A stretch of DNA of 64,000 nucleotides from Malacoraja senta. Lineage: Eukaryota. Shown here piece after piece: positions 1-64,000 of this stretch. The first letter of the stretch is position 1, and each line of letters opens with the position of its first letter. Position numbers and translations under genes: made by a program. The notes under the pieces were generated by a model that worked only from the letters and a program-made list of their open reading frames with translations, searched no databases and had not been told where the DNA came from. The DNA is taken from assembly GCA_038087875.1 (NCBI GenBank), contig CM075987.1, positions 26,352,001 to 26,416,000 of the forward strand, given 5' to 3'.

Positions 1-180
1 AAATAAGATTTACAATTCAATAAAAAAAATAGAACCCACAACTATGTTACAATCCTTGTCGAGGATGCATTCAACCCCCCCGCGGTGCCCAGCGGTCCCG
101 GAAATCCCCCAGGGTGCCCATGGACAGTGCGAAGTCCCTCCAACACCACGAAACCCCGGAAAAGGGGCAGGCATGTACAC
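1..180 (-). mobile_element. L1/Tx1-clade LINE 3' end fragment
   Basis: Frameshifted translation gives CLPLFRG...RWAP.GVECILDKDCNIV, resembling Tx1-like ORF2 C-termini. Confidence 0.55.
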
Positions 181-796
181 CTCACTCTTGACATGGATCC
201 AGAGATCTCCATACTCCAAAATGAGTCTGAAGGAGGGTCTCGACCCGAAACGTCACACATTCCTTCTCTCCAGAGATGCTGCCTGTTACTCCAGCATTTT
301 GTGTCTATCATCGGTGTAAACCAGCATCTGCAGTTCCTTTCCACACATCTCCAAATATACCACTAATAGAGTAAAGACACAAAACGATAGTGGCTTGCGA
401 GATTACCTAATTGTCGGGCAGTTTTAATATCACCATGTCTAAATGGTGTGGATCAATGGCAAATAGATTGTTCAGTACTTCTGCAGCATTTACCACATGC
501 TGTGCTGCAAATGGAGGATGTGGGATGATATATTAATCGGCTCTCAGCTTTCAATTAGTTTCAGAACAATTAGAAAATGTTTGCACAGCACATCAGTGTA
601 TCGGCAGCCAAGCAGCAAGTTAGACAACGTCAGGGCTTTTTCGACAAACAAGAAATTACCGGCACACAACTTTCACCTCTGTCTCGCTTTCCTCCTCCAA
701 TCCCATATCTCTTAACATTTAAGAATCCAGACGATTCTTTCATGCAGATGCATGAAGCCAGCAGATCTGAACGGGTTTCTGAAGAAGGGTCTGAAA

Positions 797-1176
797 CATA
801 TAAGAATGTTAAGTGCTTGGACACGCTAGAGGCAGGAAACATGTTCCCAATGTTGGGGGAGACCAGAACCAGGGGCCACAGTTTAAGAATAAGGAGTAAG
901 CCATTTAGAACGGAGAAGAGGAAACACTTTTTTCTCACAGAGAGTGGTGAGTCTGTGGAATTCTCTGCCTCAGAGGGCAGTGGAGGCAGGTTCACTGGAT
1001 GCTTTCAAGTGAGAGCTAGATAGGGCTCTTAAAAATAGCGGAGTCAGGGGATATGGGGAGAAGGCAGGAACGGGGTACTGATTGGGGATAATGATCAGCC
1101 ATGATCACATTGAATGGCGGTGCTGGCTTGAAGGGCCGAATGGCCTACTCCTGCACCTATTGTCTATTGTCTATTG
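797..1176 (+). mobile_element. CR1-clade (HER1-like) LINE 3' end
   Basis: YKNVKCLDTLEAGNMFPMLGETRTRGHSLRIR CR1 ORF2 C-terminal motif followed by the 3' UTR and a (CTATTGT)n tail. Confidence 0.9.
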
Positions 1177-1294
1177 ACCCGAAACGTCACCCATTCCTTC
1201 TCCCCAGAGATGCTGCCTGTCCCACTGAGTTACTCCAGCTTTTTGAGTGTCTACCTTCAGATTAAACCAGCATCTGCAATTCCTTCCTACACGT

Positions 1295-2505
1295 TGAGTA
1301 TAGAAGTTGGGAGGTCATGTTGCAGTTAAGACGTTGGTGTGGCCGCATTCAGAGCATTGTGTTCAGTTCTGGGCACCATGGTGTCGGGATGATGTTGTCA
1401 AGTTGGAAAGGTTTCAGAGAAGATTTACGAGGATGTTGCCAGGACCAGAGGGTCTGAGCTATAGGGAGAGGTTGAGTAGGCTGGGACTCGTTTCCTTGGA
1501 GTGCAGGAGGATGAGGGTAGGGAAAGTAGTAGGGAAATCGAGCATGAAGGTGGAATCTCATGTAGATAGGGTGGTAAAGAAAGCTTTTGGTGTGCTGGCC
1601 TTTATAAATCAGAGCATTGAATATAGAAGTTGGGATGTAATGTTAAAATTGTACAAGGCATTGGTGAGGCCAATTCTGGAGTATGGAGTACAATTTTGGT
1701 CGCCTAATTATAGGAAGGATGTCAACAAAATAGAGAGAGTACAGAGGAGATTTACTAGAATGTTGCCTGGGTTTCAGCAACTAAGTTACAGAGAAAATTT
1801 GAACAAGTTAGGTCTTTATTCTTTGGAGCGCAGAAGGTTAAGAGGGGACTTGATAGAGGTCTTTAAAATTATGAGCGGGTTAGACAGAGTGGATGTGGAT
1901 AAGCTTTTCCCATTGAGAGTAGGGAAGATTCAAACAAGGGGACATGACTTGAGAATTAAGGGACAGAAGTTTAGGGGGAACATTAGGGGGAACTTCTTTA
2001 CTCAGAGAGTGGTGGCTGTGTGGAATGAGCTTCCAGTGGAAGTGGTGGAGGCAGGTTCGATGTTATCCTTTAAAAATAGATTGGATGGGTATATGGACGG
2101 GAAAGGAATGGAGGGTTATGGTCTGAGTGCAGGTAGATGGGACTAGGGGGAAGTATTTATTTTTAATTTAAAAAATAAAAAATAAATAAAAAAATAAATT
2201 AAAAAAATGTTCGGCACGGACTTGAAGGGCCGAGATGGCCTGTTTCCGTGATGTTATGGTTATATGGTTATATGGTTATATGACATAGGTTTAGGGTGAG
2301 GGTGGGGGGGGAGATTAAATGGGAACCTGAGGGATAACTTTTTCACACAAAGGGTGGCGGGTTTATGGAACGAGCTGCCAGAGGAGAAAGTTGAGTCAGG
2401 AAATATGGCAACGTTCAAGAAACATTTAGACAGGTGCATGGATAGGACAGGTTTAGAGGGATATGGGCCAAAGGCAGGCAGGCAGGCAGGCGGGACTAAT
2501 GTAGA
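1295..2505 (+). mobile_element. Nested CR1 LINE fragments: an older copy (1295-1517, resuming ~2281) interrupted by a younger 5'-truncated copy (~1518-2280)
   Basis: The 279-aa ORF contains the CR1 motif LVRP.LEY.VQFWSP...ERVQRRFTRMLPG twice; (TATGGT)n tail at ~2255-2280. Confidence 0.9.
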
Positions 2506-2515
2506 TGGTGGAGAC

Positions 2516-2730
2516 CAAGGGTTCCCAACCTGGGGTAAATTTCACCTACCCAGGGGGTACATTTGTTGATTCTGGATGTGTACATATTTTTTCTCGTTGA
2601 CTGACTGTGTTTGGTTCTGGTATACCGGTATCTGTTCATCATTAGTTGTTCATAAATAAGTGAAATAACATTGTTATGTGCTATTAAAGTTGCCAGGGGT
2701 AAACGGGACGAAAAAGGTTGGGAATCCCTG
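2516..2730. mobile_element. hAT (Charlie-like) MITE
   Basis: TIRs caagggttcccaacct / aggttgggaatccctg; degenerate 8-bp flanks gtggagac / ctgtagac. Confidence 0.7.
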
Positions 2731-2858
2731 CTGTAGACAACCTACATTACATGGTGATGGTGTCTCGGTGTGGGCAAGTGGGGCCGAAGGGCCTGTTTGT
2801 AAACACGCTGTATCACTGTTTCAAAAGAGATAGCCTAATAAAAAGAAGTGATGGGATA

Positions 2859-3188
2859 TACCCCTGTCCCACGGTACGAGTTCATTCCAAGAGCTCTCCC
2901 GAGTTTAAAAAAAATCAAACTGGTGGTAAGCACGGAGAATGAACGTAGCGGGTACGTCGGAGCTCGGGGACGTCTCTTAGCGGCTTGTAACGCTAACGGC
3001 AGGTACTCGGGAAGACTCGCTAACGGCAGGTAAGCACGGGAAGACTCGTGAAGATTTTTCAACATGATGAAAAATGTCCACGAGAGCCCCGAGTACCGAC
3101 GAGCGGCCATTACCGTAAATCTCCGAGTTCGAATCAGGGCAAACTCAGGAGAGCTCTTGGAATGAACTCGTACCGTGGGACAGGGCTT
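2859..3188. mobile_element. PIF/Harbinger-type MITE, family A copy 1
   Basis: ~45-bp TIRs ccctgtcccacggtacgagttcattccaagagctctc; near-identical to 16362-16691 and, inverted, to 56328-56651. Confidence 0.8.
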
Positions 3189-3705
3189 TGAGATGTTATT
3201 AGTAAGCTTATCATGTCTTAACCATGCTAGGTGGATCTGGTGTTCAAAGGCGCTCATAATTCAAACAGCAATGTGAAATAATACGCTTTCTTTTCCAAGA
3301 TGTATTAGTTTAAAAAAGTCCATCAAGTCTGATTAATAATCTAATTGTGTAACCTTAACATGGACCTTGAAACTTCATTTTACACAGCGGGTGCAAATAC
3401 TGTATTAATCTATCTATCTTGATGGTTAATGGTTAGGAAGACTGCTATCTCTCATTGTATCTCCTACCCTGGCTCTTGGTCATTTGGGTTGTAATTATTT
3501 GAGACGAGTTCTTCAATGCGTGCTTATTTTTACATTGTGTGTATTAAAATAGTACCCGGGTTTTAGAACAAATGGATAACTCAGAGTGGAATATTTTCTG
3601 TTGATCAAAATAATGAGGAGATATTTAGCTTAGTTTAGTTTAGAGATGCAGCTCGGAAGCAGGCCCTTCGGCCCACCGAGTCCGCACCGACCACACTTGC
3701 ACTAT

Positions 3706-4145
3706 CATAGAAACAGAAAATAGGTGCAGGAGGAGGCCATTCGGCCCTTCGAGCCAGCACCGCCATTCATTGTGATCATGGCTGATCGTCCCCAATCAAT
3801 AACCCGTGCCTGCCTTCTCCCCATATCCCTTGATTCCACCAGCCCCTAGACCTCTATATAACTCTCTCTTAAATCCATCCAGTGACTTGGCCTCCACTGC
3901 CCTCTGTGGCAGGGAATTCCACAAATTCACAACTCTCAGGGCGAAAAAGTTTTTTCTCACCTCAGTCTTAAATGGCCTCCCCTTTATTCTAAGACTGTGG
4001 CCCCTGGTTCTGGACTCGCCCAACATTGGGAACATTTTTCCTGCATCTAGCTTGTCCAGTCCATTTATAATTGTATATGTTTCTATAAGATTCCCCCTCA
4101 TCCTTCTAAACTCCAGTGAATACAAGCCTAGTCTTTTCAATCTTT
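3706..4145 (-). mobile_element. CR1 LINE 3' end inserted in a tRNA-SINE
   Basis: RLGLYSLEFRRMRGNLIETY...RTRGHSLRIKG...NLWNSLP on the minus strand; SINE halves at 3627-3705 and 4155-4376. Confidence 0.88.
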
Positions 4146-4537
4146 GTCTATGTCTATATCCTACACACACTAGGGACAATTTACAATTACACCAAGTGTG
4201 GGCGTTTTGAAGTGTGGGTGGAAAATTCGGAGCGTGGGAGGAATCCGGAGACCCCTGAGGAAACCCACGCAGGTCACGGGGAAAACGTACAAACTCCGCA
4301 CAGACAGCACCCGCGATCAGGATGGAACCCGGGTCTCTGGCGCTGTGAGGCAGCAACTCTACCGCTGCGCCACCATGCCGTCCTTCACAAAGAGTTGAAA
4401 ATCTCTTGCTCTTTGTCCCCCTGGAAAGGCTGAGTTATTGAATATATCCGAGGCCGTGATCGTGTTTTGGACGATGGGGAACTCCAGGAGATTAAAAAGT
4501 GCCATTGAATCCATGATGTAGAGTGAGGACGGCAGGA

Positions 4538-4760
4538 TGGCACGGTGGCGCAGCGGTAGAGCTGCTGCCTCACAGCGCCAGTGACCCGGGTTCGATCCTG
4601 ACTACGGGTGCTGTCTGTACGGAGTTTGCACTTTCTCCCTGTGACCTCGTGGGTTTTCTCCGGGTGCTCCGGTTTCCTCCCACACTCTAAAGATGCACAG
4701 GTTTGTAGGTTAATTGGCTTTGGTAAATTACCCATAATGTGTAGGATGTGAAACTGCGAT
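4538..4760 (+). mobile_element. HE1-like tRNA-derived V-SINE (partial)
   Basis: Pol III A-box GGTGGCGCAGCGG, B-box GGGTTCGATCC and conserved central domain (tgtacggagtttgc...gtgggttttctccggg...tcccacactc). Confidence 0.85.
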
Positions 4761-4787
4761 AACATAGGACTAATCGATTTTACGGCA

Positions 4788-4986
4788 AGTCAAGTCGAGT
4801 CACTTTTATTTATATAGCACATTTAAAATACAACTCTCGTTCATAGATAAAGTACATACATAAATACATACATGTAGCCCTCCCTCAGAGGACGTCAAGA
4901 AAGGCTTGAGAGTAAAGATGAGATTTAAGTCTCGACTTAAAGGAGTCGATGGAGGGGGCAGTTCTGATGGGAAGAGGGATGCTGTT
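4788..4986 (-). mobile_element. L2 LINE 3' end
   Basis: Reverse complement of the L2 3' end at 52376-52836. Confidence 0.7.
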
Positions 4987-6159
4987 TACGGGTGATCAAT
5001 TTTCGACATGACATGGGCTCAGTGGGCCAAAGGGCCTGTTTCTCTAAAGCATGAATATACAGACCAAACGCAAGAGGTTTAATAGCCTGATGTTCCTATC
5101 TCCAACCTCGTTCACCTGATTATGTTGGAAGTGATCCATGTTTCTGTAGTTCAGACCAAAATGCAGTTCTGCTCATTTGATAACCCAACAAGCTTCCTCT
5201 ATAAGGAACACTGAATATGTCCAATAATCCAACCTGCCTTCTAGCCGTGCTGTAAAAACTCACTCTTGCATTAATCTCAGCACTCCAAAGGAATGGATGA
5301 ATGTATGCAATATCAGTCGGAGTCCAAATACAACGCCCCAAATTGGTTTACTTTAGACTTTAGAGGTACACCGTGGAAACAAGCCCTTCATCATTATGTT
5401 TTTCCCATATCTTTCATTCATTGTTCTTTATCTCTCCACGTCATCCTCTATATCTCTCGTTTCTCTTTCCCGTGACCTTCAGGCTGAAGGAGGGTCTCGA
5501 CCCGAAATGTCACCCATTCCTTCCCTCCAGAGGTGCTGCCTGTCCTGCTGAGTTACTCCAGTTGTTTGTGTCTATCTTTGGTTAAAACCAGCATCTGCAG
5601 TTCCTTCCTACACTAACCTCCAGAGTCCCACGTCCATTATTGCTTATGCATCCAATTTGTCCCCCCCACCCCCCCCCCCTCCCCAATCTACAGCGATTAC
5701 AGCCATTCCACATACACGTACTTTATCATTATTTCCTTGTCATGCCCATGAGATGCTATTGTTCCCAGGACTCTGCAAATGAGCAAAGCAATCAGAATTT
5801 ACATGCAATTATAATCGCAGTGACTGCAGAAAGTGACTCATTTTATGGCCATTTTATTGCAAGATTCGTGCTTTTACATTGTATTATTTTTCTTCATTTT
5901 GATAGCAGTGTTGTGATGAAAACCAGTCACATTTCCAGTAGGTTACAGCGACATTTATGTTCTGGGGGAGAGGAGGGAAGCCATTTTGCAGGTAAATCTT
6001 AAGTGTAATAATTGAGGTATAGCATCATCCAAACTATAGACAATAGACAATGGGTGCGGGAGTAGGCCATTCGGCCCTTCGAGCAAGCACCGCCATTCAA
6101 TGTCATCATGGCTGATCATCCCCAATCAGTACCCCGTTCCTGCCTTCTCCTGGCAAACG

Positions 6160-6540
6160 GCAGAATAATGAAGGACGAGTCGCACCCCTGGCCACTCCCT
6201 CTTCTCCCCTCTCCCATCAGGCAAAAGGTACAGAAATGTGAAAACGCACACCTCCAGATTCAGGGACAGTTTCTTCCCAGCTGTTATCAGGCAACTGAAC
6301 CATCCTACCACAACCAGAGAGCAGGGCTGAACTACTATCTACCTCATTGGCGATCCTCGGACTTTCTTTGATCGGACTTTGCTGCCTTTATCTTGCACTA
6401 AACGGTATTCCCTTATCGTGTATCTGTACACTGTAGACGACTCGATTGTAATCATGTATTGTCTTTCCGCTGACTGGTTAGCACGCAACAAAAGCTTTTC
6501 ACTTTACCTCGGTACACGTGACAATAAACTGAACTGAGCT
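6160..6540 (+). mobile_element. Rex1/Babar LINE 3' end
   Basis: HPGHSLFSPLPSGKRYR..THTSRFRDSFFPAVIRQLN motif plus gtgacaataaa(ctgaa)n tail. Confidence 0.8.
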
Positions 6541-7968
6541 GGAGATCATAAATTCTGTTTAATACACAAACGGCACAAAGTTCACAAGTTATAGAAGTAG
6601 AATTAGGCCATTCTGCCCATCGAGTCTACTCTGACATTCAATCATGCCTCCTAATCCCATTTTCCTGCCTTCTCCCCATAACCCTTGACACCCGTTCTAA
6701 TCAAGAATCTATCTACCTCTGCCTTAACAATATCCATTGACTTGGCCTCCACAGCCGTCTGTGGCAAAGAATTCCACACCCTCTGACTAAAGAAATTTCT
6801 CCTCATCTCCTTCCTAAAAGAACTTCCTTTAATTCCGAGGCTGTGACCTCTAGTCCTGGGCACTCACACTGGTGGAAACATCCTCTCCGCATCCACTCTA
6901 TCCTGCCGGGGTAACTCAGCGGGACAGGCAGCATCTCTGGATAGAAGGAATGGGTGTCGGGTCGAGACCCTTCCCCAGGCACCTTCAGCATTGTAGCGGC
7001 GGTCCCCATGCTAGAGATAGAACAATCTGTTGATAACAGCAAGAATCTAAGGTCGATACATGTATATGAAAAGGAGCCCAGTTTATTGGCGACTGTCCCT
7101 GAAGCCGGCTGAATGATATTAGTGGAGCATCAGCTGATAAAAAACAGCTTATCTTTTTTATGAGATTATACTACGGACACTTACAAATGTGGAGAGAGAA
7201 TTCCTAAGGTGCAATAATTCTCTTTTAAGTTTAAGCATTCAGATCAGTGCATTGAAACAAAAAATGAATGTTGTATGTCACCTTTGCCTAATGCCTTATC
7301 TGAACCGCTGTGATGCATTAAGCAGCGGGCTCTATCATCTTATGAAGGACATACTCAAGGACCTTCCCAGGGGCTTCTGCAGTCTTCAATCTAGAAGATG
7401 AGGACAAAAGAAAAGGCATTATTTATTCCTGATCTGTGTTCTTCAGCTCTGAATCTTTCATGCCAATTCCCCAAGTCAGCGGCAACATTCTCAAACTGTG
7501 TCAAAGACCGGTTTGATTGTTACAACTTCCTCTACAACTTTTTAACTGATGCGAATTCCAGATTCCAACCACTGTGTGTGTGTGTGTGTGTGTGGATGTA
7601 TGCAAAAAATACCCCCTGTCTTCGAAAATTGCTTGGGTTTTTCTGCTAAGACAAGTCTCATATTTTCAAGATGTAGCGTCTCAGACATGTTTGTAATCCA
7701 CATTTTAAGAGTAGGGGCAGATGTATTTTTCCAAAAGTTAAGTATTAGTTTTTTCCCTGTTATCAGGCCATAATTAAGAAAACGTCTTTGAAATATTGAT
7801 AGCTCAGGGCAGGCTTCTGATGTTCCGAAAATAATCAGTTCTGTGTGGGGGGTCCAGTTTTGTTTTTAATGTTTTTGAGAAAATTTCAAAAATTCCTTTC
7901 CAAAAGTTATGTCATTTTATGCAAGAGGCAAAGGAATGAGTTATAGTTGCTTCTTGAAGGAGACATTT

Positions 7969-8980
7969 GTTTTTTTTTTTATTTTTTTTAATTTTATTAG
8001 AAGTAAGTACAATTGTATACAATCATATTTTCATAATACCTTTTATGTACAGCTTCTTATTTTAAATTTTTTTTGAAATAAAGAAGAAAAAGAAAAAAGT
8101 TAGATAATGAAAAATAGAAAAATGTGAGATATATAGTGTGTGAAAAAGAAAAATAAAGAATGAAAAAAGAAAGTTGAGACATAGAAAATAGAAGAAAGAG
8201 AATAAAAGAAAAGAAGAGAAGAAAAGAAAATAGAAGGAGATCATTTATAATCTTGACCATCCGCAGTCACGGATTAGCTTTTACACCTGTTTTGCACCAT
8301 ACGTTTCCAAAAAGACGACAAATGGAGACCAACTCGTTATGAATTGGTCAAATTTATCTATTAGGAGGAATCGCATTTCCTCAAGATGTGCGGTATCCAA
8401 CATACTTGCAATCCACATTTTGAGCGTTGGTATTGGTGTATTTTTCCAAAATTTCAATATTAATTTTTTTGCTATTATTAAACCATAATTAAAAATTGAC
8501 TTTTGAGATGAGCTCAATTTGTTCCCGTCTTCCATTACCCCAAATATAATCAATCAATTCATTATTGGGTTCCATTTTTGTCTTAAATAGTTTTGTAAAT
8601 ATTTCGAAAATATCACTCCAAAATCCATGAAGGAGACATTTGTCACAAATAGGAGATACATTTGAAAAAATCTTATTCGGTTTAGTTTTTGAGTAGTAGA
8701 GTCTGTGCAGTATTTTAAAATGATTTAAAATGTGTCTAACATTAATCGAACAATTGTGCATATATAAAATATTTTCTTCCCATCTGTCTTTGGGAATTTT
8801 TAGGCCTACTTCCTCTTCCCAGTCTTTTCTAATTGTGTCTGACGATAGAATTTTTATATTTAGAAAGGTATTATACAAATATGATGTTAGATTGTTTGAC
8901 TCTGAGTTTCTATTCATACATTTGTCTAATATATCTGGGACAACGTACAATGTTGCGAGGAAGCTGCTCCTGAACTTCGT
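7969..8980 (-). mobile_element. L1-clade LINE 3' fragment (degraded ORF2 C-terminus, T-rich UTR, poly-A tail)
   Basis: ORF pieces ...HFKILHRLYYSK...SPICDKC...FWS.IF and LIIAKKLILKFWK...PTLKMW; poly-T on the + strand at ~7969-7997. Confidence 0.8.
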
Positions 8981-8982
8981 AG

Positions 8983-9285
8983 GCGGCATGGTGGCGCAGC
9001 GGTAGAGTTGCTGCCTGACGGCGCCAGAGTCCCGGGTTCGATCCTGATCTCGGGTAGTGGCTGTACGGAGTTTGTACATTCTGCCCGTGACCCCGTGGGT
9101 TTTCCCAGATGCCCCAGTTTCCTTCCACACTCCAAAGACGTACAGGTTTGTAGGATAATTAGCTTCGGTAAAATTGTAAATTGTCCCAAGTGCGTGTAGC
9201 CTAGCGCTACCGTAATGGGGATCGCTGGTCACCGTGGACTCTGTGATCCGAATGTCCTGTTTCCGCGCTGTATCTCTAAACTAAG
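8983..9285 (+). mobile_element. HE1-like tRNA-derived SINE, near full length
   Basis: A/B boxes, V-domain and CR1-type 3' tail cctgtttccgcgctgtatctctaaactaa. Confidence 0.88.
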
Positions 9286-9726
9286 TTAGAAAATGTGAAT
9301 TTGAGTTCCAGAGGATGAAGGTAGCAGGGAATAATTTATGATCCCATGGCCAAACTCTACTGTAGGCCAAAGACAAATGAGGATTTGCTTTTGTGAACTG
9401 ACCTTTGTTGAATCTGACTTTGCCTTGTGTGGATATCCACTCATATCCGGAGCTGTGTTGATTTATTGCCAAGTCAAACAGGGTTTATTCAAACTGAGCT
9501 GAAGCACAACAGGCAACATCTGCAATGGAACTGGACACCAGGTACTGTCGTTACAGTAGCAATGGTCTCAAGGTATATGTCACAGCTGTTGAGACTCATG
9601 GACAAATGTGTTGGATATGTCCTGCTTCTAAAGGGAAATAAGTTTGTTGAGTGATTTTAAGTTCTCGTACAATGCTTAGATTACTTGTATATAGTTTCAA
9701 AGGCATTCTGCTTTTGTTTTATGTAA

Positions 9727-10030
9727 GGTGGTATGGTGACGCAGCGGTAGAGGTAGCGCCCTGCAGCGCCAGAGACCTGGGTTCGATCCTGACTACAGGT
9801 GCTTGTCTGTACGTTCTCCCGTGACCTGCGTGGGTTTTCTCCGAGAACTTTGGTTCCCTCCGACACTCCAAAGATGTACAGGTTTGCAGGTTAATTGGCT
9901 TGGTCTAAATGTAAAATTGTCCCTAGTGTGTGTCGGATAGTGTTAGTGTGCGGGGATCGCTGGTCAGTGCGGGTTCGGTGGGCCGAAGTGCCTGATTCTG
10001 CTCCGTACCTCTAGACTAAACTAAACTAAA
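9727..10030 (+). mobile_element. HE1-like SINE
   Basis: Same consensus; ends in (ctaaa)n. An inverted partner copy follows at 10070-10330. Confidence 0.85.
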
Positions 10031-13000
10031 ACAATTTAAAAAAAGGTAAAGAGTTTCTTCCATAACTTTTTAGACTTTTAGGGATACAGCGTGGAAACAG
10101 GCCCTTCGGCCCACCAAGTCCGTGCCGACCAACGAATCCCCTCACACTAACACTACCCTACACACACTAGGGACAATTTACAATTTATCAAAGACAATTA
10201 ACCTACAAACCTGTACGTCTTTGGAGTGTGGGAGGGAAACCAGAGCATCCGGAGAAAACCCACACGGTCACGGGGAGAACGTACAAACTCCGTACAGACA
10301 GCACTCTACCGCTGCGCCACCGTGCTGCCCTGTTTGTTTATTTTAATTCCAGCATCTGTAGTCCCTTGTGTCTCAGTCTTGATAAAGCGCTGTGTTTGTT
10401 ATCCATATAAATGGCTTTATTTCAGCTCAAGTTAATAACAATATGCATTCAAGGACTCCGGAGGCTTAGTCGCAGTGGATAAGCAGCAGCATCCACAGTC
10501 GCACTCGGCACAAGGACTTAAATAGGATTATTAGCCTGTGTTTTGATATTTTCACATTCATTGTCAAACGTACTGGAAGATAGTTATTTAAACCAATACA
10601 CAGAGGGACTTGCGTTATAATAGAACTTGCAGAGTGCAAAACAATGTTTGTACAGGTCCTACAAACCTCACCTGACCATGTTCTCCAGGAATGCTCCCCA
10701 GAAATTTCAAGAGAGAGCTAGATAGGGCTCTTAAAAATAGCAGAGCCAGGGGATATGGGGAGAAGGCAGGAACGGGGTACTGATTGGGGATGATCAGCCA
10801 CGATCACATTGAATGGCGGTGCTGGCTCGAAGGGCCAAATGGCCTACTCCTGCACCTATTGTCTATTGTCTATTGTATATTGACCCACTGAGTTACTCCA
10901 GCATACACACTCCAAAGACGTACAGGTTTGTAGGTTAATTGGTTTCGGTAAAATTGTAAATTGTCCCTAATGTGTAGGATAGTGCTAGTATACGGGGTGA
11001 TCACTGTTCAGTGTGGACTGAATAGCCTGTTAGACTCTCCCACTAGTGGAAACATCCTCTCCACATCCACTCTATCCAGGCCTTTCCACTATTCGGTAAG
11101 CTGCAATGAGGTCCCCCCTCTCATTCTTCTAAACTCCAGCGAGTACAGGCCCAGTGCCGACAAGCGCTGATCGTATGTTAACCTACTCATTCCTGGGATC
11201 ATTCTTGTAAACCTCCTCTGGACCCTCTCCAATGCCAGCACATCCTTCCTCAGATATGGTGCCCAAAATTGCTCAGAATATTCCAAATGCGGCCTTGACC
11301 AGCTCCTTACAGAGCCTCAGCGTTACATCCCAGGTGCTGGTTTATACCGAAGATAGATGCAAAGTGCTGGAGATGTTGCCTGACCCACTGATTTACTCCA
11401 GAGCTTTGTGTCTATCTGATGGACTTGATATCTCCTATATAATGCATTTGTTAGCAGCTTGAATGTCAATTGTATTCGTGGGTTACGCAGGTAGCAAACA
11501 TTGTTACAAACTTCCAAAAGAAATCTAGTCCCATGTAAATTACCAGCAGTAATCTAACAGACATGACGATCTATAAAATCTGCCCATGATCCATTCACTG
11601 CAAGAGATCTCTTCAAAGATATACTTGGGAAACGACCAAGACAAATCTCTTTTATCGACACTTGGGCAAAGATAATTAAACAATTTACCATCTATCGATT
11701 CTTCAAGGAGTTTGGACCCAGCCATTCAGTGCGGGGCATGTCATTGTTGCTCCGTGCCAGATAGCGGGTAACCACGGCATTAAATGTTTACGCAAAATGA
11801 GTCACATTGAAGCCCCTAGAATGAGATCAGGGGGTATTAACGCGTGTGTAGGAAAGAACTGCAGCTGCGGGTTAAAATCGAAGGTAGACGCAAAATGCTG
11901 GAGTAACTCAGCAGACATTGACTTCTCCAACTTACATAGAAACATAGAAACATAGAAAATAGGTGCAGGAGTAGGCCATTCGGCCCTTCGAGCCTGCACC
12001 CCCATTCAATATGATCATGGCTGATCATCCAACTCAGTATCCTGTACCTGCCTTCTCTCCATACCCCCTGATCCCTTTAGCCACAAGGGCCACATCTAAC
12101 TCCCTCTTAAATATAGCCAATGAACTGGCCTCAACTACATTCTGTGGCTAACTTCAACTAGCCCTTACTTTCCCTCTCTCTCCATCCCCTCCTCTTTCCC
12201 AGTTCTCCCACTAGTCTTACTCTCTGCGACTACATAACTATCTCTGTCCCGCCCACTCCCCTGACATCAGTCTGAAGAAGGGTCTCGACCCAAAACGTCA
12301 CCCATTCCTTCTCTCCAGAGATGCTGCCTGTCCCGCTGAGTTACTCCAGCTTTTTGTGTCTGTCTACGAAGGGATTAACACAAGCGGTAGTTAATGTACG
12401 GTTATCGTTGCACACAACCATTTGCCAGTCAATATTTAGACACATGTACAAAAGCGGACATGGAATCTGGGAATAATAATGACTTTAAAAAACAAAGAAA
12501 CCCCATTAAAAAATGTTCATCCCCCACCAATCAGCTGAATGCATTTGGCTTTTACACTCCAAAGACGTGCAGGTTTGTAGGTTAATTGCCTTGGTGTAAA
12601 TGTAAATTGTCCCGAGGATGTGAGAGGTAGAGATAGATCAGCCATGATTGAATGGCAGAATAGATTTGATGGGCCGAATGGCCTAATTCTGCTCCTAGAA
12701 TTTATGAACTTTTGAAGACATCACCGAAAGATTCAGAATCAAATTTTTCCCTTGAGATCCTTGCCTACCTGTTTTTCCCTCTTAGTTCAATTGAAGATCC
12801 AGCCTGTAGCTTCAGAATTCCCCATTGCACAAATGAAACGAGATTTGTGTGCAGTTATTTATTTTTTAAATTATAGCGGTGGTTAATAGCTGTGCACCTG
12901 ACTGATTTGCTTTTATTGAAATCTCATTCTTCCACTCACCATAAACCACTCGTGACACTTCCCCAAAAGAATAAACCAGTCACCTCACAGATGTTGCTAT

Positions 13001-14029
13001 CAGATTGATTCATCAATTTAGCACAGAGCTCTGACTCCTGTGAGACTTGGGCTGAATTCACAACAGGTTTTTTTTTTATGGAAGGGAAATGAAGCGAATT
13101 GAAGAATGCGGTGATTTCATGAAAGTTAAACGTTGAGACTCTGAAGGTAGACACAAAATGCAGAAGTTACTCAGCGGGACAGGCAGCATCTCTGGTTAGA
13201 AGGAATGGGTGACGTTTCGGGTCGAGACCCTTTTTCATGCTCCAGAGACGCTGCCTGTCCCGCTGAGTTACTCCAGCAATTTGCGTCAATCTTCAGTGGA
13301 AACCGGCACCTGCTGGTCCTTCCTACACATTGAGACACAAAGCAGACAGGCTTTACATTTGTGGCAAAGATAACTTTTAGATAAAGGGGGGAAAGATTAA
13401 CGTTTAGTTGAGAGATACATTGCGGAAGCCTTCGGCCCACTAAGTCCACATCGACCATCAATCACCTCACACTAACACAATCCTACACACACTTAGGGAC
13501 AATGTGCAATTATACCGAAGCCAATTAACCTACAAATCTGTACGTCTTTGGTGTTTGGGAGGAAACCGGAGCACCCGGATAAATCCCACGCAGGTCACAG
13601 AGAGAACATAAAATTCCTTACAGACAGCTCCCGTAGTCAGGATCGAACCTGGGTCTCTGGCGCTGTGAGGCAGCAACTCTACCGCTGCGCCTGCTTATGT
13701 GTATGTAATCATGACTATTTCACAATTAGTAGAATGTATGTGTAACGTATAATATATGTTTTGTGTGTTGTCCAAGTCTATATATCTGTGAGGTACACAA
13801 AAATGCTGGAGAAACTCAGCGGGTGCAGCAGCATCTATGGAGCGAAGGAAATAGGTAACATCTGTGATGTTGCTGGAAGCAAGATATTCATTGCATCTTT
13901 ACTTCAACATACTTATATGACAAAAAAACACTCAACTAGGGTTGAGAATGATTGTTAATTTAAATCATGGGCTATCGTTCTGTATTCAGTGTGAATGAGA
14001 GAATGATACTGAGACATGGTGTTAGAAGT

Positions 14030-14365
14030 GTGGCGTGGTGGTGCAGCGGTAGAGTTGCTGCCTCACAGCGCCAAAGACCCAGGTTCAATCCTGACTACCA
14101 AGTGCTGTCTGTACGGAGTTTGTACGTTCTCCCCATGACCTGCTTGGGTTTTCTCCGAGATCTTCGGTTTCCTCCCACACTCCAAAGACGTGCAGGTTTG
14201 TGGGTGAATTGGCTTTGGTTTGTATACTTGGTATATGTGTAAGTGTGTGTGTGTGTGTGTGTGTGTGTGCCTGTGTGCGTGTGCCTGTGTACGTGGATCG
14301 CTGGTCGGCGCGGACTCGGTGGGCCGAAGGGCCTGTTTCCGCTCTGTATCTCTACACTGTACTAA
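14030..14365 (+). mobile_element. HE1-like SINE with internal (TG)n expansion
   Basis: A/B boxes, V-domain, (TG)n at ~14243-14290, 3' tail. Confidence 0.85.
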
Positions 14366-15049
14366 ACAACACATAAAATCAGTCTTCATCACCATACCAC
14401 CATAACAAAACAGCGTGACAAACATTAATACCCAGATTTAGTTTAAATAGAAATGTTGAAATAAAGCAATGTAATTTGAAAATTGGTTTTCTTTGTGGTA
14501 GTGACAAAAATGCAGTTTATGGTGCCAACCATATTTGTTTTATGACATAAATGATCCACATAAAATTTAATTTCCATAAACTTAGAAGTTTTATCATTAC
14601 CATTAACATCACAGGGAAAAGCTGCAGGCAAAAGAATCTTTGATTTTGACATTAAACTCTTTTTCATAAAACACAGAACAATCTCCCCATCATTTATATG
14701 TTTTTACAACATTGTTGGTGAAAACATGCAGCTGTTGGCTGCAAAGTAATTGCTTAATTTACTATTAAGTAATTGAGTGTCCCTTACTGCCTGCATACTG
14801 TATGTAGCGGTGATCAGACTGGAGTCAATAAGGGCGGCACGGTGGCGCAGCGGTAGAGTTGCTGCCTCACAGCGCCAGAGACCCGGGTTCGATCACGACT
14901 ACGGGTGCTGTCTGTACGGAGTTCGTACGTTCTCCCCGTGACCTGCGTGGGTTTCCCCCGAGATCTCCAGTCCAAAGACAGACAGGTTTGTAAGTCAATT
15001 GGCTTGGTATACATGTAAATTGTCCCAAGTGTGTGTCAGATAGTGTTAA

Positions 15050-15347
15050 AGCCCCTGTCCCACTTTCCCGAGTTATCACGAATTCTCCCGAGTTTTCCCC
15101 TTGATTCAAACTCGGAGAATTACGGTAATAGCCGGCCGTAGGTACCCGGGGCTATTTATTTCACCCGTGGACATTTTTCAACATGTTGAAAAAACGTCCC
15201 GACTTACCTGATGCCCCGTGTCCCTACGGCTCGCATTACGAGCCGCTAAGAAATATCTACGAACTCGCTACGGACATTCTCCGAGTTTGAATCAAGGGGA
15301 AACCTCGGGAGAATTCGTGAGTAACTCGGGAAAGTGGGACAGGGACT
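15050..15347. mobile_element. Harbinger-type MITE, family B, inserted in a SINE (14832-15420)
   Basis: ~70-bp TIRs ccctgtcccactttcccgagttatcacgaattctcccgag; interrupts the SINE at gtgTTAgtg. Confidence 0.8.
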
Positions 15348-16361
15348 TTAGTGTGTGGGGATCGCTGGTCGGCGCAGACCTGGTGGGCTGAAGGGCCTGT
15401 TTCCACGCTGCATCTCCATGAAAGCTAAAAACGAAAACATTTACCTTTCACAGATGCTTGTCTTTGTTCAGCAAAATCAGTGCAAGATCGCCAGCCAGAA
15501 TCCTTTAGAAATGAGATGAGGAGGAATTTATTTATTCTGAGGGTGGTGAATCTGTGGCCACAGCCGGATGTGGAGGCCAAGTCAATGGATATTTTTAAAG
15601 GCAGAGATTGACAGATTATTCAGTTCAGTTCAGTTTAGTTTATTGTCACGTGTACCGAGGTACAGTGAAACGCTTTTTGTTGCATGCTAACCAGGCACCG
15701 GAAAGACAATACATGATTACAATCGAGCCATTTACAGTGTATGGATACACGATAAGGGAATAACGTTTCGTGCAAGATGAAGCCAGTTAAGTATCATAGT
15801 TACAGTAAGATATGTTACTGTAGGAGTAGGGATTTAAGGGTGTGGAGCGATTGTAATATGTGACTGTAGATCTGCCTCTGTGGCCAGCACGCAACTAGTC
15901 GCTTGGGTTGGGCGCCATCTTGGAAACAATTGGGGGTCAGGAATTATGGGGAGAAGGCAGGAGAATGGGGTTTGGAGGGAGAGATGGAATGGACAAGTAG
16001 ACTTGATGGGCCGAAGGGCCTAATTCTGGTCCTATCACTTATGAATTTATGAAGAACCCGGCAAAGTGCCGCGGCTGGTAGAACCACAAAGCACCAGAGG
16101 CCCGGGTTCGATCCTGGCCTCGGGTGCTGCCTGTGTGGAGTCTGAGCGTTCTCCCCATGATCGCTTGGGTTCCCTCTGGGTACTCCAGTTTCCTACCACC
16201 ATAGAAAAGATGTGCAGTTTTGCAGGTTAATTGCCCCAAGAGTGCAGAGCCCCGAATCCAAACGTGGGATAACATGGAACTAGTGTGTGGAAACAAAGAA
16301 CTGCAGATGCTGGCTAATACACAAAAGGACACAAAATTGCTGGAGTAACTCAGCAGGATTA

Positions 16362-16691
16362 AACCCCTGTCCCACGGTACGAGTTCATTCCAAGAGCTCT
16401 CCCGAGTTAAAAATAAATCAAACTCGTGGTAAGCACGGAGAATGAACGTAGCGGGTACGTCGGAGCTCGGGGACGTCTCTTAACGGCTCGTAACGCTAAC
16501 GGCAGGTACTCGGGAAGACTCGCTAACGGCAGGTAAGCACGGGAAGACTCGTGAAGATTTTTCAACGTGTTGAAAAATGTCGACGAGAGCCCCGAGTACC
16601 GACGAGTGGCCATTACCGTAAATCTCCGAGTTCGAATCAGGGCAAACTCAGGAGAGCTCTTGGAATGAACTCGTACCGTGGGACAGGGGTT
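16362..16691. mobile_element. Harbinger-type MITE, family A copy 2
   Basis: TIRs aacccctgtcccacggtacgag; flanks TTA/TCA; sits inside a PLE tail. Confidence 0.8.
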
Positions 16692-17210
16692 TCAGGCAGC
16701 AGCTCTGGAGAATATGGATAGGTGATGTTTCATGTTGAGACACTTCTACAGATCTCGATCCGAAACGATTCCTATCTGTAGAACTAGCGTGAGCAGGCGA
16801 TTGATGGTCAGTGTGACCTCTCTGGTCTGAAGGGCCTGTTTCTATGCTATATCTTTCAACAAATCAATCAGGAAGACTCCTCTGGTACATTGCTTATGTG
16901 CATACAGGATACATCTGAAAATGCTACCTTCCTAACAAGACAACCCTGAGTTTACCAGCTTACAACCCAGCGGTATGAATATCGATTTCTCCAACTTCAA
17001 GTAGGCCTTGTATCGCCTCCCTCTCTCTCCGTCCCTCCCACACCCTAGTTGCCGTAGTTTCACTGCTATCCTGCTGAGTTCCACTGTTTGTATCACTCGT
17101 TATCACCTTAGTCAAATATATAGATACATTTAGTTTAGGTTATTGCCACGTGTACCGAGGTACAGGGAAAAACTTTTGTTGCGTGCAAATCAGTCAGCGG
17201 AAAGACAATA

Positions 17211-17621
17211 TTTTTATTTTTTATTTTTTTATTTTTCAAAATAGACTTTATTCCGGTAATAAATATACAATACATAAACCGTGCGAAACATTCATCTGAC
17301 ATTTCCGGAGGTTACACAAATTATTCAATGCAGTCTACAGACATTGTTCAACTTTCGCAAATATGTCCGCCACCCTTGCCACTCATGTGGCCCACTGGCG
17401 TGGAATCCTTTCCCTTGTTTTGAGGGGCGTCTCCACCACACCGTGCCCCCCATGTCCAGCAGCGGAAGGACCCTAGACTGTGGTCCTCCCCCACCGAGCC
17501 TTGGCGTTGGCTGCACCGAGCTTCAGTGCGTCCCTCAGCACGTACCCCTGCAGTCTGCAGCGGGCCAGTCGGCAACATTACCCTGACGGACATCTCGCTC
17601 TGCTGGGTGGTGAACAACGCT
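17211..17621 (-). mobile_element. Tx1-like L1 3' fragment with 13-bp TSD
   Basis: Minus-strand RLQGYVLRDALKLGAANAKARWGRTTV*; A-rich tail; TSD cggaaagacaata (17198-17210) / cgggaagacaata (17622-17634). Confidence 0.7.
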
Positions 17622-18419
17622 CGGGAAGACAATACATGATTACAATCGAGCCCTCCACAGTGTACAGATACATGATAAAGGGAATACATTTTAGCACCAG
17701 GTAAAGCCAATAAAGTCCCATCAAAGAAAGTCCGAGGGTCACCAATGAGATAGATAGTAGTTCAGCACTGCTCTCTGGTTGTTGGTAGGATGGTTCAGTT
17801 GACTGATAACAGCTGGGAAGAAACTGTCCCTGAATCTGGAGGTGTGCGTTTTCACACTTCCGCACCTTTTGCCTGGAGAAGATAAGATCATCAGGTTTCA
17901 AATGTCAAGAATTTTATTTAATTTGACACTAGTTCTTAAAAAATATATGACCACAATAATTTTTATCAATCTGATTTGAGGCTTATTGTTTGATTTTTTA
18001 ATTAAATGTTAAAGAAATGCAAAAATGGTGCAGAGAAAACAAACTTTGATTGATGTTCATCATTTCTAAACTGATGTAGCGCTGTTAAATACATAATTAA
18101 AGAATGATTACAGGGTGCTATATATATAAAACAAGGAGGTACCTTCGGAGCACTGAGTAAAATTGCCAGGCACAATTAATCAACGCTGACAGTTATTGCA
18201 CAAATACAATCTTTTTTCTCTTGTGAGAATGGAATTCCTCTTCATGTTTAAAGATGGATGCAAAAAGCTGGACTATCTCAGCAGCAACTGAACCATCCTA
18301 CCACAACCAGAGAGCTGTCCTGAACTACTATCTACTTCATTGGTGACCCTCGGACTATCCTTGACCGGACTTTGCTGGCTTTACCTTGCACTAAACGATG
18401 ATCCCTTATCATGTATCTG

Positions 18420-19055
18420 CATGAGCGGAACTCGCTATCAAAACATGGAGGGGACGGGGGACACAATTTTTTGGCGGCCGCGCGCGCATGCGCACACTCA
18501 CACACACGCGCGCGAGGCTTCGGAGGCTCAATCCAGCGCTAAATGCAGCTCAACTCTGGCTGTCTCACCGGGTTAATCTACAGCCCTGGCTGGACTGACG
18601 GGACACCAGCGCTGCTTCTCCAGCGCTGGCCATATTTCCCGCAAGTCCAGGCAGGTTCACCTGGCGGGACAGGCAGAGTGAGTTGGGTTTAGTGCTGTTT
18701 CTCTGCGCTGGCTGTGGGCCTGGGGGTACAGCTCGTGTCTGACTCCCGACCTCTCTGGCCACCCGTGGGGGGGGGGGCACTCGGGACAGCGCCGGAGACC
18801 CGGCCGGGATCGATCCTGCCTGCGGATGAGGCGCAGGTCTGTGCCACGTCTCCCTCCTCCAATCGCCGCGCTCTATCCTCAGTCCCCGCGCTCCTCCCTC
18901 CTCCAATCGCCGCGCTCTATCCTCAGTCCCCCCCACTGTCTCGCGGAAAGCGGAGATTTTAAACTACGGATCACATAAACATGGGGAATGTCCCCCACCA
19001 CTCAAAACATGGGGGGGACGTGTCCCCTCTGGCCCCCCCGGGTTTTCCACCCCTG
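18420..19055. mobile_element. Non-autonomous hAT element, GC/CpG-rich
   Basis: Perfect 8-bp TSD tgtatctg (18412-18419, 19056-19063); imperfect TIRs catgagcggaa / ttccacccctg; interrupts a Rex1 3' UTR. Confidence 0.8.
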
Positions 19056-20179
19056 TGTATCTGTACACTGTGAATGGCTCGATTGTAATCCTGTATTGTC
19101 TTTCTGCTGACTGATTAGCACACAACAAAAGCTTTTCACTGTACCTCGTGTAATGTCTTCCGTAAGGCCTTGTTGTGACTTGCACAATGAATACACGTCT
19201 GACATCTTATTAGATTACTTATATTACATATACATCACACCTCGGTACCTGTGACAATAACCTAAACTAAATGTATCTTTACACTGTAAACGGCTCGATT
19301 GTAATCATGTATTGTGTATATATACATGATTGGGGAATAACGTTTAGTGCAAGGTAAAACCAGCAAAGTCTGATCAAGGATAGTCTGAGGTAGACAAAAA
19401 TGCTGGAGAAACTCAGAATAGTGAGGCAGCATCTATGGAGCGAAGGAAATAGGTGAAATAGGAAATGGTGAAATAGGAAATAGGAAATGGTCGACCCGAA
19501 ACGTCACCTATTCCTTCGCTCCATAGATGCTGCCGCACCCGCTGAGTTTCTCCAGCATTTTTGTCTACCTTCGATTTTTCCAGCATCTGCAGTTCCTTCT
19601 TAAACAAAGGATAGTCTGAGGGTCACCAAAGATGTAGGTAGTAGTTCAGGACTGCTCTCTGGTTGTGGTAGGAAGTCGGAGAACTAGGTTGGGGGAGGGA
19701 TAGAGAGAGAGAGGGAAAGCAAGGGTGATTTGAATTTAGAGAAGTCAATATTCTTACTGCTGGACTGTAAGCTGCCCAAGCGAAATATGAGGTGCTGTTC
19801 CTCCAATTTGCTTGCTTGATGCAAACCAGTAAGTGAATTAGTATTTACTTGGTACGCAATTACTGGATGTTTTTAACCAACTCTGGAGCGAATGTACAAT
19901 TAACCTGTCAATATCTCCCGTGGAAACAGGCCCTTCAGCCCAACTAGCCCACTCCAGCCAACATGTCCCATCTACACCAGTCCCACCTGTCTATGTTTGG
20001 CCCATATCCCTCCAAACCTGTCCTATCCATGTACCTGTCTAACTGTTTCTTAAACGTTGCAATAGTCCCAGCCTAAATGACCTTTTTTTTCATATATATT
20101 TTTTAATTATCTTTTCTCATTCAATATTTATTTATTGTTCATTTATTATATATATTTGGGGTTTTTATTTTTATTTGAT

Positions 20180-20655
20180 TTTATTTATTGAGGGAGTGCA
20201 GCGTAGGTTCACCAGGATAATTCCCGGGGTGGCAGGACTGACATATGATGAAAGAATCGATCGACTGGGCTTATATAAAATTCTGAAGGGATTGGGCAGG
20301 CTTGATGCAGGAAAAAATGTTCCCGATGTTGGGGGAGTCCTGAACCAGGGGTCACACAGTTTAAGAATAAGGGGTAGGCCATTAAGAACTGAGATGAGGA
20401 AACATTGTTTCACCCAGTGAGTTGTGAACCTGTGGAATTCTCTGCCACAGAAGGCAGTGGAGGCCAATTCACTGGATGTTTTCGAGGGAGAGTTAGATTT
20501 AGCTCTTGGGGCTAATGGAATCAAGGGATATGGGGAGAAAGCAGGAACGGGGTACTGATTTTAGATGATCAGCCATGATCATATTGAATGGTGGTGCTGG
20601 CTCGAAGGGCTGAATGGCCTACTCCTGCACCTATTTTTCTAAGTTTCCATGTTTT
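20180..20655 (+). mobile_element. CR1 LINE 3' fragment
   Basis: IEGVQRRFTRIIPG..GLTYDER..RLGLY motif followed by the CR1 3' UTR. Confidence 0.85.
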
Positions 20656-20710
20656 TCTCTATGTACCCTTATCCTTCCCATTTTATCACACAGGGGAACA
20701 GACTGATGTT

Positions 20711-20738
20711 CTGAAGAAGGGTTTCGGCCCGAAACGTT
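20711..20738 (+). ncRNA. Minimal type-I hammerhead ribozyme motif in a PLE-derived unit (20710-20835)
   Basis: CTGAAGA-A-GGGTT-TC-GGCCC-GAAA-CGTT; unit flanked by 13-bp TSD aacagactgatgt (20697-20709 / 20836-20848). Confidence 0.6.
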
Positions 20739-23700
20739 GCCTATTTCCTTCGCTCCATAGATGCTGCTGCACCCGCTGTGTTTCTCCAGCATTTTTGCCT
20801 ACCTTCGATTTTCCAGCATCTGCAGTTCCTTCTTAAACAGACTGATGTACTGACAGGAAGCAAACTACTGCCCAAACTACTAGAGGATAGAACAAACAAA
20901 CCAAAACAAATCTGCTGTTGAGAAGCTCTCCAGAGGACAATTTACGATACGATACGATAGAACTTTATTCATCCCAGGAGGGAAATTGTTCTGCTGACAG
21001 TCACAACACACAAGGTAGACGAAAACTTGAAACTAAAATTAAATTAAAGGTGAAAACAAAAAGATAAAGACAAGCGAATGTTGTCTGGCTGCCGAGTGCA
21101 CGGAGCCTTCACCGGAACGAATGGACAAACGAACACAGACTTATCCACTGGGCAGAAGATTCTAAACTAGAGCCCCCCCCACCCCCCACCACCACACCGG
21201 GGACCCCCTTTGTTCTCCCACTGTCCCCCCACGCTGGGACCTTAGTTGGTTAGTGGGTTATTGTCATTAAAAAACTATTTTGTTTTACTGTTGGCAACAT
21301 TTGTGCGTATTCACCTCCCAATTTACTAATGAATCTTTTGGAAACTCAGCATGAACTGATTATCACTGTTGCTCAGCAATAAGCAGGCAAATGGCATCCT
21401 TTCATTCAGCTACTTTAGTTTTAATTTAGATTAGAGATACAGAGCGGAAACAGGCCCTTCGTCCCGCCGTGTCCTCGCCCGCCCAGCGACCCCCGCACAC
21501 TAACATTATCCTACACACACACACACACACACGGGACAATTTACAATTTTATCGAAGCCAACTAACCAACAAACCTGCACGTCTTTGGTGTGTGGGGGGA
21601 AACCGGAGATCCCGGAGAAAACTCACGCAGGTCACGTGGAGAATGTCTATGCAGAACTGCAGATGCTGGTGTAAACCAAAGATAGACACAAAATGCTGGA
21701 GCAACTCAGCGGGACAGGCAGCATCTCTGGATAAAAGATATAGGTGACGTTTCGGGTCGAGACCCTTCCTCAGACCCGAGTTGTTGTTCTAGCTTTGAAG
21801 TCGTCTTGTTGAATCTCATTGTCTATAACTCATTTTCACCCAGGTCAATAGACAATAGACAATAGATGCAGGAGTAGGCCTTTTGGCCCTTCGAGCCAGC
21901 ACCGCCATTCAATGTGATCATGGCTAACAATAGTCTGTTTCCTTTATCATCATTATTTTTTGCCTATCCTTCATTCATTTTTGTTCTATATCTCTCGACA
22001 TCATCGTCCATATCTCTCCTCTCCCATTCCCCTGACTCTCAATCTGAAGAAGGGTCTCGACCCTTAAAACACCGCCTATTCCTTTTCTCCAGAGATGCTG
22101 CCTGACCCGCTGATTTTCGTGTCATCTTCACTTACACTTCACTAGAGCCTTATTTGATCATTTCGCCCTTTTCGTACTACAATCCCACTTCAGTTTTGAC
22201 TTTGCTGGTTGGTGCATCTACACATCCATTGAGTGGCAAAAACCAAACGTTACTTTTATTTAAGAAGGAACTGCAGATGCTGGAAAATCGAAGGTGGACA
22301 AAAATGCTGGAGAAACTCAGCGGGTGAGGCAGCATCTATGGAGCGAAGGAAATAGGCGACGTTTCGGCCCGAAACCCTTCAGGAGGGAAATTGGTAACGT
22401 TTCGGGCCGAAACCCGGAAGGGTTTCGTCCCGAAACGTTGCCTATTTCCTTCGCTCCATAGATGCTGCCCCAAGGGTTTCGGCCCGAAATGTTGCCTATT
22501 TCCTTCGCTCCATAGATGCTGCCTCACCCGCTGAGATGATGAGTGAGATCGTCGAAGCCGCTAATGTCCATCATTATTCATGCTGGGAACACGGCGCTAA
22601 TGATGTTAATTATATCCGCACAGACATGCATCCCTAATCTTCCCTTCTTTCATTTGTTGCCTATATGAATTACAATCGGATAAACAAGCTTTCACATTGC
22701 TTGGAAACAAATCAGAGCAAGGTGATTTGGGTGGAAAATATATGTTGCTCATTGATTCATTCAATACAAAGCTCCGTTGATGGTTTGTGAAAATATAATG
22801 GGGCAAAGGGGTGTACTGATATAAACATGGACTCAGACATCTACCGAAAGGTCTGTTTCTTTAATGAAAATGATTGGAAAAAAACCCTTGGAATTGTCCT
22901 TGTGTTTGCATCAGCTCACAACTATCACACAGTTGCCTCACCCGCTGAGTTTCACCGGCATTTTTGTACCCATTCCTTCTCTCCATAGATGCTGCCTCAC
23001 CCGCTGAGTTTCACCAGCATTGTTTTTCCAGCATCTGCAGTTAGAATCATAGAATCATAGAATCATAGAAAGTAGGTGCGAGAGCAGACCACCAGGTCCA
23101 TCGAGCCCGCACCGCCATTCGCTCATGGCTGAACACCAAACAAACACCCCTACCCACAAACAGTAGACACAAGACACAGAACACAAGACACTACCCTCCC
23201 CTTTATACCGCTATCACCCCTCTCCACCCCAAGAACCGCGTGATCTCCTGGGGGAGGCAAAAAAACGGATAAAAACCCAGGTCCAATTCGGGAAAAAAAT
23301 CCGGGAAATTCCTTCTTTCTTAAACAACTAGCACATCTATCACTCCAAACCCATCCACCACATTTTTTTCGTGGCCTACCATCTACCTCAATGGAGACCC
23401 TCGGACTATCTTTAATCGAACTTTATTCGACTTTATCTTGCACAAAACGCTACTCCCTTTATCAAGGACAAGTCGCATCCGGCCACTCCCTCTTCTCCAC
23501 TCTCCCATCGGGCAAGTGTGAAAACGCACACCTCCAGATTCAGGGACAGTTTCTTCCCAGCTGTTGTCCAGAACCAGGGGCCACACAGTTAAGAATAAGG
23601 AGTGAGCCATTTAGAACGGAGACGAGGAAACACGTTTTCTCACAGAGAGTGGTGAGTCTGTGGAATTCTCTGCCTCACAGGGCGGTGGAGGCCGGTTCTC

Positions 23701-24835
23701 TGGATGCTTTCAAGAGAGAGCTAGACAGGGCTCTTAAAATAGCGGAGTCAGGGGATATGGGGAGAAGGCAGGAACAGGGTACTGATTGTGATGATCAGCC
23801 ATGATCACATTGAATGGCGGTGCTGGCTCGAAGGGCCGAATGGCCTACTCCTGCACCTATTGTCTATTGTCTATTGTCTAACTGAACCATCCTCTCACCA
23901 CCTAGAGAGCGGTCCTGATCTACCATCTACCTCATTGGAGACCCTTGGACTGTCTTTTATCGGACCTTACCTTGTTCCCTTCATCCTGTATCTGTTCACT
24001 GTGGACGGCATGATTGTAAACATGCACAGCCTTTCCGTTGTCTGTGTGGAGTTGTACGTTCTCCCTGTGACCTGCGTGGGTTTTCTCCAGGAGCTCCGGT
24101 TTCCTCCCACACTCCAAAGACGTGCAGGTTTGTCGGTTAATCAGTTTCGGTAAAGCCTCTCTTTCCATCGTAGATAGACACAAAAAGTTGGAGTAACTCA
24201 GCGGGACAGGCAGCGTCTCTGGAGAGAAGGAATGGGTGATGTTTCGGGTCGAGACCCTTACTGGCTTTACCTTGCACTAAACATTATTCCCTTTATCCTG
24301 TATATGTATGCTGTGGACGGCTTGATTATAATCATGTATAGTCTCTCCGCTCTTTAGATAGCACGCAACAGAAAAGCCCTTCACTGTACCTCGGTACACC
24401 CGACCTTAAACTAAACGAAATGAAACTAAACTGTGTGAAAAAGTTACCCCTCCTGGCCTGATATCAAACGAGTCTTGAACACAACATCACCTGTGCCCCT
24501 CACCTGATATAGTGAAGGCTGTGAAGACCCTGGCCAGGTATGCGATCGACTTCAATGGGAGCAAGCCAGGGGAAGGCTTCAACACTTATCCTCAATCTTC
24601 ATTCACAGTCTCCATTGAGCTCGTTCCAGTTTCTGGTCTTGGAGCAAACACTATATAACATCATCAGCCGTTCCAGTCGAGATATGAATGTCCTCTGGGA
24701 TTCCTGCACCAACATTGCTGACTCAGTGGGTTTGTTGGAAACTTGGCATCCTGTACTAAAACCAAAATTAAAATCTTACGGGACATACAACTTTCCTCTC
24801 AACGTTATGAAGTCCTGTACTATGTAGGACTGTAA

Positions 24836-25175
24836 TGGGCCCTGTCCCACTTACGCGACTTTTTCGGCGACTGCCGGCACCCGGGTCGTTGCAGGTCGCT
24901 GAAAATGTCCACATGTTGAAAATCCAGCAGCGACCAGAACAAGGTACAACTCTTTGGGCGACTACTCATGACCGTACAGGCTTCATTCACCCCGCGACAT
25001 GTCGCCAGGGTGTCGTCTGTATGGTCGTGAGTCGTCTCCTCAGTCGCCCAAAGAGGCGTAGCGTCTTTCTGGTCGCCGCTGGGTTTTCAACATGTTGAAC
25101 ATTTTCGCCGACCTGCAACGACCTATGACGGGTGCCGGCAGTCGCTGTAAAAGTCCCGTAAGTGGGACAGGCCCT
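24836..25175. mobile_element. Harbinger-type MITE, family C
   Basis: Long TIRs ggcctgtcccacttacgcgactttt...gactgccggcaccc; TAA/TTA flanks. Confidence 0.8.
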
Positions 25176-25216
25176 TTAGTAACCCAGCTTCCTACCTGAC
25201 TTGTTCCAACCTGATA

Positions 25217-25515
25217 GGCGGCACGGTGGCGTAGAGTTAGAACTGCTGCCTCACAGCGCCAGAGACCCGGGTTCGATCCTGACTGCGGGCCCTGTCTGTA
25301 TGAAGTTTGTACGCTCTCCCGTGACCTGCGTAGGTTTTCTCCGGGAGCTCCGGTTTCCTCCCTCACTCCAAAGATGTGCAGGTGTGTAGGTTAATTGGCT
25401 TCAGTAAAAATTGTAAATTGTCCCTGGTGTGTATAGGATAGTGCCACGAGAATCGCTGGTTGGCGCGGACTCGGAGGGCTGAAGACCCAGCTTCCGTGCT
25501 GTATCTCTAAACTAA
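25217..25515 (+). mobile_element. HE1-like SINE
   Basis: A/B boxes, V-domain, tail tgtatctctaaactaaa. Confidence 0.85.
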
Positions 25516-27844
25516 ATAGTCTGGGCAGCTTACAGGTTTATCATGCTAAAACAGTACACTCATCATTTTCCTAAAAGATTAGAAGAAAATTAGCATTGCT
25601 TGCCCAGGGTAATAATTCCGATTTTTACCTTACAATCCACAGTAATTTCATGGAAATGTGAAATGATGCCTTTAAAAAAACCCTTTTATCTTTGTTTAGT
25701 TTAATCCATGCATAATTACAATTAAGCAGTCCACGGTGTACAGATATAGGCCAAAGGTGGGTGTATGGAGCTGCCAGAGGAGGTAGTTGAGGCAGGGAAT
25801 ATCGCAACGTTTAAGAAACAGTTAGACAGGTACATGGATAGGACAGGATTGGAAGGATATGGGCCAAACGCAGGCAGCTGTAGATGGGCATGTTGGTCGG
25901 TGTGGGCAAGTTGGGCCGAAGGGCTTGTTCCAATGCTGTTTGACTCTATGACGCTAATTGCATCAACATCTTCTTGGCCAGAGACACGGGTTCGATCCCG
26001 ACTACAGGTGCTTGTCTGTACAGAGTTCATACCTTATCTCCGTGACCTGCGTGGGTTTTCTCCGGGATATCCTCCCACACTCCAAAGACGTGCAAGTTTG
26101 TAGGCTAATTTGCTTCAGCAAAATTGTAATTGTGTGCGTAGCGTTAGTGTGCGGGGATCGCAAGTCGGCGCGGACTCAATGGGCCAGAGAGCCTGTTTCC
26201 ACGCTGTATCTCTACACTAAACTAAACTAAAGAAGTGAAATGTTTGAACTGAAATCTCCTCTATATAATTGGATATTTAATATGTATCGGAGAAGGTCTC
26301 CTTGATTTGATTGAGCTATTGCATAGGGACACAAATTTTAATTTAATTTTAATTGACCCTCTGGAATGGTTTGTATCCAAAGTCCAATTACGATCTGTCC
26401 ATTGGATTTCGAATGGAGCCATAATTATGTTACACCATATCCATATTTCATAGCGAGATTAAGCTGCAGAAGAGAAAGGCCATCATTATTCGGTAGAGTG
26501 AAACTTTAGCTGCTAATGAAATGGATGCACGCATGAAAAAAAGATCTTTAATGATCGCTGTGCATCTGCCAGTAATGCATTATGGTGATAATATTACAAT
26601 AAATCTCGGGTTTCACCGAGTCTGTTTCTCCACATAATTTCATTGTTGGCTTCTTATTTTTTATGATTTCCATCTGTAAATGCAGTAGAAAGAGAGTGAC
26701 ATACTGAACTGAACACAGAGTGATACAGCATGGAAACAGGCCCTTCAGCCCGACTTGCCCACACGGGCCAACATGTCCCAGCTACACTATCCCAACTGCC
26801 CGCGCGCGTTTGGTCCATATCCCTCCAAACCTTTCCTATCCATGTACCTGTCCAACTGTTTCTTAAATGATGGGATAGTCCCAGCCTCAACTACCTCCTC
26901 TGGCAGCTCGTTCATACACCCACCACCCTTTGTGTGAAAAAGTTACCCCTCTGATTCCTATTAAATCATTTCCCCTTTACCATAAACCTATGTCCTCTGG
27001 CCCCGATTCCCCTACTCTGGGCAAGAGACTCTGTGCGTCTACCCGATCTATTCCTCTCATGATTTTACACACTATTTATTACCTGCATTTAAAAAAATGA
27101 TGACTCTATGACTAATTTACAATGGCCAATTAATTTTTTCAGCCAGCACACCTTTGGGATGTGGGAGGATACCAGAGCACTTGACTGGGACCCATATGAT
27201 CATGCAAACTCCACACAGAGAGCAAAAGGGTTGAACCAGGTTGCTGGAACTGAAGGGGGAAAGCTTTAACAGGAATCTGAGGGGTAACCTTTTCACACAA
27301 AGGGTGGTGGGTGTATGGAACGAGCTGCCGGAGGAGGTAGTTGAGGCTGGGACTATCGTAACGTTTAAGAAACAGACATGCACATGGATAGGACAGGTTT
27401 GGAGCGATATGGGCCAAACTCAGGCAGGTGGGACTAGTGTAGCTGGGGCATGTTGACCAGTATGGGCAAGTAGGGCCGAAGGGCCTGTTTCCACGCCGTA
27501 TCACTCCATGACTCTAAATGGGAGTAGTGCAAACACAATTATTTGGCTCTACTTTTTTTCATCCGAACAATTTATATTCTGTAGAATTGATAATCCGTAG
27601 TGCTGGAGAAACTCAGCGGGTCAGGAGGCATCTGTGCAAAACATGGGGAGGTGACATTTCTGGTATGGTAGGGAGTCAGAGGAGAGGGAGACACAGAGAT
27701 AAGGAAGGGTAAGGTGTGAAAACACAGGTCAACATAATAAAATGCAGGTCGATCGGTCTGAAGAAGGGTCTCGACCTGAAACATTCTCTCCAGAGATGCC
27801 ACCTGAGTTACTCCAGCACTTCAGTGTAACTCAGTGTAGTCTTA

Positions 27845-28432
27845 AACCCCTGTCCCACTTCAGAAACCTGAACGGAAACCTCTGGAGACCTTGTGCCCCA
27901 CCCAAGGTTTCCGTGAGGTTCCCGGAGGTTTTTATCAGTCTCCCTAATGGTCGAAAGTGGTTTCCGCTTCTTCTATGTTCTGGCGATTATTTCAAAAAAT
28001 TCAAAACCGGCCTCCACTAAAAATAGGTTGCCGTTTTAAAAATCGGTAATTTTTTAGTTGAAGCCGGTTGCGATGCTAGTTGAAGGTGGTTGTCGGAGGT
28101 TGCAGGTAGTGGAAGTTAAGTCCTCCCTGGTGGAATAAAACTGGGTGAAAAAAAAGGTCTTACCTTCCACCACCTGCAACCTCCGGCAACCACCTTCAAC
28201 TCGCATCGCAACCGGCTTAGACTAAAAAATTACCGATTTTTAAAACGCCAACCTATTTTTAGTCGCAGCCAGTTTTGAATTTTTTGAAATAATCGCCGGA
28301 ACATAGAAGAAGCGGAAACCACTTTCGACCATTAGGGAGACTGACAAAAACCTCCGGGAACCTCACGGAAACCTTGGGTGGGGCGCATGGTCTCGTGGTT
28401 TCCGTTCAGGTTTCCTAAGTGGGACAGGGGCA
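27845..28432. mobile_element. Palindromic Harbinger-type MITE (~275-bp arms, ~40-bp spacer)
   Basis: Arms can be read as near-perfect reverse complements; termini cccctgtcccactt / aagtgggacagggg; TTA/TAA flanks. Confidence 0.85.
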
Positions 28433-30528
28433 TAAGAATGCAATCCCATAACAATTATTATGAGATATCCCAGCCCTGGCATAAACAGAACGCATCAGCG
28501 ACAAGGTATAATAAATAGTCTTTCTCTTTTATTTAGTGCTCACCGCGGTGGCCTGGTACTGTGGCCACAGGATGAGAAGGACAATTTCAATATAGTTCAG
28601 TACGTACACTGTAACACACTGCCAGCTATTAAAAAACAGTTTATTGAAGCATACACATCTTAATTGTTGCCATTTTCTTTTTTTTTTCACATATTAACAG
28701 CACTGTGGAAAGTCTCAAGTTTGCTACATTAAAATATTACAAACACATCACACCTCAACAGCATAAGAATTAAAAAGGCAAGTTGACCAACAAACAACAT
28801 CCACAGGCAGAGTTTTTTTTTTCTTGTATTCAAACAGGTTAAATGATATCCAGCGATTCCACAAACCACGGGTCGGGACATTCAAATGCTCTTCATTTGA
28901 AACAAACCACTGGCTTATCCAGGACTCAACGTTATTTTCTTCGGAATCGTTCCGTTGTCCAGTTTCAAGTGAAGAGGTTAAAACTCAGTAAATAAAAGGG
29001 AGTTCTGAAAAGGTAACTGTTAGTACCGATGGTTGAATATAGCGAGATTTTAATTTTTTTTTTTTAGTATGACCTAAGGAATTGTAATAAGTGGTTTAAT
29101 TTTTACATTATGTCCAGCCTGCCCCTCTTTCATTCCAAATCTCCCTCTGATTTTGACCGAGCTGGATTCTTCACCCATAGCCAACACAATGGAACAAGTT
29201 ACCGAGCGGCGATAATCACAGTGGCGATAGTCCACTGAGTGTGGTGGTCAGACCAGCAATTCCCTCTGGTGTATTGGGTCACGCTGAACCAGTACAACAG
29301 ACCAACCATGAAAGTTATTGATCTGGGCATGCCTGTATCCGCCAACAGTATATTCTCGTGACCCTTCAGAGAAGCACAAGTTATGGCTGAATTCCAAGGT
29401 TACAGGATTGGGAGAGGCGCAATAAATGGGCAGAGGTCCTCAATAATAGTCTTCCCTATTTCTGCATGACATAGCAGGAGGCCGTTTAGCCCGTCTAGTC
29501 AATGCCAGATTGCAAAGCATTCCCGTCTTCCTCCGGTTTATTCCTGTCGTCCTTTCTCTCCACAACACCCCCAATTCCATCTACACTGAGTGCACATTCA
29601 CAATGGCCAGTTAACCTCCCAACCTGCCTGCCATTGTTGGGAACCTGAACACCTGAAGGAAATTCCAATTCAGTCAGAGTCATAGAGTGATTCATCGAGG
29701 AAACAGGCCCTTCAGCCCAATTTGCCCACACCGACCAAGATGTCCCAGCTACACTAGTCCCACCTGCCCATATCCCTCCATACCTGCCCCATCCATGCAC
29801 CTGCCAATTGATCCTTAAACGTTGCAAAAGTCCCTGCCTCAACTACCTCCTCCGGCAGCTCGTTCCATACACCCACCACCCATTGTGTGGAAAAATTGCC
29901 CCTCAGGTTCCTATTAAATCATTGCCCTCTCACCTTTAACTTGTGTCCTCTGGTTCTTGATTCCCCTCCCCTGAGTAAAGGACTGTGCATCCGCCCGATC
30001 CATTCCCCTCGTGGTTTTATACACCTCTATACAATCAAGAAGAATGTGACATCTCCATACCAACAGCAGCAGGAGTCAGGATCGAACCAATGTCGCTGGG
30101 GTGGAGGCAGTGGCTCTACCAGTGGCACCACTGTGTTACCCACTACCTATCTCGTTCAGTTGGCGCCCAGTCCTAAAACATACACTTGAGTAGCTTCTTC
30201 ACAATGCTTGACAAAGACAAGAACATTTTGCACAATACATCATCTGCTTTACAATCTCTTTTCATATACTTTGTATTTTTTTAAATAGCAAAAATATCCT
30301 TTCATTTGGCTGGGGTTTCCTATAATCAGCTACCATTGTGTTCAAGGTTGTGGTTTGATGAATATTTACATGCATTTAGCGGGAGGGGGGAGATTACACG
30401 TTAAAAACAATGATTGTAACTGACGTGATTTCGTTGAGTGAAAGGAAAGGATTTGAAGAGGGTTTTGTACAAGCCTGTAATTGTAAGGTAATCATTAATG
30501 AATTCAGTAAAGAATTTGGAAGACGTAA

Positions 30529-30839
30529 CGGGCCTGTCCCACTTGGCGATTTTTCAGGCAACTGCGGGCGACTGTCATAGTCGTAGCAGGTCGCCGAAAA
30601 AACGGTGACAACCTACGTTAACCTGGCGACAACCTACGACAGCACCTACGTCAGGAGAAGTCAAGCTACCCTCATTGGCGTCAAACCCACTGTTGCCGAA
30701 AATTTTTCAACATGTTCAACAATTTTCAACAAAAGACACTACGGCATTTTGCACGACTTTGAGGAGAGTACTCCTGGCGACCACCGACAAACTAGTCGCC
30801 TGTAGTTGCCTAAACAATCGCCCAAGTGGGACAGGCCCA
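30529..30839. mobile_element. Harbinger-type MITE, family D
   Basis: TIRs gggcctgtcccacttggcgat; perfect TAA TSD (30526-30528, 30840-30842). Confidence 0.82.
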
Positions 30840-32009
30840 TAACTCTATCCAAAGAATGGCGAAATGTGGAACAAACACAGAACTGTTGAGGCGACTCATG
30901 TTGGAATGGGTTTGTCGGGTGCACCGGTCAACAGTGAAAAAACTTTGTGTAGGAAGGAACTGCAGATGCTGGTTTAAATCGAAGATAAGACACAAAATGC
31001 TGGAGTAACTCAGCGAGACAGGAAGCATCTCTGGAGAGAAGGAATGGGCGATGTTTCGGGTCGAGACCCTTCTTCAACCCGTTGGTTTATACTGAAGATA
31101 GACACCAGGTGCTGGAGTAATTCAGTGGGACAGGCAACACCTCATCCTTTTTCTCCAGAGATGCTGCCTGATGCACTGAGTTACTCCAGCATTTTGTGTT
31201 CATCCTAGGTGAAAAACCTAATTTTAGTTGTTTAGTTTAGAGATACAGCGCGGACTTTGGCCCACCGGGTCCGCGTCGACCAGCGATCCCCGCACATTAA
31301 CACTATCCTACACCCACTAGGGACAAATTTTTACATTTACCAAGCCAATTGACCTACAAACCTGTACGTCTTTGGAGTGTGGGAGGAAACCGAAGATCTC
31401 GGAGAAACGCACGCAGTCACGGGAGAAAGTACAAACGCCGTACAGGCAGCGCCCGTAGTCGGGATCGAACCCGGGTCTCCGGCGCTGCATTCGCTGTAAG
31501 GCAGCAACTCTACTGCTGGGCCACCGTGACCGCCCTATGTACTATCTTTGCAAGTCACAACATATAGTAGCACTTCAAGGTGGCGCAAAAGAGAAGAGAA
31601 ACGGAATGAAGAATATAAATTCACAAGTTCCAGGAGCAAAATTAGGCCATTCGGCCCATCGAGTCTACTCCGCCATTCAATCATGGCCGATCCATCTTTT
31701 CCTCTCAACCCCATTCTCCTGCCTTCCCCCCGTAACCCCTGACATATTTACTAATCGAGTGTCACTAGTACGGCCTAAAATCTGAAATAGAGTATTAGAG
31801 TGTAGAGAAAGTGCAGATAATTTTTTTTAAAAAGTGAGTTCCATAACAAGGTAGATTGGAGGATTCATTATTCATCATTAGAACACGAGGAGTCCATTCA
31901 ACAATCTGGATAACGGCAGGGAAGAAGCTTTTCTTTTGTAAATCTGGTGCGTGCAAATGTTTGCCATATCTGTGCGATGGAAGGCTGATCATGGTGTGGG
32001 CGGGTATTT

Positions 32010-32325
32010 TAGTTTAGTTTAGAGATATGGCGTGGAAACTGGCCCTTCGGCCCACCGGGTCCGCGCTGACCAGCGATCCCCGCACACTAACACTATCCTA
32101 CACACACTAGGGACAATTTACATTTATACCAAGCCAATTAACCTACAAACCTGTACGTCTTTGGAGTGAGGGTGGAAACCGCAGATCTCGGGGAAAACCC
32201 ACGCAGGTCACGGGGAGAACGTACAAACTCCGTACAGACAGCACCCGCAGTCGGGATCGAACCCGGGTCTCCGGCGCTACATGCCCTGTAAGGCAGCAAC
32301 TCTACCGCTGCGCCACCGTGACGCC
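32010..32325 (-). mobile_element. HE1-like SINE, full length (similar copies at 31225-31535, 39845-40135, 47380-47700, 50985-51290, 57888-58190)
   Basis: Reverse-strand A-box, B-box, V-domain and (CTAAA)n tail. Confidence 0.88.
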
Positions 32326-33346
32326 CATGTTCTCGGTTTGGATATTTAATTCCAACTCCAATCGAGGTTTATTTGGAAAATTGCCAGTTACTACAGGCAA
32401 GACTACACCAGAGAGGGACAGGCAGCGTCTCTGGAGAGAAGGAATGGGTGACATTTCGGGTCGAGACCCTTCTTCAGTCTGAGAGTCAGGGGAAAGGGAT
32501 ACTGGAGATATGGAAGGGTAAGGTGCGAAAAGGACAGATCAAAGCAGACGATGCTCAAGGAAATGTCGAATGGTTCATTGTTGGACAACGAGGCCAACAA
32601 CGGCCTGTTTCCTTTATCAGCGTTAATTATTTGCATATCTTTCATTCATTTGTTCTATACCTCTCTACATCACCGTCTATATCTCTCGTTTTCCTTTCCC
32701 GCTGACTCTCAGTCTGAAGGAGGGTCTCGACCCGAAACATCGCCCATTCCTCCTCTCCAGGGACGCTGCCTGTCCCGCTGAGTTACCCCAGCATGTTGTG
32801 TCTATCTTCGGTTGAAAACCAGCATCTGCAGTTCCTTCAAGTTCAAGTTCAAGTTTGCTGTCACTTAACCAAGTAAGGTGCAGTGAAATGTCAATTACCA
32901 TACACACCAACCACCAGAGTACAAGTGTGAATTAATGATCCCTTCAGGTAGAACTTCTCTTCAAAATAGCCCTTGAAAACAGCTTCCCCCCTCTACTGCC
33001 CAATTTCTCAGCCTGCTTTGTGCGTAGAATTTACACCCTTCCCTCGACACTTCTGAATCTAGGCAGTCGTCAGTTTTCTTTTTACACATGCACAACATTT
33101 TAAATAAGGCAGCAATTAAACCGCGGATTCTAGTTACTCATTTTACTACGTATGGCTCTTAAGTGATGATTAGCTTCCAGTGGAGTGCTTCATTTTCTCA
33201 CCCACATAATGGTATGAGGCATGCCATCAATAATTGAACAGAGATAGCACTACCTGCTTTTAATGTGGCTGAAAGTGATCGCACCAACATGAATTATTAT
33301 CATCTGAGGCAGAACTTTTGCTGCTGTAAAACTACACCCTATCTAC

Positions 33347-33886
33347 AACGCTACACTTGTCGCTTTACCTCCCCCCCCTCGACTCCATCCAAGGACCCAA
33401 GCAGTCTTTCCAGGTGAGGCAGAGGTTCACCTGCACCTCCTCCAACCTCATCTATTGCATCCGCTGTTCTAGGTGTCAGCTGCTCTACATCGGTGAGACC
33501 AAGCGCAGGCTTGGCGATCGCTTTGCCCAACACCTCCACACAGTGTGCATTAACGAGCCCGATCTCCCGGTGGCTCAGCACTTCAACTCCCCCTCCCATT
33601 CTGTATCCAACCTTTCTGTCCTGGGCCTCCTCCATGGCCAGAGTGAGGCCCACTGCAAATTGGAGGAGCAGCACCTCATATTTTGCTTGGGTGGTTTACA
33701 CCCCAGCGCTATGAACATTGACTTCTCCAATTTCAGGTAGTCCTTGCTTTCTCCCTCCTTCCCCTCCCCTTCCCAGCTCTCCCACAGCCCACTGTCTCCG
33801 CCTCTTCCTTTCTTCTTCCCGCCCCCCCCCCTCCCACCCCCACATCAGTCTGAAGAAGGGTCTCGACCCGAAACGTCGCCTATTTC
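33347..33886 (+). mobile_element. Penelope-like element 3' fragment with GIY-YIG endonuclease domain
   Basis: FTCTSSNLIYCIRCSRCQLLYIGETKRRLGDRFAQH...VAQHFN...EQHLIFCLGGLHPSAMN is a GIY-YIG signature; 12-bp TSD caccctatctac (33335-33346 / 33887-33898). Confidence 0.92.
33850..33877 (+). ncRNA. Minimal hammerhead ribozyme motif 110 bp downstream of the PLE GIY-YIG ORF
   Basis: CTGAAGA-A-GGGTC-TC-GACCC-GAAA-CGTC: complete catalytic-core nucleotides, 5-bp stem II, palindromic ACGT stem III. Stem I is weak. Confidence 0.65.
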
Positions 33887-36689
33887 CACCCTATCTACTC
33901 CAAAGTCTGAGCTGTTCAAAAGCCGTCTTCTGGAAAAGCATTTGAAAGCAGCAAAGGGCTGAAGGGTCAGAGAGAGACTTGGAATTGTTAAGCAACTTTC
34001 ACAGTTGTCAGATGTCCCAAACTGTATTGCCATCAAAGATAGACACAACAAGCTGGAGTAACTCAGCGGGTCAGACAGCATCTCTGGAGATAAAGGAACA
34101 GGTGATGTTTTGGGTCAAGACCCTTCTTCAGACAATCAAGTGTTGTGAAGTGGATAAGTTAGCTGTCAGAAAACCTCTGCCAACCTAGTTGCCAGCAAAC
34201 CCAAATGATAATATGATTACAACCAAATAAATCATACAGTGATATGAATTATCCCGCACCTCATGTTTCGCTTGGGCAGCTTACAACTCAGCGGCATGAG
34301 TAACGACTTCTCTAACTTCACTTAACCCTTGCATTCCCTCTCTCTCCATCCCTCCCCCACCTTAGTCCTCTCGCTAATTTCACCGTTTGTATTCATTCGT
34401 TATCACCTCGTCCCCAACCAACAATGGAGCATTGTGGGCTCCACCCTTCTGGAGTCATTGGTGCGGGTTCTGCTTTGTCCTGTACCTTCCCATACCTCTA
34501 GTTTCCCCCTCCACTGACTCTCAGCCCGATGAAAGGGTCTTGACCCAAAACGTCGCCCATTCCTTTCCTCCAGAGATACCGCCTGGCTCGTTGAGCTACT
34601 CCAGGCACTTTGTGCCTATCTTCGGTGTAAACCAGCATCTGCAGTTCCTTCTTACACAAATCATACAGTGATTTTGGTGGAGGGATAAATGTTGGCTTGG
34701 GCAGAATAAAGCATGTCCCTGTAAATTTCCCAATTCACCAGCCTGAAAAGGCTCAGTCTGAAGAAGGGTTTCGGCCCGAAACGTTGCCTATTTCCTTCGC
34801 TCCATAGATGCTGCCTCACCCGCTGAGTTTCTCCAGCACTTTTGTCCACCAAGTCATCTGGTACATTAGTTTGAAAAGGATTTATACTTGGGTTTTACAA
34901 GGATCTACATTTCACACTGCCTCAGCAAGGCCACCAGCATAATCAAGGAGCAGTCTCATGGAGATACAGAAACTTGTAAACGCATACCTCCAGATTCTGG
35001 AAGAATTTCTTCCCAGCTGTTATCAGGCAATGGAACAGTTCCCTCGCCAGCTAGAGAGCTCTCCTGACCTCCCATCTACCTTACTAGACACCTTTGAACC
35101 ATCTTTAATCACACTTCATCCTACATGTTTAATGTCTTAAATGTTGTATCCTTCGTTCTTTATCTGTGCACTGTGGACGGCTCGATTGTATCCATGGACA
35201 TTTCTTTTCTTGTGGCTGCCAAGTGTCTTTTCAATGTCGAAAGGTAGACACAAAATGCTGGAGTAACTCAGCGGAACAGGCAGCATCTCTGCAGAGGAGG
35301 AATGGGTGACCTTTCGGGTCGGGTGACCCGATCCAGACTGAGAGTCGAGGGAGAGGGAGACACAGAGATAAGGAAGGGTAAGGTGTGAAATCGAGACATC
35401 AAAGGAGATGAGACCAAGGAAATTGTAGAACAGATCATTGGTAGCTAGGAGAAGGTGACAACGAAGCATGCAGAGATAAAAAATTAATCAGGGGATCAGT
35501 CAGACTGGTTGGACAACTGGGAAGGAAGAGAGATGGGGAGAGAGGGAAAGCAAGGTAATGTTGTTATAGTGCCTGCCTCAACTACCTCAATTAGCTCATT
35601 CTATATACCCATCACCATCTGTGTGAAAATTTTGCCCCTCAGGTTCCCAGTAAATCATTCCCCTCTCACCTCTGGTTCTTGACTCCCCTAGCATATTTAT
35701 TCTCCTTTTATACACCGCTGTAAGATCACCCCTCACCCTTCTGCGCTCCATGGATTAAAGTCCTAGCCTGCCCAATCTCTCTTTTTCTAGCCCAGGGCCT
35801 CAATGTCTGGCAACATCCTCGTAAATCTTCCCTGCACCATGCCCAGCTTAATAACATCCTTGCTACAGCAGGGTGGCCAAAACTGAACACAATACTTCAA
35901 ATGCGGCCTCACCAACCTCTCGTACAACTGCAACAAGACGATTAACATTTGGAATAAAAGAATGGCAAGAACTGACGCAAGAATGAATCATTTAGCCACA
36001 CTTCCATGTTCATCCATTCAATGAGACCACGCAAGATTTACTGCCCTAACCTTTTCCATAGCTATCTCTCTGGAACTAACTCTGTTCCATAACTATCAAA
36101 ATATCTCCCATTGAATAACATTACAGACGATGCCCAATTTGACATTCATGTCTACTACTCAAATATATATCTCTCTATAAGATCAACTCCTCACCCTTCT
36201 GCAGTCCTAACCTACCCAATCTCCCTTTATAGGTCAGGCCCTCAAGATGGGGAGAAGGCAGGAGAATGGGATTAGGAGGGAGAGATAAATCAGCCATGAA
36301 TGAATGGCGGAGTAGACCTGATGGGCCGAATGGCCCGATTTTGCTCTTATCGCATGATCTTATGAAAACGTCACCTATCCATGTTCTCCAGGGGTGCTGC
36401 CAGACCCCGCTGGATTACTCCAGCACTTTGTGTCTTTTTATTTTGTAAACCAGCACCTGCAGTTTCTTGTTTCTGCTCTCTGTTTTAGGAGCAGGGAGGG
36501 AAGTGGAGGAAATAAAATAATTGACTGTGTAGGAAGGAACTGCAGATGCTGGTTTAAACTGAAGATAGACACAAAACGCTGGAGTTACTCAGCGGGACAG
36601 GCAGCATCTCTGGGTTGAAGGAATGGGTGACATTTCGGGTCGAGACCCTACTTCAGACTGGTCTTCAGTCTTCTTCTTTCTTAACATCC

Positions 36690-37140
36690 CACTCAACAAG
36701 CTCATCATGAAGGCTGGCTCCATCCTGCGGGTGGAGTTGGATTCATTGGAGGTGGTCTTGGAAGGGAGGATGCTCCTCAAACTGCAGAGCATCCTGGACA
36801 ATACAGCTCACCCCCTCCGTGACACACTGGTCAACCTGAGGAGCACCTTCAGCAAAAGACTGGTTCCACCCAGATGCAGCACAGAACGCCACAGGAGATC
36901 CTTCTTCCCTGTAGTTATCAAACTGTACAACTCCTCCTCCCCCTTCTGTCGTGGGGTAGACTGACTACCCCCCCCCCCTCCCACCCCCTCCACAATATTT
37001 GCACATCCCCAATCCTGGACTTTCCACTCGTCACTTTAATTTCATGTTTCATGTATCTTGCTGTGTTTTTATGACTGTTGGCAGATCAATTTCACTCCTG
37101 GGATCAATAAAGTTCTATCGTATCGTATCATCATCGTATC
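36690..37140 (+). mobile_element. Rex1/Babar LINE 3' end (second family; also 49600-49870 on - and 50400-50828 on +)
   Basis: LNKLI.KAGSILRVELDSLE...ILDNTAHPL...RCSTERHRRSFFPVVIKLYN; tail aataaagttc(tatcg)n. Confidence 0.85.
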
Positions 37141-40100
37141 GTTCTTTCCGCCAAGGTGAATATTGTCCTTATTTAATCATCCCAGAGAAATGTGAGTCAT
37201 GGGTCGGGAAGGTGTGAGAAGGGAAGCAATGTCACTGAACAAGGACTCCGTCAACTTAAGCAAATGGGATGTGTTAGATACACAAGCACTCGATTTTTAC
37301 TTTTTATGTATTTTCGTAAAGAATGCCACATCGTCGCCAAATAGATGACGACAGTTCACAAATTAAAGCTTTGCATTAGAAAGGTTTAAAGTTATGGCCA
37401 GCGTTATAAACATGAGAGAGGCGTAATGAAAACTGAAGGCAGACCCAAAGTAACTCAGCGGGTCGGGCAGCATCTCTGGAGACAATGGAAGAGGTGATGG
37501 AACTCTTCTTCAGACTGAAGGTGGGGGGAGGTAGGGAAAGGCCAGAACAAATCAGGGAAGGGTGGAGCCCACAATGGTCCATTGTTGGCTGGGGAGGACA
37601 TGAATAAGGAAGGGATACACGAATGCAAACAGTGAGGCCAGTAGGACGACTAGGGTTGGGGGGAGGGAGAGGGGTACTTGAAATGAGAGAATTCAGTGTT
37701 TAATTGAATCCTGGACCAGAGCATATGCTGGTTGAATCATTCCTGCAGGCTGCTGGGTTTTTAAAATCATAGCGGGGATAATGCCCCATTGTTTGTGTTG
37801 CAAAGATAGACACCAAGTGCTGGAGTAACTCAGCGGGACAGGCAGCATCTCTGGAGGGAAGGAATGGGTGACGTGTTGGGTTGAGATCCTTCTTCAGAGT
37901 CAGGGGAGAGGGAGACACGGAGATATGGAAGGGTAAAGGTGTGAAAATGACAGATCAAAGGGGACGAAGGTCAAGGAAAATGTAGAATGGAACATTGTTG
38001 GGTGAGGGCAAAAGACAATAGACAATAAGCGCAGGAGTAGGCCATTCGGCCCTTCGAGCCAGCACCGCCATTCAATGTGATCATGGTTGATCATCCCCAA
38101 TCAGTAAAATCTAATCAGTAGGACAGTAGAAACTAGTTGGAGAACTAGGATGGGGGAGGGATGGAGAGAGGGGGAAAGCGAGGGTCATTTGTAGTTACAT
38201 GTTGGAGTAACTTAGCAGGACAGGCACTTTTTATAACTCTGTTGGTGCCTTTATGGCAAATCCTTTGTGTACTTTGCATGCAAAAACAAAAAGTTCCACT
38301 GCACCTAGCTAGGTACAAGTGACAATAAATTATTATCATCTTCATCATCATATCGCTGGGTCGTAAGCTGTCCAAACTCAGATTTATTGTACCAAACTCT
38401 CTGGGGCTTCATAGGTTGGTCGCACAGGTGATAGATTCATAGGTCATAATGTCCCAGGATCAAAGACATAGAAACATAGACAATAGGTGCAGGAGGAGGC
38501 CATTCGGCCCTTCGAGCCAGCACCGCCATTCAATATGATCATGGCTGATCATCCACAACCAGTACCCCGTTCCTGCTTTCTCCCCATTTCCCATTAGCCC
38601 TCAGAACTATATCTAACTCTTGAATACATCCAGTGAATTGGCCTCCTGTGGTATTTAATTCCACAGTCTCGCAACTCTCCGGGTGAAAAAGGTTTTTCCT
38701 CATCTCAGTCGTAAATGGCCTACCCCTTAATCTGAAACTGTGACCCCTGGTTCTGGACACCCCCAACATCGGGAACATTTTTCCTACATCTAGCCTGTCC
38801 ACTCCCTTGGGAATTTTATATGTATTCACATGTCTCAAATAGTAAGGGCGGGGAAGGTCTTGGTGGTGGTGTTGGGGTGGAACAGACAGAAGCACTGAAT
38901 CCCTGCCAGGAGTTACATATCAGAATTGAAGCAGTCAGAGGCCATATTAATCTCCACTCACCTAAGAGAGGAGAGACCAAAAGCAAATGGAATAATTGAT
39001 ATTCATAGAGTGATACAGCGTGGAAACAGGCCCTTCGGCCCAACTCGCCCACACCGGCCAACAATGTCCCAGCTACCCTAGTCCCACTTGCCTGCGTTTG
39101 GTCTGTAACCCTCCAAACCTGTCCTATCCTTGTGCCTGTCCAACTGTTTCTTAAACGATACGATAGTCCCAGCCTCAACCACCTCCTTCTATGAAATAAT
39201 TAAATAAAACTACGAGCAAACAATCCTTTCGAGGTACATAGTTCCGTGAAAGTGGCCTTACCAATAGACAGGGAGTGTTGTAGAGCAGAGTATAGGGACA
39301 TCGTTCCTCGAAAGTAAAATAATTTAAAAAAATGATAGGAATGCATTGGCAATCACCTTCTGAAATAAAAAAGACAGTTTATCGTTCGACATGATGAGGA
39401 ATCGAACCTAGAACTGTCTGCGATGTTGAGCTAGGGGCTGTTGTTCTGCTCTCAACTCTGTCTTTTCAACAGAGAATACAGAGAAAACCTTCACATTTTA
39501 TTTGAGGGCGAGAAAAAAAAATCCATCAGCTTCTGATTCATGAAGTAAAATAGGTTTGTGTTGAATTATTAAGTCAGTGGACGGCTTTTAAACATCTGCA
39601 CACCATTAATCAAAGAGTGAGGGGTAAACACTGTCAAATTATCAGACTTTATTTCTCAATTTACGCGCCGACCTCTGGCCCCTTTCATGGGAGGGATTTT
39701 TTCCCCTCCCCCCTGATAGTTAACCAACGCTGAGTCAATATCTCCGAAGACGCTGTTTAATTTTTAATCCAAGAGCTCGGCGGATGGAGGGTTATTCACC
39801 GCACTATCCTGTGGCGACATTCTCTAGTTCAATTTCGTTTCGTTTTTAGTTTAAAGACACAGTGCCGAAACTGGCCCTTCGGCCCACCGAGTCCGCGCTG
39901 ACCAGCGATCCCCGCACGCTAACACCGCCCTACACACACTGGGGACAATTTTACACATTTACACCAAGCCAATTAACCTACACACCTGCACGTCCTTTGG
40001 AGTGTGAAGGGGGGACCTAAGATCTCGGAGAAAACCCACGCAGGTCACGGGGAGAACGGACAAACTCCGTACAGACAGTGCCCCGATTTGGGACGGAACC

Positions 40101-40326
40101 CGGGTCTCCGGCGCTCTACCGCTGCGCCACGGTGGCTGTCTATGACTCCAGAATGATTTTTTCCCCTGATTATTTAGTTCCACAGACAACCATTTTAAGA
40201 GGGCTACTCGACCCACGGCTTGATGCCAGTTCAACGTGACTATTGAGGGAAATGCTTGTTGGTGTTTTAAAGTGCTCCCTGATTCCAGTCCGACAGTGCT
40301 AATGGATGGGCAGGATTAAATTACTC

Positions 40327-40543
40327 CGAGATAGACACAAAAAGCTGGAGTAACTCAGCGGGACAGGCAGCATCTCCGGGAGAGAAGGAATGGGTGACGT
40401 TTCGGGTAGAGACCCTTCTTCAGACTCAGACCCGAAACGTCACCCATTCCTTCTCTCCAGAGATGCTGCCCGTCCCGCTGAGTTACTCCAGATTTTTGCG
40501 TCTATCTCACGTTTAAACCAGCATCTGCAGTTCCTTCCCACAC
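40327..40543. mobile_element. Fold-back PLE-end unit (inverted hammerhead-bearing tails) with 12-bp TSD
   Basis: Arms 40327-40405 and ~40428-40510 are reverse complements; TSD attaaattactc (40315-40326 / 40544-40555). Confidence 0.8.
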
Positions 40544-40711
40544 ATTAAATTACTCGTAATTCTGCATTCCCCCCAACTTCAGTAAACCCTCACCTTTAAC
40601 TTCCAACAAAACTCTGCATGTTCTCCTCCCGCTTGCCATTTCCTTATTCCTTAATAATTTAAAAATTGTTTATATTCCACTTACTTCAGTGGAAGCATAT
40701 CTTTTTTTTAA

Positions 40712-41366
40712 TGTGTGCGTGTGAGTGTGAGTGTGCGTGCATGTGTGTGTGCGTGTGTGTGTGTGCGAGTGTGTGTGTGTGCGTGTTTGTGCATGCGTGT
40801 GAGTGTGTCTGAGTGTGTGTGTGCATGTGTGTGAGTGCGTGTGTGCATGTGTGTGTGTGCGTGTGTGAGTGCGTGTGAGTGTGTGAGCGTGCGTGTGTGT
40901 GTGTGTGCATGTGAGTGTATGTGTGTGAATGTGTGAGTGTGTGAGCGTGCGTGTGTGTGTGTGTGCGTGTGTGAGTGCTTGTGAGTGTACGTGTGTGTGT
41001 GTGTGTGCATGTGAGTGTATGTGTGTGAATGTGTGAGTGTGTGCGCGCGTGTGTGTGTGAGCGTGTGTGCGCGTGTGTGTGTGAGTGTGCGCGCGTGCGT
41101 GTGTGAGTGTGTGTGTGCGCGTGTGTGTGTGTGTGCGCGTGTGTGTGTGCACGTGTGTGTGAGTGTGTGTGCGCATGTGTGTGAGTGTGTGCGTGTGTGC
41201 ATGTGTGTGTGTGCATGTGTGAGTGCGTGTGAGTGTGCGTGTGTGTATGTGCATGTGAGTGTATGTGTGTGAGTGTGTGAGTGTGTGCGCGCGTGTGTGT
41301 GTGAGTGTGTGTGCACGTGTGTGTGTGAGTGTGTGCGCGCGTGTGTGTGTGTGAGCGTGTGTGTGT
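40712..41366. repeat. Complex (TG)n/(GTGA)/(GCGT) microsatellite, ~650 bp, downstream of the BRINP1 stop
   Basis: Direct reading of alternating purine-pyrimidine repeats. Confidence 0.97.
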
Positions 41367-41634
41367 TATATGTGTTATATCTTCTGTACAAATCCGTGCT
41401 AGTTACCAGCTAGCCTGTGTGTAAATTTTGGAACGGCAGTAATCGGGAACAAACATTCTCTGCTCCCGCACACATCCACGGAAGGACTGCAAAGGTGCCC
41501 TCCTCTGAAGGGATATGAAACATGCTTGGACGGATTGATTTGCGGAAATCCCCCACTCTCCCCCCCCTATCGACTCCTTGCCTTTCCACAAGAAATCGCT
41601 TTGCGTGTTTCCGTGTTTTCCGTGTACCCCCCCA

Positions 41635-41636
<2 letters not shown>

Positions 41637-41677
<41 letters not shown>

Positions 41678-41700
41678 TTCTTGTTGTGTTGTTGTTGTGT
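41637..41700. repeat. (TTTC)n/(TTG)n microsatellite in the proximal BRINP1 3' UTR
   Basis: Direct reading. Confidence 0.9.
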
Positions 41701-41730
41701 TTGCCGCTGTACAAGTCCTGTCGGTGAGTG

Positions 41731-42871
41731 TCAACAGAGTTTGGTGGTGAGCAGGTCGGCCCGCTTGAGGACCTCGGAGTTGTAGATGTCCAGGGCGTGG
41801 TTGATCCTCATCACCTCGCTGCTGTTGAGCTTCAGCCGATGCTTGAGCATACAGGAGAAGAGGTCCAGCTGGGATTTGCCCGTGGCCACTGGTGGGGCCA
41901 GCCGGTTGATACGCTCCCGGATGTCCAGGAGCAGCAGCATGACGGAGGACGAGGAGTGGAAGGGGCTGCCCTGGGCGTACGACTGGTTGACCTGCTGCAC
42001 CACGCTGCGCAGGAGGTCCGTGTTGAAGCGCAGGCTGTAGCCGTAAACCTGCACGTCCGAGATCTTGATGTAGATCTGCCGCTTGCTGGGGTCGGACAGG
42101 TCCACCGGCCCCTGGGCCGTCTCGTTGCGCAGGGCCGCCGGCAGCTTGGCGCGGGTCCGCAGATAGACGTGGACGGTCTCGAACACCGTCTTCCAGCGGT
42201 TGCCCAGCAGCAGGGTCCAGTTGTGGCAGGGAGAGTCGCGCAGTCTCGTTTTCTCCCAGCTGGGGTAGCCGTACTCGCCGATCGGCGTGTTCCACCCCTC
42301 CGAGTGGCTGCCGCTGAAGGGGTTAATGTAAACAAAAAACACCGGGTCCAGGCTGCTGTTCCTCATCTGGCAGATCTTCATGGACAGGCCCACCACCATG
42401 TGGATGAAGTCCACCCGGTTCTTGTTGCTCTTCAGCGTCAGGGACATGCGCTTCCTCCAGCGCGGGTCGAAGAAGGTGTCCAGCCTGATCTCGTTGCTGA
42501 TGAACATGGTCTGGATGGACAACCTGGAGTCCTTCTTGGCCAGGAGGTAGTTCAGCTCCAGGTCGTGGAAGTCCAGCTCCGTCTCGAAGCTGACGAACTG
42601 CTCGCTGCGCTCCGAGTCCACGTTCTGCGGCTCGCAGCGGCCGCGGTACAGCTTGTAGCCCCGGTTACACGACCCGCACAGGGAGATGTTGGCCAGGCTG
42701 CACATGGCGCAGCTGCTGTTGCTGCCGATGTTGCAGGGGATGGCTCGCTGACACACGCTGGCCACCGCGTGGCACACGCACGTCTTCTGGCTCTCCAGGA
42801 AGGTGCCCCAGTAACCGTTCTCGCTGCAGTACAAAAATGACTGGACCCGATTCAACCACTGGTGCACGGAC
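41731..42871 (-). CDS. BRINP1: BRINP1 last coding exon (C-terminal ~380 codons, ends ...ADLLTTKLC*)
   Basis: Translation ([28 protein letters not shown]...[24 protein letters not shown]...[15 protein letters not shown]) closely matches vertebrate BRINP1 as recalled. Acceptor ttttctgtccctgcAG|G at 42873-42872; TGA at 41733-41731; phase joins the preceding exon (AG|G=Arg). Confidence 0.97.
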
Positions 42872-42916
42872 CTGCAGGGACAGAAAACATCGACGTCAAC
42901 ATCTTGCATCTGACTT

Positions 42917-43930
42917 AGAGTCACAGAGTCACAGAGTCACAGAGTCACAGAGACACAGAGACACAGAGACAGAGACACAGAGACAGAGTCAGTGTCACAG
43001 AGTCACAGAGTCACAGAGACACAGAGACACAGAGACACAGAGACACAGAGACAGAGACACAGAGACAGAGTCAGTGTCACAGAGTCACAGAGTCACAGAG
43101 TCACGGAGTCACAGAGATACAGAGTCACAGAGACACAGTCACAGAGTCACAGTGTCACAGAGTCACAGAGTCACAGAGATACAGAGTCACAGAGACACAG
43201 TCACAGAGTCACAGTGTCACAGAGTCACAGAGTCACAGTCACAGAGTCACAGTGTCACAGAGTCACAGAGTCACAGAGTCACAGAGACACAGAGTCACAG
43301 AGACACAGAGTCACAGTGTCACAGAGTCACAGAGTCACAGAGACACAGAGACACAGAGTCACAGTCACAGAGTCACAGTGTCACAGAGTCACAGAGTCAC
43401 AGAGTCACAGAGACACAGAGACACAGAGTCACAGAGACACAGAGACACAGAGTCACAGAGACACAGAGTCACAGTGTCACAGAGTCACAGAGTCACAGAG
43501 ACACAGAGATACAGAGACACAGAGTCACAGAGACACAGAGACACAGTCACAGAGACACAGAGTCAGAGACACAGAGTCACAGTCACAGAGACACAGAGAC
43601 ACAGAGACACAGAGACACAGAGACACAGAGACAGAGTCACAGAGTCACAGAGACACAGAGTCACAGTGTCACAGAGTCAGTGTCACAGTCACAGAGTCAC
43701 AGAGACACAGTCACAGAGTCACAGAGACACAGAGACACAGAGACACAGAGACAGAGACACAGAGACACAGAGACACAGAGACACAGAGACACAGAGATAC
43801 AGAGACAGAGACACAGAGACACAGAGAGACAGAGACACAGAGACACAGAGACACAGAGTCACAGAGACACAGAGACACAGAGACACAGAGACACAGAGAC
43901 ACAGAGATACAGAGACATAGAGTCATAGAA
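42917..43930. repeat. Octamer satellite (CACAGAGT/CACAGAGA)n, ~1 kb, in the last BRINP1 intron
   Basis: Direct reading; grades into the CATAGAAA tail of a minus-strand CR1 end at ~43915-44090. Confidence 0.97.
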
Positions 43931-44884
43931 ACATAGAAAATTGGTGCAAGAGTTGGCTATTCAGCCCTTCGAGCCAGCAACGCCATTCAATATGATCATG
44001 GCTGATCTTCCAAAATCAGCACCCCGTTCCTACTTTCTCCTGATATCCCTTAATTCCATTAGACTGAAGAACTCTATCTAACTCTCTCAAAATCATCCCG
44101 GACCTTGCATATTCTGAGCAGTTGACCCTAAATCACCCAAATGCAATAAAAAAAGTGCAGGTGCCGGTTTATACCAAAGCTAGACACAAAATGCCGGAGT
44201 AACTCAGCGGGTCAGGCAGCATCTCTGGAGAATGTGGACAGGCGCCATTTCTGTCACACGGTACCATGGCCATCACACACTGGCATACAACGTGGAACGA
44301 CTAACACTGGGGTGACTGAGTACCAAACAGGGCTAATTGTTGACCTGAGTTTTACCGGGCCAGATTGCTTTTCGCTCGAGTATATTAGGTTAAATAGTGA
44401 ATTTAGGATCATTATAAGGCTCAGCGGTACGGAAAGAAAGAGATTGCTTCCCCTGTGAAGGGGAGTCTAGAACAGGTGGGCATAGGTCAAAAGTGGAGTG
44501 TTCAGAGCAGGGACTTTCTCATGAAAACTTCCTGGAATCCTGAAACGATCCCTATGGAAAGCTGCTGGGGCAAGTAGAGAATGTTAAACTGAGATAGCTG
44601 GGCATGGACATTGAGAAGGTTAATAGATAAAGCTGCAGGCTGCGATGGACTTATTCAGGATCCTCCATCTGGTGAGTGGAATTTAAAAAAATCACAGACT
44701 GTTTTATATCCAAATGACTAGGCGGCGCAGCGGTAGAGTCACTGCCTCACAGCGCCAGAGACACGGGTTCAATCCCGACTACGGGTGCTGTCTGTATGGA
44801 GTTTGTACGTTCTCCCCGTGACCACGTGGGTTTTCTCCAGGTGCTCCGGCTTCCTCTCACACGCTCCGAAGACGTACAGGTTTG

Positions 44885-45211
44885 GAAACTCCAAGCCGCT
44901 GAGAGTGTTCTTCCTTTCCGAAGCCGGAGTCACATCATCCCGGCGAGAGGGCCTGAAACATCGGGCCGCCCGTGGCGGCGACTGTGGAGGCTTCAATAGG
45001 CCCTGACCATGGGTGAACAAGAGGAGGAGGACTGAACTTTGGTGCCTTCCCTCACAGTGGGAAACGTTGATTCCGCTTTGGGTGGGGGGGGGGGGGTTAT
45101 GTTAAATTCTATAGTGTTGTATTTATCTTATCTGTGTGCTGCATGGGTACTCAAATTTCACTGCACCAATCGGTGTATGTGACAATAAATGTCCTTTGTC
45201 CTTTGTCCTTT
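44885..45211 (+). mobile_element. Unclassified non-autonomous retroposon inserted in a SINE
   Basis: 8-bp TSD caggtttg (44877-44884 / 45212-45219); Rex1-type 3' end tgtgacaataaa(tgtcctt)3. Confidence 0.6.
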
Positions 45212-45354
45212 CAGGTTTGTAGGATAATTTGGCTTTGGGAAAAATTGTAAATTGTCCCTCGTGTGTGTAGGATAGTGTTAGTGTGCGGGGATCGCTGGTC
45301 GGTGGGGACTCAGTGATACGAAGGGCCTGTTTCCGCGCTGTATCTCTAAACTAA

Positions 45355-45911
45355 AGGCTCTGTCCCACGGGTTTGCGGTCATTGGCGGTGAAGCGCGGCG
45401 TCGGCGGAAGAGGGGACCGCACGGCAACCGCGAGAGCGCCGCACGGATGCTGCGCGGGGGCCGAGTGATCTCCGTACGGCCGGTTCCACGAGCTCGCGGC
45501 GTCGGGTGATGACGACATCGCGCAACGCGACGCACTACGCGATGACGTCATTTCGGATCGCGGGGCTGTGGCGGCGGTAGTGGTGATCGCGGAGCTTTGG
45601 CGGCGGTAGTGGTGATCGCGGGACTGTGGCGGCGGCTGTTGCGGCGGCCGTGCCGCACTCGTGCCTCACTGGCGGCGGCTGTGGCGGTGAAAGTTGGACT
45701 CACGGTGCTCGTGCCTCACTGGCAGCGGCTGTGCGGTAGGAAAAGATTTTTCGACATTGTTGTTTTTTTGTGAGCACCGTGCGGTGTTGGGACCAACACC
45801 GCACGGCCCCGGCAGTGTGCGTTTGACCGAACCCGCGGTCTCTGGCGGTCCACGAGCGGTAGATACTTCCTGTTTCACCGCCGATGACCGCAAACCCGTG
45901 AGACAGGCCTT
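45355..45911. mobile_element. Harbinger-type MITE, family F (GC/CpG-rich)
   Basis: TIRs tgtcccacgggtttgcggtcattggcggtgaa / ttcaccgccgatgaccgcaaacccgtgagaca; perfect TAA TSD within a SINE tail. Confidence 0.82.
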
Positions 45912-46789
45912 TAAACCTTCTCCTTCTTAATCTCAAATTGCCCTTGCATATATTAGCATTCATAAGCATGAACAATGAACAATTGTGTAAGAAAGAACTG
46001 CAGATGCTGGTTTAAATCGAAGGTAGACACAAAATGCTGGAGTAACTCAGCGGGTGAGGCAGCGTCTCTGGAGGGAAGGAATGGGCGACGTTTCGGGTCG
46101 AGACCCTTCTTCAGACTGAAGAAGGAACAATGACAAATTAATCTATATATTACATTCCCTCTCCCTCCTCCCTTGTCCCCATGAAAGCATCTTCTCTACA
46201 TCGAAATAAATTGGGATATAGTACTGAATCCAAACTTGTGCAGATGGTGAGTGAATTCTATCTCCAGCATCAAGGCACAGTCAATAAAGTTATTGTGGCA
46301 TTAATAATAGATTTATTAATGAAACCACTGGCTTTTGACCTCCACCGCAAGCAGTGAATAAAGCGAATGGCATGTTGGCCTTTATAACAAGAGGAATCGA
46401 ATATAGGAGCAAAGAGGTCCCTCTGCAGTTGTACAGAGCCCTAGTGAGACCACACCTGGAGTATTGTGTGCAGTTTTGGTCCCGATGTTGGGGGTGTCCA
46501 GAACCAGGGGTCACAGTTTCAGAATAAGGGTAGGCCATTTACGACTGAGATGAGGAAAAACCTTTTTTACCCAGAGAGTTGTGAAACTGTGGAATTAACT
46601 GCCACAGGAGGCCAATTCACTGGATGTATTCAAGAGTTGGATATAGTTCTGAGGGCTAATGGGAAATGGGGAGAAAGCAGGAACGGGGTACTGATTGGGG
46701 ATGATCAGCCATGATCACATTGAATGGCGGTGCTGGCTCGAAGGGCCAAGTGGCCTACTCCTGCACCTATTGTCTATTGTCTATTGTCC

Positions 46790-47060
46790 ATCGCAAGCAA
46801 TGGCTAACCCTGAACAGAATCCACACCCTCCATGCAAGAACAGTCCGTCACCTGCATCAGTGGGGGGTGACAGACAGCCCTGCTTGCGACTGCGGACATC
46901 CAGACCAGACCATCCCACACATCGTGAATGACTGCCTACTGAGGCTTTACCCTGGGGGCATCAAAGCCATCCACCCAGTAACTGATGCTGTCCTGGCCTG
47001 GATGTCTACCCTTGATCTACAACATTAGGCTGTGCTCGCCATACGCAAGAAGAAGAAGAA
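46790..47060 (+). mobile_element. Ingi/Vingi-like LINE 3' end
   Basis: RKQWLTLNR...LHQWGVTDSPACDCGHPDQTIPHIVNDC (CCHC-type finger)...LAWMSTLDL; tail gccatacgc(aag)n. Confidence 0.55.
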
Positions 47061-48285
47061 ATCTATTAAGCATAATAACATAAAAAATAAACGCAAGGAC
47101 AGGCTGTTCAGCTCTTTGTGCCAGTATCCAAAGTTCAATAAAACCTTGGCTGATTTTCTTTGCTCCATGGTACCTTTCTGAACTTCCTCGATTCCCTTTT
47201 GCAACAGACAGCAACTTTGCGTCTAGGAGAAGCTCTGGAGAAAAGTAATAGGTGACGTTTCAGGTTGAGACCCTTCCTGAGGAATAAGGAACATTAGCTA
47301 CTCTCTGGTCCTGGAGAATGGTCTCGACACGAAACGTCACCTATTCCCTTTCTCCACAGATGCTGCCTGACCCTTGCAGTTTAGGTTTTTAGTGATACAG
47401 CGTGGAAACAGGCCCTTTGGCCCAAGAAATCCGCGCCGACCAGCGATCCCCGCACATTAACACTATCCTACACACACACTGGGGACAATTTACATTTACA
47501 CCAAGCCAATTAACCCACAAACCTGCACGCTTTGGAGTTTGGGAGTAAACCGGAGCTACCCAGATTTAAAAAAACCACGCAGGTGACGGGGAGAACGTAC
47601 AAACGCTGTACGGACAGCACCCGTAGTCAGGATCGAAGCCCTGTCTCTGGCGCTGCAAGAGCTGTAAGGCAGCAACCCTACCGCTGCGCCACCGTGGCCA
47701 CCCATCGACCCGAAACGTCACCCATTCCTTCTTTCCAAAGATGCTGCCTGTCCCGCTGAGTTACTCTGGCATTTTGTGTCAATAAATTGCACCCTCTTCC
47801 CTGCCAAATTTCATGTAGCGTTCCCGCCAGGCAAGACACGATACGATGCTGGCAAATCTTGGGCTCCTAGGGTGTGGATGAGTAGATATATAACGGCAGC
47901 ACGCTACGGTAATAAGGTGCCTTATAGGACTTTGATTGTCCCAGCTGTAAATTACATTGACAATCCTGAACCATCGCGTCACTTCTTTCCCTTCCAATGT
48001 CTAAGATGTTGCTAATGGCAGATAAAAAGTTAGCTAGTGATTTTCTTCAATCTTCTCACTTGTGCCGTGACAGGACCAATCAACCATACGAATGCAGCAT
48101 ACGTTAGCTGGGTAAGACTATTAATGTGAACTTGATCAAATACGCTTCCTTTTCTTAATAAAGTTGTCTCCTTGAAATTATTTCCATTCGATCCATTTTC
48201 TTTTCATTTCTCACACTTGCAGTGGAGGCGCAGGGAATGTACGGGAATTTATTTAAACTGGTGATGAGGGGCTTGTCAAACATAA

Positions 48286-48816
48286 AGGGGCTGTCCCACT
48301 TGGGCGACCTAATTGGCGAGTTTAGTAGAGTTTGAACAAATGTCATGTTGAAGACCTCCTTCGACCATGTTGAAGACCTCCTTCGACCATGTTGAAGACT
48401 AGCTACGACTAGCTACGACTAACTTCGGGAAAATTGGACACAGAATTGTGGAGAGTGAAGACAACCTCCTTCGATCTCCTTCGAGCTCCCTTCGACTATG
48501 ATGAAGACTATCTATGACTACCCTCAACTGCCTACGACTAACATGCCGACCTACTACGACCTACTACGACTAAACCTATGAGTAAAAAAAGTATTGATTT
48601 TTTCCATGGCGACTTTCTTTTACTCGTGGGCATTTTTTAACATATTGAAAAAACGCCGTGACCTAGCGGAGGCCTCGAGTACGCGGAGACCACTCTCGAG
48701 CATGAAGGAGAGTTACAAAGACCTCCTAGGAACTCGTGTCGAACATGCTGCGAGTATGAGTCGAGGGCAAACTCGCCACAACTCGCAGATTAGGTCACCC
48801 AAGTGGGACAGGCCCA
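48286..48816. mobile_element. Harbinger-type MITE, family E (internal CGACT/CCTCCTTCGA repeats)
   Basis: TIRs ctgtcccacttgggcgacctaat / attaggtcacccaagtgggacag; TAA/TCA flanks. Confidence 0.8.
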
Positions 48817-50054
48817 TCAGGCAACCAAAAATCACCATTGTCTATTTCATTTGAAGATAGACACAAAAAAGCTGGAGTAACTCAGCGGGAGAGGCAGCAT
48901 CTCTGGAGAGAAGGAAATGGGTGATGTTTCGGGTCGAGATCCTTCTTCAGACTCGGGCCTGTCAACTCTATCCAAGTCTCTCGTTTCCCTCTACCCTGAC
49001 TCTCAGTCTGAAGAAGGGTCCCGACCGGAAACATTGCCTATTCCTTCTCTCCAGGGATGCTGTCTGTCCCGCCGAGTTACTCCAGATTGTTGTGTCTATC
49101 TTCAAATGAAATGGACAATGGTTGTCACCAAATCAGTTTTTTTTTCCTCACATTTGTAAGTACAGGAAGTCTGAAGATTGGTCTCGACCCGAAACGTCAC
49201 CTATTCCTTCGCTCCATAGATGCCGCCTCGCCCGCTGAGTTTCTCCAGCATCAAGTACAGGGAAGTCCTTTCACATTTTTAATTGAAAATGAAACTGGAT
49301 GTTTCATCATTAATAGATTACAGAGCGTTCAACGTTCTGGAAATCTCTGGAAATGATGAGCTATTTACTGCCTCCTGATGCGTGGTGCCATCATGATGGA
49401 TTCCAGGTCTAAGAAGCATTACAAGATGGACACTGTGTTTAAGAAGGAACTGCAGATGCAGGAAAAATCAAAGGTAGACAAAAATGCTGGAGAAACTCAG
49501 CGGGTGAGGCAGCATCTATGGAGCGAAGGAAAGGATGATGTTTCGGGTCGAGACCCTACTTCAGGCTGGTCTTCAGGTTTCTTCTTTCTTAACATCCCCC
49601 CCAACCCCATGACAAAAGGGGGAGGAGGAGTTGTCCAGTTTGATAGCCACAGGGAAGAAGGATCTCCTGTGGCGTTCTGTGCTGCATCTTGGTGGAACCA
49701 GTCTGTTGCTGAAGCAGCTCCTCAGATTGACCAGTGTGTCATGGAGGGGGTGAGCTGTATTGTCCAGGATGCTCCGCAGTTTGAGGAGCATCCTCCCCTC
49801 CAAGACCAACCTCCCGTGAATCCAACTCCACCCCCAGGACAGAGCCGGCCTTCCTGATGAGCTTGTTGAGTGGGATGTTAAGAAAGAAGAAGTCTGAAGA
49901 CCAGTGTGAAGAAGGGTCTCGACACGAAACGTCACCCTTTCCTTCGCTCCATAGATGCCGCCTCGCCCACTGAGTTTCTCCACCACAAGATGGAGAATGA
50001 TGACTGTGATAGAACAAGCCACTGGGCTCCCGACTGAGATTTTGCCGATCTTAC

Positions 50055-50277
50055 CTTTCTCGGGGCATTTGGTGGTTGGGGTTGTGTCGGCAATGGATGC
50101 TGAGACTGAAGAGCTTGCGGGCAGTACGCTGGATCTTCAACTTCAGCAGCTCCACTGTGCCCAGAAGCATCTTGTACCGTGCCTGGAGATCCCAGTCATT
50201 GCCCCAGTGCTGGTGGACACTGCCCATGGTCAGGAAATGAGTGGTGGGTAACCGCTTCAAGAATGACTTGAATTCAT
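50055..50277 (-). CDS. BRINP1: BRINP1 penultimate coding exon (223 bp; [35 protein letters not shown]...[13 protein letters not shown])
   Basis: Matches BRINP1 DEFKSFMKRLP...[11 protein letters not shown]...RHNPNHQLPRER. Acceptor ccattccttgcAG|AT at 50279-50278; donor AG|GTAAGA at 50054-50053; phases consistent with both neighbouring exons. Confidence 0.96.
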
Positions 50278-52375
50278 CTGCAAGGAATGGAGATATGTTC
50301 GTATTAGAAATGTCAGGCACATAGATGAAGAGCAATGGGACAAACCTTTGTCCAACTAATGTTTGCCAAGCATCCATTTACCCCAATCCTGCCCTCAGGA
50401 TCAACAAACTCACCAGGAAGGCCGGCTCCATCCTGGGGGGCGGAGTTGGAGTTGGATTCACCGGAGGTTGGTCTTGGAGGGGAGGATGCTCCTCAAACTG
50501 CGGAGCATCCTGGACAATACAGCTCACCCCCTCCGTGACGCACTGGTCATCCTGAGGAGTACCTTCAGCAACAGACTGGTTCCACCAAGATGCAGCACAG
50601 AACGCCACAGGAGATCCTTCTTCCCTGTGGCTATCAAACTGGACAACTCCTCCCCCTTCTGTCGTGGGGTAGACTGAGACTGACTCACCACCCCCCCCCC
50701 CCCCCCAATCTTTGCACATCCCCAATCCTTTCCACTTTAATTTAATGTTTCATGTATTTTGTGTTTTTTATGAATGTTGGCAGATCAATTTCCCTCCTGG
50801 GATAAATAAAGTTCTATGGTATCGTATCCCAGGTTAGTCTATTGTCATGTGTACCGAGGTACAGTGAAAAGCTTTTGTAGCGTGCTAACCAGCCCGCGGA
50901 AAAACAACACCTGTTATCATTTCCCTCACCGACTCGCGAAAAGCAACTTACAGTCAGCAATTAACCCACCAACCTGCAGATTATTAGTTTAGTTTCAGAG
51001 ATACAGCGCAGTAACAGGCCCTTCGGCCCAGCGAGTCCGTGCCGGCCAGCGATCCCCGCACACTAACACTATCCTACACGCACGAGGGACAATTTACAAT
51101 TTTTTACCAAAGCTAAATTATCTTACAAACCTGCACGTCTTTTGAGAGTGGGAGGAAGCCAGAGCACCCGGAGAAAACCCACGCGGTCACGGGGAGAACG
51201 TACAAACTCCGTACAGACAGCACCCGTAGTCGGGATATGAACCCGGGTCTCTGGCGCTGTGAGGCAGCAACTCTACCGCTGCGCCACCGCGCCGAGCAAC
51301 GTCTTCTGCCCCCTCCTCCATTGAAACATATAAGATTGTTAAGGGTTTGGACACGCTAAAGGCAGGAAACATGGTCCCGATGTTGGGGGAGTCCAGAAAC
51401 AGGGGCCACAGTTTAAGAATAAGGGGTAAGCCATTTAGAACGGAGACGAGGAAACACTTTTTCTCACAGAGGAGTGGTGAGTCTGTGGAATTCTCTGGTG
51501 GAGGCCGGTTCTCTGGATGCTTTCAAGAGATAGGGCTCTTAAAAATCAGGGGATATGGGGAGAAGGCAGGAACGGGGTACTGATTGGGATGATCAGCCAT
51601 GATCACATAGAATGGCGGTGTTGGTTCGAAGGGCCTATTGTCTATTGTCTATTGTCTATTGTCTCACCTCATTCTAGGTTCACAAAATGATACGACTGTA
51701 TCGCCGGCCTTTGCTGACGCATTCATAATTCTATTTATAATTCGGCCTGCATGGTAGGCGGGCGAGATGGGAAAACATTCAGGACAGAGTTATGGCTCTC
51801 ATTTCATTTCCGTCGTGCTTAAGGCTATGGTAAATCATGTCATCAGCACCGATAATTTATTGCCGTTCCACACCGATGTAACTGCGGCATTAACTCACTC
51901 GGAAGAACCACGGCCCCTGATTCTGCTGAAGTGACCTGAGGTGCAGTCTCCTGTCAAATTCTAAACCGCTGAAGCCTTCACATCCACCGAATGTTATTTG
52001 AGCTCCTGCCGACAAGTTAACTGGAACCAGGGAGTTATGAAGAGCTTGTCTGATTTATAATCCCCCACATCCCTTCGCTTGAGCCAATTTCTTTTTTCTA
52101 CCTGAATTTCAGCAATTGCAAGGTAATAAATTCCAACGGACGTTTTTTTATTTTTTATTATCGTGTCCACTTAATAACAGTGTTGTATCACCGGAATAGA
52201 GTGTACGTCATCATCAGTTTTTTTCTTTTAAGAAGGAACGACAGATGCGGGAAAATCGAAGGAAGACAAAAATTGCTGGAGAAACTCAGCGGGTGAGGCG
52301 GCATCTATGGGAGCGAAGGAAATAGGCAACGTTTCGGGTCACCCGAAACGTTGCCTATTTCCTTCGCTCCATAGA

Positions 52376-52836
52376 TGGGACCACGTCACCCCGATCCTGG
52401 CCTCTCTCCACTGCTCCCTGTGCGGTCCCGTATACATTTCAAGATCCTCCTCTATGTCTACAAAGCCCTCAACCTGCATCAAAAGTCTTCTCACCCACCA
52501 CTCCACCTCCAGGTCCCTCAGATCGGCGACTTGGGGTTGCTGAATATCCGCGGTCTAGGCATAAGCTCAGGGGCGACCTCGCCTTTGCGGTTGCAGCCCC
52601 TAGATTGTGGAACAGCATCCCCTTCCCATCAGAACTGCCCCCTCCATCGACTCCTTTAATCCGAGACTTAAAACTTATCTATACTCCCAAGCCTTTCTTG
52701 ACGTCCTCTGATTGAGGGCTACATGTTATATATGTTTGTAGTTTGTTTTGTTTATACTATTCTTATAACAAATGTAAAGCACTTTGGCCAACGAGAGTTG
52801 TTTTTTTAAATGTGCTATATAAATAAATGTGACTTG
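52376..52836 (+). mobile_element. L2 LINE 3' end
   Basis: DHVTPILASLH.LPVRSRIHFKILLYVYKAL...RSLRS; 3' end tgtaaagcactttg...tgtgctatataaataaa. Confidence 0.85.
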
Positions 52837-54853
52837 TCTCACCCGCTGAGTTTCTCCAGCATTTTTGTCTACCATCAGTTTTTTTTTCCTACATTTGTGC
52901 ACCTTGACATAAAACAAGTCAGAGGGTGGTGAATCTGTGGAATTCTTTGCCACAGATGGCTGTGGAGGCCAAGTCAGTGGATATTTTTAAGGCAGAGATC
53001 GATAGATTCTTGATTAGTTCGGGTGCCAGGGGTTATGGGGAGAAGGCAGGAGAATGGGGTTAGGAGGGAGAGATAGATCAGCCATGATTGAATGGCGGAG
53101 TAGACGATGGGCTGAATGGCCTAATTCTACTCTGAGAACATATGACCTTATGAACAAAGATCTCAGCAAGCGATGGAGGAGCTTAAAGAGTGATGTAGCT
53201 ATGCAGCAGGTAGTCCTGATGTCCGACATAGACTCATAGAATGATACAGCGTGGAAACAGGCCCTCCGCCCCTACTTGCCCACACCGGCCAACATGTCCC
53301 AGCTACACTAGTCCCACCTGCCTGCATTTGGCCCATATCCCTCCAAACTTGTCCTATCCATGTACATGTCTAACTGTTTCTTAAATGTTGCGATAATCCC
53401 AGCCCCGACTACCTCCTCCGGCAGCTCGATCCATACACCCGCCACCCTTTGTGTGAAAAAGTCACCCCTCAGATTCCTATTAAATCTTCCCCCCTTCAGT
53501 TCCAGCAACCTGGGTTCAACCCTTCTGCTTTCTGTGTGGAGTTTGCATGATCATTTAGGTCTCTGTCAGGTGCTCTGGTTTCTTCCCACATCCCAAAGGA
53601 GTGCTGGCTGAAAAATTAGTTGGCCATTGTAAATTAGTCATAGAGTCATACATTGGGGTGGCACGATGGCGCAGTGGTAGAATCGCTGCCTTCCAACGCC
53701 AGGGTCCCAAATTCGATCCTGACCACAGTGTCTGTCTGTACGGAGTTTGTACGTTCTCCCCGTGACCTGCGAGGGTTTTCTCCGGTTTACTCCCACACTC
53801 CAAAGCGTACACGTTTGTAGGCTAATTGGCTTTGGTAACATTCTAAATTGTCCCTTGTGTGTGTGTGTGTGTGTGTGTGTGTGGGGGATAGCGTTAGTGT
53901 GCAGGTCTGTGGGTTAATTGGCTTCTGTAAATTGCCCCTAGTGGTGTAGGATCGAACTGGTGTACAGTCTGAAGTTTGCACGTTCTCCCCGTGACCGCGG
54001 GGTTTCCCCAGGGTGCAGGTCAAGGGGAGAACGTACAAACTCCGTACAGACAGCACCCGCAGTCGGGATCGAACTCTGGACCCTGGAGCTGTGAGGCAGA
54101 AACTATACCGCTGCGCCACCGTGCCACCCAAGTTGAGTCTGTGATGTTAGGACCTTGGAACAAATAAGAAGCACTCCAGCTCTGAGGGGGCATAGAAACA
54201 TAGAAACATAGATACATAGAAACATAGAAAATAGGTGCAGGAGTAGGCCATTCGGCCCTTCGAGCCTGCACTGCCATTCAATATGATCATGGCTGATCAT
54301 CCAACTCTGTATCCTGTACCTGCCTTCTCTCCATACCCCCTGATCCCTTTAGCCACAAGGGCCACATCTAACTCCCTCTTAAATATAGCCAATGAACTGG
54401 CCTCAACTACCTTCTGTGGCAGAGAATTCCACAGATTCACCACTCTCTGTGTGAAAAATGTTTTTCTCATCTCGGTCCTAAAAGATTTTCCCCTTTATCC
54501 TCAAACTGTGACCCCTTGTCCTGGACTTCCCCAACATCGGGAACAATCTTCCTGCATCTAGCCTGTCCAACCCCTCAAGAATTTTGTAAGTTTCTATAAG
54601 ATCCCCCCTCAATCTTCTAAATTCTTGCGAGTACAAGCCGAGTCGATCCAGTCTTTCCAAGCTGAGTCTATCCGCACAGTCGGAGGTCCAGTTTAGTTTA
54701 GAGATACAGAACGGAAACGGCCCAATGTCAGAAACGGTCAGCATCGAACCCGGGGCCCCGGCGCTGTACGCACTGTGAGGCAGCAACTCTACCGCTGCAC
54801 CACTGTGTAGTTTACAGATAGTGCTTTTCACATCTGCCGCTTGTCTGGCGTAC

Positions 54854-55089
54854 CTGACATTTCAAACTCCTTATAGGCCGTGTTCCAGGACTCGGACAGT
54901 CCGGACAATGTATTCTCCATGATCTGGATGTCGGTGATGGGACAGTTACACTGTTGGAATTCCATCGCACATTGGCAAGCGCACTGGCTGTTCTTACAGA
55001 TGTATTCCCCTCTGCATTGCACATGATGTAGCTCAAGGCCGACTGCACAAACTTCTCCCTCAGGTATTCAGGAAGAACAACCTGGAGAC
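54854..55089 (-). CDS. BRINP1: BRINP1 antepenultimate coding exon ([41 protein letters not shown]...AYKEFEMS), with an apparent 1-bp deletion at 55007-55010
   Basis: Two ORF-track frames (54812-55285 and 54828-55022) each carry half of the BRINP1 segment. Acceptor cactcttgcAG|GT at 55091-55090; donor TCAG|GTACGC at 54853-54852. Length is 236, one short of a phase-1/phase-1 multiple of three. Confidence 0.93.
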
Positions 55090-55193
55090 CTGCAAGAGTG
55101 GAATGAAAGAAAAAAGACAATTGTTTTGCTCTGTTGTCACTGGAATATAAATGAACATCACCTTTGCCGAGGAAGGCCCTGCAGAAGAACTGT

Positions 55194-55283
55194 CTGAAGA
55201 AGGGTCTCGACCCGAAACATGTGTCTGAAGAAGGGTCTCGATCTGAAACGTGTGTCTGAAGAAGGGTCTCGACCCGAAACGTC
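55194..55283 (+). ncRNA. Three tandem (31-bp period) hammerhead-core copies at a PLE end
   Basis: CTGAAGAAGGGTCTCGA(C/T)C(C/T)GAAAC starts at 55194, 55225 and 55256; only the third copy keeps the GTC cleavage triplet. Confidence 0.6.
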
Positions 55284-55445
55284 ACCCATTCCTTTTCTAC
55301 AGAGATGCTGCCTGTCCCGCTGAGTTACTCCAACATTTTGTGTCTATCCAATGAACTGCAAATGCTGGTTTAAAACCAAAGATAGACACAAAACGCTGGA
55401 GTAACTCAGCGGGACAGGCAGCATCTCTGGAGAAAAGGAATAGGT

Positions 55446-55473
55446 GACGTTTCGGGTCGAGACCCTTCTTCAG
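55446..55473 (-). ncRNA. Minimal hammerhead motif, sense to the BRINP1 pre-mRNA (other intact intronic minus-strand copies at 46087-46114 and 58436-58463)
   Basis: Reverse complement reads CTGAAGA-A-GGGTC-TC-GACCC-GAAA-CGTC. Confidence 0.6.
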
Positions 55474-56327
55474 ACTGAGACCTGACTCTCTGTCAGAAGA
55501 AGGGTCCCGACCCGAAACCTCACCTATTCCTTTTCTCCAGAGATGCTGCCTGTCCCGTTGTGTTACTCCAGCTTTACATGTCTATCTTCAGAACATTGCC
55601 TTCATCAAGCTGAAAACAATATATCAGCTAGTTAGAGACGAGAGAGCCTGGGACTAGAGGTCAGAGCCTCAGAATTGGAAGAACGTTTCTTTGGGAAGGA
55701 GATGAGAGGTAATTTCTTTAGTCAATCTGTGGAATTCATTGCCACAGAAGGCTGTGGAGGCCAAGTCAATGGATATTTTTAAGGCAGACATGGACAGATT
55801 CTTGATTAGTGTGGGTGTCAAGAGTTATAGGGAGAAGGCGGGAGAATGGGGTTAGGAGGCAGAGATAGATCAGCCATGATTGACTGGCGGGTAGACTTGA
55901 TGGGCCGAATGGCCTAATTTTGCTCCTGTCACTTGTGAATTCATGACCTTAACACTTGGGTTCTTCAAGATAATTTAGCTCCCCCCAAAACATCAAATAT
56001 TTTAGAAATAAGTTGATTTTGACATAAAGTTCTGGAGTAACTCAGTGGGTCAGTTCAGTTTATTGTCACGTGTACCAAGTTACAGTAAAAAGCTTTTGTT
56101 GCGTGCTAACCAGTCAGCAGAAAGACAATACATGATCACAAATGAGCCATACACAGTGTTTAGATACATGATAAGGGAATAACGTTTAATTCAAGCTAAA
56201 GCCAGTAAACAAAGAAACATAGAAAATAGGTCTAGCAGTAGGCCATTCGGCCCTTCAAGCCAGCGCCGATCATCCAAATCAGTAACCCGTTCCTGCTTTT
56301 TCCCCATGTTTTATGTGTCATTCCTAA

Positions 56328-56651
56328 TAGCCCTGTCCCACGGTACAAGTTCATTCCAAGAGCTCTCCCGAGTTTGCCCTGATTCGAACTCGGAGATTTA
56401 CGGTAATGGCCACTCGTCGGTACTCGGGGCTCTCGTCGACATTTTTCAACATTTTTCAACGAGTCTTCCCGTGCTTACCTGCCGCAAGCGAGTCTTGCCG
56501 AGTACCTGCCGTTAGCGTTACGAGCCGCTAAGAGACGTCCCCGAGCTCCGACTTACCCGCTACGTCATTCTCCGTGCTTACCACGAGTTTGATTTATTTT
56601 TAAAACTCGGGAGAGCTTCTTGGAATGAACTCGTACAGTGGGACAGGCCTT
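56328..56651. mobile_element. Harbinger-type MITE, family A copy 3 (inverted)
   Basis: Perfect TAA TSD; reverse complement of 2859-3188. Confidence 0.82.
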
Positions 56652-58372
56652 TAACTGTCACTGTATGTCATGTTATCACTTGCGGGCGGAGCAACAAGGC
56701 AAATTCCTTGTATGTGAATACTTGGCCAATAAACCTATTCATTCATTCATTCACTCATTCATTCATATCTCTTGATTCCGTTAGCCCTAAGAGTTAAATC
56801 TAACTCTCTCTTGAAAACATCCAGTAAAGCCAGGGTCAGGCTGGATCTCTGGGAGAACATGGATAGGTGACGTTTAGATACCTCTAAAAAATCACCTCTC
56901 ATCTTTCTGTGCTCCAAGTAAATAGAGTCTGATCCTGCTCCACCTCAGGTCCTCGAGTCCTGGCAACATCTTCATGAACCTTCTCTCTAGCATTTCCTGC
57001 TTGACATCCTTGCTATTACAATCTTTCCTATATTATCCCTTATATAGTTTCATGGTCAACTGGAATGAGTTCACAACTTCACAAATTCTAGGGACAGAAT
57101 TAGGCCATTCGGCCCATCAAGTCTACTGTGCCCTTCAATCGTGGCTGATCTATCTTTCCCTCTCAACCCCATTCTCCCCGTATCCCCTGACACCCGTACT
57201 AATTTCAATTTCCCTCCTGGGATAAATAAAGTCAGATTGTATAATATTGTATCGTAATCAAGAATCTGGCAATCTCCGCCTTAAAAATATCCATTGGCTT
57301 GGCCTCCACAGCCTTCTGTGGCAAAGAATTCCACAGATTCACCACCCTCTGACTAAAGAAATTCCTCCTCGTCTCCTTCCTAAAGGTATGAGTCCGTTGA
57401 AAGTATTGATCCAGTGAAGAAGGGTCTCGACCCGAAACGTCACCCATTCCTTCTCTCCAGAGATGCTGCCTGGCCCGCTGAGTTACTCCAGCTTTTTTGT
57501 GATTTAGATACAGCAGTTAAAGCGATGCAGGATGACATTGTAAATGGATGAGAACAAATGGCTGAAGGGCTAAACTATCTACTTATATCTCTTGATATAA
57601 AAAAAACAAAAGAGCTAATCGTGAATGACAGCGTTATCAAGTCGAAGTAGCAAAAGAGAATGTTGATCCATGGAGCTGATATCCTCAGATAGAAATTGAT
57701 CCAATTAATACTCGTGGAAAAAAGGGATCACACTAGGAACATTATCAGAAACAATCAGAGAAACATAACTAAGACAGGGGTTGACATCTTAGCTTTAGGA
57801 TACCATGTTGCTCTTGTTCTCAGTTTAGTAGGTGAGCGATTTATTCACATTCAGGATGTACTTGATTTGGCACTTGTCCTCAGTCAATTTAGTTTAGATT
57901 AGTTGAGAGATACAGCGAGGAAACAGGCCCTTCGGCCCACAGAGTCCATGCTGACCAGCGATCCTCGCACTTTAACGCTACCCTACACACACTAGGGACA
58001 ATTTACATTCACACCAAACCAATTAGCCTGCAGACGTGGAGGTGGGGAGGAAACCGGAGATCCTGGAGAAAACCCATGCTGTCACGGGGAGAACGTGCAA
58101 ACTCTACACAGACAGCGCCCCTAGTCAGGATCGAACTGGGGTATCTGGCGTTGGAAGGCAGCAGCTCTACCGCTGCGCCACCGTGCTGCCTTGAGAAAAG
58201 GGGACTTAAAATGCAATTAGCTGTTGGGGGGCCAGGCTGAATGAGCTCCTTCAGGGGCACATCGGTCTCCAATGCCAGTCCTCAGTGAGAGGGTCGCACA
58301 ATGCAGTCAGACTATGCCTCTCCCATCTCCCATACAGGAATGCTGCTGTTTAGCACAAAAACCAATTGTAGC

Positions 58373-58765
58373 TACACAAAAATGCTGGAGAAACTCAGCA
58401 GGTGCAGCAGCATCTATGGAGCGAAGGAAATAGGTAACGTTTCGGGCCGAAACCCTTCTTCAGACTGATAGGGGGTGGGGAGAAGAAAGGAAAAAAGGAA
58501 AAAAGGCGGAGGAGGAGCCCGAGGGCTGGGGGAGGGGAGGAGACAACCAGATGGCTGATGAAGGGGAGGGGACAGCAAAGGCTAGCAGAGTTGGGAGAAT
58601 TCAATGTTCAAGCCCCCAGGATGTAGACTGCCCAAGCGGAATATGAGGTGCATTTCCTCCAATTTCCGGTGTTGCTCGCTGTGGCCATGGAGGAGACCCA
58701 GGACAGAGAGGTCAGATACGGAATGGGAGCCGTCTCTACCAATATAAGCCGTCTCTACCGTCTCT
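58373..58765 (-). mobile_element. Penelope-like element 3' fragment (GIY-YIG C-terminus plus hammerhead tail)
   Basis: SHSVSDLSVLGLLHGHSEQHRKLEEMHLIFRLGSLHPGGLNIEFS; 12-bp TSD accaattgtagc (58361-58372 / 58766-58777). Confidence 0.88.
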
Positions 58766-60593
58766 ACCAATTGTAGCCATCTCTAGGGCAGGCCAGCCAG
58801 CATGATCCATAACCACAACTATCTGCATATGGACACAAAATGCTGGAGTAACTCAGCGGGTCAGGCAGCACCTCTTATAATATACACCTCCATAAAATCA
58901 CCCGTCATCCTCCTATGCTCTAAGGGAATCAAGTCCTAGCTTGGCCAATCTCGCCCTACAGCTAGGGACCATCAAGCCCTAGCAACAGCCTCACTGTCTG
59001 AAGAAGGGTCTCGACCCGAAACATCAAGCTATTCATTTTCTCCAGAGATGCTGCCTGACCCGCTGAGTTTGAAGAAGGGTCTCGACCCGAAACATCAGCT
59101 ATTCATTTTCTCCAGAGATGCTGCCTGACCCGCTGAGTTACTCCAGCGTCCAGCATTTTGTGTCTAGCATCCTCGTAAATCTTGATTAAACTGTTTATAA
59201 TTAACTGAGGAATTGTTTCCACCGCCCAATACAGAACAGGAAAAAAAAGAATCTTTACAAGCAACCTCTGGCTGAATGGTAAAAATTTATGTAACTTAAG
59301 GTGCAGTGGTAGAGTTGCTGCCTCACAGCGCCAGAGACCCGGGTTCGATCCTGACTACGGGTGCTGTCTGTACGGAGTTTGTACGCTCTCCCCGTGACCT
59401 GCGTGGGTTTTCTCCGGGTGCCCCGGTTTCCTCCCACGCTCCAAAGACGCGCAAGTTTGAGGTTTACTTGGCCTCTGTGGGATGCAAGCAGAAGCCTCCA
59501 CGTGGGGCATCCCGGGCAATGCTGACCACAGGAACTGCACCACAGTGACTGACTGAAGTAGCCAATTCTGCAACCACCGACCGTCAACCGTCACCACTGA
59601 CCGACCGGAAAGACGTGGCATAGAAGATGGCCGGACACGAGGAAGAAGAAGTGTTAAAGAAGGAACTGCAGATGCTGGAAAATCGAAAGTACACAAAAAT
59701 GCTGGAGAAACTCAGCGGGTGCAGCAGCATCTATGGAACGAAGGAAATAGGCAACGTTTCGGGCCCGAAACCCTTCTGGAAATAGGCAACGTTTCGGGCC
59801 GAAACCCTTCCGGGTTTCGGACCCGAAACGTTGCCTATTTCCTTCGCTCCATAGATGCTGCTGCACCCGCTGAGTTTCTCCAGCATTTTTGTGTACCTAC
59901 GAGGAAGAAGAACTTGGCCTCTGTAAAATTGTCCCCAGTGTGTAGGATCGAACTAGTGTACAGGTGATTGCTGGTCGGCGTGGACTCGGTGGGCCGAAGG
60001 GCCTGTTTCCAGGCTGTACCACTAAAACTACCACTCCAGTTTTATCCCCCGGCACATTTCGTTGGAATTGATTTAAGCGGCAGAAACAGAATGCTCAGTA
60101 AACAGCATAAAATGCTGCAAAGTAGTTCAGTTTCAAACCACATCATCGATAGTTACGCCAATTTCTGCAGCATTTCTCGGCTCTCCGGAGGCTGGATAAT
60201 CTGAAAATAGATTAGGTCTTGCAAAAATGCTGAAAAATCACCTAAGGGACTGATAATGTGGAGGTCCTGCTTCCACGGACTGAGCCCTTAATGCTCGGTG
60301 AGAGAAAGACTCTGGCTATAATTGGATACGAGTGTAGTGATTAGTGTAGGACTTCACACTACAGGGAAACACAGCACTCAGCATAATAGGGGTGGGAAGG
60401 GATTCAAATCCAGCTATCAGGCACAATGCCCCTGTTACTTCTCGTAGACTTAATGTCAGTTTCTTGCTAACTGTGCAACTATTGCCTCATGGAGACCTCC
60501 CAGACTATGGTACTGCGAGCGATTGTTTTGAAGAAAAAGGGGAACACAGAGAAGGCTGAATGAACCAGCCTTATAAAGGCCATTGGGGATCAT

Positions 60594-61015
60594 GACAATA
60601 GACAATAGGTGCAGGAGTAGGCCATTTGGCCCTTCGAACCAGCATCGCCATTCAATGTGATCATGGCTGATCATCCCCAATCAGTACCCTGTTCCTGCCT
60701 TCTCCCCATATCCCCTGACTCCGCTATTTTTAAGAGCCCTATCTAGCTCTCTCTTGAAAGTATCCAGAGAACCTGCCTCCACCGCCCTCTGAGGCAGAGA
60801 ATTCCACAGACTCACCACTCTCTGTGAGAAAAAGTGTTTCCTCGTCTCCGTTCTAAATGGCTTACCCCTTATTCTTAAACTGCGTCCCCTGGTTCTGGAC
60901 TCCCCCAACATCGGGAACATGTTTCCTGCCTCTAGCGTGTCCAAGCCCTTAACAATCTTATATGTTTCAATGAGATTCCCTCTCATCCTTCTAAACTCCA
61001 GAGTGTACAAGCCCA
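60594..61015 (-). mobile_element. CR1 LINE 3' end with open reading frame (similar copies at 51322-51665 +, 54192-54660 -, 62845-63175 +)
   Basis: LGLYTLEFRRMRGNLIETYKIVKGLD...RVVSLWNSLPQRAVEA...FKRELDRAL. Confidence 0.9.
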
Positions 61016-62124
61016 GAAGCCTCCTCGTGGCGAACCATGGAAGTGACGGCACGATTGCATTCTGTGATGCATCGGGCAACAATTCTGTCAACATGTTGGA
61101 TGGCGACAGAAGCCAACAGCGGGTCTGATACACGAGCGAAGGATAAAGGGCATTGCAAAATAAGTCAAAGGAGAATTAGGCCATTCGGCCCATCAAGTCT
61201 ACTCCGCCATTCTATCATGGCTGATCTATCTCTCCCTCCTAACCCCATTCTCCTGCCTTCTCCTGACACCCGCACTAATCAAGAAGCTGTCTATCTCTGC
61301 CTTAAAAATATCCACTGACTTGGCCTCCACAGCCTTCTGTGGCCATGAATTCCACAGATTCACCACCCTCCGACTAAAGATTATTTTCAATGATAAACTA
61401 AACTAATGAAAGGTAACACAGAATAGGCTGAATGAACCAGCCTTTGAAAGGGCATTGCAATATAATTTTGCAAACTGGGCATACATTTGATTCTATCTCC
61501 CTTTGAGGCAGTGCATTTCCGTTCGTCTCTCGTTAGAACTCACTGCATACCATGGACAGCATGGTGGCGCAGAGGGAGAGTTACTGCCTTAAAGCGCCAG
61601 AAATCCAGGTTCGATCCTGACTATGGGTGCTGTCTGTATGGAGTTTGTACGTTCTCCCTGTGACCTGTGTGGGGTTTTCTCCGAAGACGTACATGTTTGC
61701 AGGCTAATCGGCTGTGGTATAATTGTAAATTGTCCAAGGTGTGTCGTAGAGATAGTGTTAGCGTGCGGGGATCGGTGTGTACTCGGTGGGCCGAAGGGCC
61801 TGTTTCCGTGCTGTATCTCTAAACTAAACTAAAGAAGGGGAACATGGAAAAGGCTGAATGAACCAGATTTTTAAAGGGCATTGCAATATTATTTTGCAAA
61901 CTATGAATAAACTATGAATAAAGTTCATTCTATCTCCCTTCAGGCAGTGCATTCCCTTCATCTCTTGTGAGAACTGACTGGATAAAATGTTTCTCATTAT
62001 CTATGCACTACTTTTGGCATTTCTCTTCAATCCCTGATCACCCATCTCTCACCATAAATTAATCAGTTCTTTGCAGAATGTCAGCACCAGTGTTCAATCT
62101 TCTCTACTCTAAATATGGTCTAGT

Positions 62125-62610
62125 GGCGGGATATCCAAGATGCTAAAAGTCAAGCTCTTCCAGTCCGTAGTCCTTCTCTACAGCCCTCTGTGCCAGTGAG
62201 ACGTGGAAAATCAATCTGAAGATGAAAAATAAATTGGACGCATCCCAACAACGCTGCTTGAGGAGGATCCTGAAGACTAGCGACAGAGACCACATCGCAA
62301 ACGAGGAGATCTACCGGGAAACTGCAACAAAGCCTCTCAGCCAGGACATAGAGGGACGCAGGATGAAATCTGCAGAACGTGTACTCAGAATGTCACCAGA
62401 TCGTGCGCCTAAGATAGCAATGACCTGGCGACCTGACGGAAGAAGGAAAAGAGGCCGACCAAAACTCACATGGAGGCGAACATTCCAGAAGGATTTGGAA
62501 GCCCGGGACGCTAACCTATCGAGGATGGAAGACGTCGCACATGACCGAACAGAATGGCGAGAGCTTGCTGCTCAATGTACTCAGTGTGGGAGGAACTAAG
62601 TCTAAGCAAG
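62125..62610 (+). mobile_element. RTE-clade LINE 3' end
   Basis: KLDASQQRCLRRIL...EEIY...GRRKRGRPKLTWRRT...AHDRTEWRELAA; tail aggaactaagtctaag. Confidence 0.88.
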
Positions 62611-63714
62611 TCTGCTGTATGAAACAGTTACTTTCCCCTCCGTGACCTGCGTGGGTTTTCTCCGAGATCATCGGTTTCCTGCCACACTCCAAAGATGTAC
62701 AGCTTTGCAGGTCGATTGGCTTGGGGTTGTATACTTGTAAGTTGTCCCTAGTGTGTGTAGGATAGTGTCAATGTGCAGGGATCACTGGTCGGTGCGGACT
62801 CGGTGGGCCGAAGGGCCGGATCTCCGCGCTGAATCTCTAAAATCATGTTCCCGATGTTGGGGGGAGTCCAGAACCAGGGGCCACAGTTTAAGAATAAGGG
62901 GTAAGCCATTTAGAACGGAGACGAGGAAACACTTTTTCTCACAGGGAGTTGTGAGTCTGTGGAATTCTCTGCCTCAGAGGGCGGTGGAGGCAGGTTCTCT
63001 GGATGCTTTCAAGAGAGAGCTGGATAGGGCTCTTAAAGATAGCGGAGTCAGGGGATATGGGGAGAAGGCAGGAACGGGGTACTGATTGGGGATGATCAGC
63101 CACGATCACATTGAATGGCGGTGCTGGCTCGAAACGCTGAATGGCCTACTCCTGCACCTATTGTCCATTGTCTATAAAACTAAAGTTGAAACATCCTCTG
63201 CACATCCACTCTATTCAGGCCTTTCATGATTCGACACTGCTATACTTCTTCAGGTCATTTATATACAGACCTCGTGGCATAAACATCTAAACCTCACTTC
63301 ATCATTTTAATTGAAATATCCATCACAAGTTGAGAGCCTCTTAGCTAATTGAATGCAAGAGCGGTGTTATTAAGTCTTGTTTTTCCAATGCCCAAACATT
63401 AACAAATTAGACGCTGGCCTTTTAAACAACCTCTCATCAATTCTGCAGTCATGGCACAATTACCAGGATAGAAGTGAATTTGAAAGGGGTTCAAGGAATA
63501 ATAACTATCGTCTATTTTTGGATAAGCTTTGGATGATGGAGTGTGAAATTTTATCCGTTCTCCATTCCTGTCCGTGATTCTAATTAGGGAACAAACCCTA
63601 CTGCCTTCTTTATGCTATTTTGTAATTTAAAATTCCTTCAGGATACTAATTGTATGCCAAGCAGGATCCTGAACGACGATAAGCTGGAGTGACTCAGCGG
63701 GACAGGCAGCGTCC

Positions 63715-64000
63715 AGGAGCGGAAAAGGCTGCCAAAAGTTGTAAACACTGCCCAGTCCATCATCGGCTCTGACCTCCCTACCATCGAGGGGATCTATCGC
63801 AGGCGCTGCCTCAAAAAAGGCTGGCAGTATCATCAAAGACCCACACCATCCTGGCCACACACTCATCTCTCCGCTGCCATCGGGTAGAAGGTACAGGAGC
63901 CTGAAATCTGCAACATCCAGGCTCAGGAATAGCTGCTTCCCCACAGCCATCAGGCTATTAAACATAACCTCAAACAAACTATGAACTATAACAGCCTATT
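63715..64000 (+). mobile_element. Rex1/Babar LINE 3' fragment (third family)
   Basis: VNTAQSIIGSDLPTIEGIYRRRCLKK...IIKDPHHPGH...LPSGRRYRSL..TSRLRNSCFPTAIRLLN. Confidence 0.85.

What the first reader, a model, noticed from the sequence alone, without database searches (positions are those of the whole stretch)
227..59900. Window-wide population of minimal hammerhead-ribozyme motifs carried by Penelope-like element ends
Seen: well over 20 intact or degenerate copies of CTGAAGA-A-[GGGTC TC GACCC or GGGTT TC GGCCC]-GAAA-CGT(C/T) on both strands (e.g. 20711, 33850, 34758, 55256 on +; 46087-46114, 55446-55473, 58436-58463 on -). Two copies lie directly 3' of GIY-YIG ORFs. The two subfamilies differ in stem II but keep pairing (G-C versus G-U wobble). 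Established: this matches the hammerhead core (C3UGANGA9...G12AAA...UH17); minimal type-I hammerheads with a palindromic stem III are known from PLE termini, and an extra nucleotide after A9 is tolerated in natural hammerheads. Inference: this genome holds a very large reservoir of potentially self-cleaving RNA motifs, some of them sense within BRINP1 introns. Caveat: stem I is only about 2 canonical bp as read here.
Basis: partly seen in the sequence, partly recalled or inferred. Interest (0 to 1): 0.7.

Follow-up and report, generated by a model that had tools for sequence, protein, structure and literature searches.

The report
Penelope-element hammerhead motifs, hugely amplified
The window is peppered with short retrotransposon tails that each begin with a minimal hammerhead-ribozyme motif of the kind already known from Penelope-like elements; the motif is real and extremely abundant in this vertebrate genome, but whether it cuts RNA is not shown.

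Summary
CTGAAGA-N13-GAAA occurs 16 times against 0.08 expected. The 24-nt motif occurs 37 times at up to 5 substitutions, 20 on + and 17 on -. Genome-wide it occurs 267,440 times at up to 3 mismatches, against 1 for the reversed control.

The carrier is a Penelope-like element (PLE). A relative has a 572-codon frame with RVT_1 plus GIY-YIG. The motif lies about 110-120 nt after the ORF stop, in tandem, partial-tandem and head-to-head copies.

The motif fits the published PLE minimal hammerhead: extra base after A9, a G10.1-C11.1 pair, a palindromic CG before U-H, and no helix III.

Catalysis is unsupported:
- Helix I is only 2 bp.
- No Rfam hammerhead model matches.
- The hammerhead fold is 6-10 kcal/mol above the predicted optimum.
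- There is no covariation.
- Only 9 of 37 window copies keep every core feature.

About half of 200 listed copies are 95- or 130-nt mini-units. They start about 3 nt before the core and end at two sites about 35 nt apart, the PLE "tail" signature.

Verdict: a new member of a known kind, with unusual copy number.

The parts
33348..33887 (+). 5'-truncated Penelope-like element fragment. It holds the GIY-YIG end of the ORF (frame 33330-33737), a C-rich 3' UTR and the hammerhead motif. It ends 10 nt after the GUC site and is flanked by an 11-bp duplication, ACCCTATCTAC.
   Evidence: Pfam GIY-YIG match; sequence read; translation.
33850..33877 (+). Intact minimal hammerhead motif: CUGAAGA, extra A, a 4-5 bp helix II, GAAA, CG, UC.
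58364..58728 (-). PLE C-terminal ORF piece (58728-58594), then a 3' UTR, an intact motif of the younger stem-II type (58463-58436), and a tail ending at about +100.
   Evidence: tblastn E 1e-16; sequence; profile hit.
34257..34655 (+). Older PLE 3' end: the last ORF residues, a 3' UTR of about 210 nt, a degenerate motif near 34533, then the full tail in its long form.
20708..20837 (+). Solo 130-nt mini-unit with an intact motif at 20711, flanked by a 13-bp duplication, AACAGACTGATGT.
45987..46117 (-). Solo long mini-unit with an intact motif (46114-46087). It lies in sense orientation in the intron between the two BRINP-family exons.
55191..55591 (.). Compound locus. Three tandem 31-nt copies of the segment from the unit's 5' end to the predicted cleavage site are followed by a unit on +, then a unit on - (tail to tail, 32 nt between them), then a unit on + (head to head, 6 nt between them).
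48847..49110 (.). Head-to-head pair of units (48952-48847 on -, 49006-49110 on +). Their outer flanks are also inverted repeats.
32412..32841 (.). Head-to-head pair (32479-32412 on -, 32711-32841 on +). Each unit is preceded by PLE 3' UTR sequence.
58996..59171 (+). Two tandem copies of the first 70 nt of the unit, followed by the rest of the unit.
41734..42936 (-). Last large coding exon of a BRINP-family gene. This is context only, not part of the element.
   Evidence: Pfam BRINP match, E 8.7e-139.
50054..50377 (-). Upstream BRINP-family exon (context only).
   Evidence: Pfam BRINP match, E 6.1e-18.

Best explanation
The motif is the minimal type-I hammerhead (HHR) that Penelope-like elements carry in their terminal repeat.

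Architecture of this family: a single RT plus GIY-YIG ORF, then about 110-120 nt of C-rich 3' UTR, then the motif. Reverse transcription appears to start about 65 and about 100 nt beyond the predicted cleavage site.

The motif has no helix III of its own. Its A-CG-U palindrome could form helix III only between two copies. Cleavage after GUC or GUU, if it happens, would therefore need a dimer and probably the element's own protein.

Shown here: the sequence anatomy, the link to PLEs, the copy number, and the positions of the element ends.

Inferred: homology to the published PLE hammerheads (I put this at about 0.9), and actual self-cleavage in vivo (about 0.4).

Also inferred: the very many 95- and 130-nt copies are cDNAs of the first part of transcripts that start about 3 nt before the core, inside the upstream repeat. 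Reverse transcription would enter these at the first internal start site.
For: PLE identity:
- A related copy has a 572-codon open frame with RVT_1 and GIY-YIG.
- The window's GIY-YIG frame has 95,675 first-look relatives in the genome. All 150 that were scored have E of 7e-68 or better.
- Fetched loci show tandem arrays with a period of 3867-3918 nt, partial-plus-full tandems, and head-to-head pairs. In each, the motif lies about 120 nt after the stop and about 104 nt before the next open frame.

Fit to the published class (text and supplement of PMC4209133, read):
- an extra base between A9 and G10.1;
- a G10.1-C11.1 pair;
- a palindromic 15.2/16.2;
- the same CUGAAGAA ... GAAA-CG-UC boxes as listed for pufferfish, frog, snake and cnidarian PLEs.

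Element ends:
- 3' ends fall in two classes. In 15 sampled copies, 8 end at +93-96 and 4 at +129-132.
- The profile end positions of 91 hits cluster at 95-106 and 125-132.
- This mirrors the optional 30-40-nt 'tail' between two internal RT start sites shown for the anole PLE. There the HHR cut site also lies about 85-92 nt upstream of the RT start (PMC11167929, passages read).
- That paper also reports priming on both DNA strands, which fits the inverted pairs seen here.

Discrete 5' end:
- In two listings of 100 copies each, tallied by eye, 31 and 31 have unique flanks beginning within 6 nt of CTGA.
- In the same listings, 12 and 20 abut an inverted or tandem partner at that point.
- 15 of 15 sampled unique-flank copies are short units, and at least 5 have 7-12-bp target duplications.

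Subfamily differences inside the motif fall only on helix-II positions that keep pairing, on H17 (C or U) and on N1.1.
Against: - No Rfam hammerhead model matches at the gathering score, nor at E up to 10 in the whole window, nor in a 471-nt stretch holding six copies.
- Helix I is 2 bp at most in 36 of 37 copies. The published search descriptor asks for at least 3 bp.
- Predicted energies disfavour the fold. The hammerhead-like monomer is -4.2 kcal/mol against an MFE of -10.0. A dimer with helices II and III is -12.7 against -23.1. The preferred structure pairs GAAGAAGGG with the downstream CCCAUUCCUUC.
- Covariation on 41 copies is no better than shuffles: 0.137 against 0.128, with 93 of 500 shuffles at least as high.
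- Core positions are not clearly better conserved than the rest of the unit.
- 28 of 37 window copies have at least one core-breaking change, mostly at CpG sites.
- The published minimal PLE hammerheads cleave poorly in vitro.
- In the anole element, HHR mutants did not affect insertion in vitro, and no RNA-seq reads ended at the cut site.
Confidence: 0.8

Rival explanations
1. The motif descends from a PLE hammerhead but no longer cuts RNA. It is kept in the master copies for another job. It could be the first transcribed bases next to the start site, or part of the RNA that the element's RT/EN protein binds before internal initiation.
For: - Helix I is 2 bp.
- The predicted fold disfavours the hammerhead by 6-10 kcal/mol.
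- No Rfam match was found and no covariation.
- Published minimal PLE hammerheads have low activity.
- Anole HHR mutants insert normally in vitro.
- The motif sits exactly at the discrete 5' end of the mini-units.
Against: - All 11 essential core bases are identical in both subfamilies, and the subfamily changes keep helix II paired.
- The same core is kept in PLEs from cnidarians to vertebrates. That is hard to explain without selection on the ribozyme fold.
- The anole HHR does cleave when its protein is present.
Confidence: 0.3
2. The short 95/130-nt copies are solo terminal repeats left behind by recombination between the two repeats of full elements. They are not cDNAs of short 5'-terminal RNA segments.
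For: - They carry target duplications, which solo repeats also would.
- Tandem and partial-tandem elements that could recombine are common.
Against: - In the fetched partial-plus-full tandems the upstream repeat is preceded by ORF sequence, not by a flank at the AGT boundary. Recombination there would leave a truncated element, not a unit starting at AGT.
- The two fetched single full-length copies start inside or beyond the unit, not at AGT.
- Perfect head-to-head palindromes centred on the same boundary fit a cDNA end better.
Confidence: 0.15
3. The conserved strand is the other one. On this reading the repeat is the 3' tail of a LINE/SINE pair ending in ...TCTTCAGAC with a stem-loop, and the hammerhead resemblance is accidental.
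For: - Upstream of CTGAAGA the sequence is unrelated in many copies, while the other side is conserved. At first sight that looks like a common 3' end read backwards.
Against: - The motif strand is the coding strand of the RT/GIY-YIG ORF in every fetched element.
- Copies truncated inside the unit lose the motif side and keep the far side: profile start positions are spread from 5 to 99, while ends cluster.
- The far end shows the two-site PLE tail signature.
Confidence: 0.02

Closest known systems
Minimal hammerheads of metazoan Penelope-like elements (Cervera and De la Pena 2014, PMC4209133; main text and supplement file 2 read)
   Same: - The same boxes, CUGAAGA plus one extra base, a G-C pair closing helix II, and GAAA-CG-U-H.
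- No helix III, with a palindrome in its place.
- Location in the PLE terminal repeat.
- Most copies are solitary and spread through the genome.
   Different: - Helix II here is 4-5 bp, against mostly 5-8 bp.
- Helix I is 2 bp, against 3-5 bp in most listed members. Culex, Drosophila virilis and Oikopleura are also listed with 2 bp.
- No species with this sequence is in that alignment.
- Copy number here is 267,440 at up to 3 mismatches. That paper gives about 9,000 for Xenopus and about 4,000 for coelacanth, counted with a different method.
Poseidon element PAc of the green anole (Frangieh et al. 2024, PMC11167929; passages read)
   Same: - The HHR lies some 70-100 nt upstream of internal RT start sites.
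- An optional tail of about 30-40 nt lies between two start sites.
- Elements occur as tandem repeats.
- Both DNA strands can prime, which gives inverted copies.
   Different: - In PAc the HHR overlaps the ORF start. Here it lies about 104 nt before the next open frame and about 120 nt after the previous stop.
- RT start sites here are inferred from genomic ends only, not measured.
Drosophila virilis Penelope hammerhead (described in PMC4209133)
   Same: - Helix I is 2 bp.
- Copies are highly uniform in a family that looks recently active.
- An RNA-processing landmark sits at the 5' edge of helix I.
   Different: - In D. virilis the landmark is the 3' end of an intron, and there is a 2-nt palindromic insertion in helix III.
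- Here the landmark is a discrete element 5' end, and most unique-flank copies retain AGT, which a splice junction after CAG would not leave.
Non-LTR retrozymes of animals (Cervera and De la Pena 2020, PMC7229834, search listing only; Li et al. 2026 preprint 10.64898/2026.07.22.740005, abstract and passages read)
   Same: Both are non-autonomous, PLE-related sequences that carry type-I hammerheads.
   Different: - Retrozymes are tandem repeats of roughly 50-970 nt that give circular RNAs.
- The units here are dispersed single insertions with target duplications.
- The only tandems in the window are 31 nt x3 and 70 nt x2.
Schistosome Sm-alpha / Sj-alpha SINE-like elements with a hammerhead (as summarised in PMC6765202, passages read)
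   Same: A short, very abundant retroposon that carries a hammerhead.
   Different: - Those are described as a promoter followed by a canonical hammerhead.
- Here the hammerhead-like motif is the first thing in the unit, and no internal promoter was identified.

Membership tests
Hammerhead ribozyme, type I (canonical; Rfam hammerhead families) | Conserved core C3-U4-G5-A6-N7-G8-A9, G12-A13-A14, U16.1-H17 | tested here: met
   The full core is present in 9 of 37 window copies, and in the majority base at every core position of 91 profile hits.
Hammerhead ribozyme, type I (canonical; Rfam hammerhead families) | Three helices around the core within one molecule | tested here: not met
   Helix II is 4-5 bp. 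Helix I is 2 bp at most in 36 of 37 copies. Helix III is absent in cis, with only A-CG-U in its place.
Hammerhead ribozyme, type I (canonical; Rfam hammerhead families) | Match to a curated covariance model | tested here: not met
   No hammerhead family matched at the gathering score or at E up to 10, in the whole window or in a 471-nt stretch.
Hammerhead ribozyme, type I (canonical; Rfam hammerhead families) | Site-specific self-cleavage after H17 | not testable with these tools
   This needs transcription and cleavage assays. No run on record as RNA and no raw reads were available.
PLE minimal hammerhead (Cervera and De la Pena 2014) | Lies in the terminal repeat of an RT plus GIY-YIG element, on the sense strand | tested here: met
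PLE minimal hammerhead (Cervera and De la Pena 2014) | Extra nucleotide between A9 and G10.1, and a G10.1-C11.1 pair | tested here: met
   The extra A is kept in 96% of profile hits that cover it. The G-C pair is present in 30 of 37 window copies.
PLE minimal hammerhead (Cervera and De la Pena 2014) | Palindromic 15.2/16.2 in place of helix III | tested here: met
   CG is present in 20 of 37 window copies. The rest are mostly CA or TG, as expected from CpG decay.
PLE minimal hammerhead (Cervera and De la Pena 2014) | Helix I of at least 3 bp, as in the published RNAmotif descriptor | tested here: not met
   Only 1 of 37 copies reaches 3 bp; the descriptor was read. The published alignment itself lists members with 2 bp, so this does not exclude membership.
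PLE minimal hammerhead (Cervera and De la Pena 2014) | Compensatory changes in helices within consensus families | tested here: inconclusive
   41 copies give a covariation score of 0.137 against 0.128 in shuffles (93 of 500 at least as high). The copies are too alike, and mostly dead on arrival.
Penelope-like element | Single ORF with RT followed by a GIY-YIG endonuclease | tested here: met
   In L029:4547-6262, RVT_1 has E 1.7e-5 and GIY-YIG has E 8.7e-4. Both scores lie below the Pfam curated cut-offs. Open frames of 1224 codons occur in several loci.
Penelope-like element | Tandem or partial-tandem copies that create pseudo-LTRs, and inverted copies | tested here: met
   L035/L036 form a tandem array. 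L038 and L039 are partial-plus-full tandems. L041 and L042 are head-to-head pairs.
Penelope-like element | Optional 30-40-nt tail at the 3' end (two RT start sites) | tested here: met
   Two classes of end lie about 35 nt apart. They were compared with PMC11167929.
Non-LTR retrozyme | Tandem repeats, each unit with a complete hammerhead | tested here: not met
   Copies are dispersed. The window holds only one 31-nt x3 array and one 70-nt x2 array.

The most novel reading that the evidence does not exclude
The 95- and 130-nt units may be a distinct, SINE-like 'mini-Penelope'.

On this reading the unit is made of nothing but the transcript start, the hammerhead and the internal RT entry site. 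Transcripts start about 3 nt before the hammerhead core, at a conserved YCAGTC that resembles an initiator. That consensus is recalled, not tested here. The element's RT enters at the first internal start site and copies back to the RNA 5' end.

This mechanism would account for roughly 10^5 insertions.

A bolder corollary concerns the rare 31-nt tandem arrays. Their unit runs exactly from that 5' end to the scissile bond, as at 55191-55283. Genome-wide, 162 junctions lie within 8 nt of the site, and the commonest class ends at +28. These arrays could be genomic fossils of the 5' cleavage product being reused as a template, which would be indirect evidence that the ribozyme cuts in vivo.
Probability: 0.3. 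Interest if true: 0.6.

Novelty: new member of a known kind. Interest (0 to 1): 0.4.

Why it matters
Minimal hammerheads in Penelope-like elements have been known since 2014, so the class is not new.

What this genome adds:
- A family with about a quarter of a million motif copies.
- A subfamily whose copies are 99.3-99.5% alike and carry long open frames.
- Very clean element ends.

This makes it a convenient natural data set for two open questions about these elements. One is whether the minimal hammerhead cuts in vivo. The other is where PLE transcripts begin and where reverse transcription enters. Both could be read from 5'-end and cyclic-phosphate RNA mapping in this species.

For genome annotation, it explains a very common short repeat of 95-130 nt. 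It also warns that the many intronic sense copies are mostly mutated relics.

Tried and rejected
- **Rfam.** Scans at the gathering score, at E up to 10 on the whole window, and on 55150-55620 found no hammerhead, HDV-like or other ribozyme family. Only microRNA-hairpin models matched, on the inverted repeats.

- **Opposite-strand reading.** I considered that the repeat is a LINE/SINE 3' tail read backwards. I rejected it on ORF orientation and the truncation pattern.

- **HDV-like ribozyme.** I considered that such a ribozyme, cutting at its own 5' edge, explains the discrete 5' end. No Rfam support was found.

- **Splice acceptor.** I considered that a polypyrimidine tract plus CAG explains the boundary. 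It is less likely, because about half of the unique-flank copies retain AGT.

- **RNA evidence.** No RNA holder was listed among the sequencing runs, and all runs are kept as contigs. Laying four runs gave no information on starts or ends. Table 6 of that output was empty, and the kind of run was only a guess. It showed only that contigs break at the unit's 5' boundary and at the two 3' ends.

- **Covariation.** The count on 41 copies is not different from shuffles.

- **Target duplications.** An automated search found only 1 of 24, because many of those copies extend upstream and the offsets allowed were too strict. Duplications were then read by eye in a few copies.

- **Larger random sample.** A 40-kb sample was used instead, so genome-wide densities from the profile are rough.

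- **Segmental duplicates.** L030, L031 and L032 are duplicates of one locus (97.4-97.7% identical over 6.8-7.1 kb, flanks included). They could not be used to define element ends.

- **Literature.** The paper of Lunse, Weinberg and Breaker on dimeric PLE hammerheads is not held. It is cited only through the review PMC6765202. Searches turned up no paper describing this repeat, or PLE hammerheads at this copy number.

- **Earlier notes of this scan.** There were none for this genome or sequence.

Full report
**1. The observation**

The pattern CTGAAGA-N13-GAAA has 16 matches in the window. Dinucleotide shuffles give a mean of 0.08, and none of 100 shuffles reaches 16. Allowing up to 5 substitutions in the 24-mer gives 37 copies, 20 on + and 17 on -.

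A profile of the whole repeat unit finds 70 copies or fragments in the window. It finds 21 more in 40 kb of arbitrarily chosen genome, in 5 of 8 samples.

The window lies in a 1.94-Gb assembly. There the exact 28-mer occurs 18,728 times, with 0 for the reversed control. The 24-mer at up to 3 mismatches occurs 267,440 times, with 1 for the control. The window holds 33 such copies in 64 kb, about four times the genome average.

**2. What carries the motif**

The frame 33330-33737(+) ends in a GIY-YIG motif. The Pfam match has E 1.9e-4, just under the curated cut-off, and the frame translates to a typical PLE endonuclease tail. It is followed 112 nt later by the motif at 33850.

The fragment 33348-33887 is flanked by an 11-bp duplication.

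tblastn with this frame finds four more C-terminal pieces in the window:
- 58728-58594(-) is followed by the motif at 58463-58440.
- 34257-34319(+) is followed, after about 210 nt of 3' UTR, by a degenerate motif and a complete tail.
- The pieces at 19812-19729(-) and 16960-17001(+) have lost or never had the motif.

In the genome the same frame has 95,675 first-look candidates, and all 150 that were scored have E of 7e-68 or better. One relative has a 572-codon open frame with RVT_1 and GIY-YIG. This is the domain pair that defines Penelope-like elements, although both Pfam scores are below the curated cut-offs.

A younger subfamily has 1224-codon open frames in several loci, and its copies are 99.3-99.5% alike. 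It has the stem-II variant GGGTT..GGCCC and a GUU site. It shows the classic PLE layouts:
- a tandem array with spacings of 3867 to 3884 nt;
- partial-plus-full tandems with motif spacings of 3918 nt;
- head-to-head pairs.

In all of these the motif is on the coding strand. It lies about 120 nt after the stop and about 104 nt before the next open frame.

**3. Anatomy of the motif**

Read as RNA, the motif runs: (A)GU, CUGAAGA, A, GGGU-CUCG-ACCC, GAAA, CG, U, C or U, then ACC or GCC.
- This gives C3 to A9, one extra base, and a 4-bp helix II with a tetraloop (5 bp if the loop is read as 2 nt).
- It then gives G12-A13-A14-A15.1, a CG that makes A-CG-U palindromic, and U16.1-H17.
- Helix I can form only U-A (or U-G) and G-C. 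It is 2 bp in 17 of 37 copies, 3 bp in 1 and fewer in 19.
- Nine of 37 copies keep all core features. The other 28 have at least one core-breaking change, often CG to CA or TG as expected of CpG decay.

**4. Comparison with what is published**

Cervera and De la Pena (PMC4209133) describe minimal hammerheads in the terminal repeats of all PLEs they examined. I read the main text and supplement file 2.

Features that emerged in that work beyond the search descriptor are:
- a base between positions 9 and 10.1;
- a conserved G10.1-C11.1 pair;
- palindromic 15.2/16.2.

All three are present here.

Their structural alignment lists members with the very same boxes, for example pufferfish, frog and a snake with CUGAAGAA, G...C, GAAA, C G U C. 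It also lists members with a 2-bp helix I (Culex, Drosophila virilis, Oikopleura). Their RNAmotif descriptor, however, asks for helix I of 3-7 bp. It would therefore not have retrieved this family.

They report low activity in vitro even for dimers.

**5. The element ends**

In the motif orientation, copies end at two preferred places.
- Among 91 profile hits, ends cluster at model positions 95-106 and 125-132, with a scatter of shorter ones.
- Among 15 sampled copies of the young type, 8 end at +93-96, 2 at +100-105, 4 at +129-132 and 1 at +53.

Frangieh et al. (PMC11167929; passages read) showed the following for the anole element:
- Reverse transcription starts internally at two adjacent sites.
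- The optional 30-40-nt 'tail' of genomic PLE copies is the stretch between those sites.
- The hammerhead cut site lies 26 nt into the ORF and the RT start 111-118 nt into it, so the hammerhead is about 85-92 nt upstream of RT entry.
- Both DNA strands are cut and extended.

The same order and similar distances are seen here, as are many inverted pairs. A third, rarer end about 10 nt after the cleavage site is seen at 33887. It also appears in a few tandem junctions.

**6. A discrete 5' end**

I tallied by eye two listings of 100 copies, each with 18 nt of upstream sequence.

| Upstream context | Young type | Older type |
|---|---|---|
| Joined to PLE 3' UTR or a recurrent upstream sequence | 38 | about 49 (at least three 3' UTR types) |
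| In one 2-2.5-kb-period array | 19 | 0 |
| Abutting an inverted or tandem copy | 12 | 20 |
| Unique flank | 31 | 31 |

In the 31 unique-flank young copies, conservation falls off stepwise upstream of CTGA:
- T at -1 in 27;
- G at -2 in 22;
- A at -3 in 21, with AGT complete in 16;
- C at -4 in 9 of those 16.

The end is therefore slightly ragged, within about 6 nt.

All 15 unique-flank copies that I fetched are short units. None runs on into the ORF, and at least 5 have 7-12-bp target duplications. In the window, 16 of 39 copies that reach the unit's start have unique flanks there, and 10 more abut another copy (classified by eye).

Random 5' truncation of a 3.9-kb element cannot place half of all ends in a 6-nt interval.

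The simplest reading is an RNA 5' end at that point. PLE promoters and transcript starts are known to lie in the upstream terminal repeat (review PMC6765202, passages read). The conserved YCAGTC also resembles an initiator, though that consensus is recalled and was not tested.

RT entering at the first internal start site of such a transcript would copy only 95 or 130 nt. This step is inferred, not shown.

**7. Tests of the ribozyme reading**

- No Rfam hammerhead model matches, even in a 471-nt search at E up to 10.
- The hammerhead-like monomer is predicted at -4.2 kcal/mol, against -10.0 for the optimum. The optimum pairs GAAGAAGGG with the downstream CCCAUUCCUUC.
- A dimer with helices II and III is -12.7 kcal/mol against -23.1.
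- The whole young unit folds with z = -2.2. The fold is a panhandle between its first bases and its tail.
- Per-position conservation across 91 hits is high everywhere. Core positions (0.89-1.00 outside CpG) are not clearly above the rest of the unit.
- Positions that differ between subfamilies do avoid the 11 essential core bases. They fall on two helix-II positions that keep pairing, on H17 and on N1.1. With so few changes this is suggestive at best.
- A formal pair count on 41 copies shows no covariation: 0.137 against 0.128, with 93 of 500 shuffles as high.
- No run on record as RNA holds the sequence and only contigs were available. RNA ends could therefore not be examined.

**8. A possible trace of cleavage**

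At 55191-55283 three tandem 31-nt copies run from the unit's 5' end to the predicted scissile bond.

A genome search was made for a new motif starting 0-8 nt after ...GAAAC(G/A)T. It finds 162 junctions. In the 100 listed, tallied by eye, the commonest class (about 30) has a 4-nt gap. In that class the first copy ends at +28 and the next starts with AGT.

This is what reuse of the 31-nt 5' cleavage fragment as a template would give. Three points weaken it:
- The numbers are small.
- The +28 base is often G rather than C.
- The shared GTC at both places allows a microhomology explanation.

I regard it as a hint only.

**9. Verdict**

The motifs are PLE-borne minimal hammerheads, a known kind, in a genome where they reached an unusually high copy number. 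About half of the copies are short mini-units with sharply defined ends. Catalytic activity remains untested and is not favoured by any computation run here.

Noticed in passing
window 42917-43929: An 8-nt repeat, AGAGTCAC, in about 131 copies. It starts right beside the large BRINP-family exon (41734-42936, minus strand). All three frames are open across it.
   Followed up: partly
window 40712-41366: A long, impure TG-rich microsatellite downstream of the BRINP-family coding exon.
   Followed up: partly
G000:C1:3872230-4035069 (listing): A tandem array with spacings of about 2.0 to 2.5 kb. Each unit carries a young-type motif preceded by the same 18 nt, and 19 of the 100 listed copies lie in it. 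It looks like a satellite or segmental array built around one insertion.
   Followed up: no
L037-L042, L035-L036 and the listing: A PLE subfamily with many copies 99.3-99.5% alike and open frames of about 1224 codons, so it looks recently active. This is described only; no copy was singled out.
   Followed up: partly
window 33887; L048:2772-2946; G000:C1:3156876 and C1:660056: A third, rarer end or junction of the unit, about 10-14 nt after the predicted cleavage site. It is seen as an element 3' end and as the junction of short tandem copies.
   Followed up: partly
L038:2195-2325 and window 45987-46117: The first bases of the unit (UGAAGAAGG) are complementary to its last bases (CCUUCUU), which gives a predicted panhandle. 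In the young unit the fold has z = -2.2. This could matter for RT entry, or it could be chance.
   Followed up: no
window 40378-40460; G000:C1:1300564 and C1:3654337: In several head-to-head pairs the inverted partner is cut off at about its position +18, inside helix II. The recurrence suggests a preferred breakpoint or deletion at the helix-II palindrome.
   Followed up: no
window 36569-36659, 49540-49610, 49860-49905: Three copies share another upstream sequence ending ...AAGAAGAAGACTGAAGACC before AGT. Its origin was not identified; it could be another PLE 3' UTR type or a composite repeat.
   Followed up: no
window 32280-32335 and about 59240-59260: Fragments of a tRNA-derived SINE lie next to hammerhead units. 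They were recognised by eye only.
   Followed up: no
L030, L031, L032: Three loci on different contigs are 97.4-97.7% identical over 6.8-7.1 kb, flanks included. They are segmental duplicates or assembly redundancy, not independent insertions.
   Followed up: partly
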